Shown here: positions 1 to 64,000 of the stretch, piece after piece
Layout: every line of letters starts with the position of its first letter
How positions within the stretch are numbered: position 1 is the first letter of the stretch
Source of the DNA: Candidatus Micrarchaeota archaeon
GTDB taxonomy: Archaea; Micrarchaeota; Micrarchaeia; Anstonellales; Bilamarchaeaceae
Length of the DNA: 64,000 nt
NCBI GenBank assembly: GCA_043821365.1
Contig: JBDRCX010000006.1
Location: 734,151-798,150, forward strand
Reading direction: 5' to 3'
Translations under genes and position numbers: made by a program
Notes under the pieces: generated by a model
What the model was told of the DNA's origin: nothing
The model's database searches: none
Seen by the model: the letters and a program-made list of their open reading frames with translations, nothing else

Positions 1-20
1 TACCGTTGAGCTACGTGCCC
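1..20 (-). tRNA. 5' end of a tRNA gene, truncated by the window edge; isotype not determinable
   Basis: Reverse complement reads GGGCACG-TA-GCTC-AACGGTA: acceptor 5' strand, T8A9, D-stem and D-loop with GG. Confidence 0.75.
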
Positions 21-22
21 GT

Positions 23-45
23 GCAACTTTTTAGTAAAAAGTTGC
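23..45. repeat. Perfect 10-bp inverted repeat immediately 5' of the tRNA
   Basis: GCAACTTTTT-AGT-AAAAAGTTGC. Confidence 0.9.
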
Positions 46-60
46 TCAAAAATAGTCAAT

Positions 61-285
61 TTAAGATGGCGATATAAAAGTTACTGAGTCACCGCGCAAC
101 AAAACTGTGCCGACTCCTCTTTTGACTTCACCATTGACCATCTGTTCTGCTTTTTCAAGAACAATGTTCATGTGTACATCGTATGCTACCATCACGCCTC
201 GGAATTCATTTCCTCCTTTCATACCGATTATGACGGTGTTGTTCAATGAGCTATTCAATACATCAAATGGTCTTCTTTCTGGCAT
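61..285 (-). CDS. Sm-like archaeal protein (Lsm/SmAP)
   Basis: RPFDVLNSSLNNTVII..GVMVAYDVHMNIVL..VLLRGDSV Sm1/Sm2 motifs; GAGGTGA SD before ATG at 285 (ORF-track start 345 is too long). Confidence 0.92.
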   Translation of the reverse strand: MPERRPFDVLNSSLNNTVIIGMKGGNEFRGVMVAYDVHMNIVLEKAEQMVNGEVKRGVGTVLLRGDSVTFISPS

Positions 286-341
286 AAAAAATTCACCTCT
301 AAAAATAAACTCTTTTAATCTATCATCATAGGTTTTAAAAG

Positions 342-815
342 TCATTCGTTATTTACAATTGTTTCTATTTTTCCTGGTCCTTTGAATATAATTATTCTAT
401 CTGCAGTGTTTCTAAGTGCGGCACTGAATGCAACATCAGTTGCAATGATCATAGTTCTTTTGCCCTTTGCCTTTGCCTTTCTTAAGACGGGTAAATAATC
501 AGTATCTCTGGTCATGAGTGCAATTGTGTCTATATCTTTGTCAATAACATACTCCATTGCTTCAATGGCCATAGTAACATCAACATCGCCAGTGGTTATC
601 TCAGTTTGAAAACCTTGATTTACCATAGCCTCAATCAGCTTGTCAGATGCAAACTGATCAAGATATATTTTTGCAACACGGATATTACCAAAACGTGAAA
701 TCTCTTTTCTAAGTTCATGGAGATCCACATTGAATGCTTTCCTTAAAATATTTGGACCGTCAACCAAAAGTGCAATATCTGGTCGTTCCTTTTTTCTTTT
801 TAAAAAATCAAACAT
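342..815 (-). CDS. NYN domain protein (LabA/DUF88, PIN-like)
   Basis: LLVDGPN, GDVDVTMAIEAM, LMTRDTDYLPVL acidic NYN motifs. Confidence 0.88.
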   Translation of the reverse strand: MFDFLKRKKERPDIALLVDGPNILRKAFNVDLHELRKEISRFGNIRVAKIYLDQFASDKLIEAMVNQGFQTEITTGDVDVTMAIEAMEYVIDKDIDTIALMTRDTDYLPVLRKAKAKGKRTMIIATDVAFSAALRNTADRIIIFKGPGKIETIVNNE

Positions 816-835
816 TTAATCTACTCCAGGTGGCA

Positions 836-884
836 ATCGTGTTCGTCGCAACGAACGCGATACATATGGAACTATTGTTCCATA
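836..884. repeat. Two adjacent hairpins at the 3' end of tatD
   Basis: ATCGTGTTCGT-CGCA-ACGAACGCGAT (836-861) and TATGGAAC-TATT-GTTCCATA (865-884). Confidence 0.85.
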
Positions 885-1606
885 CTGAAATTAAAAAATT
901 TCATCGCATTTTCGCTAGTTGCATTCGCAACTTTAACAGTTTCTATATTCTTTACTTCTGCAATATACGCAATAGCTTCGCGTATAACTTCCGGTGTTCT
1001 ACCAACATATGGCGAATCACTTTCCACCAAAAGTCTATTCAGTGGTACAATATTAATAACCTTTCTACGCTCCTTCGACCTAAGGTGGGTTATTGATATA
1101 TACCCACCACTATCTACAATTTTTTTTGCCTGTTCTTCAGAACCACAATAAAAGTGCATTAGTACTCTCATCTCAGTTGTCATGCTAATGATGTCATCAA
1201 CAGCATTTTTTGGAAGGTTATTTTCATTAGGATTATTTCTCGAATGTATTACAAGAGGAAGATCAAATTCCTTCGCAAGGTCAATCATCTTTTGAAACAC
1301 GATTTTTTCATTTTCAACGTGTTCGTTTGTTTGTGCCCACTTATAGTCTAAACCAACTTCACCGATTGCATTTGGTTTGTTATTTCTAATAAATTCCACC
1401 CACTCGTCTACTTTTGTTATTCCCTCCTTTACAGTACTCTGCGGTGCAATCCCCAATATGAAAGGATAATTATGCTCCTTTGCAAAATCAACTACTTTTT
1501 TGTTTGCGCCATGCGAGTATCCTGCAACTACTGGGTAAATATCTGGAGGCAGAACATAGTCTTTTTTCATTTCAAAAAGATGGGTATGTGAGTCCACAAG
1601 TTTCAT
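872..1606 (-). CDS. tatD: TatD family metal-dependent DNase
   Basis: DSHTH, AIGEVGLDY, LPLVIHSR, MHFY, LLVESDSPY motifs. Confidence 0.92.
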   Translation of the reverse strand: MKLVDSHTHLFEMKKDYVLPPDIYPVVAGYSHGANKKVVDFAKEHNYPFILGIAPQSTVKEGITKVDEWVEFIRNNKPNAIGEVGLDYKWAQTNEHVENEKIVFQKMIDLAKEFDLPLVIHSRNNPNENNLPKNAVDDIISMTTEMRVLMHFYCGSEEQAKKIVDSGGYISITHLRSKERRKVINIVPLNRLLVESDSPYVGRTPEVIREAIAYIAEVKNIETVKVANATSENAMKFFNFSMEQ

Positions 1607-1777
1607 GTTTTTTGGTTAATCGTTTCATGTTATAAATGCTTTGTGGTTTATCTCTGGTACTTTCACCAGGTGGGGGTGAGGGGAAAGTTTAGTTTAAAAA
1701 CCCTAATGTCTTATAAGTATACCTCTGTCCGAATTATCAGATGTAAATTGAAATCGGAATTCCAATAAGGTGTATTA

Positions 1778-2170
1778 ATGGTTGACAAAATTTTTGCTAT
1801 TGCAAAGGAATTAAGAGTAGGCAAGTATGTCATGATTGATGACATACCCTGCAAGGTTGTTGAGATTGAAAGTTCAAAACCAGGTAAGCATGGTTCAGCT
1901 AAGATGAGGATTACAGGAATTGGTGTTTTCGGAGGACAGAAAAAGACACTCCTAAGTCCTGGTGATGCTGATGTTGTAATCCCAATAATCGAAAGAAAAA
2001 ATGTTCAAATAATGTCAGTAAGCGGAAATAATGCTCAGGTTATGGATCAACAATCATATGAAGTTTATGATCTTGAGATTCCAGAAGAACTTCTTAGTCA
2101 AATAGCACCTGGGAAAGAGGCTGAAATTTTAGAAACAATGGGTAGGAAAATGATGGAGAGGATAAAATGA
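1778..2170 (+). CDS. eif5a: Translation factor eIF5A
   Basis: SKPGKHGSAK hypusination motif. Confidence 0.97.
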   Translation: MVDKIFAIAKELRVGKYVMIDDIPCKVVEIESSKPGKHGSAKMRITGIGVFGGQKKTLLSPGDADVVIPIIERKNVQIMSVSGNNAQVMDQQSYEVYDLEIPEELLSQIAPGKEAEILETMGRKMMERIK

Positions 2171-2490
2171 ATGTTAATATCGTTTCGAACACTGATAATA
2201 AATTATTAGACAGGAAAGAAGTGAAAGCAGAAATAAGCTTTACTGGTTCTACACCAAATCGGACACAGCTCAAAGAGGCAGTTGGACAAAAAATAGGTGC
2301 CAACCCAGAACTAATTGCTTTGAGGCAAGTTACAAGTAATTTCGGTAGGCACTCTGTGAAAGTTACTGCCTATGCATATTCATCAAAAGAGAGTTTAATG
2401 GGAGTCGAACCAGTTCACATAAAAGTAAGGGAAGGACTCATACAAAAACCAGAAAAAAAGAAAAAAACATCTGGTTCAGCTAAGAAGTGA
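2167..2490 (+). CDS. rps24e: 30S ribosomal protein S24e
   Basis: NKLLDRKEV, GSTPNR, SNFG, AYAY; conserved position before rps27ae. Confidence 0.92.
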   Translation: MNVNIVSNTDNKLLDRKEVKAEISFTGSTPNRTQLKEAVGQKIGANPELIALRQVTSNFGRHSVKVTAYAYSSKESLMGVEPVHIKVREGLIQKPEKKKKTSGSAKK

Positions 2491-2494
2491 TTAA

Positions 2495-2659
2495 ATGGCT
2501 GACGATAAGAAAAAACCTGCACCAGCAGCAAAAAAGAAAGAAAAACCAAAGGCCTACAAACCATCAAAATCATGTCCAAAATGTGGGGCAGGAGTAAGAT
2601 TGGCAGAACACAAAGATAGGCGTTCTTGCGGTAAGTGTGGCTACTTTGAGAAAAAATGA
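2495..2659 (+). CDS. rps27ae: 30S ribosomal protein S27ae (54 aa, not in ORF track)
   Basis: Hand translation [54 protein letters not shown]; CPKCG..AEHKDR..CGKCGY signature. Confidence 0.95.
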
Positions 2660-3321
2660 AACAATTTTTTCTTTTTCTTGCACTTTTTTCAATTATTCTA
2701 CTTTTATTCGTTTTAATTTCTAATTCACTTGATTTATTTCCTTCATTAGTTCAACATTATTCTCTTCTTGGTTCATTGGCAATTCAAATGTTCATCTTTT
2801 TTACGGCATTGTTCTTTCTTTGGAAGAAAGACCTCAGATCAACATTACATTCGATTGGTTTCCCAGGTTCGCCAATTAATACAGTAATCTTTACTATTGT
2901 TGGTCTGCTTTTGATGTTCTTACTATTGGTTGTTCTCGGTGTTTTGGCAACTTTTGGAGGGTTCAATGATCAAGAAAAAATATCTGATAAGGTTGCTTCA
3001 TTACCATTGGTTGTTCTTTTGTTCGCTGTTCTTCTAGCTCCAATAGGAGAGGAACTTTTTTTCCGTGCATTATTAGTTCCAAGATTCGATAACTTTTTTT
3101 TAAAACTAATTAAAATTCCCCATCTTGGTATTTTTTTCTCATCAGTTGTTTTTAGTATATCTCATTTTGCTTATGGTTCAATTGTTGAAATACTTGGCGT
3201 GTTTGTGATTGGCATTCTTTTGGCAGTTATTTTCAAGGCATCTAAAAGCATAACTCCCTGTATAGTTATTCATATGATTTATAATGGAATTTCAATATTA
3301 GCTATGAAGTTGTTGGAGTAG
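2656..3321 (+). CDS. CPBP (CAAX protease/Abi family) intramembrane metalloprotease
   Basis: Multiple TM segments; [14 protein letters not shown] and HMIYN motifs. Confidence 0.88.
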
Positions 3322-3326
3322 GTATT

Positions 3327-4298
3327 ATGATAACACTTGGGATAGAAGCAACTGCACACACACTGTCAATAGGCATTGCCAAAAACAACAAAATTCTATC
3401 TAATATTATTGATACCTATTCTGGTGGTGGGGAAGGTCTAATCCCCAGAAAAATGGCAGATCATCATTCAAATGTTTTCTCAGATGTTCTTTCAGGGAGT
3501 TTGTCTGCTGCTGATGTTTCTATTGAAGAGATAGATCTGATTGCTTTTTCTCAAGGGCCTGGAATTGGTGCTCCATTGTCAGTTGGTGTTTCAGCAGCAA
3601 AATATCTTGCAAGTAAATACAAAAAGAAAATTATCGGGGTTAATCATTGTTATGCCCATGTGAAAATAAGCGAATTTTGTTGTAAAGTAAAAAATCCACT
3701 TATTCTTTACATTTCTGGTGGCAACAGTCAAATATTAGTTGAATCTGGTTCCTTTTATCATGTTCTTGGAGAAACATTGGACATTGGCATTGGAAATCTT
3801 TTTGACAGCTTTGCTAGAGCGATAAATATGAAACATGCACATGGTTCAGCACTTTCAAAACTTGCAGAAGGTGGGAAATATGTTGAATTGCCATATTCAG
3901 TAAAGGGTATGAATTTAGTTTTTTCAGGGCTACTCACTGCAGCAGAAAAAGCAGCAAAGACCAATGAACATAAAGATGTTGCATATTCATTGATGGAAAC
4001 TGCATTTGCAATGACTTGTGAAGTTACTGAAAGAGCATTATTTTTAACTAAGAAAAAAAATCTTGTTGTTTGTGGTGGAGTTGCACAGAATAGAAGGCTT
4101 CAGCAGATGCTCAAGACAATGTGTGAAGAAGATGGAATCAAATTCGGTGTTGGACCAGATGAATATAATCGTGATAATGGTGCTATGATTGCATATGCAG
4201 GATGGTTACAATACAAAAAATATGGGGATTTTTCAATAGAAAATTGTGTTCCTGTTACTAATTATCGTATAGATCGTATGGGGGAAATTCTAGGGTAA
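3327..4298 (+). CDS. kae1: tRNA t6A synthesis protein Kae1/TsaD
   Basis: LGIEATAH, VNHCYAH, YISGGNSQ, GETLDIGIGN, DNGAMIA. Confidence 0.95.
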   Translation: MITLGIEATAHTLSIGIAKNNKILSNIIDTYSGGGEGLIPRKMADHHSNVFSDVLSGSLSAADVSIEEIDLIAFSQGPGIGAPLSVGVSAAKYLASKYKKKIIGVNHCYAHVKISEFCCKVKNPLILYISGGNSQILVESGSFYHVLGETLDIGIGNLFDSFARAINMKHAHGSALSKLAEGGKYVELPYSVKGMNLVFSGLLTAAEKAAKTNEHKDVAYSLMETAFAMTCEVTERALFLTKKKNLVVCGGVAQNRRLQQMLKTMCEEDGIKFGVGPDEYNRDNGAMIAYAGWLQYKKYGDFSIENCVPVTNYRIDRMGEILG

Positions 4299-4319
4299 AT
4301 TTTAATTATTTAATGGATA

Positions 4320-5090
4320 ATGATATTCATGAAATTACTCAAACTTGGCGGTTCTTTAATCACAAACAAATCAGGATGGAAAGAAGCAAATCCAGAGAAC
4401 ATAAATGCTCTTGCAAAGGCAGTTGCCTCTGCATGGAAAAAATCTCCACGGGATTGGATTATTGTTCATGGGGCAGGTTCTTTTGGTCATCCTTTGGTAG
4501 TTAAATATGGTATAAATAATGGAGTGAAAAACACTCAACAAAAACTCTCATTTGCATTAACCCACAATGCATGTATGGAATTATCTGCTCTTGTTTGTTC
4601 AGCTTTAAATGCAGTAGGAATTCCGGCAGTTTCAATACCTCCAGCTATGATTATTACATCAAAAAATAAGAGGATTCATTCTTTTGATATGAAAATTGTT
4701 GAAGATTATTTAGAATCCGGATTTGTCCCAGTTCTTTTTGGGGACATGGTTCCTGATTTGGACCTGGGTGGTTCTGTTTGTTCTGGTGATCAAATCATCT
4801 CATACCTAGGTAAATCAGCAGAGCAAATCATTCTTGCAACTGATGTTGATGGTGTTTTAGACGATAAAAACAATGTGATTACAGAAATTAATGAACAAAA
4901 TTTTACTGAGATTTCAAAACATCTAAAAGATTCTGATAGAAAAGACGTTACTGGTGCGATGGCCGGTAAACTAAATGAACTATTACAATTGGATACTCCT
5001 TCGTACATTGTTAATGGACTAAAACCAGAAAGAATAGAATCTCTTATGTTAGGGAAACAAACAATCTCTACAAAAGTTTCTAAAAAATAG
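4320..5090 (+). CDS. ipk: Isopentenyl phosphate kinase
   Basis: KLGGSLITNK, VHGAGSFGH, PVLFGD, SGDQI, DVTGAMAGK amino-acid-kinase fold with the IPK His. Confidence 0.92.
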   Translation: MIFMKLLKLGGSLITNKSGWKEANPENINALAKAVASAWKKSPRDWIIVHGAGSFGHPLVVKYGINNGVKNTQQKLSFALTHNACMELSALVCSALNAVGIPAVSIPPAMIITSKNKRIHSFDMKIVEDYLESGFVPVLFGDMVPDLDLGGSVCSGDQIISYLGKSAEQIILATDVDGVLDDKNNVITEINEQNFTEISKHLKDSDRKDVTGAMAGKLNELLQLDTPSYIVNGLKPERIESLMLGKQTISTKVSKK

Positions 5091-5095
5091 AATTT

Positions 5096-5500
5096 TCAAT
5101 CTTCTTGGATAGTTACTGTTCCCTCATTCCCATTAACCTCTACTGTCATACCATCTGTTAATATTTTGTATAAATCAGTTTCTGGCTTGTCAACCATTGG
5201 AATTTTTGATATAATTGCTCCAACAGATATTATTGGTTCTGCTTCAACATTAACTATTGCAGATGGTGCTTTTTTGTTTTTAGCAAGCTGAAGCATGACA
5301 TAAGATCCAACTGTTGATCCTTTCCCTCTTGGAAATACTAATACTGTGTCTGCTATACATTTACCTTGAATGGAATGACCTTCTTCCATGACAATTCCAG
5401 TTTCTGGGTCAACTCCTCCTAGAAATGAAATTGGGTCCTTTGATAAAAGCACTTTCCCAGTTGCAGTTCCTTTAGAAATAGTTCTGCATTTTATTTCCAT
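5096..5500 (-). CDS. AcnX small (swivel) subunit, phosphomevalonate dehydratase small subunit (DUF126)
   Basis: ISFLGGVDPETG, GKGSTVGS, EPIISVGAII. Confidence 0.92.
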   Translation of the reverse strand: MEIKCRTISKGTATGKVLLSKDPISFLGGVDPETGIVMEEGHSIQGKCIADTVLVFPRGKGSTVGSYVMLQLAKNKKAPSAIVNVEAEPIISVGAIISKIPMVDKPETDLYKILTDGMTVEVNGNEGTVTIQED

Positions 5501-5532
5501 AATATCAAATCATATAATTATAAGGGAAAAAA

Positions 5533-6867
5533 TTAATATTCTAAGTACTGTCTAAGCTCCCACTGAGAAACTTGAGTAAGATACTGCCTCCATTCGTCTT
5601 TTTTTGCAGCTACATATACCTCAAATAAATGCTCTCCTAAAACTTCTCTCCCTAGTTTGCTTTCTTCTAAAAACATAATTGCTTCATGTAAAGATCCAGG
5701 TACAATTTTAATTCCATTTTCTGTTCGTCTTTGTTCTCCCATTTCAAATACATTTTCATCAACTGGTTCTGGTGCATTCAGTTTTCTTTTTACGCCATCA
5801 AGTCCTGCGCGTAGCATTGCAGCCAATGCAAAATATGGGTTAAAAGTAGGGTCCGGGACTCGTAATTCTACACGTACTGCATTGGCGTTTGAAGTGTGTG
5901 GAACCCGAAGTAATGCTGATCTATTTGTCCTTCCCCAGCATGCATTTACAGGAGCTTCATACCCCGGGACAAGTCTTTTGTACGAATTAACAGTTGGATT
6001 TAACAATGCACACAACCATCCGATATGTTCAAGTTGTCCTGCAATAAATTGTCGTGCTGTTTCAGAAAGACCATGCACTCCGCTTGGATCTGCAAATATA
6101 TTCCCATCTCCTTTCCATAAACTCTGGTGTACATGGGATCCACTTCCATTTACGCCTGCAATCGGTTTTGGCATAAAAGTAGCATGATAACCATACTTTG
6201 CTGCAATTGCCTTTACCACCATCTTAAATGTCATGGCATTGTCTGCTGTTTGCAAAGCATCTGCATATTTGAAACTTACTTCATGCTGGCTTCCAGCTAC
6301 TTCTGAATGTATCATTTCTGACTGTATTCCAAATGATGATAATGCAACTGCAATTTCCATCCTCATATTCCATCCAGGACTACCTGCATCATTGCTGAAG
6401 TATGTTCCATTTCCAGATGATGCAATAATGGGTTTGCCATCTTCACCTAATTTAAATAAGAAGAATTCAAGTTCTGGTCCAGTCTTATATGTAAGTCCTA
6501 ATCCTTTTGCAACTTCAAGTGCTCTTTTCAGTACGAATCTTGGATCATGTAATGATGGTTGTCCTTCCATATCATGAACATCACAAATTAATCTTGCAGT
6601 CTTTTTTTCTGGGTCAGTTACCCATGGAAGAACTGCGTAGGTACTCTCATCAGGTACAAGTACCATATCGCTTTCACAAATACGTGAGTATCCCTTTACT
6701 GACGAGCCATCAAAACCAACACCGCTTTTCAGTGCAACTTCAATTCTGTCAAAAGGTACAAACCCAGCTCTGGTGCAACCATGTATATCTGAGAATTGTA
6801 CAGCAACAAATTTTACTCCATCTTTTTTTACTCGTTCTACTAGTGATTGTTTTGTTTGTCTTGTCAT
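5533..6867 (-). CDS. glnA: Glutamine synthetase, type I
   Basis: GFDGSS, GPELEFFLF, SEVAGSQHE, FMPKP..NGSGSH, NSYKRLVPGYEAP, NRSALLRVP, ELRVPDP. Confidence 0.93.
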   Translation of the reverse strand: MTRQTKQSLVERVKKDGVKFVAVQFSDIHGCTRAGFVPFDRIEVALKSGVGFDGSSVKGYSRICESDMVLVPDESTYAVLPWVTDPEKKTARLICDVHDMEGQPSLHDPRFVLKRALEVAKGLGLTYKTGPELEFFLFKLGEDGKPIIASSGNGTYFSNDAGSPGWNMRMEIAVALSSFGIQSEMIHSEVAGSQHEVSFKYADALQTADNAMTFKMVVKAIAAKYGYHATFMPKPIAGVNGSGSHVHQSLWKGDGNIFADPSGVHGLSETARQFIAGQLEHIGWLCALLNPTVNSYKRLVPGYEAPVNACWGRTNRSALLRVPHTSNANAVRVELRVPDPTFNPYFALAAMLRAGLDGVKRKLNAPEPVDENVFEMGEQRRTENGIKIVPGSLHEAIMFLEESKLGREVLGEHLFEVYVAAKKDEWRQYLTQVSQWELRQYLEY

Positions 6868-6944
6868 CTTCCCGCCTCTTGGTTTTCCACTTTGCTAACA
6901 AATAATTATAAATAATTACATGGGTTTTATACCTGGCAATACCA

Positions 6945-8117
6945 TCAAATCAATTCCTCTATATCCTTAAAAACAACTTTCTGTTTGCACAACCCAGGTA
7001 GGTATTTTGCTGCTTTTCCAGAATTAACACCAGTTGTTTTGTAACCAATTGCTTCGATAGGACAAACAACCATGCAGGTATCTGCAACTATTCTTCCACC
7101 GGCATCTTCTATTTTTTTTGTCAATCCAATAGTATCTGCAATTTTCTTATTTGCTCTGGCAGTACAAATCCACAATTCTTTTTTCAATTTTTTTCCTTCA
7201 ACCAATTCTGCCACTTCTTTGATTTCATCTATTGAAGCATGTGGGCATCCAATTGTTATTAAATCAGCATCTTCACCAGTAATTAGTTTTTCTTTTGCTT
7301 CTTTGATATCTTTTTCTTCTATTGTGATTTTCTCAGGTTTGTCACTAATTTTCCATTCTGGTGTGATTCCTTGAACATAATAAAGTGCAACAGAGCCGCT
7401 TGCTGCCATAGATGCACCTAATGACTTCATCCTATCCTCATTTGCGTCTTTTTTATCTAATCCAGTAAAAGCCGGAATTTTATTCTTTACAGTTGATCCA
7501 ACTAGGTTTCCAAGTGCACCATAGTCTGTCATTTTGTTTAGTGGGCATTTTACTTCCACTAAATATTCTGCAACTCTATTCTCATCAAGGTGCAATCCAT
7601 ATTCTGGCGTAACTCCGCAAATTGCAGCTGCAAGTGCTGATGGCCCACCTTCCCGGTTTGTCCTTGCGCCAAGAACTGAATTACAAAAAGAAACTGCACT
7701 TGATTCTGCCCATGCAACATGTTCACCAACTTTTGGTCGTATTCCTATGAAATATGGGGTACATGTGCACGTGTTCATTATTCCCATTTTTGTATAACTT
7801 TCCAAGACTTGAATCTGTTTTTTTGCAAAATCTTCTGGAATTCTCATCTCTTTCCATTGTTCAACATCCATTCCAGCAGGATTGAGAAATGTTGGAACAG
7901 TAACCTTTGCTCCTTTTTTTACTAAGTCATCTAGATATTCCAAACCAGCATTGCCAATTGTTTTGAATGATACTCCTGCAATTTGCGCATTTGTTATTTT
8001 TATCATTTTTTTAGCATCATAAATCTTTCCAAGTGCAACTAGAATCTCAATTGATTGTTGGTTTGCTTCCCCCATTTCTCCATTGAACATTTTCTCTTCT
8101 TTTTCAGTAAGTTGCAC
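6945..8117 (-). CDS. AcnX large subunit, phosphomevalonate dehydratase large subunit (DUF521)
   Basis: TCTCTPY, WAESSA, GARTNREGGPSALAAAICG, GCPHAS, DTCMVVCP, NSGKAAKY. Confidence 0.95.
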   Translation of the reverse strand: MQLTEKEEKMFNGEMGEANQQSIEILVALGKIYDAKKMIKITNAQIAGVSFKTIGNAGLEYLDDLVKKGAKVTVPTFLNPAGMDVEQWKEMRIPEDFAKKQIQVLESYTKMGIMNTCTCTPYFIGIRPKVGEHVAWAESSAVSFCNSVLGARTNREGGPSALAAAICGVTPEYGLHLDENRVAEYLVEVKCPLNKMTDYGALGNLVGSTVKNKIPAFTGLDKKDANEDRMKSLGASMAASGSVALYYVQGITPEWKISDKPEKITIEEKDIKEAKEKLITGEDADLITIGCPHASIDEIKEVAELVEGKKLKKELWICTARANKKIADTIGLTKKIEDAGGRIVADTCMVVCPIEAIGYKTTGVNSGKAAKYLPGLCKQKVVFKDIEELI

Positions 8118-8126
8118 TAAACCACC

Positions 8127-9446
8127 TCACAAATACTCCATCAGATCAATTTTTTTCCATTGTGCTTTTGTGAAGTTTTTTCCCTTTAAAGAACTACTGT
8201 TATCGACATGCTGAATCAATGGTTTTGTTGCATCAACTCCCATCTTTGAAGTTTCATATGTATGTGAATCAGCACTTGGATCTAAAGATGATCCTTTTTG
8301 ATTTGTTTTTATCACCACATCTTTGTCTGCCTGTACTCTTGTTGCTATTGCCCATTCAACTTCCATTGAATTATCAATATCTATATCCTCATCAACAATC
8401 ACTACATGCTTCAATGATTTGTGTCCTGCAAAAGCAGCTTCAATTGCTTTTTTGCCATCATCTTCATTTTTCTTTTTAATAGAAACAACTGCATGAAGCC
8501 AAGAACATCCACCTGGAGTGATATTCACCCCGTTGCATTCACATACTTTATTCACTTCTGTGAAAATGGTTGGTTCTCTTGGCATTCCCATCAGTATTTT
8601 ATGTTCTAATCCGCCTGGCGGTAATACATGCCAAAGAGCATCATTTCTATGGTACATTTTTGTGATTTTCATAACCTGTTGTTTCCTTACAACGTCATAA
8701 GTCTCTGTTAAATCTACAAATGGTCCTTCATCATGAAGCTCTTTTGTTATTTTTCCTTCAAATGCAAATTCAGCGTCTGCAGGTACTTCAATTCCATTGC
8801 TTAATTTCACTGTCTTGACCGGCATCAAAGTGTTTGCAAATTCAAGTTCATCTTGGCCAACTTGTACTGACATTGCAGCAGAAAGCAAAACATTTATTGG
8901 TGCTCCAACAACAAAAGCAACGTCAAGTTCTCCGCCAGCCCTGTTTATGAATTCCTGAAGATGCCTGTTTAATATTCTCACTACAACCTTATCTTTGTCA
9001 ATAACCATCATCCTGTGAAAAGATAGGTTCCTCCCATATTCTTTGTCTTTTGAAATTACAATTGCAGATGAAAGATATGGCCCTCCATCTTTTTCAAAAT
9101 GCAATGGAATTGGTAATTTGCCTAGATCAATATCAGTTGTACTATTCTCAAGAACAGGGCCACTCTCTACTAAAGTTGGTTTTGTTGGATTCTTTATCGC
9201 ATGAACGAGTTTTGGTATCAGCTCTTCTTTTTTAACTCCAAGATACTCACAAACAAGATCCTTTGTTGAAAAAACATTTCCAACTGCTTTGAAATCTGAT
9301 CCTTTTATTTCTGGTGCATAAACAATATTTCCATCAATAGAATACATTAAACCTGCCAAATCAAGATTTTTTGATATTGGTTTTTTGATTTCTTTTACTT
9401 TTCCCTGTTTTCTTAATCTTTCAATAAATTCACGAAAAGAAAGCAT
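8127..9446 (-). CDS. ubiD: UbiD family decarboxylase (anhydromevalonate phosphate decarboxylase-like)
   Basis: DGGPY, NLSFHR, EGPFVD, PGGCSWLHAVV, SLDPS, MGVDAT; clustered with AcnX. Confidence 0.93.
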   Translation of the reverse strand: MLSFREFIERLRKQGKVKEIKKPISKNLDLAGLMYSIDGNIVYAPEIKGSDFKAVGNVFSTKDLVCEYLGVKKEELIPKLVHAIKNPTKPTLVESGPVLENSTTDIDLGKLPIPLHFEKDGGPYLSSAIVISKDKEYGRNLSFHRMMVIDKDKVVVRILNRHLQEFINRAGGELDVAFVVGAPINVLLSAAMSVQVGQDELEFANTLMPVKTVKLSNGIEVPADAEFAFEGKITKELHDEGPFVDLTETYDVVRKQQVMKITKMYHRNDALWHVLPPGGLEHKILMGMPREPTIFTEVNKVCECNGVNITPGGCSWLHAVVSIKKKNEDDGKKAIEAAFAGHKSLKHVVIVDEDIDIDNSMEVEWAIATRVQADKDVVIKTNQKGSSLDPSADSHTYETSKMGVDATKPLIQHVDNSSSLKGKNFTKAQWKKIDLMEYL

Positions 9447-9509
9447 TATTTCACCGATACTAATTCTTCTGGAGGATTTAAAATTAGTAGTAGTTGGTTG
9501 CGGTAAAAA

Positions 9510-10634
9510 TTATACAAGATTTTCAAAATCCAATGCATATACCCTTTTTGAACCATCTTTAAGGCTTGTTTGAATGTAAATCGATCCCTCTGCTCTTATA
9601 TCAAAAGCCTTGACACCATGTTCTGCCATAATTTTATTTAATAGTTGTATATCATCCTGGTATTCTCCATGCAATTCTGGTGGAATTAATCTTACATTGC
9701 ATTGAATACAAAGTAAACGTGCATTTCCACCCTTTGTTATATCAGTCATTACAATTCCGGCATCTTCCACTCCACCAAAAACTGCAAAAACATCAGGGAT
9801 ATGCAAGACTTTTCTTGGTTGGTTGCGTGCAATTTCATAAAGTTCAGCTTCTTTTTTCATAATAGTTAAAAATGCAGCAGCATTTCCCCCTCTAGCATCT
9901 TCCATCCCTATTAGCATCACTGCATTTTTGCCATCATATTGTACTCTATATGCATATCTCTTCTTTCCATGATCAATATATTGTGCAGTTCCTAAATCAA
10001 TTTTTGATCTTACTTCATCTGGTAAGGTATCTAAAAATTCTCTTAATCTTGTATGTGCCATCTGATTTGTTGCATCTATACTTCTAAGAAGATCACAAGT
10101 TGCGTCTGAAAGTTTTATTGTTTGCCTTCCATCAAAATCTGTGTTCAATGCAAAAGTAAATGTAAATTGTTTTCTAATATGTTCAGTTCTAATTGCTTTT
10201 GTGACCACTGTTTCATCCAAGAAATCCTCTAATAATGAAAAAATAACTTGTCTTCTTAAGTTTTCAATCGCAGAATTTGGGTCAATGCCGGTAGGATGAA
10301 GTAGTAACAATAATCTGCATTTGGTTGGAAGGTCATCTTTTTCTATTTTTCCTTTCATTTCTGCATGAGTTCTGTAGAGCATGGTTTCTTCTGCTATTTT
10401 ATTTCCATTCCCATAATTTGCAGCTTCGAGTCGTGTTAATTGACTTACAAAAGAACCAGCAATGTTGGCCCTTTCTGGTAACAGAGAAGTTTCTCTTGTT
10501 TTCTCCTCACCTTTCTCATGTGGTCTTTTTCCAATCAAATGATCATAAGGGTCAGTTGCAGCAGAACGAAAATTTGGTCTAGTAATTTCATTAGTACTTG
10601 GTCTACATGTACTTGTTTTTTGCTTCCTGACCAT
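9510..10634 (-). CDS. Orphan protein with a C-terminal protein-kinase-like domain
   Basis: Kinase-order motifs HGKKRYAYRV, KKEAELY, IPDVF, IVMTDITKG, HGVKAFDIR, VYALDFE. Confidence 0.6.
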   Translation of the reverse strand: MVRKQKTSTCRPSTNEITRPNFRSAATDPYDHLIGKRPHEKGEEKTRETSLLPERANIAGSFVSQLTRLEAANYGNGNKIAEETMLYRTHAEMKGKIEKDDLPTKCRLLLLLHPTGIDPNSAIENLRRQVIFSLLEDFLDETVVTKAIRTEHIRKQFTFTFALNTDFDGRQTIKLSDATCDLLRSIDATNQMAHTRLREFLDTLPDEVRSKIDLGTAQYIDHGKKRYAYRVQYDGKNAVMLIGMEDARGGNAAAFLTIMKKEAELYEIARNQPRKVLHIPDVFAVFGGVEDAGIVMTDITKGGNARLLCIQCNVRLIPPELHGEYQDDIQLLNKIMAEHGVKAFDIRAEGSIYIQTSLKDGSKRVYALDFENLV

Positions 10635-10671
10635 AAAAATAATGTGTAAGTATATGTTTAAATATAGATAT

Positions 10672-11208
10672 TTATTGGCTCCCCCAACGTTTTCCTATTT
10701 CGTTTTTGATTCCAACCTGATCTAAAATTCGTGCAACAACAAAATCAATCATATCATCTATTGTTTTTGGTTTTCCATAAAATCCAGGGGTTGCAGGTAA
10801 TACAATCCCACCTGCCAATGTAACCAATTCCATATTTTTTATTGTAATAAGAGAATATGGGGTTTCTCTAACAACTAAAATTAATTTTTTCCTTTCCTTC
10901 AACACAACTTCAGCTGCCCTTGTGATTAATGCATCTCCAACTCCATTTGAAATTTCACCTAAGCTTTTCAATGAACACGGGACAACAATCATTGCATCTG
11001 GTGGATTTGAGCCTGAAGCATATGGGCAAGAAAAATCAATTTCTTCATAGTCTGCTTTAGGTAAGTTTACACCTTCAGCATCTGCAACTTTTTTTGCCCC
11101 TGAACTAACAATCACTTTAATATCCTGCTTCATTTCTTTTAGTGTTTGGACTAGTTTCACTCCATATTGCAGTCCAGATGCACCAGTGATGGCAACTAAA
11201 ATTCGCAT
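10672..11208 (-). CDS. ubiX: Flavin prenyltransferase UbiX
   Basis: AITGASG, ASGS, PCSLKSL, ITRAA, LVVRETP, PATPGFY; ATG at 11208. Confidence 0.95.
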   Translation of the reverse strand: MRILVAITGASGLQYGVKLVQTLKEMKQDIKVIVSSGAKKVADAEGVNLPKADYEEIDFSCPYASGSNPPDAMIVVPCSLKSLGEISNGVGDALITRAAEVVLKERKKLILVVRETPYSLITIKNMELVTLAGGIVLPATPGFYGKPKTIDDMIDFVVARILDQVGIKNEIGKRWGSQ

Positions 11209-11269
11209 AATCCTATTCAGTGCCAATAGAATTTTAAACAATCTATGTTATTAGAAATTTGGTGAATTT

Positions 11270-11404
11270 ATGTCTCAAAGTTGTAGAAGATGCGGAAGTG
11301 GTTCTAAACCAGTTATCAAAATGATTGGGAATGGTGCAAGTGGCATCTCATCAAGTGACGAATCATGGGTTTGCACTGCGTGTTTCAGGAGTTATTATCT
11401 CTGA
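11270..11404 (+). CDS. 44-aa CxxC...CxxC zinc-ribbon microprotein (not in ORF track)
   Basis: GGTGA SD at 11261; MSQSCRRCGSGSKPVIKMIGNGASGISSSDESWVCTACFRSYYL. Confidence 0.7.
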   Translation: MSQSCRRCGSGSKPVIKMIGNGASGISSSDESWVCTACFRSYYL

Positions 11405-11778
11405 AATTCTTCTATTTTTTTCCCAAGACTAACTGCCGTTTCCCAATTTATTGCAAAAGATTTATTGTTTTCTTTAAATATCCCCAAAGGCAAGAAAATC
11501 CATGGTTTTCTACTTCTTCTCCAGCCAACATAGCAGGTTATTCCACTGATTTCTTCCCATTTTTTTAAGTTTAAGAACTGGTCTCTGTCAATGTTTAGAT
11601 TTTCTTTTTCCCAGGCCTTTGCTTCTATACCAATCTGTACCCCTCTTCTGAAAACAAGAATATCTGGACTAAGTGAATTGACTCCACTCCCAGCAGCTCG
11701 TATTACACAAAATTCTTTAGTTGAAAAATAGTCAATAAGTTCGCGTTCAGCACGGGAACCTTTACGATAGGTAAGCAT
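11395..11778 (-). CDS. hjc: Holliday junction resolvase Hjc
   Basis: YRKGSRAEREL, RAAGSG, PDIL, IEAK PD-(D/E)xK motifs. Confidence 0.93.
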   Translation of the reverse strand: MLTYRKGSRAERELIDYFSTKEFCVIRAAGSGVNSLSPDILVFRRGVQIGIEAKAWEKENLNIDRDQFLNLKKWEEISGITCYVGWRRSRKPWIFLPLGIFKENNKSFAINWETAVSLGKKIEEFQR

Positions 11779-11812
11779 GATCTATTTACTTTTAGTTACT
11801 TTAAATAGTTGT

Positions 11813-12271
11813 TTACTCCATTAAAGGTTCGACTGCACATTCTCTTTGAAGGGCTTCTGTTACTTTGTTTTTCACTACTTGACTATCAAATGGCTTCATG
11901 ATGACGTCAATTGCACCTTCATTCATAACCTTTCTAACCTCTTCTGCACCAATACCACCACTTATAAAAATTACTTTTTGGGTCGGATTAAGCTTTTTCA
12001 ATTCTCTCAAGAATTGAACCCCATCCATTCCTGGCATATGAAAATCACTAATAACAAGATCAAAACCACCTTTTCTGTAAATATCTAAGGCTTCAGTACG
12101 CGTAAGTGCTGTTACCACTTCGCGATCGTCCTTCCTAATTAGTCTTTCATTCATCCTTAGTATCGCTGGTTCATCATCTACAACTAATATTCTATGTCTT
12201 TTTTGAGTTGGTCCTGATCCATCTCTCCTATTTGACGGTCCACCAGCTCTTGGTATTTGTGCAATTGTCAT
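11813..12271 (-). CDS. Stand-alone response regulator receiver (CheY-like)
   Basis: ILVVDDE, LVISDFHMPGMDG, IFISG, MKPF. Confidence 0.9.
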   Translation of the reverse strand: MTIAQIPRAGGPSNRRDGSGPTQKRHRILVVDDEPAILRMNERLIRKDDREVVTALTRTEALDIYRKGGFDLVISDFHMPGMDGVQFLRELKKLNPTQKVIFISGGIGAEEVRKVMNEGAIDVIMKPFDSQVVKNKVTEALQRECAVEPLME

Positions 12272-12301
12272 AATTTATATATTTCTACAACAGGTTAAAA
12301 C

Positions 12302-13057
12302 TTACATCTCTGGTGCTTCCATCATGGCGCGTATCAAACTCCTAGCTGCTTCCTGAAGATTCAGTTCTCCACCTTTGATGTACCATCTTCTTCTTTCTGC
12401 TATTTTTTCTAAAACTCCTTGGGAATCAGAAACATTTTCTAAAGAAATATCATATTTTTCTTCAAGCCATTTTTTTAGTTCATTAGATTTGAGTATTTTT
12501 TCTGCAAAATCATAAGCATAAAGATCCTCATTTCCCTGAACATTCAGTGCACCCTTTCTTACAAGTTCATTTTTTTTCTCATACTTTGGAAAAATTCCCC
12601 TATAATCAGTAATACTAAGTTCTGGGGTGATATTTATCCACTGGAGATTTTTTGTTGTGCCTGCAACTGCAGAAACCTTTGCTGCTTTTCGTTGTGCAAG
12701 CATGTTTACTAATGTGCTTTTTCCTACATTTGGATAGCCAACTAATATTGCTCTAACTGGCCTTTTGCTTGTTCTTGATAAAATTGCCTTGATTATTCTA
12801 CTTCGTTCATCTGTATCCTTTGCCGATATAAAGATTCCTTTATTTTCTAATTTTGGCAATTCCATATCTTTTGGAAGAAGATCTGATTTGTTTGCAACTA
12901 ATAGCAATCGTTTTGACCCAGCCCATTTTTCTGCCAAGGTTAAACGGGTGCCTTTTATGTCTCTTGCATCAACAACTTCAATAATAACATCTGCACTATG
13001 GATCATGTTTTTCAAAAATGACCAAGGATTCATGTTCCCTTTTTCTCTTCCCTTCAT
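12302..13057 (-). CDS. Circularly permuted YlqF/RbgA-like GTPase
   Basis: EVVDARD, NKSDL (G4), GYPNVGKSTLVN (G1), GTT (G2); start may be 13033. Confidence 0.9.
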   Translation of the reverse strand: MKGREKGNMNPWSFLKNMIHSADVIIEVVDARDIKGTRLTLAEKWAGSKRLLLVANKSDLLPKDMELPKLENKGIFISAKDTDERSRIIKAILSRTSKRPVRAILVGYPNVGKSTLVNMLAQRKAAKVSAVAGTTKNLQWINITPELSITDYRGIFPKYEKKNELVRKGALNVQGNEDLYAYDFAEKILKSNELKKWLEEKYDISLENVSDSQGVLEKIAERRRWYIKGGELNLQEAARSLIRAMMEAPEM

Positions 13058-13109
13058 GTATTGATCTTAACTAATTGGTTTAATAAGTATTTTTAGTAAA
13101 AGGAAAAAT

Positions 13110-13865
13110 ATGCTTGAACATACTTTTATCCATCTCCCAAATTTTGGTCCGAGGCGTGAACGTAGACTTTGGAGTAGTGGGATATCAGATTGGGATGATT
13201 TTCTCGATAATTTTGGTTCATCTAAATTCCACAAAATGTTCTGTTCGAAACTTGCAAGTTCTAAACACGCTCTTAATGTTGGTGATGCAGAATATTTTGC
13301 AAATGCGTTGCCTTCAAATGAAGCCTGGCGTTCTTTCCCCCATTTCAAAAAAACAGTATATCTTGACATTGAAACTACTGGACTTGGAAAAAACAGTGAC
13401 TATGTAACAGTTATTGGTTTATTTGATGGCAAAGAGGTCAAAAGCTATGTTCATGGTCAGAATCTTAATGATTTTAGGGGGGATATACGCAACTATGATT
13501 CAGTGGTGACTTTCAACGGTTCAATTTTTGATCTTCCATTTATACGTAAAAGTATGCCAGGGATAAAACTTCCAAAATTACATGTTGATTTACGTTTTAC
13601 TCTTGCATCTATCGGAGTTCGTGGCGGTCTTAAAAAAATAGAAACTCAGTTTGGCTATGAAAGAGAGGATGATCTCAAAGGATTGAATGGTTATGATGCT
13701 GTCTTACTTTGGCAAGCATACAAAAAGAGAAATGACAAACACGCTCTTGATAAGCTTATTCGCTATAATGCAGCTGATATCTCCAATCTGAAAAAACTAA
13801 TGGAATGGGCCTATAAGGAAAAGAGAATAAGAACAGGGTTTGATGAATTAAGACAAACAAATTAG
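13110..13865 (+). CDS. RNase H-like (YprB/RNase_H_2) exonuclease domain protein
   Basis: YLDIETTGL, VTFNGSIFDLPF, HVDLR, GGLKKIE, YNAADI. Confidence 0.88.
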   Translation: MLEHTFIHLPNFGPRRERRLWSSGISDWDDFLDNFGSSKFHKMFCSKLASSKHALNVGDAEYFANALPSNEAWRSFPHFKKTVYLDIETTGLGKNSDYVTVIGLFDGKEVKSYVHGQNLNDFRGDIRNYDSVVTFNGSIFDLPFIRKSMPGIKLPKLHVDLRFTLASIGVRGGLKKIETQFGYEREDDLKGLNGYDAVLLWQAYKKRNDKHALDKLIRYNAADISNLKKLMEWAYKEKRIRTGFDELRQTN

Positions 13866-13906
13866 ACTATAGTTAGGTTTTAATATTTATAAATAGAATT
13901 TGCACC

Positions 13907-14953
13907 ATGAGAATTTTCTATGTATTGCTTTTAGCATTGTTTATATTTGGTTGCACTGAACCACCAACTGATCTAAATCAATCAAACACTACAAATATTA
14001 CAAATTGCACTGGTCCAGTCTGTGGTGTTGATGACATTACATATGCCACTGATTGTGATGCTGAACAGGCAAACGTTTCTATTGCCTACAAAAAAGAATG
14101 TCTTGTTATAGAAACCTGTATGGATAGTGATGGTGGCCAGGTCATTGATATGGTCGGTACAATCTCATTTGGTAATGAAACATATATGGATTATTGCATA
14201 AGTAACAGTCAACTTGGTGAATATGTTTGCGATGGGGGTGAAATATCTCTCATGGGTGTTAATTGCGGTGAAGGAAACATGTGTTTAGGTGGCATCTGCA
14301 CCACAGATCCAAATTATCAAAATAATACTATCTACCAAGCATGTGTTGGCCCAACAGAAGTAGATCTTTTTTCATCTTCTAATGTGACATTTGAAGGAAA
14401 AACATATTCTGATAATTGTGTTGAATCCACTACTGTGAGAAAATATTTCTGTAATAATGATGCTCTTGATTCAACTATTCTTAATTGTGCTTCTGATTAT
14501 TCTTGCAATTTAGGTAGATGTGAGCCAAAACAATACAGTTGTACTGATACTGATGGTACAAATCTATCATCAAAAGGAAAAGTAACTGTTGTCTATGGTT
14601 CAATTATTTCATCTGAAAACTGGGATGAATGTGAGAATATCACTACTGTAGTTGAATATTCCTGTTCAGTGAATAACACCATGGTTTCAGAAAAGATTGA
14701 TTGCGGGATAGGTTTCAAGTGCAATGCAGCAACCTGCGTTCCAAGTAAATGTAATGATAGTGATGGTGGGGTGAACATCTATAAAGTTGGGACTGTTGTC
14801 AAAGAAGAAGAATCAGAAACTGACTGGTGTGAAGGCCTACAGAAAATAAAAGAATTCACCTGTGTTGGCGACGATATAGTTTCCAAAACAATCAACTGTG
14901 GTGTTGGTTATTTCTGCGATGTTGATCATTGTGTTGAAGGTTCTGTTACATGA
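13907..14953 (+). CDS. Secreted/lipobox Cys-rich protein: Kazal-like module plus four CxDxDGG-type repeats
   Basis: Signal ending IFGC; PVCGVDDITYATDC Kazal-like; CMDSDGG, CTDTDGT, CNDSDGG repeats. Confidence 0.8.
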   Translation: MRIFYVLLLALFIFGCTEPPTDLNQSNTTNITNCTGPVCGVDDITYATDCDAEQANVSIAYKKECLVIETCMDSDGGQVIDMVGTISFGNETYMDYCISNSQLGEYVCDGGEISLMGVNCGEGNMCLGGICTTDPNYQNNTIYQACVGPTEVDLFSSSNVTFEGKTYSDNCVESTTVRKYFCNNDALDSTILNCASDYSCNLGRCEPKQYSCTDTDGTNLSSKGKVTVVYGSIISSENWDECENITTVVEYSCSVNNTMVSEKIDCGIGFKCNAATCVPSKCNDSDGGVNIYKVGTVVKEEESETDWCEGLQKIKEFTCVGDDIVSKTINCGVGYFCDVDHCVEGSVT

Positions 14954-15588
14954 TTTTGAAGAATCTAGGTAACATCCTTAAACAAATGCAGTTTCTGGCA
15001 AAAAAAAGAAAAGCGCCAGTTATATCTGCAGAGGATTCAACAAAAGGAAACAAATTCAAGATACTTGTTTTTACAATGCTTTCAGCACGTACTAAAGATC
15101 AAACTACAATTGCGGTAGTAAATCGTCTTTTTTCACAAGCAAAAGGTCCTAAAGAAATTATTAAATTAGGGCCGAAAAAACTTGAAAAAATTTTATATGG
15201 AGTTGGTTTTTACCGCGTTAAAACTAAGAATCTCTTGAAGATGTGTAATCTTTTAAAAGATGGCCAAGTTCCAGATAGTTTGGAAGATTTACTCAAAATC
15301 CCAGGGGTTGGAAGAAAAACTGCCAATATTGTTTTGGCCAGGGCATTTGGTAAAAATACTCTTGGTGTTGATGTGCATGTTCATCGAATTTCGAATCGTC
15401 TTGGTCTTGTTAAAACAAAAAAACCAGAAGAAACTGAAGAAAAACTTATGAAAATTATTCCTGATAAATATATTAGGAAACTGAACAAAACATTTGTTTC
15501 TTTTGGTCAAACTGTCTGTCTGCCAAGAAATCCTGATTGTTTAAATTGTCCAATTTCTGATTGTTGTCCAAAAATAGGAATTTTTTGA
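14950..15588 (+). CDS. nth: Endonuclease III
   Basis: MLSARTKD, LLKIPGVGRKTANIVL HhH, VDVHVHR, CLPRNPDCLNCPISDCC 4Fe-4S. Confidence 0.95.
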   Translation: MILKNLGNILKQMQFLAKKRKAPVISAEDSTKGNKFKILVFTMLSARTKDQTTIAVVNRLFSQAKGPKEIIKLGPKKLEKILYGVGFYRVKTKNLLKMCNLLKDGQVPDSLEDLLKIPGVGRKTANIVLARAFGKNTLGVDVHVHRISNRLGLVKTKKPEETEEKLMKIIPDKYIRKLNKTFVSFGQTVCLPRNPDCLNCPISDCCPKIGIF

Positions 15589-15657
15589 TTATCTTGAACG
15601 TTTCGACGTTCAAGGACATGTCCAAAAATAGGAAGGACAAATTATTGAAATTTGTCC
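15565..15657. repeat. 16-bp direct repeat flanking a hairpin insert, followed by a second hairpin
   Basis: TGTCCAAAAATAGGAA at 15565-15580 and 15619-15634; CTTGAACGT-TTCG-ACGTTCAAG (15593-15614); GGACAAATT-ATTGA-AATTTGTCC (15635-15657). Confidence 0.9.
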
Positions 15658-15702
15658 TGTTTGTAACTTATCAAATTTACAATACAATTAAAAAATAAAA
15701 AA

Positions 15703-16626
15703 TTATTTAGATTTTTTCTTTGGCAATGGTGTTATCCCAGCTGTTTCAGATATTATTGCTGAAATATCTGTACCTTCTGCAATGATGTACTTTGTGTTTT
15801 CACTCAATGAGTTCTGGGCAACCTGTAATTTCTTCAATGTTTGTGCGTCTCCTTTGAAATATTTCTGTGCAGCTTCATTCACAAGTTGAATTGCTTTTGC
15901 TTCTGCCTGAGCTTTCATCTCAACTGCATGCGCATCTGCCAAAGCTCTCAGTTCTATTGATTTTGCGTCTCCCTCGGCAACTTTTATTGCAGATCTTCGT
16001 TCACCATCTGCTCTTGTTTCTACTGCAGAAGCAAGATCAACAGCAGCAATTTTCTCATTTTCTGCTTTAACAACATTGTTCATTGCTTGCTGAACATCGT
16101 GTGGTGGGTCTATTCTTTGAAGTTCAACTCTGATAATGTTAACTCCCCACTGATTAGTTTCTTTATCTAGTTGGTTTTCTACCTCTGTGTTTATTCGTTG
16201 TCTGTTTTCATTTGCTTCTGTAAGTGTCATCTTACCCATAAGAGCCCTAAGTGTTGTCTGTGCAAGTGATGGAATTGCGGTTCTGTAATTATCTATTTGG
16301 TAAACTGCCTTATTTATGTCGTCTATTTTGTAATAAACAATTGCATCAACCACTGCATTAAGATTATCTTTTGTAATGACTGTTTGTTGGTCAACATCAA
16401 CTCTCATCTCAGTTGTTGGAACTTTTATCACATTCTCAACAAATGGTATTACCACCAAAAGTCCTGGATCTGCGAGTCTATTAAATTTACCAAATCTTTC
16501 TACAAGTGCCTTTTCCACTGGTCTTATTATTCTAAGTCCAGCAAAGAGCAAGAAAACTAATAAAACTAAACCCCCCATCAAAAGTACTGGTAGACAAGCT
16601 CCCAAACCTAATAATTCGACTGCCAT
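15703..16626 (-). CDS. SPFH/band 7 (stomatin/prohibitin-like) membrane protein
   Basis: N-terminal TM, VERFGKF, QTVITKDN, AQTTLRALMG, WGVNIIRVELQRIDPP. Confidence 0.93.
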   Translation of the reverse strand: MAVELLGLGACLPVLLMGGLVLLVFLLFAGLRIIRPVEKALVERFGKFNRLADPGLLVVIPFVENVIKVPTTEMRVDVDQQTVITKDNLNAVVDAIVYYKIDDINKAVYQIDNYRTAIPSLAQTTLRALMGKMTLTEANENRQRINTEVENQLDKETNQWGVNIIRVELQRIDPPHDVQQAMNNVVKAENEKIAAVDLASAVETRADGERRSAIKVAEGDAKSIELRALADAHAVEMKAQAEAKAIQLVNEAAQKYFKGDAQTLKKLQVAQNSLSENTKYIIAEGTDISAIISETAGITPLPKKKSK

Positions 16627-16651
16627 ATTTGATCTATGGCATATTGATTAT

Positions 16652-17551
16652 TTAAATTATACTAGTTGCAAAAGAATCGAACTTTTTTTCTGTTAATTTT
16701 ACTGCTATTTTTTTTGCATGGTCTTGGTCTTTAGCAAGTGCAATGCAGCACCCTCCTCCTCCTCCACCAGTTACCTTTGCACCCAAAGCACCTTCTTCTA
16801 TTGCTATTTTATTTATCTCATCATTTTTTTCATTGGAAACTCCTATTTCTGATAAAAGTTTCTGATTATTGTTCATAAGAATTCCAATCTTTTCTAAACT
16901 GCCGTCTTCAATGGCCTTTTTTCCTTGAGCTTCAATATCCAAATATTCATCCAAAAGTTGCTGAAATTGTTCCCCATCATCATCCTTTAATTTTTGAACT
17001 CCTGCAACCATTTTTGCGGTTTCACTATATTTTCCGCTAAAAGCAATTACAATGTCTAATGTTTTTTTTGGTTTTAAGAATGTTAATCTGTTTTCATTTG
17101 AAGCATTTCCTCTTATATATTCTGCAATACCTCCATATGTTGCTATGGTATTGTCTACTCCACTTGGATTTCCGTGAAAAGCTTTTTCTCCATCATAAGC
17201 ATGTTTGTTTATCTGTTCATCAGTTAGCTTTAGCTTTTTCTCATCTGCAAATGCCCTTACCATACCAACACAAAAAGCTGCAGACGATCCAAGGCCTCCA
17301 TATGTTGGAAGGTCACCCGTAAGATGAACGTGGTATTTTTCCTTGATATTCATACTTTCAATAACTGCGTTTATACCACCCAAACTCATATCTGGCACAA
17401 CTACCATTTTTGTTATTATTTTGTTTTCATTTGCTTTATCAACTTTAACAATTGCTTTGTTTGCTATCCCTCCTGCTATTGCAGGTGCTCCATGAACAAC
17501 AAAGTGCTCACCAAAAAGAATTACTTTACCATGGCCAGTACCTTCTCCCAA
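16652..17551 (-). CDS. mvk: Mevalonate kinase (GHMP)
   Basis: GKVILFGEHFVVHG, GGLGSSAA, HGNPSGVDN, GAKVTGGGGGGC; TTG start. Confidence 0.92.
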   Translation of the reverse strand: MGEGTGHGKVILFGEHFVVHGAPAIAGGIANKAIVKVDKANENKIITKMVVVPDMSLGGINAVIESMNIKEKYHVHLTGDLPTYGGLGSSAAFCVGMVRAFADEKKLKLTDEQINKHAYDGEKAFHGNPSGVDNTIATYGGIAEYIRGNASNENRLTFLKPKKTLDIVIAFSGKYSETAKMVAGVQKLKDDDGEQFQQLLDEYLDIEAQGKKAIEDGSLEKIGILMNNNQKLLSEIGVSNEKNDEINKIAIEEGALGAKVTGGGGGGCCIALAKDQDHAKKIAVKLTEKKFDSFATSII

Positions 17552-17555
17552 AAAT

Positions 17556-18335
17556 TCACCCTTTCGGTTTCCTGCCCTTTACTTTTGGTGGTTTAATGTC
17601 TGGGTGTGCGTCGGTAAGCATTCCAGGACTTGCATATGGTTTGTATCCAATAGTTTCAAAGACTTTGCAAATAAGGTAGGCATCTTCAGGACCGTTTGTT
17701 AATTTTGGTTCCAGCTCCTTTAATGCAACAAGAAGATTTGTGTATGCTTTTCGTTTTCCTTTTGTTACATTTTCAACTAGGGTGTCATCCTTATTGATGC
17801 CAGCAAACTCAAATGCTTTATTCACTATGGAATGATTAACTCCAGATAAAATAGCAGAAACTTCGTAATCTTGAACTTTTTCTATTCCTAATTTTTTTAC
17901 TGAAACCCATTCATTGTATTTCCCCATAAATCCGATGAAATCTTCTATTTTTTCATTAGCTGGTTTTGGTGCATTTGTTGGCATTATTTTGAATTGTACA
18001 TTTGCTTGCGTAAGTAGTTTATTGAATAAATAACACTCAGCAACACAAATTAGTTTTGGATTATCTACACAAGTTCCAAGTGTATCTCTTAGTTTTGCTG
18101 CATTTTCAATAAATTCAATAACTGCTTTCAAACCAGTTCCTTTTAGTTTCACCATCTCATCTATTTTTTTGGTATTAATACCTGAAAATTCATATGCTGG
18201 TTGTTCTATGTTTGAACTGATAAAAGCAAGAACCTGTGCAACTTCTTTTGGTTCTTTATCTTTAAGGTCAAATGCAACACCCAATCGAAATCCCTTATAT
18301 TCTCCCGTAAATATCACTTCATTTTTTCCATACAT
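17556..18335 (-). CDS. DUF2666-like protein with two internal copies of the domain
   Basis: Halves IFTGEYKGF..EVAQVLAFISSNIEQPAYEFSGIN and IGFMGKYNEW..EVSAILSGVNHSIVNKAFEFAGIN; C-terminal PKVKGRKPK. Family assignment from recall. Confidence 0.6.
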   Translation of the reverse strand: MYGKNEVIFTGEYKGFRLGVAFDLKDKEPKEVAQVLAFISSNIEQPAYEFSGINTKKIDEMVKLKGTGLKAVIEFIENAAKLRDTLGTCVDNPKLICVAECYLFNKLLTQANVQFKIMPTNAPKPANEKIEDFIGFMGKYNEWVSVKKLGIEKVQDYEVSAILSGVNHSIVNKAFEFAGINKDDTLVENVTKGKRKAYTNLLVALKELEPKLTNGPEDAYLICKVFETIGYKPYASPGMLTDAHPDIKPPKVKGRKPKG

Positions 18336-18396
18336 ATTGATAACCCAGAATTTCTTATCTAAATAAGTTATTAAAGCTTAAATCAAAACTAACTAC

Positions 18397-19587
18397 ATGC
18401 GCAGAAGAATGCACATGGTTCAGATTAAAAAACCTCCATCTCCTCCAACACTGATAGGTAAGGCATATTCACCCGAAATGATCCAAAAACTTGTCTCAGA
18501 ACTTTCCAGTGGAAGTTCTGATAGAGAAATAAAAGCATTTAGCGAGTTTGTAGATCATCAGGAGCAAGTCTTTTCAAGTATTTCAGATATTCCAGATCTT
18601 ACAAATACTGAAGTTATTGAACTAATTCTTGCAACTGTTATGCGTTATGATGATGAGATTATAAAAAATCTGGAAGCTGAAAAAAAGAAAAAACAACTCC
18701 AATTCCTTGCAACTACTCCATATATTCCATTTCCAATACAAGAAAAAGCAAAAGCAGCAGTAAAGCGTTTGCACACTGGAAAATTTCAAGAAAAAGTTAC
18801 AATTCCTCCTCTGCATGTTAATACATACAGTCCTAAAAGAGTAGAATTACTTGTGCAAAATTTGAATTCAGAAAGAAAAGAACAAAAAATTCCAGCAGCA
18901 GTTGAATTTATTCATAATTATCCCCGTATTACTCCAACAGTTTCAAAAATGCCAATGCTCACCGTAACCCAGGTGACTACAAAAGCAATCGAAATCATAG
19001 ATCAAAATCCAAAGGAAGTTATACGTATAATGGTAAGTAAAAAAATGGTTTCTGAATTGTTTTTTCTGGCTTCCCTTTCTCAAGCGCCACCTAAAATCAG
19101 AGATATGGCTAGAAAAGCAGCAGAGACTCTACAATTAAAGTTACGTTTGCCTTCTCAAAAACCGCCAACCCAAATGCCAAAACAAAGTCCAAAGCCTACA
19201 GATGTACGAGTTCAAACACTGAAATTACAAAAATCTTATATGCCATTGGAATTGGAAGCTTTAGTTAGTGGTCTTGGAAGTGTGGAGAGTGTCAGGTCAG
19301 TAAAAGCAGCGATAGAATTTTTGAAAAACTATCAAATTATAGCTGAGACAATTGCTAAAACACCACAGATTACTATAACTGAGGTTACTACTAAAGTCGC
19401 ACAAGTAGTTGATAATAACCTAGACGTGATCCTCAAAGAATTGGAAAGACAAAAAGCAGTTCATGCGGTGAATTTCTTAGCAAATTCTGAAAAGTTTTCA
19501 ATGGCAGTACGAGAGCAAGCAAAGAAATTATTGGAAAGAATGCAGAACCCATTTTACACTGCGAAAAAAAGTGCTGAGAAAAAGTAA
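18397..19587 (+). CDS. Orphan helical protein with three ~105-aa repeats
   Basis: Repeats start YSPEMI, YSPKRV, YMPLEL and share EF, TxTEV/TQVTT and FLA positions. Confidence 0.75.
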   Translation: MRRRMHMVQIKKPPSPPTLIGKAYSPEMIQKLVSELSSGSSDREIKAFSEFVDHQEQVFSSISDIPDLTNTEVIELILATVMRYDDEIIKNLEAEKKKKQLQFLATTPYIPFPIQEKAKAAVKRLHTGKFQEKVTIPPLHVNTYSPKRVELLVQNLNSERKEQKIPAAVEFIHNYPRITPTVSKMPMLTVTQVTTKAIEIIDQNPKEVIRIMVSKKMVSELFFLASLSQAPPKIRDMARKAAETLQLKLRLPSQKPPTQMPKQSPKPTDVRVQTLKLQKSYMPLELEALVSGLGSVESVRSVKAAIEFLKNYQIIAETIAKTPQITITEVTTKVAQVVDNNLDVILKELERQKAVHAVNFLANSEKFSMAVREQAKKLLERMQNPFYTAKKSAEKK

Positions 19588-19620
19588 TTATAAATGTGAT
19601 CTATCATTACTTTCAACTAC

Positions 19621-19848
19621 GCCCCTGTAGCGCAGTCCGCTTTTTAGGAAAAAGCTTGGCAAAAACTGGTTGTTGTTTTTGTAGTTTTCTAATAAAAAGC
19701 AGGTGTTAAGGTAGCGCGCGTCCTTGGTATCGCACCTTTTTTCAAAAAGGTGCGCCAAAAACTTTTGTAAATAGTGACCCAGTTTTGGGCCGCCTTTTAC
19801 CAAAAGGCGGAGAGGACGAGGCCGCGAGTTCAATTCTCGCCGGGGGCT
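19621..19848 (+). tRNA. tRNA-Thr(GGU) with a D-loop intron (19636-19708) and 83 nt of intron sequence at 37/38 (19730-19812)
   Basis: Exons 19621-19635, 19709-19729, 19813-19848 give a 72-nt cloverleaf: GCCCCTG/CGGGGGC, GCGC/GCGC, CGTCC-TTGGTAA-GGACG, GCGAG-TTCAATT-CTCGC, U73; TATA TTATAAAT about 26 nt upstream. Confidence 0.9.
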
Positions 19849-19858
19849 TCTTATTGTT

Positions 19859-19880
19859 TGTGGAAACCACGGTTTCCACA
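19859..19880. repeat. 10-bp palindrome just downstream of tRNA-Thr
   Basis: TGTGGAAACC-AC-GGTTTCCACA. Confidence 0.85.
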
Positions 19881-19951
19881 CCTTTCGTTATCCTTTGGCT
19901 AGCACCCTCAGATCGTCTCTAATCATTTATGGCTATTTAGCTATATTTATA

Positions 19952-19969
19952 AATTAGGTGCACCTAATT
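19952..19969. promoter_or_regulatory. Putative DtxR/MntR operator (perfect 18-bp palindrome)
   Basis: AATTAGGTGCACCTAATT between the TATA-like TATTTATA and the regulator ATG; TTAGG..CCTAA core resembles DtxR/IdeR boxes. Confidence 0.8.
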
Positions 19970-19975
19970 CCGCTC

Positions 19976-20356
19976 ATGAAGCATAGTAAGCAGGTTAGTG
20001 CCAGTATTGATGAATATATCGAAGAAATGTATCGCTGCAATCTAAACAAAAAACCAATCACCACTAAAAATCTAGCTCAAAAATTAAAAATATCAATGCC
20101 ATCAGTAAGTGAAATGCTTCCTAAATTAAGAGAAAGAAACCTCATATTATACCAACCAAGAAAAGAAATCAAACTTACCAAAAAAGGGAAAAAATTAGGC
20201 TTAAATATATATAAAAAACACGAAACAATAAAGAAATTTTTTATAATGCTCGGACTTGGGAAAAAGAAAGCAACAGAGCAGGCATGTAGAATTGAACACG
20301 AACTTAGTGATGTGGCACTTAAGAAACTCGAACTTTTTTTGAAAAAATTAAAATAG
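19976..20356 (+). CDS. DtxR/MntR family metal-dependent repressor
   Basis: DEYIEEMY, LAQKLKISMPSVSEML, KHETI, ACRIEHELS. Confidence 0.92.
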   Translation: MKHSKQVSASIDEYIEEMYRCNLNKKPITTKNLAQKLKISMPSVSEMLPKLRERNLILYQPRKEIKLTKKGKKLGLNIYKKHETIKKFFIMLGLGKKKATEQACRIEHELSDVALKKLELFLKKLK

Positions 20357-20364
20357 GTGTTGCA

Positions 20365-20580
20365 TTGAACCTGCTTGATGTGAAAGAAGGAATAGAATTA
20401 TCTGTAAAAAAAGTTGATGGGGGTCAGGCTCTCTCACTTCGATTAAGTGAGCTTGGAATCTTTGAAGGTTCAAAGATCAAAGTTCTGAAAAACAAAAGGG
20501 GTCCAGTTATCTTGTGTGTCTTCGGATCAACACTTGCAATTGGAAGAGGCCAGGCAAAAAAGATAGAGGTAAGCAAATGA
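20365..20580 (+). CDS. feoA: Ferrous iron transport protein A
   Basis: RLSELGIFEGSKI, GPVIL, LAIGRGQAKKI. Confidence 0.92.
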   Translation: MNLLDVKEGIELSVKKVDGGQALSLRLSELGIFEGSKIKVLKNKRGPVILCVFGSTLAIGRGQAKKIEVSK

Positions 20581-22370
20581 TTCGTGTTGCATTGCTTGGG
20601 AATCCAAATGTTGGAAAATCAAGTCTATTCAATTCATTAACTGGTCAGAAACAGAAAGTTGCCAACTGGCCAGGAAAAACAATAGAATGCAAAAAAGGAA
20701 TTTGCAAGGTTGGAGGTGACGACATTGAAATTTTCGACCTTCCTGGAACATATAGCCTTTCTCCATTCTCAGATGATGAAAAAATTGTTGATGAAACATT
20801 AAAATCAGTTGATTTTGATGTTATTATACAAATTGCAGACAGTTCCAATATTGAAAGAAATCTTTACCTTACTCTTGAACTTCTAGAAAGAACCAGGAAA
20901 GTGGTTGTAGCATTGAATATGGATGACATTGCGACTAAAGAAGGGATGAAAATAGACGAAAAAAAACTTTCAAAAATTTTTGGAATTGATTTTGTAAAGA
21001 TAGATGCAAGAAAGAAAAATACACTCGGTAATCTTTTGTTGCATGCAATTAACGTTGCCAAACATCCAAAATCAAAATCAGAAGCGTTACAGTCACCCAA
21101 AGCCCGTTACAAACTTATACAAAAAGCAGTGCAGGAATCAGTCAGCTGCAAATCAAAAATAAATGAAAATTGGTTTGATAAAATTGCACTTAACCAGTAT
21201 CTTGGTCCGATTCTTTTCCTTCTAATAATGTTTTCTGTTTTCCATCTAACATTTATTCTATCAGAACCATTGTCTGTTCTTGTTGATTTTGTTTGGGGAT
21301 TACCCACATCGTATTTTGTTGAAATCATAGAGTCAATAGATTCTCTTCCTAACTGGATCGTGTCTCTATTGGAAGATGGAATTATTGCAGGTGTTGGTAG
21401 TATAATCTCTTTTTTCCCACCGATTGCAGTAATGATGTTCCTTCTTTATTTTCTTGAAGACTCAGGATATTTGGCACGGGCAGTTGTCGTCTTAGACAGT
21501 CTCTTGAAAAAATTTGGGCTTGGAGGAAAAGCGTTTATACCTCTTCTTCTTGGTACAGGATGCAATGTCCCTGCAATCATGGCTACAAGAATTATAAAAG
21601 ACACGAAAACAAAGCTTATTACGATATTCAGTATCCCTTTTATGTCTTGTTCTGCACGTTTACCTGTTTATGTTCTTTTTGCAGGTGTATTCTTCCCAAA
21701 TAATGAGGCAAACATAATATTCTTCATGTATATTCTTGGTTTTGTTGTTGCAATTTTGAATGCATTACTCCTGAAAACATTTGTGTTCAAGAAAGAAGAT
21801 GAAGAGCTTTTAATTGAACTTCCAAAATATCATTGGCCATACCTAAAGAATCTTTTTATCGAGACAAAGATGAGCGTAGAACATTTTGCTAGAAGAGCAG
21901 GTACAGTTATCCTCATCGCATCAGTTGCGATCTGGTTTCTTTCCAGTGCTCCATATGGTGTTGATTACGGTTCAAAGGAAAGTGTTGCAGGTATCATAGG
22001 CAGTACAATTGCACCACTATTCTCTCCACTTGGTTTTGATTCATGGCAGTCTGGTCTTGCATTATTCAATGGAATGGTTGCCAAGGAAATAGTTATAAGT
22101 TCATTTGCAACGACTTATGGTGTTGGTGAAGAAGCTGAACTCTCCTCTTTGATATTACAAGATTTTAGTACACCTTCTGCATTGGCATTTATGGTTTTTG
22201 TTCTCTTATACGTTCCATGTTTTGCTGCTATGGGAACCATAAAGAGCGAAACAAAGTCATGGAAAATGACTATATTATCCGCAATCTACTATATTGTTGT
22301 TGCATATGGAATCTCATTTCTGATATATTCTTTAGCCTTGAATTTCTGGGGTGATTTTAATGGATTATGA
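20577..22370 (+). CDS. feoB: Ferrous iron transport protein B
   Basis: GNPNVGKSSLFN, VANWPGKT, DLPGTYSL, GCNVPAIMATR, SCSARLPVY; ATG at 20577. Confidence 0.96.
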   Translation: MIRVALLGNPNVGKSSLFNSLTGQKQKVANWPGKTIECKKGICKVGGDDIEIFDLPGTYSLSPFSDDEKIVDETLKSVDFDVIIQIADSSNIERNLYLTLELLERTRKVVVALNMDDIATKEGMKIDEKKLSKIFGIDFVKIDARKKNTLGNLLLHAINVAKHPKSKSEALQSPKARYKLIQKAVQESVSCKSKINENWFDKIALNQYLGPILFLLIMFSVFHLTFILSEPLSVLVDFVWGLPTSYFVEIIESIDSLPNWIVSLLEDGIIAGVGSIISFFPPIAVMMFLLYFLEDSGYLARAVVVLDSLLKKFGLGGKAFIPLLLGTGCNVPAIMATRIIKDTKTKLITIFSIPFMSCSARLPVYVLFAGVFFPNNEANIIFFMYILGFVVAILNALLLKTFVFKKEDEELLIELPKYHWPYLKNLFIETKMSVEHFARRAGTVILIASVAIWFLSSAPYGVDYGSKESVAGIIGSTIAPLFSPLGFDSWQSGLALFNGMVAKEIVISSFATTYGVGEEAELSSLILQDFSTPSALAFMVFVLLYVPCFAAMGTIKSETKSWKMTILSAIYYIVVAYGISFLIYSLALNFWGDFNGL

Positions 22371-22512
22371 GATTATTTCATTCTATGTGTTTGGATCTGT
22401 TATTCTCCTACTCATAATCTTTTATGTGAGGGGGTCTCTTTTCAAATATGGAAGTTGTAGTGGATGTCCATCTAGTGGAAATTGTATCATCGAGAAAAAA
22501 TTCAAATCATAA
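22360..22512 (+). CDS. FeoB-associated Cys-rich small membrane protein (50 aa, not in ORF track)
   Basis: MDYEIISFYVFGSVILLLIIFYVRGSLFKYGSCSGCPSSGNCIIEKKFKS; one TM then CxxCx5C; overlaps the feoB stop. Confidence 0.8.
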   Translation: MDYEIISFYVFGSVILLLIIFYVRGSLFKYGSCSGCPSSGNCIIEKKFKS

Positions 22513-22612
22513 TCTTTCGTCACCTGTCGTTTCGAAAGGTGACAACATTTATAAATTACCAATTCAATCTTGTACTCTAATTCTAATACCATCAGATTAA
22601 TGGCGGGATTTA

Positions 22613-24529
22613 ATGACGAATCTAACTGAAAAAATTATCAAAGAACATCTAAAAGAAGGAGAAATGAAAACTGGCCAGGAAATTGGAATAAAAATCGACC
22701 AAACACTAACCCAAGATGCTACAGGAACTATGGCTTTTTTAGAATTTGAAGCTATAGGTCTACCGAGGGTTAAAACTGAGACAGCAGTTAGCTATGTTGA
22801 TCATAATACTCTTCAAACTGATTTTAGAAACCAGGATGATCATCTTTATCTTCAAAGTGTTGCAGCAAAATTTGGTGTTAATTTTTCAAGAGCAGGTAAT
22901 GGTATCTGTCACCAAGTTCATTTAGAAAGATTTGCAGTTCCTGGAAAAACAATTCTTGGAAGCGATTCACACACACCAACTGCAGGTGGCATTGGTGCAA
23001 TTGCAATTGGTGCAGGTGGTCTTGATGTTGCAATTGCAATGGGGGGCGGTTCATTCTATTTAGAGATGCCTAAGGTTATAGGTGTAAAATTAATCGGCAA
23101 ACTCCCAGAATGGAGCTCTGCAAAAGATGTTATCTTAGAATTATTACGAAAACTCACAGTGAAGGGCGGGGTTGGTAAAGTATTCGAATATTTTGGTCCT
23201 GGAGTTGAAACATTGTCTGTTCCTGAACGTGCAACAATAACCAATATGGGTGCAGAACTTGGTGCAACAACAAGCATTTTTCCAAGTGATCAAATAACTT
23301 TTAAATATTTGAAAATGCAACAACGTGAAAAATTCTGGAAAGAATTGAAGGGAGATGGTAGTGAAGATTATTCTGAAATAATAGAACTTGATCTAAGTAA
23401 AATCGAACCACTTTTAGCAAAACCACACTCTCCAGATGCAGTTGTTTCTGCAAAAGAACTGAAAGGTACAAAAGTTACTCAAGTGATCGTTGGTTCATGT
23501 ACTAATAGTTCATACAAGGATCTTATGACAGTTGCAGCAGTTGTAAAAGGTAAAAAGGTTCATCCAGATGTTAGTTTTGCAATTGTTCCTGGTTCAAAAC
23601 AAGTTTATGAACAAATAGCTAGAAATGGTGCGCTTGCAGATCTTATTGCAGCAGGTGCGAGGATTCTTGAAAGTGCATGTGGTCCTTGCATTGGTATGGG
23701 TCAGGCACCATCAAGCGAAGGAGTCAGTATACGTTCGTTCAACAGAAATTTCAAAGGAAGATGTGGAACTCCGAATGCATTTGTCTATCTTGCATCACCA
23801 GAAGTCTGTGCTGCATGTGCATTAAAAGGAGAAATTACAGACCCAAGAGAACTTGGTGCTGCACCAAAAATAGAATGGCCGGAAAAAATAGATGTAGATG
23901 ATTCAATGATTATCCCTCCATCAAATGGCAGTGTTGAAGTGGTCAGAGGACCAAACATTAAACCATTACCAGATATGAAGCCATTAGAAAACTCTTTCCA
24001 AAAAGAAGTTTTGCTAAAACTTGGAGATAATGTAACTACTGATCACATTATGCCAGCAGGTGCAAAAATTCTTCCATTAAGAAGCAACATCCCAGCAATA
24101 AGTGAATTCGTCTTCAGTGCTGTTGATCCAGAGTTTGTTTCAAGAGCAAAAGAAAAACAAGGAGGAATAATTATTGGTGGAGATAATTATGGTCAGGGAA
24201 GTTCTCGCGAACATGCTGCAATTGCTCCTCTTTATCTTGGCATTAAAGCAGTTATAGTGAAGAAATTTGCAAGAATCCATAAAGCTAATTTAGTTAATTT
24301 TGGAATTTTGCCATTAACATTTGCAGATCCTGCTGATTATGATAAAATAGAGCAGGGCGATGTGCTTGAACTTGATGGTATTGTGGATGGAGTGAATCGC
24401 GGTACAATAAAAGTAAAAAACACCACCAAAAATTACGAGTTTTCAACAAAATTTGATGCTACTAAAAGAAATACTGAAATGCTTTTAGCAGGCGGGTTAA
24501 TTAACCTGACAAAAAACAAAGGAGAGTGA
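22613..24529 (+). CDS. acn: Aconitate hydratase (single chain)
   Basis: [48 protein letters not shown]. Confidence 0.95.
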
Positions 24530-24533
24530 AATT

Positions 24534-25775
24534 ATGGTAGAATTTTCTGATTTGAAACCACTAGAAGGAAGTATTATTTCGATGAAAGATGGCAAGCTAC
24601 ATGTTCCGGACGATCCAATCATTCCAGTAATTGAAGGGGATGGAGTTGGAATTGATATTTCACCAGTTATGAAAAAAGTTGTTGATGCTGCAGTTCAAAA
24701 AGCATATGATGGCAAGAAAAAAATTGTCTGGTTTAAAATTCTTGCAGGAGATGAAAGTTTTAACAAATACAAAAACTATCTTCCAGATGATACGGTTAAT
24801 GCAGTAAGACACTACCTTGTAGCAATCAAGGGTCCACTTACAACACCAGTTGGTGGTGGTCATAGAAGTTTGAATGTCACATTGAGACAATTATTGGATT
24901 TGTATTGCTGTGTTCGTCCTGTTCGTTATTTTGATGGTGTTCCAGCTCCAGTAAAAGATCCAAAAAAACTTGATATTGTAGTTTTCCGTGAAAATACTGA
25001 AGATGTTTATGCAGGTATTGAATGGAAAGAAGGAACAGAAGAAGCAAAAAAAGTAATTGATTTTCTTAATACAACAATGGGAAAGAAAATTGCTGCAGAT
25101 TCTGGTATTGGTGTAAAACCAATAAGTATTACCAGAACAAAAAGGCTTGTTGAAGCAGCAATTAACTATGCAATCAAATACAATAGAAAAACAGTTACAC
25201 TTATGCACAAAGGAAACATAATGAAATTCACCGAAGGTGCATTCCGTGAATGGGGCTATGAAGTTGCAAAAGAAAAATTCAGAGACAAAATTGTCACTGA
25301 AGAAGAAGTAAATAATGGTGCAAGTAAAGAAGGGAAAATCCTAATTAATGATAGAATAGCAGATAGCATGTTCCAGCAAGTTTTGTTAAGGCCTGATGAA
25401 TATGATGTGATTGCAACAACCAATTTGAATGGTGATTATATAAGTGATGCTGCAGCAGCTCAAGTTGGTGGTCTTGGAATTGCTCCAGGTGGAAATATCA
25501 ATTACAAGACAGGCCATGCATTCTTTGAAGCAACTCATGGCACTGCACCAAAACACGCAGGCCAGGATAAAGTGAACCCTGGTTCATTGATTCTTTCTGC
25601 AGTCATGATGCTTGAGTACATGGAATGGACCGAAGCTTCAAATCTTATTCTGAAAGGTTTTGAAGAAACAATAAAACAGAAAATTGTCACCTATGATCTT
25701 GCACGCCAGACTGAAGGTGCAAAAGAAGTGAAATGTTCTGAATTTGGGGATACAATAATCAAGAATATGAGCTAA
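24534..25775 (+). CDS. icd: Isocitrate dehydrogenase (NADP, E. coli-type)
   Basis: [51 protein letters not shown]. Confidence 0.96.
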
Positions 25776-25784
25776 AGTGATCAT

Positions 25785-27044
25785 ATGTCAAGAAAAAAAA
25801 TCAGAGAATATGATGCAAAGAAATTACTATCAAATAATCTGGCAAACTATGGCTACGAAATGAAGTTGGAAGTTGCACTTGCTGATCAAACATCAATTGA
25901 TGATAATTTCACAAAACTCTCTGCTGAAAATCCCTGGCTTAAAACAAAAAAACTTGTTATCAAGCCAGATCAACTGATAGGCAAGAAAGGAAAGCACAAC
26001 CTTGTTCTTTTGAATGCAGATTTTGATGCTGCTAAAAAATTCATAAAAGAAAACATGGGAAAAACACTCGAAGTTCAGAAGATTAATGGTGTACTCACTC
26101 ATTTTATTATTGAGCCATTTGTTGAGCATGGCGATGAGTATTTCTTGGCAATAATGTCAAAAAGAGACCATGATGTTATTCTGTTTTCTGAGAAAGGTGG
26201 AGTTGATGTTGAAGAAAATTGGGATGCCGTCATGCATTTTGAAGTGCCAATTGATTCTGATGCCGATTCAATTGAAATAAATATCCCTCTTCAAGGAGAT
26301 AAAAAAGCAAAGATGATTTCATTTATCAAAGCACTTTACAAATATTCTGTTGATTTTGGCTGTACATATATTGAAATGAATCCAATTTCATTTGACAAAA
26401 ACAATGAACTAAAACCACTTGGTTTTGTTTGCGAACTTGATGATTGTGAATATTTCAAATGCGAAACTAAATGGGATGGTTTAGAGTTCCCAGAACAGTT
26501 TGGAAGGAAAAAATACCAAGAAGAAGAATTTGTGACACAACTTGATGATAAAACAGGCGCATCACTCAAACTAACCGTAATCAATCCCGAGGGGAAAATC
26601 TGGCTTTTAGTTGCAGGTGGAGGTGCAAGTGTAATTTACACTGATACAGTTGTAGACCTTGGTTATGGTAATGAGCTTGGTAATTACGGTGAATACAGTG
26701 GAGATCCTAATGAGGAAGAAACCTATCAATATTCAAAAACAGTTCTTGATCTTGCAACAAGGAAAAACGGAAAAATTCTTCTAATTGGTGGTGGAGTTGC
26801 AAACTTCACCAACGTGGCTAACACATTCAAAGGAATAATCCGTGCATTAAGAGAAGCAAAAGAAAAACTCAAGAAAAATAAAATGCAAATTTATGTTCGT
26901 AGGGGCGGTCCAAATTTTGAAGAAGGACTAAAAATGATGAAAGAACTTGGAAAAGAACTTGAAATTCCAATAGAAGTTTATGGTCCTGAAACACACATGA
27001 CCAAGATAGTTGATCTTGCAGTAAATCATCTGAAGAGTGGTTAA
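25785..27044 (+). CDS. aclB: ATP citrate lyase beta subunit
   Basis: KKIREYDAK, KPDQL, ATP-grasp region, SLKLT, LVAGGGASVIYTD, NYGEYSG, RRGGPN. Confidence 0.92.
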   Translation: MSRKKIREYDAKKLLSNNLANYGYEMKLEVALADQTSIDDNFTKLSAENPWLKTKKLVIKPDQLIGKKGKHNLVLLNADFDAAKKFIKENMGKTLEVQKINGVLTHFIIEPFVEHGDEYFLAIMSKRDHDVILFSEKGGVDVEENWDAVMHFEVPIDSDADSIEINIPLQGDKKAKMISFIKALYKYSVDFGCTYIEMNPISFDKNNELKPLGFVCELDDCEYFKCETKWDGLEFPEQFGRKKYQEEEFVTQLDDKTGASLKLTVINPEGKIWLLVAGGGASVIYTDTVVDLGYGNELGNYGEYSGDPNEEETYQYSKTVLDLATRKNGKILLIGGGVANFTNVANTFKGIIRALREAKEKLKKNKMQIYVRRGGPNFEEGLKMMKELGKELEIPIEVYGPETHMTKIVDLAVNHLKSG

Positions 27045-28848
27045 TATGGATTTATTTTCAAAAAACACCGAAGCATTTGTATATAATCTCAAATCAAATC
27101 CAATTCAAAGGATGCTTGATTTTGACTTTATATGTAAAAGGGAAAAGCCAAGCGTAGCTGGAATTATACAACCAGGAAATGATGGTTATCATAAGGCATT
27201 TTTCGGAACAAAAGAGATTCTCATTCCTATTTATTCAAACATATCAAAAGCCACTGCAGCACATCCAAATACAGATGTCATGGTTAATTTTGCGTCTTTT
27301 CGATCGGCCTATTCGTCTTCAAAAGAAGCTCTGGAATCAAAAACAATCAGAACAGTTGCCATAATTGCAGAGGGAATGCCAGAAAGAGAAGTAAGGCAGT
27401 TAATTACACTTGCAAAGAAAAATAATAAATTAATAATTGGGCCAGCAACTGTTGGCGGAATATCCGCAGGTGCATTTAGAATTGGAAATACTGCTGGAAC
27501 AATAGACAATATAATTTCATGCAAACTTTATCGTCCTGGTCATGTTGGTTTTGTCTCAAAAAGTGGTGGATTGACAAACGAAATGTGCAATGTAATCGGA
27601 AGAACAACAGATGGAGTTTACGAGGCAATTGCAATTGGTGGCGACCGCTATCCAGGTTCAACTCTTCTTGAGCATATGTTGAGATTTGAAGGCAATCCGG
27701 AAATTAAAATGATTGTTGGTCTTGGAGAACTTGGTGGAGATGAGGAGTATGCAATAATTGATGCTAAGAAAAAAGGCCTTCTTACAAAACCAATAGTCAT
27801 GTGGGTTGCAGGAACATGTGCAAAAATGTTCCCAGGTGAAGTCCAATTTGGTCATGCGGGTGCAAAAACAGGAAAACAGAGGGAAAGTGCTGATGCAAAA
27901 AATAAAGCATTGAAAGAAGTTGGCATCATAGTTCCAAATTCCTTCGAAGATTTTGACAAAACAATTGCAAACACCTTCAAATCACTTAATCTTCCTCCAA
28001 TAAAAGAACCAGAAGTTCCAAAACTTCCAGTTGATTATTCAGTTGCAATGAAGAATTCAATGATCCGAAGACCGACAAATTTCATTTCATCAATAACTGA
28101 TGATCGGAAAGATGAACCATACTATGCCGGTATTCCAATGAGCAAACTTGTTGAGGATAATTATACAATTGGTGATGTAATTTCATTGCTTTGGTTCAAG
28201 AAAAAACTTCCCAAATATGCAACTAAATTCATTGAAACTTGTATAATCATAGCAGCTGATCATGGTCCAGCAGTTAGTGGTGCGCACAATTCAATAATAG
28301 CTGCACGTGCAGGTAAGGATACTGTTTCTGCACTATGTAGTGGTCTTCTTACTATTGGTCCGAGATTTGGAGGTGCAATTGATGATGCCGCAAGATATTT
28401 CAAGGATGGATGTGATAGTAAGGTTCCTCCAGAAAAATTTGTTGAAAATATGAAGAAAAAAGGAATTCATATACCTGGTATTGGACATAGGATCAAATCC
28501 GCCAAAAATCCAGATAAGAGAGTTGAGCTATTGAAGGAATATGTGAAGAAAAACTTCCCAACCCACAAATATCTGGATTATGCACTTGCAGTTGAACAGG
28601 TAACTTTGAAAAAAGCAGATAATCTTATTTTGAATGTTGATGGCTGTATCGGAGTGTTATTTGTTGACATGTTTGATTCATGTGATGAATTTTCAAAAGA
28701 AGAAGTTAATGAAATTGTGGATATTGGTTATCTCAACGGAGTGTTTGTTCTGGCACGAAGCATAGGCCTTATGGGGCATGTATTTGATCAGAAAAGATTG
28801 AAACAACCACTGTACAGGCATCCATGGGATGATATTCTATTTTTATAA
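27037..28848 (+). CDS. aclA: ATP citrate lyase alpha subunit (CoA-binding, phospho-His and citryl-CoA lyase domains)
   Basis: NFASFRSA, IGPATVGGI, QFGHAGA, ADHGPAVSGAH, PGIGHRIKS, LNVDG, QPLYRHPWDDI. Confidence 0.94.
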   Translation: MVNMDLFSKNTEAFVYNLKSNPIQRMLDFDFICKREKPSVAGIIQPGNDGYHKAFFGTKEILIPIYSNISKATAAHPNTDVMVNFASFRSAYSSSKEALESKTIRTVAIIAEGMPEREVRQLITLAKKNNKLIIGPATVGGISAGAFRIGNTAGTIDNIISCKLYRPGHVGFVSKSGGLTNEMCNVIGRTTDGVYEAIAIGGDRYPGSTLLEHMLRFEGNPEIKMIVGLGELGGDEEYAIIDAKKKGLLTKPIVMWVAGTCAKMFPGEVQFGHAGAKTGKQRESADAKNKALKEVGIIVPNSFEDFDKTIANTFKSLNLPPIKEPEVPKLPVDYSVAMKNSMIRRPTNFISSITDDRKDEPYYAGIPMSKLVEDNYTIGDVISLLWFKKKLPKYATKFIETCIIIAADHGPAVSGAHNSIIAARAGKDTVSALCSGLLTIGPRFGGAIDDAARYFKDGCDSKVPPEKFVENMKKKGIHIPGIGHRIKSAKNPDKRVELLKEYVKKNFPTHKYLDYALAVEQVTLKKADNLILNVDGCIGVLFVDMFDSCDEFSKEEVNEIVDIGYLNGVFVLARSIGLMGHVFDQKRLKQPLYRHPWDDILFL

Positions 28849-28875
28849 TTTTTATCTAATTATAAAAGGAGATTC

Positions 28876-28897
28876 AAAAAGAACCTTGGTTCTTTTT
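28876..28897. terminator. Bidirectional hairpin/U-tract between convergent genes
   Basis: AAAAAGAACC-TT-GGTTCTTTTT between aclA (+) and a minus-strand microprotein. Confidence 0.65.
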
Positions 28898-29036
28898 ATT
28901 TTACTGAATGGAAGTTCCCTTCTTTATCCCTTGTAAATATGTGTTGCTTATTTGCTTTACAGACAAAAACTCCTTTCTTTTCATTCATTGGAGACCAAAG
29001 TCCCTGAAATATATGACAATCCGGACATGCTGGCAT
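28896..29036 (-). CDS. 46-aa C3H zinc-finger microprotein, paralog 1 (not in ORF track)
   Basis: TGAGGTG SD; MPACPDCHIFQGLWSPMNEKKGVFVCKANKQHIFTRDKEGNFHSVK. Confidence 0.8.
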   Translation of the reverse strand: MPACPDCHIFQGLWSPMNEKKGVFVCKANKQHIFTRDKEGNFHSVK

Positions 29037-29061
29037 GGTTTAACACCTCATAAATTATTAA

Positions 29062-29084
29062 GTAAAAATGCACGGCATTTTTAC
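29062..29084. repeat. 10-bp palindrome, stem identical to one in the alba leader
   Basis: GTAAAAATGC-ACG-GCATTTTTAC. Confidence 0.85.
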
Positions 29085-29151
29085 ACTTCAATTACTGGCC
29101 AAGAGTACTATTTCAATTACATTTAAAACATTTTCTAACCTGTTTGTTAGT

Positions 29152-29856
29152 ATGAGAGGCATTTTCGCTATTCTGGTTTTGGTTGTTTTATTCGGATGTT
29201 TAGTTCAGGAACCGTCAGTTCCACCTTCTGTACCTAACTCTACTATTCAACCTCCGGTACAGCAAGTAAATAATTCTCCAGCACAACTAACGTGCGAAGA
29301 ATACTGTTATTCTGCAATTACTCCATCTTGTGATGGCAATTGGTCAATTAGCGGTGTTTATCCTAATTGCAATTGTAATTTCGATTGTGTTGTTATATCA
29401 AATACAACTGAACCAAATATTACTGAACCAATTGAAGTGCCAGAAGCAAATTTTTCAGAACTTCTTGATATTGCTCTAGATAAAATAAGTGATGGATTTT
29501 ATCTAAATCACAGCGGAACTTTTACTGAGAATAAATACACTTGGAGGAGAATGATTACCGATGGCACAATCATTGATACAAGTACTCCCGAAGTTAAATT
29601 TAATGGAGTTTCAATGGATTCACTTCAATCATCAGGTTATTTCATTTTCCATGGTGATGATCTAAAAGAAGTTTATGGGGTTGCAATTTTCAATGATGAA
29701 GATCCATTTGAAGAATATGGTATTAATGATGGATTTGATGTTTATTATGTGCCAAAATTAATACAGAGAACTCTAATTGATTGTACTGTTTATAATAAAG
29801 AAAATCCGACTACTTTAGTAGTCGCATACTACTTCAAATGTGAAAATGAAGATTAA
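29152..29856 (+). CDS. Lipobox-bearing secreted protein with a small Cys-rich module
   Basis: MRGIFAILVLVVLFGC, Pro-rich linker, CEEYC..CDGNWSISGVYPNCNCNFDC. Confidence 0.75.
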   Translation: MRGIFAILVLVVLFGCLVQEPSVPPSVPNSTIQPPVQQVNNSPAQLTCEEYCYSAITPSCDGNWSISGVYPNCNCNFDCVVISNTTEPNITEPIEVPEANFSELLDIALDKISDGFYLNHSGTFTENKYTWRRMITDGTIIDTSTPEVKFNGVSMDSLQSSGYFIFHGDDLKEVYGVAIFNDEDPFEEYGINDGFDVYYVPKLIQRTLIDCTVYNKENPTTLVVAYYFKCENED

Positions 29857-30002
29857 ATTGATTTTAGGAATCCATCATTGCTTAATGTGAATTTGTGTGC
29901 TGGATTCGCACTGCATCTGAATTCATTCTCTGCTTTAGCCAAAGGTGAATTCATACCGAAACTCATACAACATTCCGGGCAACCTTTTACATATTCGCTC
30001 AT
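29853..30002 (-). CDS. 49-aa C3H zinc-finger microprotein, paralog 2 (not in ORF track)
   Basis: GGTGGAG SD; MSEYVKGCPECCMSFGMNSPLAKAENEFRCSANPAHKFTLSNDGFLKSI. Confidence 0.8.
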   Translation of the reverse strand: MSEYVKGCPECCMSFGMNSPLAKAENEFRCSANPAHKFTLSNDGFLKSI

Positions 30003-30111
30003 GGGTATCTACTCCACCGATTGGGTTATCGGCATTCTACTGGTCATATTTTCCAACGAATATAAACTATTTAAATCTATGTAATTTTTTATTAAATGTT
30101 AAGAAGTGTGT

Positions 30112-30816
30112 TTAGTTGCTTTTTCTGATACCATCCTCTAATTTTCTTAAGTTCTCCAAAATTACTCTTTTGGTATCATCTAAAAACCTTAAAACAAAAT
30201 CAGTGTGTTCTGTTCCTTTGAATGCTCTGAAAACAGGACTGAGATGCAGTATCGTTTTGTGTATTAATCTCAATACTCCTAACTCTAAAAATGTGGTTGC
30301 CCCAAACCAAAAATCAGATGCTAAATATGCTGCTAAAGTAGATAATGCTGCACAACAAACAAATGCATATTTTGAAATTTTATCTTCGATTCTTCTGCGT
30401 TTTAATTTTTTATAATCATCATTCGGAATCGCTACAACTTCAAATTCTCCTTTTTCATTTCTTCTTGTCATTGTTGTTACATCTTTTGTTAATTGAACTG
30501 TAAAACCAAGTGAGGTTTCACCACTTGGTCCTTCACAAACAAAAAATTCTCTAGTTAAAGCACCTCTTTGCATACTTTGTTCTATGTCTTTTTCTAACGT
30601 TTTCTTTTTTTGATCAATCTCATCGATGGCCGTTGTTCTAGTTCTTTTTATATCCTCTACTATCCATGTTGGGTAGTTGCGCATCTCACCTAATCTTTTC
30701 CACGTTCTAAGTCGTTGCCTAATGGTATCAAGTTTAACTCCTGTTTCTGGTAGATTTGCAAATCTAGCAACAGTGCTAGCACCTTCCACACGACCGAAAA
30801 AAATTGCTCTAACCAT
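30112..30816 (-). CDS. Orphan protein with a C-terminal hydrophobic hairpin
   Basis: 234-aa ORF filling the gap, upstream TATA-like TTTAAATA, two hydrophobic segments. Confidence 0.65.
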   Translation of the reverse strand: MVRAIFFGRVEGASTVARFANLPETGVKLDTIRQRLRTWKRLGEMRNYPTWIVEDIKRTRTTAIDEIDQKKKTLEKDIEQSMQRGALTREFFVCEGPSGETSLGFTVQLTKDVTTMTRRNEKGEFEVVAIPNDDYKKLKRRRIEDKISKYAFVCCAALSTLAAYLASDFWFGATTFLELGVLRLIHKTILHLSPVFRAFKGTEHTDFVLRFLDDTKRVILENLRKLEDGIRKSN

Positions 30817-30857
30817 TTTAATCTATTTAATATAACTGAGTAGAAGTATTTAAAAAA

Positions 30858-31057
30858 CGCCCCAACCGCGATTTGAACGCGGACTACAACCTTTCCTCCC
30901 CGAACCTTTTACAATCTTGAGGAAAACTATATTAAAAGGTCCGATCCAAAACAAATTATCAAAAACAATCATCGTTTTACGACAATAGGTTCCAGTTCCA
31001 TTCTTCCTAAAAACGGGGTCGCAGGGTCGTGTCATATCCAGGTTAGACTATTGGAGC
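30858..31057 (-). tRNA. tRNA-Arg(GCG) with a 126-nt intron at 37/38 (30893-31018)
   Basis: GCTCCAA/TTGGGGC, D-loop with A20, CGACC-CTGCGAA-GGTTG, CCGCG-TTCAAAT-CGCGG, G73; 74 nt mature. Confidence 0.9.
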
Positions 31058-31155
31058 ACCAACGAACATATTTAAATATATAGCTTTTAAATTATTCCTG
31101 CATTTCATGTAGAGAAATCTATAGTTCTTAGAATGCTATAACCTTAGGTGGTTTG

Positions 31156-31302
31156 TTGAAACGATGTATAACATGTGGTAGAAATACTAAAGACTTTGCT
31201 GAATTTCCGTGTGCAGATTGTGGTGAAAAAGTAATTCGCTGTCATTACTGCAGAGAGAATAAAAACAAATATAGCTGCAAGTGCGGCTTTGCTGGTCCGT
31301 AG
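31156..31302 (+). CDS. Zn-ribbon protein, DUF1610/HVO_2753-like (48 aa, not in ORF track)
   Basis: AGGTGG SD, TTG start; KRCITCG..FPCADCGE..IRCHYCR..YSCKCGFAGP; conserved position before EF-1beta. Confidence 0.88.
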   Translation: MKRCITCGRNTKDFAEFPCADCGEKVIRCHYCRENKNKYSCKCGFAGP

Positions 31303-31310
31303 GTGTATTA

Positions 31311-31577
31311 ATGTCTGACGATGAATATAATGTTGCTGCTCAAGTAAAAATATATGTTGAAAATCCAACGTTACTTGAAACTGTGAAAGTTGATATTGAA
31401 AAAGTAACCAAAGTCCAGAAATTCTGGGAGGAAGATCTTGGTTTTGGTATAAAAGTTTTGAAAGCAAATCTGCTTCTTAAAGACTCCGAGGGTGGAATGG
31501 ATAAGCTTGAACAAAGCATCCGTGAAGTTAAAGGAGTTAGTGAATTGGAAGTTGAGAGTGTTACAAGGTTGGTGTGA
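31311..31577 (+). CDS. ef1b: Elongation factor 1-beta
   Basis: YNVAAQVKIY, EEDLGFGIKVL, GVSELEV. Confidence 0.88.
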   Translation: MSDDEYNVAAQVKIYVENPTLLETVKVDIEKVTKVQKFWEEDLGFGIKVLKANLLLKDSEGGMDKLEQSIREVKGVSELEVESVTRLV

Positions 31578-31579
31578 TC

Positions 31580-32188
31580 ATGGCAAAAAAAACAGAAAAA
31601 AAGCCTATTAAGAAAAAAGAAGAAAGTGATTCTTTTAGAGGTATAGTTCGTATTGCAGGTAAGGATGTTAAAGGTGAAGTAAAACTTCAACGTGCTCTTT
31701 GTAGTGTAAGGGGAATTAGCCATACATTATCTGTTGCAGCAGCTCGTTTAATTGAAAAAGAACTTTCAATAGCCCCAACTCACAGAGTTGGTGACCTAAC
31801 TGAAGAACAAATAGAAAAAATTGATCAACTTCTTTATTCTCTTCAAGATCATAATGTTCCTAAATATTTAATGAACAGAAGAACTGATTTCAATAGCGGT
31901 AATGATAGACATGTTATTATGAATGATCTTATATTCGAAAACACACAAGACATAGAAAGAGAAAAGAAAGCATACAGCTGGACTGGCTATAGACATAACT
32001 ATGGTCAAAAAGTTCGCGGTCAGAAAACCAGAAATACAGGCAGAACAGGTATGGCAGTCGGTGTGTTAAGAAAGGCAATTATAGCAGCTCAAGGTGGTGC
32101 TGCGGCTGCTGCTAAGCCAGCAGAAAAATCAGCAAAACCAGCAGAAAAAGCAAAACCAGCTGCTAAAGCAGCAGCAGATAAGAAGTGA
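31580..32188 (+). CDS. rps13: 30S ribosomal protein S13
   Basis: FRGIVRIAGKD, LMNRRTD, YRHNYGQKVRGQKTRNTGR; Ala/Lys-rich tail. Confidence 0.96.
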   Translation: MAKKTEKKPIKKKEESDSFRGIVRIAGKDVKGEVKLQRALCSVRGISHTLSVAAARLIEKELSIAPTHRVGDLTEEQIEKIDQLLYSLQDHNVPKYLMNRRTDFNSGNDRHVIMNDLIFENTQDIEREKKAYSWTGYRHNYGQKVRGQKTRNTGRTGMAVGVLRKAIIAAQGGAAAAAKPAEKSAKPAEKAKPAAKAAADKK

Positions 32189-32192
32189 TTAA

Positions 32193-32906
32193 ATGGGCGA
32201 TCCTAGAAAACTCCGGAACAAATACGAACGTCCCAAAAAATTGTGGGATGTAGACAGATTAAGACATGATAAAGCGTTGGAATCTGAATATGGACTTAAG
32301 AACATGCGGGAGCTTTGGAGGGCAACTGCAGAACTTAAAAAATACAGACGTGAAGCAAGGCGTCTTCTTTCACTTACTGAAGAAGAAAGAAAAGATGATG
32401 CAAAAAAAATTCTTGTCAAGCTTGCTAAGTTCGGTATTCTTAAAGAAGGATCTGCTATTGATGATGTGCTTTCTTTAGAAGTCAGAGCAGTTTTGGAAAG
32501 AAGACTTCAAACAATGGTTCTTAGAAAAGGACTTGCAGTTTCTTCAGCACAATCAAGACAACTGATTACTCATGGTTTCATTGCAATAAAAGGAAAAATA
32601 GTTACAAGACCAGGTTATCTTGTAAATGTTGCAGAAGAGTTGGTTCTTTCACATGCTAAACCAATTGAGTTACAAGCAAAAATAGTTGAAGAATCAACAG
32701 AAACTGAAAAACCAGAAGAAGCTGAAAAACCAAAAGAAACCAAGCCAAAAGAGATCGAGAAACCAAAAGAAGAAAAACCAAAAGAAAGTGAGAAACCAAA
32801 AGAAACTGAAAAACCAGAAGAAACCAAACCAGCAGAAGCTGAAGAAACTAAGCCGAAAGAAGCTGAAAAACCAGCAGAAGCTGAAAAACCAAAAGGGTCT
32901 TCTTAG
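32193..32906 (+). CDS. rps4: 30S ribosomal protein S4 with a repetitive Glu/Lys/Pro tail
   Basis: MGDPRK, YGLKNMRELW, LERRLQT, RQLITHG. Confidence 0.96.
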   Translation: MGDPRKLRNKYERPKKLWDVDRLRHDKALESEYGLKNMRELWRATAELKKYRREARRLLSLTEEERKDDAKKILVKLAKFGILKEGSAIDDVLSLEVRAVLERRLQTMVLRKGLAVSSAQSRQLITHGFIAIKGKIVTRPGYLVNVAEELVLSHAKPIELQAKIVEESTETEKPEEAEKPKETKPKEIEKPKEEKPKESEKPKETEKPEETKPAEAEETKPKEAEKPAEAEKPKGSS

Positions 32907-32915
32907 GGTGTACTT

Positions 32916-33503
32916 ATGACTGATCACAAAACTGAAACTAAAAAAGAAGAAAAAACCACGAAGGAAGAGACATCAAAAAAAGATGAAACACCTAAGAAAG
33001 TAGAAACTGCAAAAACTACCAAAAAAGAAACTAAAACTGAAGAAACAAAAGAAGAGACTGCAAAGAAAGAAGCGACACCACCTGAAACACCTCCTAAAGA
33101 AGAGGTTAAAAAACAAAGAAAAACTCGTTTAGCTGTTGTTCATGTTTTTTCATCAAAGAATGATACTATAATAACTGCAACTGATGTAAGTGGTGCTGAA
33201 ACTCTTGCATGGGCAAGTGGTGGTATGGTAGTCAAGTCTCATAGAGAAGAAGGGAGACCATATGCTGCAATGCAAGCTGCATTAAGAGTTGTAAATGTTC
33301 TTAAAGATAAAGGGATTACACATGTTCATGTTAAGATTCGTGCACCTGGTGGAGTTGGAACAAAAACTCCTGGTTCTGGTGCACAGGCAGTTGTAAGAAC
33401 AATTGCAAGAACTGGTGTTCGTATTGGAAGAATTGAAGATGTGACTCCGGTTCCAACTGACTCTATGAAGAGAAAAGGTGGAAGAAGAGGAAGAAGAGTA
33501 TGA
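32916..33503 (+). CDS. rps11: 30S ribosomal protein S11 with an N-terminal Glu/Lys/Thr extension
   Basis: [43 protein letters not shown]. Confidence 0.96.
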
Positions 33504-34162
33504 AACTCACTCTTGATAAAAAACATGCAAATAGGATCGTTGTTATTGCAAATGATACATCATCAAGTTTTGCAAATGTAGTCAGGCGTTATGGTATGTC
33601 CAGAGTTCCAGTTATGGCTATAGAGGGTGTAACATTTTATGATAACTCTAGTGCTTTTTGGGATGAATATTTGGCACATAGACTTGGTTTAGTGCCTTTA
33701 CTTACCCCAGAAAATACACAAGCAGATACAGAAGTTACATTTTCACTTGATGCGCAGGGCCCTAAGATAGTTCATTCATCTGACCTTGTTAGTTCTGATA
33801 AGGAAATTGTTGTTGCACAAGGAAAAATACCACTTGTGACTTTAGGTGAAAACCAACATCTGAGATTTGAATGCAAAGCTATTGTGGGTACTGCGGTTAC
33901 TCATGCTAAATTCCAAGCTGGTTTGATAAGTTATGGAATTGAAAATGATTCTGTTAGGTTTTTGTTTGAAAGTTTCTTCCAAATGGAACCAACTGATCTT
34001 GTTTCACGAACCTGCGATCTAATATTGGATGATCTTGAAAATATAGAAGCAGTTCTTGGAAAGAAATCAGCTAAAAAAGCAAAAGCAGAGAAAAAAGAAA
34101 AACCAGTTAAGGTTGCAAAACCTAAAAAAGAAAAAAAACCTAAGAAAGAAAAAGAAGAGTAA
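33500..34162 (+). CDS. rpoD: DNA-directed RNA polymerase subunit D (Rpo3)
   Basis: [38 protein letters not shown]. Confidence 0.93.
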
Positions 34163-34192
34163 CTCTCAAACTCTTTTGGAGGTTAGGTTGTC

Positions 34193-34326
34193 CTTGAAAG
34201 CGGACGCTTTCAAGACAGTAAAAATTATTTTCTAATTTTTACACGCAGGGGTGGCAGAGTTGTTTTGAACAAGTTCAAAGCCTCCGCCACATTCATTCGG
34301 TTATTCGACTGAAATAACTTTCATAA
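34193..34326. repeat. Hairpin cluster containing a 15-nt copy of the tRNA-Leu 5' end
   Basis: CTTGAAAGCG-GA-CGCTTTCAAG (34193-34214), GTAAAAATT..AATTTTTAC (34218-34242), GCAGGGGTGGCAGAG (34245-34259) identical to 34327-34341. Confidence 0.9.
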
Positions 34327-34410
34327 GCAGGGGTGGCAGAGCGGTCAAATGCGCCAGCTTGAGGGGCTGGTGGGTTAGTCCCTTCGAGTGTTCGAATCAC
34401 TTCCCCTGCA
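34327..34410 (+). tRNA. tRNA-Leu(GAG), intronless
   Basis: GCAGGGG/CCCCTGC, CCAGC-TTGAGGG-GCTGG, long variable arm, GAGTG-TTCGAAT-CACTT, A73. Confidence 0.96.
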
Positions 34411-34508
34411 TAGTCATTTTCTCTCAGTGCACTACCGAATCATCACTGAGCTATTCCTAATTATCACTGGATTTTGATTAATTCTGAACTCAGTTATAAC
34501 TTTGGCAA

Positions 34509-34549
34509 GTTATCACCGAAAAGAATATATATCTATTTTCAGTGATAAC
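34509..34549. promoter_or_regulatory. 14-bp inverted repeat flanking the TATA box of the Fic gene
   Basis: GTTATCACCGAAAA-GAATATATATCTA-TTTTCAGTGATAAC (13/14 match). Confidence 0.75.
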
Positions 34550-34553
34550 TACT

Positions 34554-35528
34554 ATGGCAAGAATAGTAAAAAGGATCGTTAAAGGAAAGGTTTACTATTA
34601 CTTGGAAGAATCCATAAAAAAAGGAACTAAATGGATCAAAGAAAGCGTGTATTTGGGTAAAGATTTACCCGATAACATAAAACTGACTAAAATTTACAAA
34701 AAATTCGAGGAAACGCTTAAGCTGAAAGGCATTTCTGGGATTACCCCTCCGTTTACGGAATTCATAACCCGTCATCTCGCCCTAAAAATAGAAAAAGCAG
34801 CTAAGGATAAGTTATTGTTCTTGAATTCACTTTCTTCCAAACAGAGAATTGAATTTATCAGAAGAGAAAGAATAACATTTGTTACGGACTCAAATGCTAT
34901 CGAGGGGTCAACTTTAGACTACTGGCTGACGGAAAGAATTCTCTCGGACCAAAAAAGAATTGAAATGCTGCAGAAACGAGGAGTAATCGTTACGAATATG
35001 GATAAGGAAGAACAAGAGGCACTCAATCTAAACAAGTGCTTAGATATCTATGAAAAACTTCTTAAAAACAAAAGAGAGTTAACTGGTGAAATGATTCTAC
35101 AATTTCATTGTGTGCTCCTTTCGAAAATAGATGGCTATGAACGGTACTGTGGCATTTGGAGACCGGTGAATGTAAGAATCCGCGGTTCGGATTATGTTTT
35201 CCCACATCACCAAGAAGTCCCAAAGCTTATGAATGAACTGTTTGGCTGGTATTCCAAAAATAAAGATTTGATCCACCCGGTAGAACTTGCTGCAAAGTTC
35301 CACACTAAATTCACTACAATTCATCCATTCGCTGATGGAAATGGGAGGATGGCAAGACTGCTTATGAATTATATACTTCAAGTAAATAAAATCCCATTCA
35401 CAAATATTCCTCTTAGCAAACGAAGCAAATATATGCGAACTCAGGAGGCTGGCAATCGCGGCAACCAAAAACTGTTTGTTCTTTTCTTAGCCCAAGAGAT
35501 AATCAAACAGAACCAAAAATTGAACTGA
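34554..35528 (+). CDS. Fic domain protein with an N-terminal basic beta-rich module
   Basis: Intact HPFADGNGRMAR motif; SNAIEGST; N-terminus KGKVYYYLEES..YLG. Confidence 0.95.
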   Translation: MARIVKRIVKGKVYYYLEESIKKGTKWIKESVYLGKDLPDNIKLTKIYKKFEETLKLKGISGITPPFTEFITRHLALKIEKAAKDKLLFLNSLSSKQRIEFIRRERITFVTDSNAIEGSTLDYWLTERILSDQKRIEMLQKRGVIVTNMDKEEQEALNLNKCLDIYEKLLKNKRELTGEMILQFHCVLLSKIDGYERYCGIWRPVNVRIRGSDYVFPHHQEVPKLMNELFGWYSKNKDLIHPVELAAKFHTKFTTIHPFADGNGRMARLLMNYILQVNKIPFTNIPLSKRSKYMRTQEAGNRGNQKLFVLFLAQEIIKQNQKLN

Positions 35529-35595
35529 CGTTAGTTAATCCCCTAACTCCGTTTCGGCCAGCCTTTATATAGAACAGCTGCTAGACCAACCTCCA

Positions 35596-35790
35596 ATTGA
35601 TCGAGTATAGATCAATGGACCATAAATTGATGCGTCAATTTATCGGTCGATAAGAAGGGCAAGAGAAAGGCGAAAAATGGCAGAGCGTCCGATGGAACGT
35701 CGCAACGTTCCATGGACCACAGAACGGAACGCCGTTTTGTAGGTCCTCAGATCGGCTCTGAGATTCCTTCCCCTGCATACTGATCTGAGG
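35596..35790. repeat. Cluster of five hairpins with tRNA-Leu-derived fragments
   Basis: Hairpins at 35596-35616, 35622-35643, 35687-35717, 35720-35739, 35745-35790; TGGCAGAGCG (35678-35687) equals tRNA-Leu 34334-34343. Confidence 0.8.
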
Positions 35791-35818
35791 GTTATTCCCC
35801 TTCATCTTTCTAATTTTA

Positions 35819-36433
35819 TCAAATTCTATCAATTTTAATTCCACTAATATAAAAAATCGCAATAATAGTATATATCAAGTAACCAAGAACAACAAGTATG
35901 AAATTAAATGATATGCCCATATCTGACTGTCCAGGTACAAAGTTTATTGCATCTATGGCAAAAGTTATGGGACCTAACACTATTCCAAACAGGAGATACA
36001 AAGAGAACGCCCCGTTCAATAGTATGCTAATGAATAGCATGAATATCTTTACTAATTTTGGTATGATTTTAATCTCTCTATGCTGAATGGAAATAATTAA
36101 CCATGCACTAATGAAACTAATGATTGCACTAGCAAAAAGTGCAGGTCCAGTTTTTTCACTTCCCATTAATGAAATCAAATCATTTTGGAATGTTGGTTGA
36201 ATAATATAAAGAAAGATAAAAAATGCAATCATAACTAAGAATACTAAAGGGTTCTGAGCAGATTTAACAGCTTCATCCATCCAATTCTTCTCTTCACATG
36301 AAATTTCAAAACTTCCAATTTTTAGTTTGGTTTTATTTTTTTGTAATGCCCCAACTGACAGAAATAAAAAAACCAAAAAGAACAACCATATCACAATACA
36401 AGGCAGACATATGATCGGAATACTCTGAACCAT
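35819..36433 (-). CDS. Hypothetical multi-pass membrane protein
   Basis: 204 aa, about five hydrophobic segments. Confidence 0.7.
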   Translation of the reverse strand: MVQSIPIICLPCIVIWLFFLVFLFLSVGALQKNKTKLKIGSFEISCEEKNWMDEAVKSAQNPLVFLVMIAFFIFLYIIQPTFQNDLISLMGSEKTGPALFASAIISFISAWLIISIQHREIKIIPKLVKIFMLFISILLNGAFSLYLLFGIVLGPITFAIDAINFVPGQSDMGISFNFILVVLGYLIYTIIAIFYISGIKIDRI

Positions 36434-36533
36434 AACGTATACCTACACACTCCTTTTTTTATTCCTTTTTACTATCTGCTTTATTTTGGTGGTATTACAG
36501 TTTATTTTTAATAACTAGCCTAGTTATTATGTT

Positions 36534-37781
36534 GTGATGTATGTACAAAAAAGGCAACCACAACCTACTAATTTAACTGCACGGATTAGACTGTTTGCAG
36601 AACGTATTCTAGAAGAAAGAATTCGCAAAACATCATTACATAATAGAACTCAAGAGTTAAACAGGGAAATACTATTTCTAGTAAATGCATTTGTTAATGG
36701 TTATTGGAGTGCAACTTCTTCTCCTCTTGGTGCAACGCTCCATGATTATGGGGGATACTATCCAAATAGAGAATTCCAGTCAAGAGATGCAATTGCGCAT
36801 CTTAGAACATTAGCTGAGCGAGGAGTAGATTGTAGTGCTGCAATTCAAGCTTTAGGAACTCATCTTCAAGACAATAGAACTCCACATCTCATTTCTAATA
36901 ATATTATCGAAGCAATTCGTGTGCTAGCATTAAGTGGTGCAGATTTTAGTCATTTAGTTCCATTTCTAGAAAAACAAACTGATAATGCACGTAGTAGGTT
37001 TTGTGAATCTGCACCTGGCGTATTGGATATAATTAAACGTCGTGATCAAATTCTTCATTCACAAACAACATATAGAATACAAATGGAACAAAGACTCACT
37101 GCATTATCAAGCAGATTTGAAGAAGCATGGTCTATGCCTTTACCTTTCATGACTCTAGTTACTGATGCCACTACTTCTTCTAGATTTGTTCGTAGAGAAA
37201 TATTTGAATCCGACACAGTCACTGATTTTACTGGCTATGCTCTTCCATCTGCTTTAGTAACTGCTACTGCCGAAAGGCATAGACTTTATGGTAGAATTGT
37301 TCTTTGGAGAACATCAATGGGAGATCCTCATTTTGATGCAATTGTTTTTCATGAGTTTGCTCATTTACTCAAAGAACCTGGAAAATGTTTCGATTGCATG
37401 AAAAAAACACTATTCAGAACATGCAATGACAAATCTCAAGCAGATTATCTCACTCGTATCTTAAGTGAAGGATTTGCAGAATTCTGTTCCCATTTAACTA
37501 CAGATACGCCAATTTTACGAAATCAAGATTCCAAACACCTTGATGAAGTAATTCATGAAGCAGAAATCAAGGGCTGGGAGCATATTGCTACTTCTGATAG
37601 GTATCATTTCTATGTTTATGAAATTGGTCTAAATTTCTTTACTCTAGCACATTCATTATTACGGTATTCTCCTCTGGATTATGCATTATTACTTTCAAAA
37701 ACACCACCAAGTCCTGAAGAATTACTCTCACATAATGGAGGAATGAGATGGGCAGAACGAGTTCGATTTTCAAAAGCATGA
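36534..37781 (+). CDS. Orphan protein: HEAT-like helices plus a putative gluzincin metallopeptidase domain
   Basis: IVFHEFAHLL (HExxH), LSEGFAEF, VYEIG; no signal peptide. Confidence 0.7.
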   Translation: MMYVQKRQPQPTNLTARIRLFAERILEERIRKTSLHNRTQELNREILFLVNAFVNGYWSATSSPLGATLHDYGGYYPNREFQSRDAIAHLRTLAERGVDCSAAIQALGTHLQDNRTPHLISNNIIEAIRVLALSGADFSHLVPFLEKQTDNARSRFCESAPGVLDIIKRRDQILHSQTTYRIQMEQRLTALSSRFEEAWSMPLPFMTLVTDATTSSRFVRREIFESDTVTDFTGYALPSALVTATAERHRLYGRIVLWRTSMGDPHFDAIVFHEFAHLLKEPGKCFDCMKKTLFRTCNDKSQADYLTRILSEGFAEFCSHLTTDTPILRNQDSKHLDEVIHEAEIKGWEHIATSDRYHFYVYEIGLNFFTLAHSLLRYSPLDYALLLSKTPPSPEELLSHNGGMRWAERVRFSKA

Positions 37782-37860
37782 TATGTCTTACTACTAAAAA
37801 ACAAACTATGATTTTTTGTCCATATCTAATTCTTTAAATCTTGCTAGGGATAATGTACTG

Positions 37861-39459
37861 ATGTTCACGTGGGAATTGTGGTTTGCCATCGTACCAGGAT
37901 TAATTCTGTTTCTTTATGGTATTGATCACTTCAGCAAAGAGATACAACGTGTTGCAGGTGAACGTTTCCGTTCTGTACTTGGAAAGCTTACTAAACATCC
38001 ACTTGGAGGAACCACACTCGGTGCTATAGTAACAGCAATAATACAATCAAGTACTGCTACAACTGTCATAGCAGTTGGTCTTGTTGATGCAGGAACTATC
38101 TCATTTGCACAGAGTTTGGGCATAATGTTTGGAGCCAATATAGGTACTACAGTGACAGCACAGCTTGTTGCCTTTAAATTGACTATTTTTGCACCATTCT
38201 TTATTCTTCTTGGTTTTGTTATTAGTCTTTTTGGAGGGAGATATAAGTTTTTGGGGAAACCTATTTTCTATTTTGGTTTAGTCTTCTTTAGTCTTGCACT
38301 TATATCTGAAGCTATAATCCCATTTAAGGATAACCCTGAATTTCTTTCAATGTTTTCACATCTTTCAAATGTGTTTGTTGCCATTTTTGTTGGCATAATA
38401 GCAACTCTTATTCTTCAATCTAGTTCAGTCACTACAGGTATTGTTGTGTTACTTGCAGGGACTGGCTTGCTTACTCTGGGTCAAGGAATCCCAGTTATAT
38501 TAGGAGCCAATATAGGTACAACTGCAACTTCACTTCTGGCGGCTTCAAGAATGGATCTTCATGCAAGAAGAGCATCCATAGCACACTTTCTCTTTAATGT
38601 TGGTGGCGTGTTGATATTCCTACCATTCATTACAATTTTCACATCATTTGTGGAAGGTATAGGTGGAAATCTTGCTCAACAAGTTGCAAATGCTCATTTA
38701 ATCTTCAATCTATCTGCTGCCACTATCTTTCTCCTTATGCTGAATCATTTCAAACTATTAATTGAAAAGCTTGTGCCAGGAACAGAGGACGAGATCATTT
38801 TCAAAACAAATTATCTTGAAAACGGACCACCAATCAATAATCGGCAAGCTTTTGATTTTATAGAAAAAGAATTAGTACATTCCATTGATGTTACTTTAAA
38901 ACTTTTTGACGAATCTATCGGATTTTTAAAAAATAATAAAGGCAGGTCATTTCAACGTGTTACAAAGCTTGAAGCATTCAATGATTTTCTTGATGAAAAG
39001 ATAGAACAGGCCATTCTCAAATTATCTGGAAAAAAACTTAGTGAAAAAGAAGCCAGAAAAACAGTCCTGCTTGTTCGTATGTCGAATATGGTAGAACAAC
39101 TTGGAGATCGCGCAGACGATCTTGCATATCTATCTGTCGAGTTAAATGAACGTGGAGGGTCTCTTTCTCCCGAATCTATGGTAGAACTAGATCAATTATA
39201 TGAGCAATTTTGTAAAAATATTCTAATCCTTAGAGAATCAATTCCAAAAATAAGTTTGGCGAACATAAAGAAAATGAGGAAAAATGATATTGCATTCAGA
39301 TTGTTGCTGAATGTAAGTTATCAGAAACATCTTGAAAGGCTCTACTTACAAAAAGCGTATGCAGGAACATTTTTTGTTGAAACATTATCCACACTAGAGC
39401 AAGCAAATGCTCATGTACGTGAAATCAGAAAACTTTCTGAGCTTTACAGAAAATCATAG
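37861..39459 (+). CDS. Na+/Pi cotransporter family protein with PhoU-like C-terminus
   Basis: Duplicated QSSTAT/QSSSVT..GANIGTT motifs; RMSNMVEQLGD. Confidence 0.92.
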   Translation: MFTWELWFAIVPGLILFLYGIDHFSKEIQRVAGERFRSVLGKLTKHPLGGTTLGAIVTAIIQSSTATTVIAVGLVDAGTISFAQSLGIMFGANIGTTVTAQLVAFKLTIFAPFFILLGFVISLFGGRYKFLGKPIFYFGLVFFSLALISEAIIPFKDNPEFLSMFSHLSNVFVAIFVGIIATLILQSSSVTTGIVVLLAGTGLLTLGQGIPVILGANIGTTATSLLAASRMDLHARRASIAHFLFNVGGVLIFLPFITIFTSFVEGIGGNLAQQVANAHLIFNLSAATIFLLMLNHFKLLIEKLVPGTEDEIIFKTNYLENGPPINNRQAFDFIEKELVHSIDVTLKLFDESIGFLKNNKGRSFQRVTKLEAFNDFLDEKIEQAILKLSGKKLSEKEARKTVLLVRMSNMVEQLGDRADDLAYLSVELNERGGSLSPESMVELDQLYEQFCKNILILRESIPKISLANIKKMRKNDIAFRLLLNVSYQKHLERLYLQKAYAGTFFVETLSTLEQANAHVREIRKLSELYRKS

Positions 39460-40404
39460 AACCTTCTTTTTCTGATTTGGAAATCCTACTATATCTATTG
39501 TCTGAGATGCAAAGTGAATGTCTTTAGTTTTTCCTAAACCTTCAAGAAGTTTGTGGCTTAGTGCATTTGAAACAAGCCTTCTAGACCGAACTTCAGTAAC
39601 ATATCTTATATTCATAGACACCCAATTGTCTGTTAGTTTGATAAATACCTGAGGTTCAACATCCTTTCTACGAAAAAAATATTTTTCCCCCATCCTGGCT
39701 AGTTCCTGCGAAGCCTTTTTTACAGTTTCATTTGTTTCTTTCTTTGTAATTTCTAAAAGAAGTTTCTCAGCTTTTTTCCAGTTGCTGCCATAAGTTATAG
39801 GAATCCAGATTTCATCCCATATGAATTCGTGGTCTTTAGTATAATTTTTTATGGTTCCAGAGATTGCATATCCATTAGGTATAACAACTAATCTACCAGT
39901 TACTTGATCTCCTTCAATCCATTCCCGTGTTTCTAATAATGTAGTGTAAAAAATACCAATATCGATTACATCTCCATAAGTAGTGTTTATTTGAATTCTA
40001 TCTCCAACAGCGTATGTCCGTGTAATAAGGAGTATAATGCCCCCAGCTAAGTTCTTGAAAATATCTTGAAGTGCTATGGCAATTGCAGCTGCTATAAGAC
40101 CATATGCAACCAAAATGGTTTCTGGATTCGGTATCCATACTGTTATGACAATAGCAATAACAACAACAGCATTGATAATTGAAATTACCTTACGGAGTTC
40201 AAATTTTCTACGGTTATCTTTTATCCTTTTTGTAACTGCTTCTTCTATTACAATCTTGAATATAAGATATATCGCTGCTAGTGCGGAAAAAGTATAGAAA
40301 ATTGCCAACAAATAATAATTTTGGTATATTGTGTTTGCATACCAAAGCGTTCCTGATACGATTAACAAAATAAGTAAAACAAATATTTTTCCTATTGGAA
40401 TCAA
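39454..40404 (-). CDS. mscS: Mechanosensitive channel MscS family
   Basis: IAIALQDIFKNLAGG, YAVGDRIQI, GDVIDIGIFYT, VVIPNG. Confidence 0.92.
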   Translation of the reverse strand: MIPIGKIFVLLILLIVSGTLWYANTIYQNYYLLAIFYTFSALAAIYLIFKIVIEEAVTKRIKDNRRKFELRKVISIINAVVVIAIVITVWIPNPETILVAYGLIAAAIAIALQDIFKNLAGGIILLITRTYAVGDRIQINTTYGDVIDIGIFYTTLLETREWIEGDQVTGRLVVIPNGYAISGTIKNYTKDHEFIWDEIWIPITYGSNWKKAEKLLLEITKKETNETVKKASQELARMGEKYFFRRKDVEPQVFIKLTDNWVSMNIRYVTEVRSRRLVSNALSHKLLEGLGKTKDIHFASQTIDIVGFPNQKKKVL

Positions 40405-40513
40405 ACATCAACACCTCATCTTTCAAATTTAATATCAAAGTGAGAATTTAAAAATGATATATTGGTATATGAAAAATAACTAACTTTATATAACTAATCT
40501 GAAAACACTAATT

Positions 40514-40849
40514 ATGTATCCACAGATAGTTGTTGATTTTCTCAATTATTCTGCCATTGCAATAAGTGCAATTGGTATTCTAATCATGCTCCATGCATGT
40601 ATTGTAACACTAGCTAGTATTATCAAAATAGAACTTGCAAGAAAAAAGACATTCAGAGCATATGAGAATCGAAAAAGAGTTTTCATACAAAGAATAATTT
40701 TATCTTTAGACTTTTTTGTGGCAGCCGATCTATTACGACTGGTTTTAGTTACATCGATGGAAGAAATTCTTTTCCTTTCAGTCATTGTTGGTATACGTAC
40801 AATTCTAAATTGGTCTTTAAGTAAGGAAATTCATTTGCACGAAGAATAA
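40514..40849 (+). CDS. DUF1622 family membrane protein
   Basis: LSLDFFVAADLLRLV, IVGIRTILNWSLSKEI. Confidence 0.85.
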   Translation: MYPQIVVDFLNYSAIAISAIGILIMLHACIVTLASIIKIELARKKTFRAYENRKRVFIQRIILSLDFFVAADLLRLVLVTSMEEILFLSVIVGIRTILNWSLSKEIHLHEE

Positions 40850-40891
40850 TTTTTATATTTATTTTCACTTCAAACATATTCTATTAAAAAC

Positions 40892-40913
40892 ATTATGAAT
40901 ATATATTCATAAT
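40892..40913. promoter_or_regulatory. Perfect 22-bp palindrome abutting the DUF134 start codon (putative operator)
   Basis: ATTATGAATATATATTCATAAT ends 1 nt before ATG 40914. Confidence 0.72.
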
Positions 40914-41210
40914 ATGGTTAGGCCAAAAAAATGTAGGTGCATTTCCAGAGAGCCTGGAGTTACATATTTCAAACCAGTTGGTGTGCCACTAAAACAACTC
41001 AAAGAAATAGAACTAAGTATTGATGAATTTGAAGCAATCAGACTTGTCGACTTTCTTGATCAAGAACAAATATCTGCTGCTGAAAAAATGAAAGTTTCTC
41101 AACCAACATTAAACCGCTTGCTTAAATCAGCCAGAAAAAAATCAGCAGAATATTTAGTAAATGGTTATTCTTTGAAAATTAATGGAGGAAATTATTATAT
41201 TTCGAGGTGA
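40914..41210 (+). CDS. DUF134 domain predicted DNA-binding protein
   Basis: MVRPKKCR, YFKPVGVP, DEFEAIRLVD, AAEKMKVSQPT. Confidence 0.92.
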   Translation: MVRPKKCRCISREPGVTYFKPVGVPLKQLKEIELSIDEFEAIRLVDFLDQEQISAAEKMKVSQPTLNRLLKSARKKSAEYLVNGYSLKINGGNYYISR

Positions 41211-41214
41211 TACG

Positions 41215-41394
41215 ATGCCAAATAAAGATGGAACTGGACCAAGATGGTCAAGCGGAAATTGGAGATGTAGGAATATGGGATACAATAATTGTAATATGAC
41301 TAAAGATGAAGAAAAAAGTTTTCTTGTTTCAAAAGTAACTGAATTACAGAGACAAATAGATGATCTGAACAAGAGAATTACTGAACTAAGCTAA
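41215..41394 (+). CDS. DUF5320-like small protein
   Basis: MPNKDGTGP N-terminus and C-terminal coiled coil; GAGGTGA SD. Confidence 0.75.
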   Translation: MPNKDGTGPRWSSGNWRCRNMGYNNCNMTKDEEKSFLVSKVTELQRQIDDLNKRITELS

Positions 41395-41406
41395 AATTTA
41401 CTTCAT

Positions 41407-41432
41407 AATTTGCGTCGTAAAAAACGCAAATT
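41407..41432. repeat. 9-bp hairpin
   Basis: AATTTGCGT-CGTAAAAA-ACGCAAATT. Confidence 0.8.
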
Positions 41433-41468
41433 ATTTATATTCTCGTGTATACTACTATTTGATGCGTA

Positions 41469-42446
41469 ATGTCTGAAGGAAAAATATCAAATTTTTTAGA
41501 AAGAAATTTTAAACATTTCAATTCAGCTGCTTTAGTTGATGCTGCCAAAGCATACAAACAATTGCTAGCTAAAGATGGAAAAATGTTTCTTGCAATGGCA
41601 GGGGCAATGAGTACTGCAGAACTGGGGATAAGTCTAGCGGAGATGATAAGGCAAGGGAAAATCCATGCTATTTCTACAACTGGCGCAAATCTTGAAGAAG
41701 ACGTATTCAATTTGGTTGCAAATAAAAAATATAAAAGTGTGAAAAACTATCGTGACCTTACCCCCGAACAAGAATTAGAATTATTCAAAGCAGGGCATAA
41801 TAGGGTTACTGATACATGCATTCCAGAAGCAGAGGCAATGCGGCTAATTGAGAAGCATCTAATTCCATTGTGGCAGGAACATGATAAAAATAGCGAACCA
41901 TTGTTTCCACACGAATATATCTATAAATTAATAAAATCCGGCAAACTTGACCAACACTTTGACATAGATCGAAAAGACAGTTGGATTATTGCAGCATGTG
42001 AAAAGAATATTCCAATTTTTGTTGCAGGTTGGGCAGATTCAACACTTGGGAATGTTCTTGTTGCTGAACATTTGAAAGGTAATATAAAAAATCTCGGCAT
42101 TGTCAAAGAAGGTTTAGCATATATGAAAAACCTAGTTGATTGGTACCTTGAAACTTCGAAAAATCATGATATTGGTTTCTTTCAGATTGGGGGGGGCATT
42201 TCAGGTGATTTCCCAATCTGCGTTGTTCCATTAATAAATCAAGATACTGAAATGCCAGATGTTCGAACTTGGAAATATTTTTGCCAAATAAGTGATTCTA
42301 CAACAAGTTATGGTTCTTATTCAGGTGCAGTTCCTAATGAAAAAATAACCTGGGGAAAACTTGATCCAGACACACCACGATTTGTTATTGAATCAGACGC
42401 AACAATAGTTGCCCCATTGATATTTGCCTATGTTTTAGGGGAATAA
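41469..42446 (+). CDS. dhs: Deoxyhypusine synthase family protein
   Basis: AGAMSTAELG, TGANLEED, IGGGISGDF, SYSGAVPNEKITWGK. Confidence 0.92.
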   Translation: MSEGKISNFLERNFKHFNSAALVDAAKAYKQLLAKDGKMFLAMAGAMSTAELGISLAEMIRQGKIHAISTTGANLEEDVFNLVANKKYKSVKNYRDLTPEQELELFKAGHNRVTDTCIPEAEAMRLIEKHLIPLWQEHDKNSEPLFPHEYIYKLIKSGKLDQHFDIDRKDSWIIAACEKNIPIFVAGWADSTLGNVLVAEHLKGNIKNLGIVKEGLAYMKNLVDWYLETSKNHDIGFFQIGGGISGDFPICVVPLINQDTEMPDVRTWKYFCQISDSTTSYGSYSGAVPNEKITWGKLDPDTPRFVIESDATIVAPLIFAYVLGE

Positions 42447-42447
42447 G

Positions 42448-43356
42448 TTAGTTTTTCAATGTTTTATCAAAGAATTCTACTACCTTTTCCAATTCAGAAT
42501 CTGGAAATCCATGGTAATCGTCAATTACAATGAAAGTAGCATCTATTCCGTTCTTTTTCAGTTCATTATACAATAATTCACTTTCGCTTATTGGAACTAT
42601 GTCATCTTTGCTTCCATGCATTATCAAAAATGGCGGGTCATCTGGTGTAATGTATGTTATTGGGTTTGCTTCCATTGCTTTGTTATGGCTCTCGTTTATC
42701 GGACTTTCAAAAAGCTGATTTCCACAAAATGCATATTCATAATATCTTTCAGTAGTATTTGTGATATTTTCAACTAAGATAAACGAAACTGGTCCGTACC
42801 AGTCAGCCACCGCATCTACTTCGCTAGAATACTGTGAATTTTCATTTGTGTCAAAGTTAGTTATCCCACCAGAGGTTCCAACTAAAGATGATAAATGGCC
42901 ACCGGCAGACATTCCAAATATCCCAAATCTATTTGTATCCATCCTATATCTTTCAGAATTTGCACGCAACCAACGTATTGCTGTTTTAACATCCTGGATC
43001 TGTGCAGGGAATTTTGCCTCTTGACTTAGTCGGTAATCAATACACGAAACTATATACCCCTCTTCAACAAAAATTTTGTGTGGGCAGCTATCCTTAGTAC
43101 CTTCTCTCCATCCTCCTCCATGCACATAGATTATTGTTGGGAACAGATCGGTGGTATTAGCCGGAAGATAAATATCAAGAATAAGGGTATCTGAAATATT
43201 AGAATATTGGATATTGTGAAATTCTGTTTGTTGTGGTGCTAAGTTATTATCAGGAATCGTAGAGTTAGTAGGAATTGATGGTTCTTGTACTAAGCAACCA
43301 AAAAACATAACCAAAGTACCCAATAATATATATAGTGCAAAGCGCATAAGTTTCAT
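42448..43356 (-). CDS. Lipobox alpha/beta hydrolase (esterase)
   Basis: FFGC; VHGGGW, GMSAGGHL, HGSKDDIVP, YHGF. Confidence 0.9.
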   Translation of the reverse strand: MKLMRFALYILLGTLVMFFGCLVQEPSIPTNSTIPDNNLAPQQTEFHNIQYSNISDTLILDIYLPANTTDLFPTIIYVHGGGWREGTKDSCPHKIFVEEGYIVSCIDYRLSQEAKFPAQIQDVKTAIRWLRANSERYRMDTNRFGIFGMSAGGHLSSLVGTSGGITNFDTNENSQYSSEVDAVADWYGPVSFILVENITNTTERYYEYAFCGNQLFESPINESHNKAMEANPITYITPDDPPFLIMHGSKDDIVPISESELLYNELKKNGIDATFIVIDDYHGFPDSELEKVVEFFDKTLKN

Positions 43357-43432
43357 TCAACATAATACTATAAAAATAATTTGCAATTGGAGCATACATC
43401 ATTTTTTAAATATTAAGTCTGATCTTCATCTC

Positions 43433-45466
43433 ATGAAATCTGAACATATCTTAGCAATATTTGTGTTAATACTACTTATCATAGGTGTTTATTTTCTCTT
43501 CTTGAATAAAACAGATGAGCCTATTGTTGTTAATAATCTGACAAACAATACAACCATGCAAAATTATACTCCTCCGAATATGACGACAGTTTGTTCAGAT
43601 AGTGATGTAAATGATGATTTGTTTATTATGGGCTCAGTAACGTTCAATTCTACCACCAAATCAGATCAATGTCTAAATTCAACATCACTTTTACAATATA
43701 ATTGCGTTAACAATACTGTTCAGTCAAAAAGTGTTTTATGTCCTGCAAATTATGTATGTAATTCTGGTGCATGCGAACTTGGAAACACATCAGCTGTTAC
43801 TAATGAATGTTATGATTCTGATAATGGCCAATTTTATGAAGATACTGGCGTGGTCACATACAATGGAAGTACTTATCTAGATTATTGTACTGCACAAGAT
43901 GAATTGCAAGAATATTATTGTGATAATGGAAATATGGAAGTTGCAGCACACACCTGTCAATCTGGTCAAGAATGTATGGATGGTCACTGTGCATCAGTTC
44001 CAACTTCTTGTACTGATTCTGACGGCGGAGAAAACAAAGATGCAAAGGGTACTGTCACTATAGTCAAATTAGGAGCGTCACACAATTTTGGTACTGATGA
44101 ATGCTTAAATTCAGTTGATGTTCATGAATTTTTCTGCGATGGTAACAATCCGATGGATAGTGTACTTTCATGCGAACCAGATGAATCTTGTTCAAATGGT
44201 AAGTGCGTGAAAAATTCTCAACAACAAGATACTTGTGAAGATCCTGATGGGCAGGATGCTGATATTAAAGGAACTACAACAAAAGGTTCCGAATCACATT
44301 CTGATGCTTGTGTTAGTCCAAGCAGAGTTGAAGAATTTTATTGTTCCGGAGATAATATAGTATCAAAAGAAATGGATTGTCAAACTGGATTTGCATGTAC
44401 TAATGGTGCGTGTACTCCGTCACAATCATCTGGTTGTACTGATTCGGATGGTGGTGACGATAATTATGTCCTTGGTACTACTACTGGCTTAAACGGACAA
44501 TTTACTGATTACTGCCATACCAATGGTAATGATGTTATGGAGTATTATTGTGATAGTTCAGATAATGCACAGGTAAAACAAATGATGTGTCAGGTAACTG
44601 GGGTTTGTCAAAATGGTGCATGCACTACTTCATCACCAACCACATGTACTGAAACTGATGGTGGTAAAGATGAACTTGTAAAAGGTACAACAACGGACTC
44701 GACGGGTAGTAATACTGACTATTGTACTCCATTCGGAGGTCTTAATGAGTATTATTGTGATAATGGTCAAATGAAATCAGATGTGCTCATGTGTAGTGTT
44801 GGCACATGCCAAAATGGTGTTTGTACTACTTCATCACCAGCTACTTGTACTGAGACAGATAATCAACAAGACATAAATAATTTTGGTTCAGTTACTGATA
44901 ATACTGGAACATATTCTGATAGCTGCTTAGACTCTTCAACTGTTGAAGAGTGGTATTGCGGTATTGACAATCTAGCTAAGAGGACACAATTAACATGCGC
45001 TACTGGATGGTCTTGTTTGGGTGGCGAATGCATCATGACTATGTGTTCTGATGGTGATGGGTCTGACCTAAATCTTTTGTATGCAGATACAGACCCTTCA
45101 ATATATACTGCAAGCTCAGCAAGTGACTATACTGGTTCCTACCAAGACTCATGCTCAAGTCCAAATAATTTAGACGAATTTTTCTGTGATTCAACTTCCA
45201 ATTTAGCACAAGCCTATCAAGCTTGGTGTACATTTGGTTGTACAAATGGTGCGTGTATCCAATTACAAATACAATCATGTACTGATTCTGATGGAGGTCC
45301 TGATGAATTCACTTTCGGTACAACTACTGATTTGATGAATACCTATCAAGATACCTGTGCAGGCCCTCAAATACTTACAGAATACTATTGCACTGGTCCA
45401 AATGGAGCTGCTACTCCAACAACAATAACATGTCCAGTTCTATGTATGAATGGACAGTGCAGCTAA
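43433..45466 (+). CDS. Membrane-anchored Cys-rich protein with nine CxDxDGG-type repeats
   Basis: N-terminal TM; repeats CSDSDV, CYDSDN, CTDSDGG, CEDPDG, CTDSDGG, CTETDGG, CTETDN, CSDGDG, CTDSDGG, each with ExxC and CxxGxC. Confidence 0.88.
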   Translation: MKSEHILAIFVLILLIIGVYFLFLNKTDEPIVVNNLTNNTTMQNYTPPNMTTVCSDSDVNDDLFIMGSVTFNSTTKSDQCLNSTSLLQYNCVNNTVQSKSVLCPANYVCNSGACELGNTSAVTNECYDSDNGQFYEDTGVVTYNGSTYLDYCTAQDELQEYYCDNGNMEVAAHTCQSGQECMDGHCASVPTSCTDSDGGENKDAKGTVTIVKLGASHNFGTDECLNSVDVHEFFCDGNNPMDSVLSCEPDESCSNGKCVKNSQQQDTCEDPDGQDADIKGTTTKGSESHSDACVSPSRVEEFYCSGDNIVSKEMDCQTGFACTNGACTPSQSSGCTDSDGGDDNYVLGTTTGLNGQFTDYCHTNGNDVMEYYCDSSDNAQVKQMMCQVTGVCQNGACTTSSPTTCTETDGGKDELVKGTTTDSTGSNTDYCTPFGGLNEYYCDNGQMKSDVLMCSVGTCQNGVCTTSSPATCTETDNQQDINNFGSVTDNTGTYSDSCLDSSTVEEWYCGIDNLAKRTQLTCATGWSCLGGECIMTMCSDGDGSDLNLLYADTDPSIYTASSASDYTGSYQDSCSSPNNLDEFFCDSTSNLAQAYQAWCTFGCTNGACIQLQIQSCTDSDGGPDEFTFGTTTDLMNTYQDTCAGPQILTEYYCTGPNGAATPTTITCPVLCMNGQCS

Positions 45467-45527
45467 TTTTTCTTTTTATTTTAGAATAATTTATTATTGT
45501 TTCCTGTCTATTCCTAATTGTGTTTTT

Positions 45528-45911
45528 ATGGAAGAAAGACAGCACGAATCGCATGAAATCCCGGAATCTATGAGAAGTCCACAATTAGATGCAGTTCTGT
45601 TAAAAAGTACCTCAGGACCTCTACAAAATGCACAATTAGAGGCAGTTTTACTAAAACATCAAATTCCTCCAGAATATGTTTTAGATTATTTCAGGACTCG
45701 GTCTAAGTGGTCTGATCCACTAAAAATTAATGCTGGAATCTCAACAAAACTTGCATTTACACTTGGTTTTCTAACTGCGCATAAAAGAAAATCTCCAGAG
45801 TCAATAGGGTTCGGAGAATTAACAAGTTTAGATGTTGCCACACTGGATAAAAACCTAAATATCCTTAGCGGGGTAAGTGGATCAGCAGTTGAATGGAGGA
45901 TTAGATCCTAA
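45528..45911 (+). CDS. Hypothetical protein
   Basis: ORF from MEERQHES fills the gap. Confidence 0.55.
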   Translation: MEERQHESHEIPESMRSPQLDAVLLKSTSGPLQNAQLEAVLLKHQIPPEYVLDYFRTRSKWSDPLKINAGISTKLAFTLGFLTAHKRKSPESIGFGELTSLDVATLDKNLNILSGVSGSAVEWRIRS

Positions 45912-46316
45912 TTATTCATATCTTCTTAATTTATATGCTAAAAAGATGCTCCCAACCATCATACTAAGGAAAAACGATCCTAACAATGCAAAAAACATGT
46001 CGGTTATTGGTACAAAGAATCTATCTATTATGAATATCACTCCTATCATAAATGCAAGAAAAAAGAACGAGTGTGAAGTTGCAACTGCAATGTTAAAAGT
46101 GGTTGTTTCTTCAGACATAAAAGATGGTTGGACCCAGGTTAAGTAAATTGATGTTGCACCCATAAATATAAGCCCAATAGCAAAGAACCCCATTAAGCCC
46201 GGGTCAATTAGTATGCCTGTGAAGAAGAAACCAAGAGAAACTGCAAAGAAAATTGAAACTATTTTGTACTTTCTAATGTCCTTGACAGCTCTTGTTATAT
46301 CAAATTTTTTTACCAT
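45912..46316 (-). CDS. Hypothetical four-TM membrane protein
   Basis: 134 aa, four hydrophobic segments. Confidence 0.7.
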   Translation of the reverse strand: MVKKFDITRAVKDIRKYKIVSIFFAVSLGFFFTGILIDPGLMGFFAIGLIFMGATSIYLTWVQPSFMSEETTTFNIAVATSHSFFFLAFMIGVIFIIDRFFVPITDMFFALLGSFFLSMMVGSIFLAYKLRRYE

Positions 46317-46347
46317 TAATATGTAAATTATCTTATAATTTATAAAT

Positions 46348-47655
46348 TTAGCCCCAAAGATAGCCCCACATGGCTAGTTTATCACTATCCTCAGACCATC
46401 TCTTACCAATGTCAGTTCTATAGAACATGTTTGGGATAATTATGTTTTTTATTCTATTATATACAATTTTTCTTGCTTCTTCCATTGTTGTTCCTGATGC
46501 AGTTATAACTAGCGCATAACCGCTGTTTCCAGCTAATCGCCAGTCATTATCAACTAATTTAACATCACCAAGATGTATTCCTTCGAAATTACCTTTTTTG
46601 AAAATTATTGATGCTTCCTCAGAATACATTTTGAAAGCAACAGGGTCATCGAATGGAAATGGTGGTACTGCAACCACTATCCCTATTTGGAATGCTCTAC
46701 GTGTTCGTAATTCTGGTTTTTCTTTTTTTGCAATTCCATATAAAAATGTCCCCCATTCACTCAATACTCCTTCCATTGCTATGCTTATGTGTGGGTATCC
46801 AAATCTGCTTGTGAATTCTAATGGATAAATACCCCGTGAGTTAACTATGCAATTTATGTCTATATATCCAACATAACCCGATTCGGCTAATTTTCCTCTC
46901 ATTTTTGCAAGTGTGGCATCAAAAATAGGGCTTTTGTTTGTAAAAAACATGGTTGTGCCCATCTCTCCAGTACTTGGTCCAATGTCACCTGGAAACATTC
47001 TCTTATGTTCAAAATTTACATTTATAGGGAAAATAAACTCTTCACCATTGAAAAATGCACCGACTGCAACCTCAACACCAGAAATATATTTTTGGATTTG
47101 AAATTCTTTAATCTTTTTACCCCAATTTTTCTTATATCTTTCAAGCATCTCAACAATATCCTTGCCATCTTCTTCCTGTCCTACAAAAAGCAGCTCCTTT
47201 TCGTTCTGTGCAAGTCCACTTGGCTTTAGAACATATCTATCAGGATTTTTTATAATAAATTCAACTGCATCATCAAAATTGTTAAAGTTCCATCTTGGAA
47301 TAACTGATATGCCAACAGCACTCATCTCAGTTTGTCCAAACTCTCTATTCATCTCTAATTTATCTGTGTAAACACTTCCACCAACAACTGGTTTTCCAGC
47401 TTTTCTGAGTTTTTCTGCTTCCTCTCCAAAACCAAAATCATCAAAAACTATAAGGTCTGCCCAATCAACATGATCCTTCCAATTTTCTGCTTTGTCAACA
47501 AAACCATCACAGACATCTTTCTGTTCTTTACATTCAATATAATATTTTACTTCGTGGCCTTCTTTTTTTACAGCCCATGCCGTATCCCCAATCAAGGCAT
47601 CAATAGATACAAATAGGATTTTTATTGGAGTCTTTGTCTGGTTATTTCCATTCAT
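46348..47655 (-). CDS. PurD-like ATP-grasp ligase with divergent substrate sites
   Basis: VLKPSGLA, EHKRMFPGDIGPSTGEMG, EFTSRFGYP, FYRTDIG; no GSGGREH; start 47655. Confidence 0.85.
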   Translation of the reverse strand: MNGNNQTKTPIKILFVSIDALIGDTAWAVKKEGHEVKYYIECKEQKDVCDGFVDKAENWKDHVDWADLIVFDDFGFGEEAEKLRKAGKPVVGGSVYTDKLEMNREFGQTEMSAVGISVIPRWNFNNFDDAVEFIIKNPDRYVLKPSGLAQNEKELLFVGQEEDGKDIVEMLERYKKNWGKKIKEFQIQKYISGVEVAVGAFFNGEEFIFPINVNFEHKRMFPGDIGPSTGEMGTTMFFTNKSPIFDATLAKMRGKLAESGYVGYIDINCIVNSRGIYPLEFTSRFGYPHISIAMEGVLSEWGTFLYGIAKKEKPELRTRRAFQIGIVVAVPPFPFDDPVAFKMYSEEASIIFKKGNFEGIHLGDVKLVDNDWRLAGNSGYALVITASGTTMEEARKIVYNRIKNIIIPNMFYRTDIGKRWSEDSDKLAMWGYLWG

Positions 47656-47754
47656 GCACTTATTTAGAGGTAAATATTTATTTAGATTGAGGTTATTTTT
47701 TTTGAAATTTGCTAAAAAATAGGTTTTTATAGGCCTATAGAGAAGTCTATACCC

Positions 47755-48546
47755 ATGGTGGGCGGAATAAAAGGCATCGCCCGGCGACCTTATGATGGTG
47801 ACAAAAGAGTAGGTACACGACATGCCTACATTGTAAGCCAGTTAAAAGAACGAGGGTGCAAGCCAAAAATAGACCAATACGGTAACATTTGGGTGGATAA
47901 AGGTAGCGGCAGCCCGTTTAGATTATTTTCATCTCATATTGATGTTGATCCAAGAATCCGCCATCTGACGTTTAAGTATCAAGATGATTGTGGTAGGAAA
48001 ATAATGAAAGGAGTATTGGACAATGCAGTTGGTTGCTATCTAAACCTCCTACTTGCTCAAAAAGGACCAAAAAAAGGAAGGGCAATCTACATATTTACTG
48101 CTTCTGAAGAAATTAAAAGAAACCACCCAAGGATGTTTGCAAGAAGTGCAAGAGAGATTACTAAACAACTTAAAAAAAGAAAACTAAGACCAGACTATTG
48201 CGTTACTATAGATGTTACCTACCCTAAATTACATTCCCCCCAAGAAGAAACTGATTGGGACAAAGAGTATGAACAGATTTTTGATCTTGAGGACGAGACT
48301 CATTGTTATGTTGATGGTTTTTCGAGGCCAGTTTCGCGTCGTTTAGGGCTTCATTTTGTTAAAAAGTTCAAAGATCCAAAAGTCTTAATACGAGATTTTC
48401 ATGGTCATGATGAAGCCATAGTTTATGACCGCACTTGTCCATCGTTTGCGTTTGGTCCAGTTGTTTATGGTAGTTTTGACAGGTCTGAACAAGTGATGCC
48501 ATTATCTCATCTTAAAACTGCATTAAAATTTCTAAGAAGAGTTTAA
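47755..48546 (+). CDS. M28/M42-like metallohydrolase
   Basis: FSSHID, GVLDNAVG, FTASEE, TIDVT, GHDE metal-ligand order. Confidence 0.75.
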   Translation: MVGGIKGIARRPYDGDKRVGTRHAYIVSQLKERGCKPKIDQYGNIWVDKGSGSPFRLFSSHIDVDPRIRHLTFKYQDDCGRKIMKGVLDNAVGCYLNLLLAQKGPKKGRAIYIFTASEEIKRNHPRMFARSAREITKQLKKRKLRPDYCVTIDVTYPKLHSPQEETDWDKEYEQIFDLEDETHCYVDGFSRPVSRRLGLHFVKKFKDPKVLIRDFHGHDEAIVYDRTCPSFAFGPVVYGSFDRSEQVMPLSHLKTALKFLRRV

Positions 48547-48569
48547 AATCCTCCTTCATCATATTATTT

Positions 48570-49259
48570 ATGTATAAATTTGTTATAATTATTTTGACAT
48601 TTACGTTTTTTAGTGGTTGTTGTGATCTAACTACACCGGATAGTTATGATTCATTTGACTATCAGTCAACCAACTATTCTAATACTTATGATAATTCCTA
48701 TCCTTCTACTCAGAATGGGGCAACCACCTCGGTATCTTCAGTACAACAGCTACCGGAGGTTGTCGTAAATGGAAAGACCCTTTCTCTAGAAGAGATTCAG
48801 GAACTGGTTAATTATTATGGTATTTTCTATGAAGGCAGATTCTGGTATGATCCAATAAGCGGTCTTGCCGGAAGAGAAGGTTATCCAGCTGAATTTAGGC
48901 TTTATCCAGGACATACATTTCTTGGAGAAATTGATCAGGATGCTTCAAATGGTGATACTGGTGTTATTGTAAATGACCGAGAATTAACTGAAGTAGAAAT
49001 ACAGTACCTTGAGAGTGTTTTACAAATGCAAAGACAACCAGGCTATTACTATCTTGATTCACAGGGTAATTTTGGTAATAATATTTATGGATATGTAAAT
49101 CTCTATTCAGTTGGAAGTGGCGGATACTATGATAATAACGGCCAATACCAGGGAACTGGTGAGGTCTGGAGCACTTCTGGAGGTTATGGTGGTAATTCTC
49201 AAGGTGGCTGTTCATACGTAAATGTTGGTGGGGACTTTGCAACTTCTGGATGTGGCTGA
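48570..49259 (+). CDS. Lipobox protein with a domain resembling the plant XLG/EDR4 region
   Basis: FSGCC; VVVNG, FWYDPISGLAG, GDTGVIVNDREL. Confidence 0.7.
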   Translation: MYKFVIIILTFTFFSGCCDLTTPDSYDSFDYQSTNYSNTYDNSYPSTQNGATTSVSSVQQLPEVVVNGKTLSLEEIQELVNYYGIFYEGRFWYDPISGLAGREGYPAEFRLYPGHTFLGEIDQDASNGDTGVIVNDRELTEVEIQYLESVLQMQRQPGYYYLDSQGNFGNNIYGYVNLYSVGSGGYYDNNGQYQGTGEVWSTSGGYGGNSQGGCSYVNVGGDFATSGCG

Positions 49260-49403
49260 TTTTTATTAAAAATTTAATCGAAAGTTATTATCTTTATCAC
49301 TTCTAACATATATTTATTAATACAGTTAAGTAATACACTTTTAGGTAGTAGTTCTTTTTTTAGAAAGACTATCAAAGTCAGGTACAAGCTTGATATAAAA
49401 TTA

Positions 49404-49425
49404 AAAAAGAACATTAGTTCTTTTT
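49404..49425. repeat. AAAAAGAAC-family hairpin
   Basis: AAAAAGAAC-ATTA-GTTCTTTTT. Confidence 0.8.
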
Positions 49426-49443
49426 AAAATAGGTGAAATATAA

Positions 49444-49587
49444 ATGGATGGAGACAGAGGTAGCGATAGGCCAATGTTTGACGCAGTTTGTTCAAAATGT
49501 GGTCAGCCTTGTCAAGTACCGTTCAAACCTTCAGAAGGTAGACCGGTTTACTGCAAAGCATGCTACAAACCAAAATCAAGATTCTAA
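49444..49587 (+). CDS. CxxC-x17-CxxC domain microprotein (47 aa)
   Basis: AGGTGA SD; RPMFDAVCSKCGQPCQVPFKPSEGRPVYCKACY. Confidence 0.92.
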   Translation: MDGDRGSDRPMFDAVCSKCGQPCQVPFKPSEGRPVYCKACYKPKSRF

Positions 49588-49608
49588 ATTCATAAATGTT
49601 TTGAAGAA

Positions 49609-50499
49609 TCAATTAATTATTCCTTTTTCTACTAATTCTAAAATATTATCTACAGTTTCAGCTCTGCAAATTTTATCTCTTAATCTAGATGCATGAGATA
49701 ACCCAGTGATAAAATTCACTGCCTTCACCTTGATGTCATTTACTTCTACTTCTCCTAGATATCTTTCATGCAATCTAATATATTCACTTAAGATTGCTAT
49801 TCTTGAGGTTATTTCTTTCTCATTAAAGAGCATTGGATTGACCATTGCAGCCCTGCCAATCATAAAAGAATGGCAATATCCTTCATTAACATATTTCTGA
49901 CCTTGTTCAATTGTTTTTATATTTCCGTTTCCAATTACTTCTATTTCCAAATTCTCTTTTAAATATCTGATTTCTTCCCAATTTGTATTTCCTGAATATC
50001 CTTGTTTTACTGTTCTTCCATGGACTATTATGGATTCTGCTCCTGCATCTTGGATTTTTTTACATATCTCAAGAGTTTCTTTTTTGTTTGATCTTAGCCT
50101 TATTTTTACACTTACATTGTCATGGTGTTTTTTCATTCCTAAAACTGACTTCACAATGATTTCTGGTTTCTCTAGGAGAGCACTCCCTCCACCACTTTCT
50201 CTTGTTCTAGTCGAAGGGCAACCACAATTCAAATTCAACCATTTTACAAAAGGTTTCTCTTCCACTACTATTCTGGCTGTTTTTTCTATATCCTCTGGAT
50301 TATTTCCAACCAATTGCACTCCAATATTTTTCTCATCTTTATGAGCATCTACAAAGGAAATTTTTTCATCTAATCGTGCAATTGCAGTTGAATTTACAAG
50401 AGGAACACAAGTTGCTATGGCACCATATTTTTGGCAGAGTAATCTAAATGGCAAATTAGTGTATCCATCTATAGGTGCAAGAAAATTAGCATAAGCCAT
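49609..50499 (-). CDS. dus: tRNA-dihydrouridine synthase
   Basis: LAPIDGYT, VQLVG, LNCGCP, SVKIR, IVHGRT, IGNGNI, MIGRAA. Confidence 0.92.
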   Translation of the reverse strand: MAYANFLAPIDGYTNLPFRLLCQKYGAIATCVPLVNSTAIARLDEKISFVDAHKDEKNIGVQLVGNNPEDIEKTARIVVEEKPFVKWLNLNCGCPSTRTRESGGGSALLEKPEIIVKSVLGMKKHHDNVSVKIRLRSNKKETLEICKKIQDAGAESIIVHGRTVKQGYSGNTNWEEIRYLKENLEIEVIGNGNIKTIEQGQKYVNEGYCHSFMIGRAAMVNPMLFNEKEITSRIAILSEYIRLHERYLGEVEVNDIKVKAVNFITGLSHASRLRDKICRAETVDNILELVEKGIIN

Positions 50500-50528
50500 A
50501 GCTGAGTATTATCTACAAAATATTAAAA

Positions 50529-52112
50529 CTACTGTTCTCTTCTACCCAAGCGCGCTTCAAAAAACTCCTTTATTAATTTACCAACTTCTTTGAATTCATT
50601 TGTATCTGCTATCATCACTGGTCTAAACCCAACCAATCCTTCTGGTTCTGTACCAAGAACATAAAAACGATCTATAGGAGGGAAAAGTACTCCGGTTTCC
50701 ATGAGTAAATCAGCACATAATATATCTGATGCACCCATCCGTGCCACAGGAACCCTTGTTAGGTAATCATCAAGTGCACTCATTGCTTCGTGATTACCTG
50801 CAGCATCCATCATGGCCCTAACCCGTCCTAGTATTATTTCCTTATACCCAATTTCAAGCCAGGGTAAATCGTCTCCACGTACAACAAAGACGTTATATCC
50901 ACTACTTTCTATTTTTATTTCTGGGTATAGTGACTGTAAATATGGAGATAATCCTGCCATGAAAGCTTGGTTACCTCCGTGACCATCCTCACCAATAAAC
51001 CGTCTACGTGCTTCTTGTCTAACCCACTCAAGTGTGGGGTGGGGGGCACCTTCTCTCTCGCTAATAAGAATGTCATGTGCAGCAACCAAACCTTTTACTG
51101 ATGTGTATGATTGTGGGTTCAGTCCAATGTCAAATAGTGATTCTAACCCTCTTATGACTCCACCAGCAGCATAACTCCTGAGGCGCTTTGGGACATATAT
51201 GGCTATTACTCCTGCTCTTTTTCCAGGCTCAAGCATTACTTTCGAGGCGCTGTTTGTAAATATTAATATGTGTTTTTCATCTGCAAGTTCTATCAATTTA
51301 TCTATTGTTAGTTGTGTTTTTGGCCATGACATGGACATATAGATAACATCAACTACAAATGGTCGTATTACCCCATCTTTTAATGTGGCCATCTCTGCCA
51401 TATCAAACAAACCACTTCCTTTATCATTCCTATAAACTTCAGGTGTATGAACTATCGGTAGGGGATTCTCATGAGTTACTACTGTTGCCAATCCAGCAAG
51501 TCTAAATGGATTATTATGTTTTCCGTATCTGTTACTGTCAGGCAATCCTGTTTTTGGATCACGTTCAATTGAAACTATTCCCCCTCTTCCAACAAGCATT
51601 GTTGCTACTGCAAGATGAGTTGGGTATGTTAAATTCGGAACTGCCATGTGCATTCCAGTATTTAGTAATAGTAATTGCTGTATTGTTTGGATAGCACCAC
51701 TTATACCTGCTGTAAAAAAAATGTGGTTTGGATCTTCTATTCTGTAATACGGAGCTATTTTTGCTCTATCTTTCTGCAAATCTTTCAGGTATTCGCCACT
51801 TACTGTGTCTTCACTACCTGCTTTATATCTAAGTGACCTTAACATTGCATCTCTTATTGTTGGAACAACAACACGGGGAAAATATTTTGGGAAGTTTCCA
51901 GAATCAAATCTTCTGAGTTCTTTTCCATTTGGTAATTTCCCATCCACTACAACTGCCCCAGCCAAAACTCTTGCCCAAGTATCTTTTAATGTTTGTTCTC
52001 TGCCATCTACCACTGCTCGGTTTACTTTTACTCTTGCATCAAGACCACTAAGTTTTGCAAAATAAGCATCGTTTGATGGTGGTGACCCTAATCGTTTTGC
52101 TGTCATGGCCAA
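50529..52112 (-). CDS. Highly divergent fold-type I PLP-dependent aminotransferase-like protein
   Basis: FTAGISGAI, NLTYPTH, VVDVIY, TNSASKVMLEPGKRAG, GFRP. Confidence 0.75.
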   Translation of the reverse strand: MAMTAKRLGSPPSNDAYFAKLSGLDARVKVNRAVVDGREQTLKDTWARVLAGAVVVDGKLPNGKELRRFDSGNFPKYFPRVVVPTIRDAMLRSLRYKAGSEDTVSGEYLKDLQKDRAKIAPYYRIEDPNHIFFTAGISGAIQTIQQLLLLNTGMHMAVPNLTYPTHLAVATMLVGRGGIVSIERDPKTGLPDSNRYGKHNNPFRLAGLATVVTHENPLPIVHTPEVYRNDKGSGLFDMAEMATLKDGVIRPFVVDVIYMSMSWPKTQLTIDKLIELADEKHILIFTNSASKVMLEPGKRAGVIAIYVPKRLRSYAAGGVIRGLESLFDIGLNPQSYTSVKGLVAAHDILISEREGAPHPTLEWVRQEARRRFIGEDGHGGNQAFMAGLSPYLQSLYPEIKIESSGYNVFVVRGDDLPWLEIGYKEIILGRVRAMMDAAGNHEAMSALDDYLTRVPVARMGASDILCADLLMETGVLFPPIDRFYVLGTEPEGLVGFRPVMIADTNEFKEVGKLIKEFFEARLGRREQ

Positions 52113-52262
52113 TGAATTATTAGTTAGAATTTATAAATTATGTTGTAATCTGGGTATTCATTTGTAGATAAGATTCCACACACCAGACCTCTGCTCGTCT
52201 ATTGCAAACATTTATATTGTTTATTTGCCTCTTTTATTCAAGAGTTCATTGACGCGAGAGAT

Positions 52263-52363
52263 GTAAAAATGCGAATGCATTTTTACTTAATCGAAATTGA
52301 AATTTCGATGAGTGGCAAAATTGATTCAATTTTGTCTTCATAAAAATTGCAATTTTTATGAGG
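52263..52363 (+). promoter_or_regulatory. Four consecutive hairpins in the alba 5' leader, the last covering the SD
   Basis: 52263-52286, 52290-52309, 52315-52335, 52336-52363; SD GAGGTG at 52360-52365. Confidence 0.75.
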
Positions 52364-52370
52364 TGTATAC

Positions 52371-52721
52371 ATGGAAGAAAACGTAGAGAATACAGAACAA
52401 CCTGTAAACGAACAACCTGTAAACGTAGAAACAGAACAACCGGTAAAACGAAGAGATGACAACACAGTGTATGTGGGTAAAAAAGGCACTATGGGCTATG
52501 TTCTAGCTGTAGTAACTCAGTTCAATAATGGTGCAACAGATGTCTGCGTAAAAGCAAGAGGGAAATTAATTGCAAGGGCAGTTGATGTTGTTGAGATCGT
52601 TCGACATAGGTTCATGCCAAATGCAAAGATTCAAGACATCTCAATATCTACTGAGGAACTTACATCAGAAGACGGTTCAAAAAACAAAGTTTCTTCTATT
52701 GAAATAAAAATACAGAAGTAG
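52371..52721 (+). CDS. albA: DNA/RNA-binding protein Alba
   Basis: VYVGKKGTMGYVLAV, KARGKLIARAVDVVEI, VSSIEI. Confidence 0.96.
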   Translation: MEENVENTEQPVNEQPVNVETEQPVKRRDDNTVYVGKKGTMGYVLAVVTQFNNGATDVCVKARGKLIARAVDVVEIVRHRFMPNAKIQDISISTEELTSEDGSKNKVSSIEIKIQK

Positions 52722-52725
52722 TGTT

Positions 52726-53343
52726 ATGAAAGTACTTGATACTAAGGGCATTTTACTCGCCCTTTTTTTTGGTTTTATTCTTTTTGTTTTTGGTGGGTTT
52801 AGCTATCTTGTTTTGATGTTAGTTTTCTTCTTCCTGGCAATTCTAGTAACCAGATATGATTACGAACTAAAACGTGATCTTGGTCTCTATGAGCATGAAC
52901 GTGGTTGGGAGAATGTCCTATCAAATGGATCTTTACCTGCATTACTTGCTCTTTTGAGTCCAATTACAGGTCCAATTCCATTCATTGCATCAATTGCAGC
53001 AGTTACTGCAGATAAATTTGGTTCTGAAGTTGGAGTTCTTGATCGTAATGATCCAGTTTCGGTTTTGAATTTTAAGCATGTTAAACCAGGTACAAGTGGT
53101 GCTATGAGCATACTAGGAACAATTGGTTCTTTTGCTGGTTCAGGTTCAATCGGATTTGCAGCTATGTTCATATTCAATTTGGATCCAACCCAAGCATTTT
53201 TGATATCTATTGCTGGATTAGTTGGTGCTATTTTTGATACGTTATTCGGTGTACTAGAAGAAAGAGGAATAGGCACAAAAGGCACAACAAATTTGATTTG
53301 TTCTCTTGCTGGTGCATTAATAGGTTATTATTTTATTAAATAA
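52726..53343 (+). CDS. DUF92 family membrane protein
   Basis: RGWENVLSNG, AAVTADKFGSEVG, PGTSGAMS, FDTLFG, TNLICS. Confidence 0.9.
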   Translation: MKVLDTKGILLALFFGFILFVFGGFSYLVLMLVFFFLAILVTRYDYELKRDLGLYEHERGWENVLSNGSLPALLALLSPITGPIPFIASIAAVTADKFGSEVGVLDRNDPVSVLNFKHVKPGTSGAMSILGTIGSFAGSGSIGFAAMFIFNLDPTQAFLISIAGLVGAIFDTLFGVLEERGIGTKGTTNLICSLAGALIGYYFIK

Positions 53344-53421
53344 GGAGGGTTTTCAATGTTTACATTACATATGATGGGGATGGAAAACCCCACGGCTAAT
53401 GGCGTGGAGGGTTTTCAATGA
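53344..53421 (+). repeat. 15-bp duplication of the SD+ATG around a 47-nt hairpin insert, creating a 21-aa uORF (53356-53421)
   Basis: GGAGGGTTTTCAATG at 53344-53358 and 53406-53420. Confidence 0.9.
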
Positions 53422-54122
53422 GGGCATTTGTTTTAGCAGGTGGTGAAGGAACACGTCTTAGACCATATACATATTCTATCCCCAAACCAATGCTTTTGGT
53501 TGGTGGAAAGCCAATAGTGCAGTATGTTTTGGAACACATTAAGGAAAGTGGGGTTACAGAAGCAACTTTGGCAGTTGGATACCTCCATGAAAAAATATTT
53601 GATTATTTTGCAGATGGGAAAAAACTTGGGATGAAAATCTCATATACCATCGAAGAGGAAGCACTTGGTACGGCTGGTTCTATTCTTGTAGCTAAAAATC
53701 GTCCAAAGGAACCATTTATTGTGGTTATGGGAGATGCAATCATGGATTTTGATCTTAAAAGTATGATTGAAATGCATAGAAAATCCGGAGCTATTGCCAC
53801 AGTTGCGCTTCTAAAACACAAGACAAAAGTTCACTATGGCGTGGCCAATATTACCAATGGTTATATCACTGCATTTCAAGAAAAACCAGAACTTGAACAT
53901 TACATAAATACTGGAGTCTATGTACTTTCACCAGAAATATTCACTTTCGTTAAAGAAAAAGAAGATTTTGCTAAAGACGTGTTCCCCCGTCTTCTATCTA
54001 ATAATCAGAAAATATGTGCTTTCAAAGTTGACCAAGGAGTTTGGGTAGATATAGGGCGCTTGGAAGAATATGAAAAATTAAAAGATGGGAAGGAAATCAC
54101 CAGATTGTTGGGTAAAAAATGA
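53418..54122 (+). CDS. NDP-sugar synthase / nucleotidyltransferase
   Basis: LAGGEGTRLRPYT, PKPML, LGTAGS, VMGD, EKP, INTGVY, WVDIG. Confidence 0.92.
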   Translation: MRAFVLAGGEGTRLRPYTYSIPKPMLLVGGKPIVQYVLEHIKESGVTEATLAVGYLHEKIFDYFADGKKLGMKISYTIEEEALGTAGSILVAKNRPKEPFIVVMGDAIMDFDLKSMIEMHRKSGAIATVALLKHKTKVHYGVANITNGYITAFQEKPELEHYINTGVYVLSPEIFTFVKEKEDFAKDVFPRLLSNNQKICAFKVDQGVWVDIGRLEEYEKLKDGKEITRLLGKK

Positions 54123-55088
54123 TTAGAATTGTGCGTAAAGCAAAATTACTACCAATCCAAATAATGCTTCAAATCCAATGAAAAATAGAGTAATATTTCT
54201 CTCGCTTATTCCATTAAACATTTTCATAACAAGATGTACTAGGCCCTTTATTTTATTGTCCTTTGGATATAATTTGCCATTCTTTATCTGTTGGTGGGTG
54301 TGCGGGAATTTATTCACTGCTTTTATGAAAAAGTCAATAACGTATGGTATCACTAATATTGCTCCTGCACTCTCAATATTCCCTATTATTACTGTTGCTG
54401 CAAGAACAACCCCTATGGTTAAATTTCCAACATCCCCTGGGAATATTTTTGCAGGATAAATATTAAAAGCTAAAAATGCCAAAAGCGCTCCAAGCATTGA
54501 TATTGATGGTATTGTTATTTCTGCTGATCCTTTTGTTATACCTATAATAGTCATAGCAGTAAACATCACCACACCCATACCAGTTTCCATCCCATTAAAA
54601 CCAGCAAGCATGTTTGTAAGATTAGATGCAATCGCAATTCCAAGTGGTATAAGTAGAAGTATATATATCACTCCGAAATCAATTAAACCAAAAAACGGTA
54701 AACTAATTATTGTGCTTCCAGCTGCCTGAGTTGCAATCAATGGAATTGCAGCAAATAATGGTAGGATCGCCTTAAGCCACTGAGGAAGAGAAAGAAGATC
54801 ATCAACCATACCTATAAATCCAATTGAGTGTATGGTAATAAGGGCTGCAAGAACATAAACCAAATTAAATGAAAACCCAAAAAACGAGTTCATAAATATT
54901 GCTAATAAAAGTCCGGCAGTAAAACCAGCAACAATTGCAATGCCACCCATCTCAGGTATTTCAGGCATTCCTTCTTTGTTTTCATCCTTGCCTGTTATTC
55001 CAAATCGCGTAAGTCGTGGAACTAATACATTGGTTAGAATGAATGAAGTTGAAAATGCAACCAATCCAAAAAACAAATATTCGATCAT
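54123..55088 (-). CDS. MraY/Alg7-like polyprenol-phosphate GlcNAc-1-P transferase (AglH-like)
   Basis: PEMGGIAI, GMVDD, NLTNMLAGFNG, FNIYPAKIFPGDVG. Confidence 0.9.
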   Translation of the reverse strand: MIEYLFFGLVAFSTSFILTNVLVPRLTRFGITGKDENKEGMPEIPEMGGIAIVAGFTAGLLLAIFMNSFFGFSFNLVYVLAALITIHSIGFIGMVDDLLSLPQWLKAILPLFAAIPLIATQAAGSTIISLPFFGLIDFGVIYILLLIPLGIAIASNLTNMLAGFNGMETGMGVVMFTAMTIIGITKGSAEITIPSISMLGALLAFLAFNIYPAKIFPGDVGNLTIGVVLAATVIIGNIESAGAILVIPYVIDFFIKAVNKFPHTHQQIKNGKLYPKDNKIKGLVHLVMKMFNGISERNITLFFIGFEALFGLVVILLYAQF

Positions 55089-56338
55089 TTTTCATCCCGG
55101 ATTTTTTGTATTACTTTCTTTGCATATTCCACATCAAAATTCTTTTCACTACTCAGAATCTCCGCAACATTGTCAATTTCATCCTGATTTGCTCCTGCAT
55201 ACATGGCCACATTCCTTGCATGTAATTTCATGTGGCCTTTTTGTATACCCTCAGTACTAAGTGCCATTAAAGCAGCAACGTTATTCGCTAAACCAACACA
55301 AGCCATTGCCATTGCAAGTTGTTTGGATGTTTTAGCGTCCATAATTTTAAGTGCTGTTTTCGCAGTTGGGCTACTATTTATTGCAGGACCAACTGTTGCA
55401 ACTGCAAGTGGAAGTTCTATTGCACCCACCAAATCACCATTTTCGTTTTTGTAATACTTAGTAAGTGAGTGGTATCCACCGAGGGCAGCATAAGCATGCG
55501 CTCCAGCTTCTACCGACCTCCAATCATTGCCTGTTGCCAATACCACTGCATCTATTCCATTCATTATGCCCTTATTGTGCGTTGCACATCTGTAAACATC
55601 AACTTTTGCAAATTCATAGGCATCAAGGATCCCTTCAATTGCTTCTTCTCCAATAACCGTTTTTTTCCAAACTGCTGTTGCTTTGGTTTTTCTTTTATCT
55701 GCTAAATTGCTTATTATCCTCAATCTTACTTTTCCCTCAGTTAATTCAACAAGAACTGGGGCAACATTCTCGAGTACTGTGTTAACCATGTTTGCTCCTT
55801 GTGCATCTCCGACTAGGATTTGAAATTCAACTATTATCATCTCTCCTCTATCTGTTTCAAGTTTTTTCACTTCAAATTTTTTTGCTCCACATCCGTATCT
55901 TTCATGTGGTTTCATGTATTCATGTGCTATCTCCATTATTTTTTGTCTGTTCAATTCAATGTTTTTTACTGCTTGATTGCTGTCTTTTACACTAACCACT
56001 TGGATTTGACCAATCATAATGGAATCTTCTGCCTCTGCTTTGAAACCTTCGGGTAAGGTTAATTTTGCTGCTTTGCATGCTGCTGCAATAACTGATGGCT
56101 CCTCAACAGCCATTGGTATTATCACTTCTTTCCCATTTATTACAAAATTAAGTCCTAGACCCATTGGGATGTGAACTGCACCAATTACATTTTCAACTAT
56201 TTTATCTGCTTTTTCCAATTCAAGTGCTCCACTGTTTAAGAGTAGTCTAACTTCATCATCAGTTAGGTTTGCAATTTTTTTGATTTTTGAAATCCTCTCA
56301 TCTACATTTAATTTATAAAACCCTGAAAGTTCCGTCAT
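55085..56338 (-). CDS. mvaA: HMG-CoA reductase, class II
   Basis: ENVIG, PMAVEEPSVIAA, GDAQGANMVNT, THNKGIMNG, GNDWRSVEAGAH, HMKLHARN. Confidence 0.94.
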   Translation of the reverse strand: MTELSGFYKLNVDERISKIKKIANLTDDEVRLLLNSGALELEKADKIVENVIGAVHIPMGLGLNFVINGKEVIIPMAVEEPSVIAAACKAAKLTLPEGFKAEAEDSIMIGQIQVVSVKDSNQAVKNIELNRQKIMEIAHEYMKPHERYGCGAKKFEVKKLETDRGEMIIVEFQILVGDAQGANMVNTVLENVAPVLVELTEGKVRLRIISNLADKRKTKATAVWKKTVIGEEAIEGILDAYEFAKVDVYRCATHNKGIMNGIDAVVLATGNDWRSVEAGAHAYAALGGYHSLTKYYKNENGDLVGAIELPLAVATVGPAINSSPTAKTALKIMDAKTSKQLAMAMACVGLANNVAALMALSTEGIQKGHMKLHARNVAMYAGANQDEIDNVAEILSSEKNFDVEYAKKVIQKIRDEK

Positions 56339-56343
56339 ATGAA

Positions 56344-56796
56344 CTACCTATAAGTATTTTCTAATTTATCTAATGCAGTTGCTATATTTACAAATGCACT
56401 ATCTGCTTTCTTTAGATAGAATCCCTTAAATATCTCCTTAAGGTCCTTTCGTTCTCCATCTCCAAGCGCATGTCTTCCTTTCTTTCTACTCAATATGCCT
56501 AATTTTGTCATTCTCTGAAGGTGATAATATACTGCTTTTGGATTCTGTTTCTCTTTACTTGTTTCTTCCAATCTAGATATTATGTCTCTTGTTGTTGGAG
56601 ATTCATTTTTCACATGAAACTCAATAATAACCTCCAAAATATCAAGCAATAGTTTTCTGGTTTCATTCGGCATTATAAGCCCAAGTGATAGTGCAAGCCA
56701 TCTTACAAGAGATTTTCTTGCCAAAAGCACTTCATCTGGTAGTGCAAGTTCTCTTATCGTCAGTTCTGAACGTATGAGCTTTGACTCAGGGATCAT
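56344..56796 (-). CDS. Conserved hypothetical protein, probable winged helix
   Basis: TTRDII..KAVYYHLQRMTKLGIL wHTH-like pattern. Confidence 0.6.
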   Translation of the reverse strand: MIPESKLIRSELTIRELALPDEVLLARKSLVRWLALSLGLIMPNETRKLLLDILEVIIEFHVKNESPTTRDIISRLEETSKEKQNPKAVYYHLQRMTKLGILSRKKGRHALGDGERKDLKEIFKGFYLKKADSAFVNIATALDKLENTYR

Positions 56797-56846
56797 AAAT
56801 CGAATTCTAAGAGAAAGATTATAATAATAGTTGTGTAAGTAATGTC

Positions 56847-57218
56847 GTGGTAAATTTAACTATCCGTTGTCATCCAGACGTACTGTTTGGTTATTCTAAC
56901 AACCATGTTGAGCTTATACTGAGAGTAGAAAACCATGAAAAACACCCAGTATGGGTAGAGGCAGAGATATCTGTCCCCCAACATCTTTCACTCAGCCCCC
57001 ACAATGGCCTTCGTAAAGGCAGGGTGAGGATTGGTATTGTTAGCAATAAAGAGTTTTTAGAAAAGGCAGTTAGAGTTTATGGGTCTAGTTTAACTCATTC
57101 TCAAATGTATAAATGTAATGTTATTCTATATTCATTTAATCAAGATGGGGTAATAGAAAAACGCTTAGAAAAAACCGCATCTATTAGGTGTGAACTCAAA
57201 AAGGAAGCATCAATTTAG
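56847..57218 (+). CDS. Hypothetical beta-rich protein
   Basis: 123-aa ORF with a GTG start fills the gap. Confidence 0.6.
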   Translation: MVNLTIRCHPDVLFGYSNNHVELILRVENHEKHPVWVEAEISVPQHLSLSPHNGLRKGRVRIGIVSNKEFLEKAVRVYGSSLTHSQMYKCNVILYSFNQDGVIEKRLEKTASIRCELKKEASI

Positions 57219-57673
57219 ATAAATTTAATCATCTTATCCGCAAACAAGTGTGAAAGATATCCAATCAAACCTACAAGTGCAAATCTCCAATCTAGAACTA
57301 AATACAACAAAACTCCAAAAACAAGTGTAGCTACAATCGTATGTGTTATTCCCCTGTGCTTTGGTTTGAAAAGTCTAAATAATAAAAAGTAACCACCTAA
57401 AACAGCTAACCAAACAACAAATAATGAAATTTCTGGTATGCAGACTTTATTATGGCAACCAGACCAATAAAGAACAAAAAAACTAGTTAATATAAAGCCG
57501 ATATCAAGTAATTTTCTTCCTTTACTCATGTCGTGGTCAAGATCTGGTGCAAGTGCAGCAAGCCCACCAAAAATAGCAAATCCTAATATTTCGAATAAAT
57601 TTGTTATTCCTAGTAAATAGACTGCTATAGCTGAACATATTGCGCCAATTATGGCATGGGAACGCCAATTCAT
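57215..57673 (-). CDS. YdjM-like membrane metal-dependent hydrolase
   Basis: SH, APDLDH, HRGITHT, SHLFAD. Confidence 0.88.
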   Translation of the reverse strand: MNWRSHAIIGAICSAIAVYLLGITNLFEILGFAIFGGLAALAPDLDHDMSKGRKLLDIGFILTSFFVLYWSGCHNKVCIPEISLFVVWLAVLGGYFLLFRLFKPKHRGITHTIVATLVFGVLLYLVLDWRFALVGLIGYLSHLFADKMIKFI

Positions 57674-57704
57674 AAAGAAATAAAGAAAAGAGAAAATAAA
57701 AAGG

Positions 57705-58553
57705 TTAGTTGCCGACTTCGTAGGAAACACTAACAGATAAGCTCATGGAAACTTCTCCAGGAGATAAAGTTGTTGGTGCTGCTCCAACTGCGTCTTCGGC
57801 ATATGACAGAGTTTTGTAGCTATTATAATAATATGGGTTGACGTAAGAACTTTCACTTGCTGAAAGAACATCACCAAGTGTAATTCCCAATCCCTCGGCT
57901 ATTTTCTCTGCTTCTGCTTTTGCTGCGGCAGCTGCTTCTTTCAACAGTGTTTTTGTCATTTCACTTCTTGTCGAAGGTTTTAATGTGTAAGATATGGAAT
58001 CAACAAATGTTTCATTCACACCAGTAGCTGCTGCTGCGTCTATCACAGAGCCTCCTTTGTCAAGTTCTTCAACATCAATCAGAAGCATATGTGTTGTTTC
58101 ATATCCAGTTAGTTCGTATTCCCAATGGCAAGCTTTTCCTTGTGAATTACAAACATAATCACTTTCATAATCTGGGTCAACACTATATGAAGTTGTTTTT
58201 ATGTCACTATCATTAATTCCTAGGTTCTCTAATTTTGCTAATAATTCATTTGTTACTTCTGCATTTCTTGATTGTGACTCAGATGCATTATCATCTATAG
58301 TCGTTATACTTATCCTTATTTCAAGCAAATCAGGAGCAACTTCCTTTGTTGCTGATGCCGAAACACTTATGTCGTGATCCGGAGGTACTGTTGTCATGTA
58401 TATATTTGGAGTGTTATTCAAATGAGACATATCTACTCTAGGTGCATAATCACCTTGTGCGAGCATGTATCCCCCTCCAACCATTCCTAAAGCAATTAAG
58501 AGTGATGCTAAAACAATCATAGTTCCGCATCCACCAATTTCACATTCTTTCAT
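57705..58553 (-). CDS. SIMPL (DUF541) domain protein
   Basis: ISVSASA..VAPD, IKTTSYSVDP, AKAEAEKIAEGLG.TLG, PGEVSMS. Confidence 0.9.
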   Translation of the reverse strand: MKECEIGGCGTMIVLASLLIALGMVGGGYMLAQGDYAPRVDMSHLNNTPNIYMTTVPPDHDISVSASATKEVAPDLLEIRISITTIDDNASESQSRNAEVTNELLAKLENLGINDSDIKTTSYSVDPDYESDYVCNSQGKACHWEYELTGYETTHMLLIDVEELDKGGSVIDAAAATGVNETFVDSISYTLKPSTRSEMTKTLLKEAAAAAKAEAEKIAEGLGITLGDVLSASESSYVNPYYYNSYKTLSYAEDAVGAAPTTLSPGEVSMSLSVSVSYEVGN

Positions 58554-58570
58554 TTTTACACCTCTAAAAT

Positions 58571-58593
58571 AAAAAGAACCTATGGTTCTTTTT
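58571..58593. terminator. AAAAAGAACC-family hairpin at a gene 3' end
   Basis: AAAAAGAACC-TAT-GGTTCTTTTT. Confidence 0.6.
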
Positions 58594-58925
58594 TAATCCA
58601 ACGATATTGGTTTGCAGATACCAACTGCATCTGCAGCATATTCTGGAATATAATCTGTACAATAATAATCTTCCGGACATCTAAAGCCAGCGAAGCCACC
58701 ACATTCACAATACTGTATACATTGGAGGGTACACACTGAACCTTCAGGTGCTCCCCTACATGCTGATCCACATTCATTCCAATGTCCCCCAGCTGCTTCG
58801 CAAATTGTTTCATTTAAAGAAGCTTTATCTACAAAAGTTCCATTTGGTTGGTTTGGTGGTAAACTATCAGTACAACCAAAAATTAACAAACCACCAAGAA
58901 AAACCATTACTACTTCAGATCTCAT
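58593..58925 (-). CDS. Small lipobox Cys-rich protein
   Basis: IFGC; CEAAGGHW, CTLQC, CGGFAGFRCP. Confidence 0.75.
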   Translation of the reverse strand: MRSEVVMVFLGGLLIFGCTDSLPPNQPNGTFVDKASLNETICEAAGGHWNECGSACRGAPEGSVCTLQCIQYCECGGFAGFRCPEDYYCTDYIPEYAADAVGICKPISLD

Positions 58926-59003
58926 ACTTAAGCTAACTACTGTGATATTTAAACCTTTAATCTTTTACTGCTGTTAAAACCGAATAATTATATTTCTAAT
59001 CTG

Positions 59004-59945
59004 TTGATGGAAGTTATGCGAATCTTGTATCTTATCCTTGTAATTGTCTTTTTGTTTGGTTGTACTAATCAAGAAACTGTTTACAATAGACTTGATTCTA
59101 TTCCATCAGATGCAGTAAAAATTACGCCTCAAGTTGATTTCTATCCGCCAATACTTCACTCTTCTGAATGGTATGCGCCTGCTCCGCTTACAAGTACAAT
59201 AAATAGTGCTGGAGCTGAAGATTCCCCATTTATCAGTTCTGATGGCAATACTTTTTATTTTTTCTTCACACCTGATGTGCGTGTTCCAGTTGAAAAACAA
59301 GTTATAGACAATGTTACTGGCATTTATTGGTCTAAGAAAATTAATGGTAGTTGGTCTACTCCCGAAAGAATAATCTTACAGGATAAAGGAAAACTTTCTC
59401 TTGATGGATGCGAATTCATACAAGGAAATAAAATGTGGTTTTGTTCAGCAAGAGAAGGATATACTGGTCTTCATTGGTTTACTGCAGAATTGAAAAATGG
59501 GAAATGGGAAAATTGGCAATCGGAGCCATTCAAAGATGAATACGAAGTCGGAGAATTGCATATCACTTCAGATGGTCAAGAGTTGTATTTTCATTCTTCA
59601 AGAGTTGGTGGAAAGGGTGGCTATGATATGTGGGTCTCAGAAAATTTGGGTGGGCAATGGCAGGAACCTACAAACATTGAAATTGTAAATACTGGTGATA
59701 ATGAAGGTTGGCCATTTATCAACGAGGATAAAACCGAACTCTGGTTTACTAGGTTCTATCTTGGTTCTCCAGCTGTTTTCCGATCAAAAAGTATCAATGG
59801 CTCTTGGTCAGAACCAGAACTAATTGTTTCACAGTTTGCAGGCGAACCAACTCTGGATAATCAAGGTAATCTGTATTTTGTCCATCATTTCTACGATAAT
59901 GGAACTATGTTAGAAGCTGATATTTATGTTGCTTATAAAAAATAA
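59004..59945 (+). CDS. Lipobox PD40/TolB-like beta-propeller protein
   Basis: LFGC; repeated PFISSDGNTFYFF, ITSDGQELYFHS, PFINEDKTELWF. Confidence 0.8.
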   Translation: MMEVMRILYLILVIVFLFGCTNQETVYNRLDSIPSDAVKITPQVDFYPPILHSSEWYAPAPLTSTINSAGAEDSPFISSDGNTFYFFFTPDVRVPVEKQVIDNVTGIYWSKKINGSWSTPERIILQDKGKLSLDGCEFIQGNKMWFCSAREGYTGLHWFTAELKNGKWENWQSEPFKDEYEVGELHITSDGQELYFHSSRVGGKGGYDMWVSENLGGQWQEPTNIEIVNTGDNEGWPFINEDKTELWFTRFYLGSPAVFRSKSINGSWSEPELIVSQFAGEPTLDNQGNLYFVHHFYDNGTMLEADIYVAYKK

Positions 59946-60909
59946 TTATATCTTTTGTTTAATTTTAGTATTTATCCTAATATCTGGATGTGGTCAAAAA
60001 CAGGACCACTCTCTTAATTCAACTAATCAAATAAATTCAACTCTTAAAGGTGTGACACTAACACCAAAAAGCTTCCAATCTTCTGATTTTAATGAATTTT
60101 TTGTAAAAGCAAATCAAGCAGGTAGTCTAGTTGCTTGGGCAGGTGATTGGAATGAGCTTGGAGAAAATGATGGTGGTCCGAAAGTGGTGGCAGAACTTGC
60201 ACCAACCTACGGTTATACTCCCGTAATAGAGGTACAATTCTTTACTCAATCAGATGGTAATATGATTAGAGAATTTGATGATAATACAAAAATGGATTAT
60301 AAAGCTAAAGCAGTTGCATTTGCTGAAAAGTATAAGCCAGAATATTTTGGATTAGGTATAGAAGTAAATATCTTATATGAGAAATCCGAATCTGATTTTA
60401 ATGATTTTGTTAGTTTCTATTCAGAAGTTTACGATGCGATTAAGCAAAAATCTCCAAATACCAAAGTATTTACTGTTTTTCAACTAGAAAAAATGAAAGG
60501 CCTTGGTTTTTTCAACACTCCAAATAGTTCATCACAATGGTCTTTGCTTAATAAATTTCCAAAATCAGATATTATTGCTTTTACTACCTACCCTGATCTA
60601 GTATATTCATCTCCTTCTGATATCCCTGATGAGTATTATGGTGAGATTAAAGCACACACATCAAAACCAATAGCATTTACTGAGATAGGTTGGCATACTG
60701 CAGCAGAACCAAGTGGGTGGGAGAGCAGTGAAAACGAACAATCAGAATTTTTATCAATTTTTTTCAATCAAACATCAGTCCTAAATAAAGAATTCATAAT
60801 TTGGAGCTTTCTCTACGATCAAAATACAATCCAACCTTTTGATAGTATGGGTCTTATTGATGAATATGGAACTTCAAAATTAGCATGGAATGTTTGGATA
60901 AATAATTAA
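59926..60909 (+). CDS. Lipobox clan-A-like glycoside hydrolase (TIM barrel)
   Basis: ISGC; GIEVN (acid/base), FTTYP, KPIAFTEIGW (nucleophile). Confidence 0.7.
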   Translation: MLLIKNNYIFCLILVFILISGCGQKQDHSLNSTNQINSTLKGVTLTPKSFQSSDFNEFFVKANQAGSLVAWAGDWNELGENDGGPKVVAELAPTYGYTPVIEVQFFTQSDGNMIREFDDNTKMDYKAKAVAFAEKYKPEYFGLGIEVNILYEKSESDFNDFVSFYSEVYDAIKQKSPNTKVFTVFQLEKMKGLGFFNTPNSSSQWSLLNKFPKSDIIAFTTYPDLVYSSPSDIPDEYYGEIKAHTSKPIAFTEIGWHTAAEPSGWESSENEQSEFLSIFFNQTSVLNKEFIIWSFLYDQNTIQPFDSMGLIDEYGTSKLAWNVWINN

Positions 60910-60912
60910 AAT

Positions 60913-62313
60913 TTAAGAAGTACCAATTGCATTCATTCTTCCATATAATTCTCTTAAACTTTCTCTGAAATTAGGATCAATCACATTTACTTTTTGCTCT
61001 GAATAAACCCGTATTCTCTCATATGCTGCACTATCAAGTTCCATCATCATAACAAATTCATCAACATTATGGATAGTTCGATTTCTCAATCTCATATGTG
61101 CTGCTTGTAATACAACAACATAACCATTTGTTATGGCTTCTTCCAAATGTATAATTGCCAATGCAATTCTGTCTGTTTTTTGATATCTACTTCCTTCATT
61201 TCCTAACATTCCAATAAGTCTGTTTAATTCCTCTATTCTCCCTTCAATATCAAAAGCTACTTCAGGTAATTTGTCTCTGAGTTGCACAAGTAAAGAATAT
61301 TCTGTTGTTAATGTTCTTTCTCTTGAAGCAAGTTCTTGTTGTTTTCCAGGATCATCTCCTACTGCATCTCTCTCCACAACAACATATTCAATTCGTGTGA
61401 GTAACATTTCATCGATTCTTCTATATCCTCCATCATACCTTCCAATTTCTTCAAGTATTATTTGGTGCGCATCTTCTGCTTCTCTAAGTGCATTCTTTAT
61501 GGTAGAAACCGCATTTATTCCGTCAACTAGTTCTCTCATTTCTGTTCTTAAAATTCCAATCTCTTCCAGTGTTCTACGTTTTACTCTATTATTAGTTATA
61601 CTAGACATCATCCTCTCAAATCTAACGAGTAATATGTTGATCTGATCTCTTTGGTCTTGTTCCAAATCACGTGTTAAATAGCTTGAAAGTAGTATGGCAT
61701 AATTCTTTACAAGGGCAATTTCCATTCTTGCCATTGATCTATCGTCAGTTACCTTCATTCGACCTAAATCTGGTTCATCAATTAGAGGAACTGGTAATTC
61801 GCGTACTATCTCAGCTAAAGATTCTGCTTCTATCCTAATCTGTTCTCTTCTGTAAGTTAAAGCTTCTCTTGATAAAAATTGATGGTAACTATCTAAATCT
61901 TCTAATCTTCTTGTTAGCTCCTGTGTACCTGCGTTTTCCCAAGTTGCTACTTCTGCTAATATTGCTTTTCCACCAATACCAACAGGAACTTCTTTTCCAT
62001 GTCTTTTGATTGTTGCAACATAAGTGTGTGCTAAAACAATTGCAAGACGATTTACTATATTCCAAGAATCCTCAGTGAGTTCTTTTTTTGATGATCGTGC
62101 GAATCTTACAATTGCATTTCTAAGTGGCCCGCTTTCATTAGCATTAAGATTAGGGAGTAAGGAAACTGCCATTCTATAAATTGCAAGTGCTTGGTTTCTT
62201 TTATGATCAATACCAATAGCACCTTCTACTTTTGTAAATCTTCTTTCTACCAGTGCATTTAAACTGGCTACTTCTCTTGCATCTAGTCCTCTAAGAGTTT
62301 TGCCACCATTCAT
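60913..62313 (-). CDS. Orphan all-helical/coiled-coil protein
   Basis: E/R/L-rich heptads; likely start MNGGK at 62313. Confidence 0.7.
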   Translation of the reverse strand: MNGGKTLRGLDAREVASLNALVERRFTKVEGAIGIDHKRNQALAIYRMAVSLLPNLNANESGPLRNAIVRFARSSKKELTEDSWNIVNRLAIVLAHTYVATIKRHGKEVPVGIGGKAILAEVATWENAGTQELTRRLEDLDSYHQFLSREALTYRREQIRIEAESLAEIVRELPVPLIDEPDLGRMKVTDDRSMARMEIALVKNYAILLSSYLTRDLEQDQRDQINILLVRFERMMSSITNNRVKRRTLEEIGILRTEMRELVDGINAVSTIKNALREAEDAHQIILEEIGRYDGGYRRIDEMLLTRIEYVVVERDAVGDDPGKQQELASRERTLTTEYSLLVQLRDKLPEVAFDIEGRIEELNRLIGMLGNEGSRYQKTDRIALAIIHLEEAITNGYVVVLQAAHMRLRNRTIHNVDEFVMMMELDSAAYERIRVYSEQKVNVIDPNFRESLRELYGRMNAIGTS

Positions 62314-62391
62314 TTGTTGATCACCGTTGTGATTATATACAAATGTTATAAACAATGGTATTTTAACTATATTGTTTCATAGTTAAGCCTA

Positions 62392-63303
62392 ATGGAACCA
62401 GGTCAAAAAAGATCATCAGGAACTAGATTTGGAGTTGCTGCAAAACCTCCTCAGAGGGTGGGGCTATTCGAAAGACTATTACATAGAAATAGGCCAACAT
62501 CCGCATTGGCAGTTGATTATAGGGAAATGGAACAAGAGGTTAGGCGTGCTGTTAGTGGTAGTGAAACTTTGAAGGTAGTATCTGAAGGTCGTTTACATAA
62601 AAGAAGAATTCTAGTTATTGACCATGATACAGTGCATCTTGAACTTAGACGGGATTCTATTACTGCAACAAGTGATATTGGAAAGATAGTTGCTATTAGG
62701 GCTGGTGCAACTCAATTTGTTCGTGATGTATTTGTAAATATGGGAAGAATAAGTGAACCATTTAGAAAATTACACACAGAAGGAACAATTCAGTACGATC
62801 CTAATAGTTGCAGATTTCTTGTGCATGTAGTTGATAAGTTCAGGGCACAAGAAGTGAGGCTCCAATTGCCAGAACCTTACAAAAGCTTCTTTATTTTAGG
62901 AGTTGCCAAGTCAAACAGACACAGTGCAAATGAGGCTATTACCAGAGTAATTCGTGAATGCTATCCAAGAGTAGAAGTAACTGGAGTTTTTAAAGTCCAG
63001 AGTACCATTCAAGATGCACAAGAACTTTCAATAGCAACTGTGAGTAAGAGTGATGGTTTACATGTTTCAATACATGAAAGACCGTCCTATGTTGCAGATA
63101 CAAATGCACAAAAACCAGAAGACCGTGTTGGTGCAACTGTTTTCTTTATAGAAAGCAGGTTGAATAGGCGTTTCATAAGTGCTCTTAGGGCATTACATGT
63201 AAAAAAACTTTATCTTCTTACTACTACTGGGTTGGAAAAAAGAACTGAGATAGATTTAGAAACAGCAGAACATGATCTACAATTCAGGGCTACGGATGAC
63301 TAA
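62392..63303 (+). CDS. Orphan protein with a basic disordered N-terminus
   Basis: 303-aa ORF fills the gap; no family recognised. Confidence 0.65.
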   Translation: MEPGQKRSSGTRFGVAAKPPQRVGLFERLLHRNRPTSALAVDYREMEQEVRRAVSGSETLKVVSEGRLHKRRILVIDHDTVHLELRRDSITATSDIGKIVAIRAGATQFVRDVFVNMGRISEPFRKLHTEGTIQYDPNSCRFLVHVVDKFRAQEVRLQLPEPYKSFFILGVAKSNRHSANEAITRVIRECYPRVEVTGVFKVQSTIQDAQELSIATVSKSDGLHVSIHERPSYVADTNAQKPEDRVGATVFFIESRLNRRFISALRALHVKKLYLLTTTGLEKRTEIDLETAEHDLQFRATDD

Positions 63304-63339
63304 CAAACCATATATTTGAATGAATTGTCATTCAAACAA

Positions 63340-64000
63340 TCAGGAAGCTGCACTTCCTGTCATTTTTGCTTTTTTCTCTTTATCTAATTTTCTTTTGATT
63401 GTCTTTAGACTAACAAAACTGTCTCTTTCCATTTCTTCAAGTCTAAATGTAATCAATTTCTTCTGATCTTCTAATCTTGGAATTAGAACAAATTCAAGAG
63501 CATTAACTCTTCTTTTTGTTTTTTCTATCTCTACAATAAGTCTTTTCATTGCTGTTTCTGTTTCAGCTAATTTGATAACCATCTGTAAAATTTCATTGAA
63601 ATCATCTACTGCAGCATCTATTTTTGCACTTGTTGCTGCAATTGAGTATGATGGTAATGCCATGAAGTGTTTGTGTTCCATTTTTGCGTCGATGTTTGGG
63701 ATTTTTACACCCATAACATTTCTTACTTCTATATTGATATCAATGTCTTTTTTGAGGTCCAGTGAAACTTTTGTCAGTTCCTGTATATTATGGTAAATTT
63801 CTGCAAGAGCAAGTGAATGATAACCCTGGGCAACACGCTGTGCAAGCTGACCACGAAGATCCTGTGCTTTTTTCAGAATCTTAAAGAATTCCAATATAAG
63901 TGCATCTCTTTTCTGTTTCAGGAGTTTGTGTCCTTTAACAGCTAGGGTGATGCGCTCTTTGGTCTTTATCAGTTCCATTCTTGTTGGATTTACGTCCGTT
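63340..64000 (-). CDS. atpD: A/V-type ATP synthase subunit D (start lies beyond the window)
   Basis: Frame stays open upstream as TDVNPTRMEL; KGHKLLKQKRDAL, EIEKTKRRVNALE, LEEMER. Confidence 0.95.
   Translation of the reverse strand, partial: TDVNPTRMELIKTKERITLAVKGHKLLKQKRDALILEFFKILKKAQDLRGQLAQRVAQGYHSLALAEIYHNIQELTKVSLDLKKDIDINIEVRNVMGVKIPNIDAKMEHKHFMALPSYSIAATSAKIDAAVDDFNEILQMVIKLAETETAMKRLIVEIEKTKRRVNALEFVLIPRLEDQKKLITFRLEEMERDSFVSLKTIKRKLDKEKKAKMTGSAAS

Follow-up and report, generated by a model that had tools for sequence, protein, structure and literature searches.

Among the closest described counterparts of the repeats studied here are the mycobacterial MIRUs (Supply et al. 1997), presented in PMC12548453 as co-oriented start-codon repeats, sometimes in tandem, with a small ORF. 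As outlined there, the stop of this ORF overlaps the host start codon by 4 nt (ATGA), so that the host gene stays expressed via translational coupling. Mitochondrial repetitive hairpin and double-hairpin elements and the palindromic elements of Rickettsia invade intergenic DNA, RNA genes and coding sequence with no known enzyme, and the Allomyces double-hairpin elements were reported without flanking duplications (PMC2800124). Casposons produce a 15-bp target duplication and use tRNA genes as targets (PMC5137440). Moreover, short-range template switches can create hairpins and adjacent inverted copies in one step, and leave direct repeats if the polymerase returns upstream of its departure point (Loytynoja and Goldman 2017, PMC5453318; Monttinen and Loytynoja 2022, PMC8794818). 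Finally, putative mobile promoters are near-identical upstream sequences found before unrelated genes (Nijveen, Matus-Garcia and van Passel 2012, PMC3575422).

We analysed a window of 64,000 nt (the whole stretch of DNA considered) from a Candidatus Micrarchaeota archaeon (DPANN), whose AT-rich, metagenome-assembled genome (G000) spans 1.2 Mb and is 87% complete. Three loci of this window, at the nth (A), tRNA-Leu (B) and NTP-transferase (C) genes, have an exact duplication on either side of a short insert. The family at locus C is like MIRUs in its start-codon position, uniform orientation, tandem arrays and ATGA-coupled small ORF; unlike them, it is archaeal, has no sequence relationship to them and occurs in a single Micrarchaeota genus. 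It goes beyond them in that a covarying hairpin sequesters the host SD and that an exact 14-16-nt duplicate of SD and ATG flanks young copies. With the mitochondrial and rickettsial elements the cassettes share single and double hairpins, a reduced genome and a copy lying in frame within a gene (DUF460), whereas the long duplications and inverted copies of a subset of them set them apart from the Allomyces elements. Near-identical copies before unrelated genes are a trait in common with mobile promoters; in contrast to these, the unit is base-defined, ends in SD and ATG and lands on the start codon, the old SD and start being left as a stub. The cassettes are a variant of REP, MITE or MIRU-like repeats, a known kind of repeat. 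We put at about one in two the probability that the structures are by-products of genus-wide non-coding hairpin cassettes, which would be copied through template switches guided by homology or through short-patch recombination.

Close repeats in the genome and in the window

The three direct repeats (16, 15 and 15 nt, around inserts of 38, 67 and 47 nt) are exact at the places given in the original prediction, which also held that such close pairs exceed chance. This was borne out genome-wide: exact repeats of at least 14 nt lying at most 200 nt apart number 75 in G000, whereas five second-order Markov resamples of the whole 1.2-Mb genome gave 1-5, and the background of exact repeats of at least 14 nt at distances of 2-20 kb is about 5.5 per 200-nt bin. 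Coding tandem repeats, with a spacing that is a multiple of 3, make up most of the excess, and about 15 loci are at gene boundaries or intergenic and have hairpins. At boundary loci the repeats cover a wide range of lengths (14-45 nt) and stand at variable distances from the hairpin. An AT-rich, metagenome-assembled genome could favour coincidence or assembly artefact, but the excess of 75 over 1-5, and the recurrence of the architectures in other species with separately assembled genomes, make this explanation scarcely credible.

The common anatomy proposed for the inserts stood in part. A hairpin is strong in insert A (z = -3.1) and good in C (z = -2.4 to -2.6); B has a clear long stem, with a z of only -1.1. 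An inverted copy of the repeat, described for every insert, is significant in C and in B (p = 0.005 and p = 0.04, respectively) and not in A (GGACA, p = 0.37); genome-wide, such reverse-complementary parts are found at 10 of 29 boundary loci versus 4 of 54 coding-repeat loci. TT is no universal insert start, since other loci of G000 begin with CG, AT, GT or AA. The three targets are unrelated, as first described, and the inserts fall into different repeat families: by their sequences, A, B and C are different elements, not one. At least three cassette families can be distinguished, namely the twin-hairpin family (nth), a GAAC hairpin with an inverted tRNA 5' end (tRNA-Leu) and a leader of about 62 nt (NTP-transferase). 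No terminal inverted repeats common to inserts A, B and C were found. When Rfam covariance models were run over the window, tRNA alone scored above threshold, and relaxing the cut-off to E <= 10 brought up nothing credible at locus C.

Table 1. Features of loci A, B and C, with positions counted from the first nucleotide of the window
Feature	Position	Strand	Description
nth ORF (endonuclease III-like, HhH-GPD)	14950..15588	+	protein end with insert: CPKIGIF*
Repeat A1, TGTCCAAAAATAGGAA	15565..15580	+	16 nt; native nth 3' end, once only in G015 and G024
Insert A	15581..15618	+	38 nt; hairpin 1 3' arm and linker (TTTTTTGATTAT), hairpin 2, tail GACA
Hairpin 2 of insert A, CTTGAACGT-TTCG-ACGTTCAAG	15593-15614	+	
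Repeat A2	15619..15634	+	exact duplicate of A1
Z, second twin-hairpin element	15635..15687	+	other family (GGACAAAT..ATTTGTCC, TGTTT, GTAA..TTAC, AATACAA)
Twin-hairpin family element	34188..34244	-	abuts repeat B1
Repeat B1	34245..34259	+	stub of tRNA-Leu nt 1-15
Insert B	34260..34326	+	67 nt; GAAC-type hairpin, inverted tRNA piece, 36-nt spacer
GAAC-type hairpin of insert B, TTTTGAAC-AA-GTTCAAAG	34263-34280	+	
CTCCGCCAC in insert B	34282-34290	+	reverse complement (8/9) of stub nt 7-15
tRNA-Leu(GAG)	34327..34410	+	intact; first 15 nt = repeat B2 (34327-34341)
Repeat C1, GGAGGGTTTTCAATG	53344..53358	+	15 nt; upstream SD + ATG copy; starts 21-codon small ORF
Small upstream ORF, MFTLHMMGMENPTANGVEGFQ*	53356..53421	+	TGA overlaps NTP-transferase ATG (ATGA)
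Insert C	53359..53405	+	47 nt; filler, conserved core GATGGGGATGGAAAACCCC (53373-53391), loop
Hairpin GGAAAACCCCAC / GUGGAGGGUUUUC	53383..53416	+	sequesters NTP-transferase SD; fold -18 kcal/mol
Repeat C2	53406..53420	+	functional SD + ATG of NTP-transferase gene
NTP_transferase gene (sugar-phosphate nucleotidyltransferase)	53418..54122	+	

Dispersed cassettes and their empty sites

At locus A, the fourth and last FeS-cluster cysteine codon of nth (TGT, 15565-15567) is the first codon of repeat A1, and hairpin 1 of the twin-hairpin element is built from this repeat and the inserted TTTTTTG. The family has at least ten strict copies in G000; insert A matches at C6:72433-72565 (2.5 tandem units of 54 nt), C6:475601 and C6:187303, as well as copies in relatives. 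A twin-hairpin copy also lies in frame in the DUF460 gene of G000. Relative to G015, AATT flanks the whole A insertion of 99-103 nt, and the Z element, present once in G000 and at least eight times in the relative G012, belongs to the 103 nt missing from G015.

The insert at locus C is a member of a genus-restricted, MIRU-like leader family. Its core has four copies in G000 and about 35 across 12-15 of the 40 genus genomes, and none in 136 genomes of 47 other genera. It always lies directly 5' of an ATG, before varied host genes; all 26 usable copies end in ATG and are co-oriented with the gene, and in 23 of them this ATG opens an ORF of at least 60 codons or one reaching the locus end. Recent copying is indicated by three identical 43-nt copies before three different genes in G046 and by the locus C copy, which matches a G015 copy before another gene at 98% identity, where orthologous DNA is about 75% identical. 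A tandem array of 65-nt units is present in G044.

Close relatives carry single-copy sites at A (G015 and G024), at C (seven relatives) and at four other loci, in line with the empty alleles that had been predicted; at all loci, "insertion" is deduced from relatives at about 75% identity. For C2:22439 of G000 the empty site is seen in G024 and G015, each with one native copy. At C3:19499 the whole insertion is missing in relatives, and the 43-nt repeat there is a dispersed cassette rather than native sequence. Reciprocal events occur in G024 C9 at 65664, 130126 and 203591, all three being single-copy in G000. An exact metagenome scan for filled and empty alleles of the same species found nothing. 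In these comparisons, a cassette arrives together with the doubling of 14-25 nt of recipient sequence, and of up to 43-45 nt for whole promoter/SD cassettes. The downstream copy, as read from the sequences, provides a working stop region, tRNA 5' end or SD and ATG, and the functional element was indeed spared at each of the three sites as originally stated: the FeS cysteine codon of nth, an intact tRNA-Leu(GAG) and the SD and ATG of the NTP-transferase gene are all kept.

Candidate enzymes and the mode of copying

Recurrent insertion, supported by dispersed families and single-copy sites in relatives, is the part of the predicted insertion process that held; its casposase or target-primed origin did not, as neither Cas1 (PF01867, with matches in control genomes) nor reverse transcriptase (RVT_1, PF00078) was found in the 87% complete G000. 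Phage_integrase and DDE_Tnp_1 were likewise not found in this 87% complete genome. The search for HUH transposases returned one Y1 (IS200) gene, and a 3-kb contig carries one rve gene. Nine of the 40 genus genomes have Y1 genes; the one in G000 and those at seven other loci have GC-rich end hairpins of their own, which differ in type from the GAAC hairpins. IS200/IS605 enzymes are not known to make a target duplication. Thus, while short dispersed hairpins between genes, often paired, and a Y1 gene in G000 recall REP/REPIN sequences with RAYT and the palindromes of IS200/IS605, an element of this type is not supported, as Y1 end hairpins differ from the dispersed ones. A casposase-mobilised element is not supported either, given that no Cas1 was found in the 87% complete genome, that common terminal inverted repeats are absent and that repeats are of 14-45 nt rather than fixed length; casposons are large, with terminal inverted repeats, their own casposase, insertion at tRNA 3' ends and a fixed duplication, none of which is seen in these cassettes. 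A target-primed, SINE-like retroelement likewise lacks support, no reverse transcriptase having been found in the 87% complete genome, and the variable duplication length fits it nonspecifically.

The same data bear on MITE-like non-autonomous transposons, for which a trans-acting transposase would make long staggered cuts and the 15-16-nt repeats would be true target-site duplications. Single-copy sites in relatives, three repeats of 15-16 nt within one window, the 15-bp casposon duplications at tRNA genes (PMC5137440) and the Y1 and rve genes of an incomplete genome are compatible with it, and several ordinary twin-hairpin copies are bounded by CATG or CATGG. Such 4-5-nt bounds fit a conventional small target duplication, in which case the 16-nt repeat at A would be a secondary partial tandem duplication. 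We nevertheless regard this explanation as unlikely, given the missing Cas1 and reverse transcriptase, the lack of common terminal inverted repeats, the spread of repeat lengths with variable spacers, the different ends of IS200, and the repeat-insert-repeat loci of G024, where no Y1 gene was found. Moreover, within one family the repeats at separate loci resemble each other and the element. In two cases the empty site itself resembles the cassette end (G015 AAGGTTTTGATATG and G000 AGAGGATTCTAAATGA, versus GAGGGTTTTCAATG in the cassette).

A purely local origin, with repeat, inverted copy and hairpin all arising at the site through slippage or short-range template switching, could account for the enrichment of inverted repeat copies inside inserts and for the insert at C2:22439, which has no family match except a generic hairpin; the four-point template-switch model yields the order repeat, inverted copy, repeat (PMC5453318, PMC8794818). 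That model uses nearby template only, whereas the cassette cores belong to families at distant loci. The cores of A and C are common to loci and species at up to 98-100% identity, the empty sites are without hairpins, and not every base of the A and C inserts can be templated within a few hundred nt, which leaves this account rather improbable. The broad repeat lengths were to favour template switching if inserts consisted only of local inverted sequence; the lengths do so, but the inserts carry family cores shared between loci, so pure local template switching is not sufficient.

Homology-guided template switching is favoured over a staggered-cut transposase on the combined strength of repeats of 14-45 nt, empty sites like the cassette end and the results of the enzyme searches, and we infer it from these. 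During replication or break repair, a donor copy would give rise to a new one at a target that already resembles the cassette end, by a template switch or by short-patch recombination; an occasional snap-back would add the inverted copy, and no transposase with fixed staggered cuts would be involved.

Retained copies and possible RNA function

The anatomy of locus C suggests that the gene's own ribosome-binding site might be locked in a hairpin of 8-12 bp. The duplicated upstream SD and ATG would load ribosomes on the ORF of about 20 codons, through the hairpin, and the stop of this ORF at ATGA on the gene start might allow coupled translation of the NTP-transferase, a mode also put forward for mycobacterial MIRUs. 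An ORF of 20-24 codons with ATGA on the host start is present in 11 of the 26 family copies, including locus C (53356-53421 versus 53418); the remaining small ORFs are broken or stop a few nt from the host start. The stem has 8 bp, with one covarying pair (GC 17, CG 5, AU 2).

The triplets might alternatively be selected RNA devices and not scars. Since the inverted piece can pair with either repeat copy, the upstream copy would be a decoy or a ribosome loading site, kept identical by selection or local gene conversion. The coupled ORFs and covarying stem agree with this, as does the retention of the cassette at orthologous genes. Young copies have an exact 14-16-nt SD and ATG duplicate as flank, but the orthologous E1-beta, PpsA and pilin loci, which are old, combine a conserved core and right copy with a decayed left copy, and about half of the family copies are without a left copy. 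Furthermore, A, C and C2:22439 are lineage-specific gains beside unrelated genes, and identical copies before unrelated genes in one genome speak for spread rather than tailored regulators. We hold RNA devices to be a possible but doubtful general explanation. Under the cassette-copying explanation, the upstream copy is a scar that decays with age, the cassette and downstream copy being retained.

Two loci behave differently. Stub-type copies are present at tRNA-Leu in four relatives too, with perfect stubs of 7-17 nt in five species though the spacer diverges. At C1:44432 of G000, both repeat copies co-vary across three species, with the same substitution in both in G003. Selection or gene conversion fits these perfect stubs and this co-variation better than a scar in decay would. 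At least C1:44432 is a look-alike and no insertion scar: it is a conserved RNA-gene-like structure, and its C-box (TGATGA) and two CTGA boxes are kept in three species.

Close direct repeats at gene boundaries

In the window, the source genome (G000; 1.2 Mb, 36% GC, 87% complete) carries three exact direct repeats enclosing short inserts, all of which were found where the original prediction had placed them. Locus A coincides with the 3' terminus of nth, an endonuclease III-like gene that converges with a Band-7 gene, locus B lies between the gene of RNA polymerase subunit D and an intact tRNA-Leu(GAG), and locus C separates a DUF92 gene from an NTP-transferase gene. In the genes upstream of the tRNA-Leu, Lys/Glu/Pro-rich coding tandem repeats with units of 21-84 nt make up most of the remaining close direct repeats in the window.

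Location of the repeats and associated features (plain numbers, window positions; C1 to C9, contigs; genome G000 unless another is named)
Feature	Location	Sequence
Repeat A	15565 and 15619	TGTCCAAAAATAGGAA
Repeat B	34245 and 34327	GCAGGGGTGGCAGAG
Repeat C	53344 and 53406	GGAGGGTTTTCAATG
Twin-hairpin element Z	15635-15687	
Coding tandem repeats	32100-32900, 34090-34155	
Twin-hairpin element beside locus B, minus strand	34188-34244	
Fic-family gene	34542-35528	
21-codon ORF of locus C	53356-53421	
2.5 tandem units matching locus A	C6:72433-72565	
Further matches to the locus A unit	C6:475601, C6:187303	
Identical 30-nt twin-hairpin copy	C6:475605-475634; G024 C9:473152-473181	
Core-less ribosome-binding regions	C6:301980, 361086, 199235, 39092	AGGGTTTTCA(N)ATG
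19-nt repeat	C2:22439	
43-nt repeat	C3:19499	
Doubled 43-45-nt cassettes	C3:19499-19603; G024 C9:203591-203703	
Y1 transposase gene	C3:96623-97072	
Dispersed hairpin	C1:44348-44383	CCGGAATGTTAAATATTTTCCGG
Probable C/D-box-type small RNA gene (locus L064 417-520, outside the window)	C1:44417-44520; repeat at C1:44432	

The claim that such structures exceed chance was borne out genome-wide, with 75 exact repeats of at least 14 nt spaced by at most 200 nt, compared with 1-5 in second-order Markov resamples; the background at distances of 2-20 kb is ~5.5 repeats per 200-nt bin. The excess consists mostly of coding tandem repeats, and ~15 close-repeat loci, with hairpins, are located at gene boundaries or in intergenic DNA. 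Perfect hairpins with stems of 9-11 bp are also enriched (84 vs 10 for 10-bp stems). A repeat of at least 12 nt brackets 17 of 558 hairpins vs 19 of 3000 random positions (~5x), 97% of hairpins being without one. It had been proposed that every insert includes an inverted copy of some of its repeat; this was borne out at C (p = 0.005) and at B (p = 0.04), and not at A (p = 0.37), where the candidate inverted copy, GGACA, is not beyond chance level. Among boundary loci, 10 of 29 have an inverted copy of the repeat, vs 4 of 54 coding repeats. The idea that every insert starts with TT was rejected as a common feature, as it is not general among boundary loci.

Relatives of the same genus carry single-copy sites at A, at C and at the 19-nt repeat on C2, where their single copy is native. 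The ~155-nt insertion at the 43-nt repeat on C3 is wholly absent in relatives, and this repeat is not native but a tandem doubling of a dispersed cassette. Moreover, 400 kb of the relative G024, read as an independent replicate, revealed four boundary loci of like kind, and G000 is single-copy at three of them. These reciprocal empty sites indicate that the insertion process is genus-wide and has been active in both lineages since their split. On C3 of G000 and C9 of G024, promoter-like/SD/ATG cassettes (43-45 nt) stand as tandem pairs that enclose a hairpin; they sit exactly at the start codon, and the old SD and start remain upstream as a stub. This cassette is dispersed in G015, a further relative.

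The leader family at locus C

Locus C belongs to a family of leader cassettes (family C) made of a core GATGGGGATGGAAAACCCC, a 12-15-nt loop and GAGGGTTTTCA(N)ATG. There are 4 copies in G000 and ~35 copies in 12-15 of the 40 genomes of the genus, whereas none of the 136 genomes searched, which represent 47 other genera of the order, has a copy. All usable copies finish on a gene's ATG, and the genes behind them encode pyruvate dehydrogenase E1-beta (three species), PEP synthase (two), a pilin-like protein (two), FEN1 and others. Signs of recent copying are three identical 43-nt copies before three different genes in the relative G046, and the 98% identity between the copy at locus C and a G015 copy before E1-beta, orthologous DNA of G000 and G015 being ~75% identical. 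At locus C itself, seven relatives lack the insert and have one SD+ATG. Old orthologous loci have kept the core and right copy next to a decayed left copy, and about half of the family copies have no left copy at all. Left copies in family C behave like scars.

The SD (GGAGGG) of the NTP-transferase gene belongs to the 3' side of a stem of 8-12 bp formed with GAAAACCCC (computed fold, -18 kcal/mol, z = -2.6), in which one pair covaries among family copies (GC 17, CG 5, AU 2, one mismatch). The upstream repeat copy offers a free SD+ATG, from which a 21-codon ORF starts; this ORF passes through the stem, and its TGA overlaps the ATG of the gene. An ORF of 20-24 codons ending in ATGA is found in 11 of 26 family copies. 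From this anatomy, the SD of the gene would be held in the stem, and the free upstream SD+ATG would feed a small ORF coupled to the gene. Mycobacterial MIRUs insert at start codons and their internal ORF is coupled at -4 (PMC12548453); locus C shares their architecture in its start-codon position and its small ORF ending in ATGA. If this is true, family C would be a mobile translational-coupling leader that rewires gene translation, and the first archaeal MIRU-like system. An entire translation-control module (ribosome-binding site, small ORF and hairpin) could then be moved before unrelated genes, and such transplantable leaders would bear on gene calling and on the reading of regulation in uncultured archaea.

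Rfam gave nothing at locus C, the tRNA being its only match in the window, and a search of metagenome contigs for exact matches to 29 nt beside locus C had no hit. A C/D-box motif in the core was dismissed for want of a D box, and a hammerhead motif for want of the conserved hammerhead core. Four further ribosome-binding regions on C6 have AGGGTTTTCA(N)ATG and no family C core; these genes may represent footprints of excised cassettes or favoured targets.

Insertions at a gene end and at a tRNA gene

The 54-nt unit of locus A (repeat plus insert) matches 2.5 tandem units and two further positions on the same contig, as well as copies in relatives. These form a twin-hairpin family, with at least 10 strict copies in G000, composed of a variable stem 1 (CAAGAAA..TTTCTTG; CAAAAA..TTTTTG at A), a linker ACT(A/G)T, a stem 2 (CTTGAA..TTCAAG) and a tail NACA. 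At A, hairpin 1 takes its 5' arm and its loop from native nth sequence. Element Z, directly 3' of the second repeat copy, is a twin hairpin of another family, with one copy in G000 and at least eight in the relative G012. In G015 and G024 a single copy of the repeat (TGTCCAAAATTAGGA..) precedes the stop; G000 is 103 nt longer here, by the 54-nt unit and Z. Ordinary twin-hairpin copies are bounded by CATG or CATGG only, and AATT flanks the whole insertion at A relative to G015. Thus, the 16-nt repeat at A may have arisen secondarily, by partial duplication of an element that had inserted conventionally. One 30-nt twin-hairpin copy is 100% identical between G000 and G024, with orthologous DNA at ~75%; it has been either functionally conserved or lately exchanged.

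The insert of locus B contains a GAAC-type hairpin and then CTCCGCCAC, complementary to the stub (the upstream copy of the tRNA 5' end), which is itself abutted by a minus-strand twin-hairpin element. At the orthologous tRNA-Leu, four relatives have a perfect tRNA 5'-end stub (7 and 17 nt in G023, 13 nt in G005, 9 nt in G011 and G016), a family hairpin, a partial inverted copy of the stub, a spacer and the tRNA, and two relatives have no stub. This pattern implies at least three events at the site, some of them common to several species. A tRNA intron at nucleotide 15/16 was considered for B and rejected: inspection showed no bulge-helix-bulge formed by stub, hairpin and inverted copy beside the second copy, and the intact tRNA needs only RNase P cleavage, no splicing. 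A Fic-family gene lies directly 3' of this tRNA, and G015 has a similar gene between copies of the tRNA 3' end. The arrangement resembles that of a small integrated island, yet the genome has no tyrosine integrase match.

Mechanism of spread, known systems and look-alike loci

The insertion process that had been predicted is real; it is not casposase- or RT-like, however, nor is it the work of one element, as different dispersed families are involved. Neither Cas1 nor RVT_1 was found in G000 (87% complete), in which DDE_Tnp_1 was likewise not found and Phage_integrase (Xer-type tyrosine recombinase), present in all 14 control genomes, gave no match. Casposon duplications are fixed at 15 bp and lie beside terminal inverted repeats (PMC5137440), in contrast to the repeats of G000 and G024, which measure 14-45 nt with a repeat-to-hairpin gap of 0-47 nt. 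G000 has one rve gene (on a 3-kb contig), one TnpB fragment and one IS200-type Y1 transposase gene. Y1 genes occur in 9 of the 40 genus genomes, and two of them have GAAC-type hairpins a few hundred nt upstream. At eight loci, GC-rich hairpins of a different type border the Y1 genes, and a RAYT-like link between Y1 and the GAAC-type hairpins was ruled out since all Y1 genes have such end hairpins of their own. Moreover, Y1 was not found in G024, G015 and G012, though all three carry repeats.

We suggest that a donor copy would be copied at a similar target by template switching or short-patch recombination, with occasional snap-back during copying. Several features argue for this: the variable duplication length, the likeness of repeats of the same family to each other and to the cassette's own end, the prior resemblance of empty sites to that end, and the tandem arrays and frequent inverted copies. 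Indeed, the empty sites AAGGTTTTGATATG (G015) and AGAGGATTCTAAATGA (G000) can be compared with the cassette end GAGGGTTTTCAATG, two cases that give thin support to homology guidance. A staggered-cut transposase fits less well, but the CATG/CATGG borders of ordinary twin-hairpin copies and the AATT flanks of the insertion at A count in the opposite direction. Replication template switching had been raised at the outset as an alternative to a mobile element, and models of template-switch mutation are available for comparison (PMC5453318, PMC8794818). The broad range of repeat lengths (14-45 nt) fits it; pure local switching is insufficient, since cores are common to several loci. It is possible, with a probability that we put at roughly one in three (0.35), that these DPANN archaea have a transposase-independent movement of regulatory and hairpin cassettes, copied by template switching onto end-like sites (start codons, tRNA 5' ends, gene ends) that are duplicated on landing and so self-healing, one family being a mobile coupling leader.

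The closest known kinds are REP/MITE-like elements, mitochondrial hairpin repeats (PMC2800124), MIRUs and putative mobile promoters (PMC3575422). As far as shown, this is no new kind of mobile element, and no description of these repeat families of G000 was found in the literature searched. Reduced genomes (mitochondria, Rickettsia) commonly harbour small repeats for which no enzyme is known, and the spread of such repeats is an old open question. The DPANN archaea studied here add to these genomes, and their genus is a favourable case for this question, with dozens of genomes, dated gains, empty sites and several families. The signature of site duplication with inverted copy constrains the mechanism of spread.

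Some look-alike loci are conserved RNA features and not young scars. The repeat on C1 is not counted among the scars, its repeat-insert-repeat being conserved in G024 and in the relative G003 with C and D boxes. This locus has a family hairpin in its middle, a TGATGA box and two CTGA boxes, each preceded by the same 11-12-nt GATCTTGAGTT; both repeat (guide-like) copies carry the same substitution in G003. Judged by these motifs, it is probably a C/D-box-type small RNA gene with a duplicated guide. On the same contig, the hairpin CCGGAATGTTAAATATTTTCCGG is another dispersed, highly conserved short element, with matches of 90-97% identity at many places in G012, G003, G014 and G015.

Follow-up and report, generated by a model that had tools for sequence, protein, structure and literature searches.

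Abutting hairpin-module intron units in a Micrarchaeota tRNA-Thr(GGU) gene may be removed in two ordered splicing steps

The window analysed here, a stretch of 64,000 nucleotides from the genome of a Candidatus Micrarchaeota archaeon, contains a 228-nt tRNA-Thr(GGU) gene on the plus strand (19621-19848) in which three exons are separated by two inserts. In-silico splicing and comparison with orthologues assign tRNA positions 1-15 to exon 1 (19621-19635), positions 16-37 to exon 2 (19709-19729, with the anticodon GGU at 19726-19728) and positions 38-73 to exon 3 (19813-19848). The first insert, recognised by folding and by homologous introns, is a 73-nt intron of the HBh' type located in the D-loop between positions 15 and 16 (19636-19708). 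The second, an 83-nt insert at position 37/38 (19730-19812), is composed of two units placed end to end: a 31-nt module or intron, 2a (19730-19760), defined by folding and sequence matches, and a 52-nt reverse-type unit, 2b (19761-19812), defined by folding and stand-alone counterparts. Inspection of the upstream sequence revealed TTATAAAT at 19588-19595 (+), approximately 26-33 nt 5' of the gene, as a possible archaeal TATA box. The host is a groundwater archaeon whose 1.20 Mb genome (36% GC, 87% complete) is assembled in six contigs.

Once 19636-19708 and 19730-19812 are deleted in silico, ARAGORN recognises the remaining 72 nt as tRNA-Thr(ggt) with a regular cloverleaf, comprising an acceptor stem of 7 bp (including one G.U pair), a D stem of 4 bp, an anticodon stem of 5 bp, a variable loop of 5 nt and a T stem of 5 bp. 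This result confirms the reading of the initial annotation, which had proposed a 228-nt gene with a 72-nt mature tRNA. The splice boundaries are unambiguous, because the mature sequence fixes them, and they are confirmed by orthologues lacking one or both inserts, which have exactly the predicted D-loop and anticodon loop. The exons are 100% identical to those of a congener (G024) and similar in 25 other congeners. Removal of the inserts thus restores both a cloverleaf and conserved exons, as is characteristic of BHB tRNA introns, and strict or relaxed BHB motifs can be recognised at the junctions of intron 1, of 2a and, after removal of 2a, of 2b. We read both inserts as protein-spliced BHB-type introns.

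In its unspliced form the gene was missed by ARAGORN and Rfam, which found only a tRNA-Leu in the window. Rfam reported just 18 tRNAs in the whole genome, and ARAGORN, run across all loci, returned just 26 intron-less tRNAs, too few for a template library; we therefore wrote our own acceptor/T-arm finder and parser for intron-bearing tRNA genes. This finder identified approximately 35 tRNA genes in the genome, many of them 130-290 nt long, and the gene described here is the sole Thr(GGU) gene that it found in this 87% complete assembly. Since standard finders miss this gene and most other tRNA genes of the organism, the tRNA sets of such MAGs are badly under-called. An apparent tRNA-Arg(GCG) with an anticodon-loop insert of about 125 nt, at 30858-31057 (-) of the window, was missed by ARAGORN, Rfam and our parser and was read by eye from its acceptor stem and T-arm. 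In addition, the first 15 or so bases of tRNA-Leu(GAG) (34327-34410, +) recur 82 nt upstream, at 34245-34261, a repeat that could be an insertion remnant or an integration site.

Intron 1 presents a 4-bp central helix H, GCGC/GUGU, made of two G-C and two G.U pairs and flanked by the 3-nt bulges AG|U and UA|A. On the plus strand it contains a forward hairpin module (19637-19659), a CAAAAAC/GUUUUUG hairpin (19660-19681), the distal strand of a long-range inner helix (19694-19702), which pairs at eight of nine positions, and the H strand GUGU (19703-19706). The long-range helix has a probability of ~1.0 and H one of 0.73 in the full-precursor ensemble, and the intron folds with a z-score of -2.72 relative to shuffled sequence. 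The helices and bulges initially annotated for this intron are all found. Homologous introns occupy the same position in five congeners (G024, G033, G029, G062 and G019). With an HBh' architecture, the 3' cut of the modelled intron must be set by its distance from H, and the splicing enzyme evidently applies such a distance-from-H rule within this gene; the rule is also the one assumed for the 3' cut of 2a.

The sequence of 2a, which folds with a z-score of -4.67 relative to shuffled sequence, begins with a U, followed by a 10-bp T-run/A-run hairpin (hairpin 1, 19731-19754), the tetranucleotide CCAA (19755-19758) and two terminal adenines. CCAA pairs with UUGG at 19724-19727, corresponding to exon residues U32-G35, in a central helix of four Watson-Crick pairs (4/4) flanked by the 3-nt bulges UA|U and AA|A; the outer helix of this motif measures merely 2-3 bp. 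In 2b, a 5' segment ACUUUUG precedes GUUUUGGG (19782-19789), a 9-bp hairpin (hairpin 3, 19790-19810) and a terminal AG. Its inner helix pairs CUUUUG (19762-19767) with CAAAAG (19801-19806) over 6 bp, and its central helix, UUGG/GCGG, is paired at three of four positions. The registers of the two units coincide at 19760|19761: this point lies two bases past CCAA, and A19761 is exactly the first base that places C19762 opposite position n-6 of 2b. Every helix proposed in the initial annotation was recovered in its place.

Read as a single intron, the 83-nt insert makes a poor BHB motif, with an H of 3/4 pairs, two of them G.U, that overlaps hairpin 3, and with no dedicated H strand 3' of the last hairpin. 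Folding of the insert yielded no pairing from intron nucleotide 2 to nucleotide n-6. The earlier contention that, as one intron, the 83 nt have no inner helix accordingly holds in the canonical sense, but three local hairpins do exist, and both the whole insert (z -3.95) and 2b (z -2.93) fold more stably than shuffled sequence. A pairing of CCAAAAAC with GUUUUGG inside the intron was also considered as an organising helix and was rejected as dominant on its probability of 0.02-0.09.

Ensemble calculations, performed for naked RNA at 37 C, reveal how the two units would interact. In the full 228-nt precursor, hairpin 1 forms with a probability of ~1.0, the G34G35:CC pairs with 0.87 and U33:A with 0.52. 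Hairpin 3, which the initial annotation had identified as a 9-bp competitor, forms with a probability of 0.98, the central helix of the whole intron with 0.00 and the inner helix of 2b with 0.01. With intron 1 removed, the conformer containing the 2a motif and both hairpins has an energy of -67.3 kcal/mol (MFE -68.1), whereas the whole-intron BHB conformer, at -60.5 kcal/mol, is approximately 7 kcal/mol costlier. With 2a removed, the 2b helix (C19762-G19767/C19801-G19806) reaches a probability of 0.5 with the whole tRNA body, and C19762:G19806 reaches 0.95 in the context of the anticodon arm; natural stand-alone reverse-type introns (those of G001 and L148 and of tRNA-Lys in this genome) adopt the same fold with probabilities of 0.93-0.99. 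The motif of 2b is thus predicted on thermodynamic grounds to form only after 2a has been removed, and the features put forward at the outset for the two units (for 2a a perfect central helix, two bulges and a 10-bp hairpin, and for 2b a flanking helix gained upon 2a removal and a weaker central helix) are borne out.

Both inserts are assembled from a lineage-specific mobile hairpin module. The module is a hairpin whose base is G+C-rich and whose arms carry a T run (4-7 nt) and an A run on either side of a 2-4-nt loop; CAAAA(A)C follows it. Forward modules sit at the 5' end of introns, and reverse modules, which are true reverse complements including the loop, sit at the 3' end after GUUUU(U)G. 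Stem sequences vary, yet copies from numerous genes and genomes retain the base pairing, the T-run/A-run and CAAAAC. Segments of the two introns have counterparts of 85-97% identity at numerous further sites in this genome and those of congeners, and a scan of one genome per prokaryotic species detected the exact module pattern in 99 DNA stretches; among the 80 matches listed, all but two belong to Micrarchaeota or to unclassified archaeal MAGs, the module-bearing relatives being assigned to Candidatus Micrarchaeota, Micrarchaeia or Bilamarchaeum. We parsed 92 anticodon-loop introns (20-200 nt) from this genome together with the fetched loci: both modules are present in 29, a forward module alone in 21, a reverse module alone in 21 and no module in the remaining 21. 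In 35 of 50 cases intron nucleotide 2 is the starting point of the first hairpin, and in 34 of 50 the last hairpin stops 2 nt short of the 3' splice site, indicating that module hairpins lie where the helices flanking the 3-nt bulges belong.

Sequence matches link each part of the 83-nt insert to introns of non-orthologous tRNA genes, as is typical of transposing intron families. The 2a unit matches the start of a 110-nt tRNA-Pro(UGG) intron (L097) at 29 of 31 nt, 2b matches the 3' half of a tRNA-Arg intron (L070) at 42 of 49 nt, and nearly all of the 83 nt align with a 77-nt tRNA-Glu(UUC) intron (L012) that is a canonical single intron. Given this last homologue, 2a and 2b may have arrived as a unit. 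A regular-expression search located 53 modules in this genome, 23 inside recognised tRNA genes and 30 outside, some of the latter directly flanking tRNA genes. One module lies at 23-45 (+) of the window, just outside a tRNA-Ala(GGC) gene (G000:C6:734056-734170, -) that extends across the first position of the window, and similar modules flank tRNA-His (G000:C6:696731-696755 and 696872-696892). A second repeated hairpin, CCCTATAAAAACG...CGTTTTTATGGG, was observed at G000:C6:642598-642850 (-) and 321370-321590 (-): it lies inside the T-run of a terminal hairpin of the tRNA-Glu(CUC) intron and recurs in another tRNA gene. Modules insert into one another.

Stand-alone counterparts exist for both units. 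In form and length 2a equals a 31-nt minimal BHB intron that stands alone in tRNA-Glu(UUC) of this genome and whose four-base H strand matches its own exon, and a 53-nt intron resembling 2b is present in tRNA-Lys(CUU) of the same genome. Reverse-type introns are also the sole insert at position 37/38 of tRNA-Thr(GGU) in G001 and its metagenome counterpart L147 (47 nt), in G029 (49 nt) and in the metagenome contig L148 (52 nt), in keeping with the suggestion that relatives with only a 2b-like intron be sought. The originally proposed division of the insert at 19760|19761 coincides with a real module boundary. In L148 (2480-2800), the tRNA-Thr(GGU) gene of another species, reverse-type introns are found in the D-loop as well as at position 37/38.

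A search of 40 genomes of the genus recovered several states of the Thr(GGU) 37/38 site: 11 orthologues have no insert, two have only a reverse-type intron (as does the metagenome contig L148), five have only a forward-type intron, two, including the gene described here, have a two-module intron, and three have unrelated or mini introns. Such presence/absence differences at orthologous sites are again typical of transposing introns. The congener G024, with its identical exons, shares a homologous intron 1 but is missing precisely the 83 nt, and on same-sample contigs of other organisms the 83 nt are either cleanly absent or replaced by a forward-only intron. For the flanking gene, synteny is kept in just five genomes, with ~43% protein identity. 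DNA contigs of four metagenomes yielded alleles of other species and no 2a-less allele of this strain, and no RNA run was found to contain this sequence; a pattern scan of the metagenomes detected two loci only, both reverse-only alleles of other species.

The genome encodes the enzymes on which BHB splicing depends. A 393-aa open reading frame (L120), matched by the Pfam family tRNA_int_endo, aligns end to end with the epsilon2 EndA of ARMAN-2 (4FZ2/9W2K; E 3.5e-132), and an RtcB is also encoded (E 1e-141), suggesting by homology that an EndA capable of cutting relaxed motifs and an RNA ligase are both available. The ARMAN-2 enzyme is reported to cleave strict and relaxed motifs in vitro (PMC3239211, PMC12397907), and its structure with BHB RNA is described as explaining this tolerance (PMC12397907). 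The initial annotation had invoked multi-intron tRNAs, relaxed motifs and a broad-specificity EndA from Thermoproteales; these phenomena are established (PMC3239211, PMC4090602, PMC4033280), but the frame does not apply, as the host is a member of the Micrarchaeota (DPANN) and its EndA is of the three-unit epsilon type rather than (alpha-beta)2. A second protein with a tRNA-intron-endonuclease catalytic domain, of 163 aa, is encoded at G000:C6:480404-480895 (+; L121:1291-1782). The RtcB matches fall in two pieces within a single open frame of 910 aa (G000:C6:673872-676544, +; L146), which implies that the gene has a large in-frame insertion, possibly an intein.

Taken together, these data lead us to propose, with a probability of about 0.5, that this is a working tRNA-Thr(GGU) gene in which 2a and 2b are two introns removed sequentially. 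The 83-nt insert reads best as a complete reverse-type intron, 2b, whose 5' junction is occupied exactly by a forward module, 2a. Pairing of the CCAA of 2a with U32-G35 of the anticodon loop, beside the 10-bp hairpin, would create a near-canonical helix-bulge-helix motif, which EndA should cut. The epsilon2-type EndA would cleave at 19729|19730 and at 19760|19761, the latter two bases past the central helix, and RtcB would ligate A37 to A19761. The remaining 52 nt would then refold like stand-alone reverse-type introns, and 2b would be excised in a second round, as presumed for the resident introns of relatives. We infer both the cuts and their order from the predicted folds.

The principal alternative, which we regard as nearly as likely as sequential removal and which leads to the same tRNA product, is that the insert is one composite intron excised in one step. 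EndA would then cut only at 19729|19730 and 19812|19813, with hairpins 1 and 3 flanking two 3-nt bulges or with the weak helix UUGG/GCGG forming transiently, and the boundary between 2a and 2b would be a mere module junction without an internal cut. The placement of module hairpins in general is that of flanking helices (35 of 50 at the start and 34 of 50 at the end), and the lowest-energy conformer of this precursor leaves both outer sites in unpaired 3-nt stretches between helices. EndA could cut the outer 3' site directly beside hairpin 3. Against this, H is paired at just 3/4 positions, includes two G.U pairs and overlaps hairpin 3, and the insert has neither an inner helix nor a rod. Furthermore, EndA would face a branch point across from the 3' bulge, a type of substrate that has not been described for this enzyme, the canonical whole-intron conformer carries the energetic cost of ~7 kcal/mol given above, and the 2a motif, which is predicted to form in competition, should be a target for cleavage.

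The behaviour of two-module introns as a class bears directly on this alternative. Such introns are common (29 of 92), and most of the long ones fold into a rod in which the 5' strand of hairpin 1 pairs with the 3' strand of the last hairpin, supplying a canonical inner helix beside a central helix that is matched to the exon and formed with the intron 3' end; on this basis, most two-module introns in relatives are single introns, as is the homologous composite in L012. The 83-nt insert is unable to form this rod because its two hairpin stems mismatch each other, and a fold of that type was ruled out for it. The test set comprised 25 two-module introns, each 60 nt or longer, representing 12 anticodon classes. 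The tetranucleotide that follows hairpin 1 matches exon positions 32-35 at a mean of 1.32 positions compared with 1.26 in a permuted null (P 0.35), whereas bases n-5 to n-2 match the exon at 3.32 compared with 2.81 (P<0.0005, a value overstated by the relatedness of the genes). Since the intron 3' end is matched to the exon and the bases after hairpin 1 are not, the class behaves as single introns, and those members without a match after hairpin 1, such as the introns of tRNA-Asn and tRNA-Thr(CGU) in this genome, must nevertheless be spliced.

The tRNA-Thr(GGU) gene is alone among the 25 in having a 4/4 match after hairpin 1. One perfect match among approximately 50 modules is within chance. 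CCAA moreover belongs to the conserved module tail and is also present in the tRNA-Pro(UGG) module of L097, where it does not fit the exon, so that its fit to UUGG in tRNA-Thr(GGU) may be a coincidence of sequence. The ordered two-step splicing proposed in the initial annotation is favoured by the predicted rise in the probability of the 2b helix from 0.01 to 0.5-0.95, and is weakened by the single-intron behaviour of the two-module class. Sequential and one-step routes may also coexist.

A more specific version of the sequential reading concerns the origin of the insert, and we put it forward tentatively as an unlikely but concrete scenario: 2a would be a complete excised mini-intron that was inserted at the cleaved 5' junction of a resident 2b, generating a BHB 'twintron'. 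This could have happened, for instance, through ligation of a foreign intron into the cut pre-tRNA by RtcB, followed by copying back into DNA. Under such an origin, two splicing rounds at one nucleotide position would be obligatory.

It is also conceivable, at a distinctly lower probability, that the modules have an extra role, such as protein binding, guiding of modification or timing of maturation, which the layout of the insert reflects. This explanation is compatible with the others, and it would account for the conservation of pairing, T-run/A-run and CAAAAC among variable stems across genes and genomes and for the copies outside tRNA introns beside tRNA genes. However, inspection revealed no box C/D, K-turn or antisense element, Rfam returned no match to those in the window, and their rapid gain and loss at orthologous sites suits a selfish element better than a conserved function. 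That the locus is a decaying pseudogene yielding no mature tRNA is very improbable and is rejected on exon conservation: another copy might be missed in a genome that is 87% complete, but the intact exons are shared without a difference with a distant congener, despite divergence of introns and flanks, the cloverleaf of this sole Thr(GGU) gene found is regular, and both junction pairs retain motifs predicted to be splice-competent.

Sequential removal would have a published precedent. In nested introns of some archaea, the last motif forms only after the others have been processed (PMC3728597, citing Sugahara 2008 and Tocchini-Valentini 2009). As described there for Crenarchaeota and Thermoproteales, nested pre-tRNAs resemble the present gene in having several BHB introns per gene and a motif that depends on prior removal, each round consisting of two cuts and one ligation. 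Unlike in that account, the introns here abut at one position (37/38) instead of occupying different positions, the EndA, that of a DPANN host, is of the epsilon2 and not the (alpha-beta)2 type, both units belong to a family of mobile hairpin modules, and the order of removal is a prediction.

Within the same phylum, ARMAN-2 provides an enzymatic parallel (Fujishima 2011, PMC3239211; Hirata 2012, PMC3488258; Miyata 2025, PMC12397907). Its EndA is a full-length homologue, and its reported tRNA introns are many, follow strict as well as relaxed motifs at both canonical and non-canonical sites, and include two introns close together in one loop. The introns tested there are short (13-25 nt), and the available portions of these three papers make no mention of a repeated hairpin module or of two-module or abutting introns.

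Transposition of tRNA introns has been described in Thermoproteales, where intron families are common to different tRNAs (Fujishima 2010, via PMC4090602 and PMC4033280). To the extent covered by those accounts, the likeness lies in near-identical sequences at non-orthologous genes and positions, in rapid gain and loss and in a spread presumed to occur at the DNA level. The Micrarchaeota module differs from those families in belonging to another lineage and in being a palindromic hairpin with a tail that is found in both orientations, stacks into composites and is also present outside introns.

The twintrons of Euglena plastids consist of an intron within an intron, so that their removal is sequential, and they are formed by self-splicing group II and group III introns; in the gene described here, by contrast, BHB introns spliced by proteins are involved, and the inserted unit sits directly at the junction. 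What is new is that two complete units abut at one nucleotide, that the host is a DPANN archaeon and that both units are built from modules.

These observations address the question of how archaeal tRNA introns originate and spread, for which this gene can serve as a compact model: at one site, two units of a mobile intron family lie end to end, relatives provide natural alleles with neither unit or with either kind alone, and the host EndA has a solved homologue of known broad specificity. If two-step splicing does take place, ordered nested splicing would come to include introns that abut at one position, and DPANN archaea as hosts, and the chance fit of a mobile module to an anticodon loop would be able to create a new splice site. 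If, in addition, 2a was acquired as an excised intron at the junction of 2b, the gene would show how archaeal tRNA introns spread and stack.
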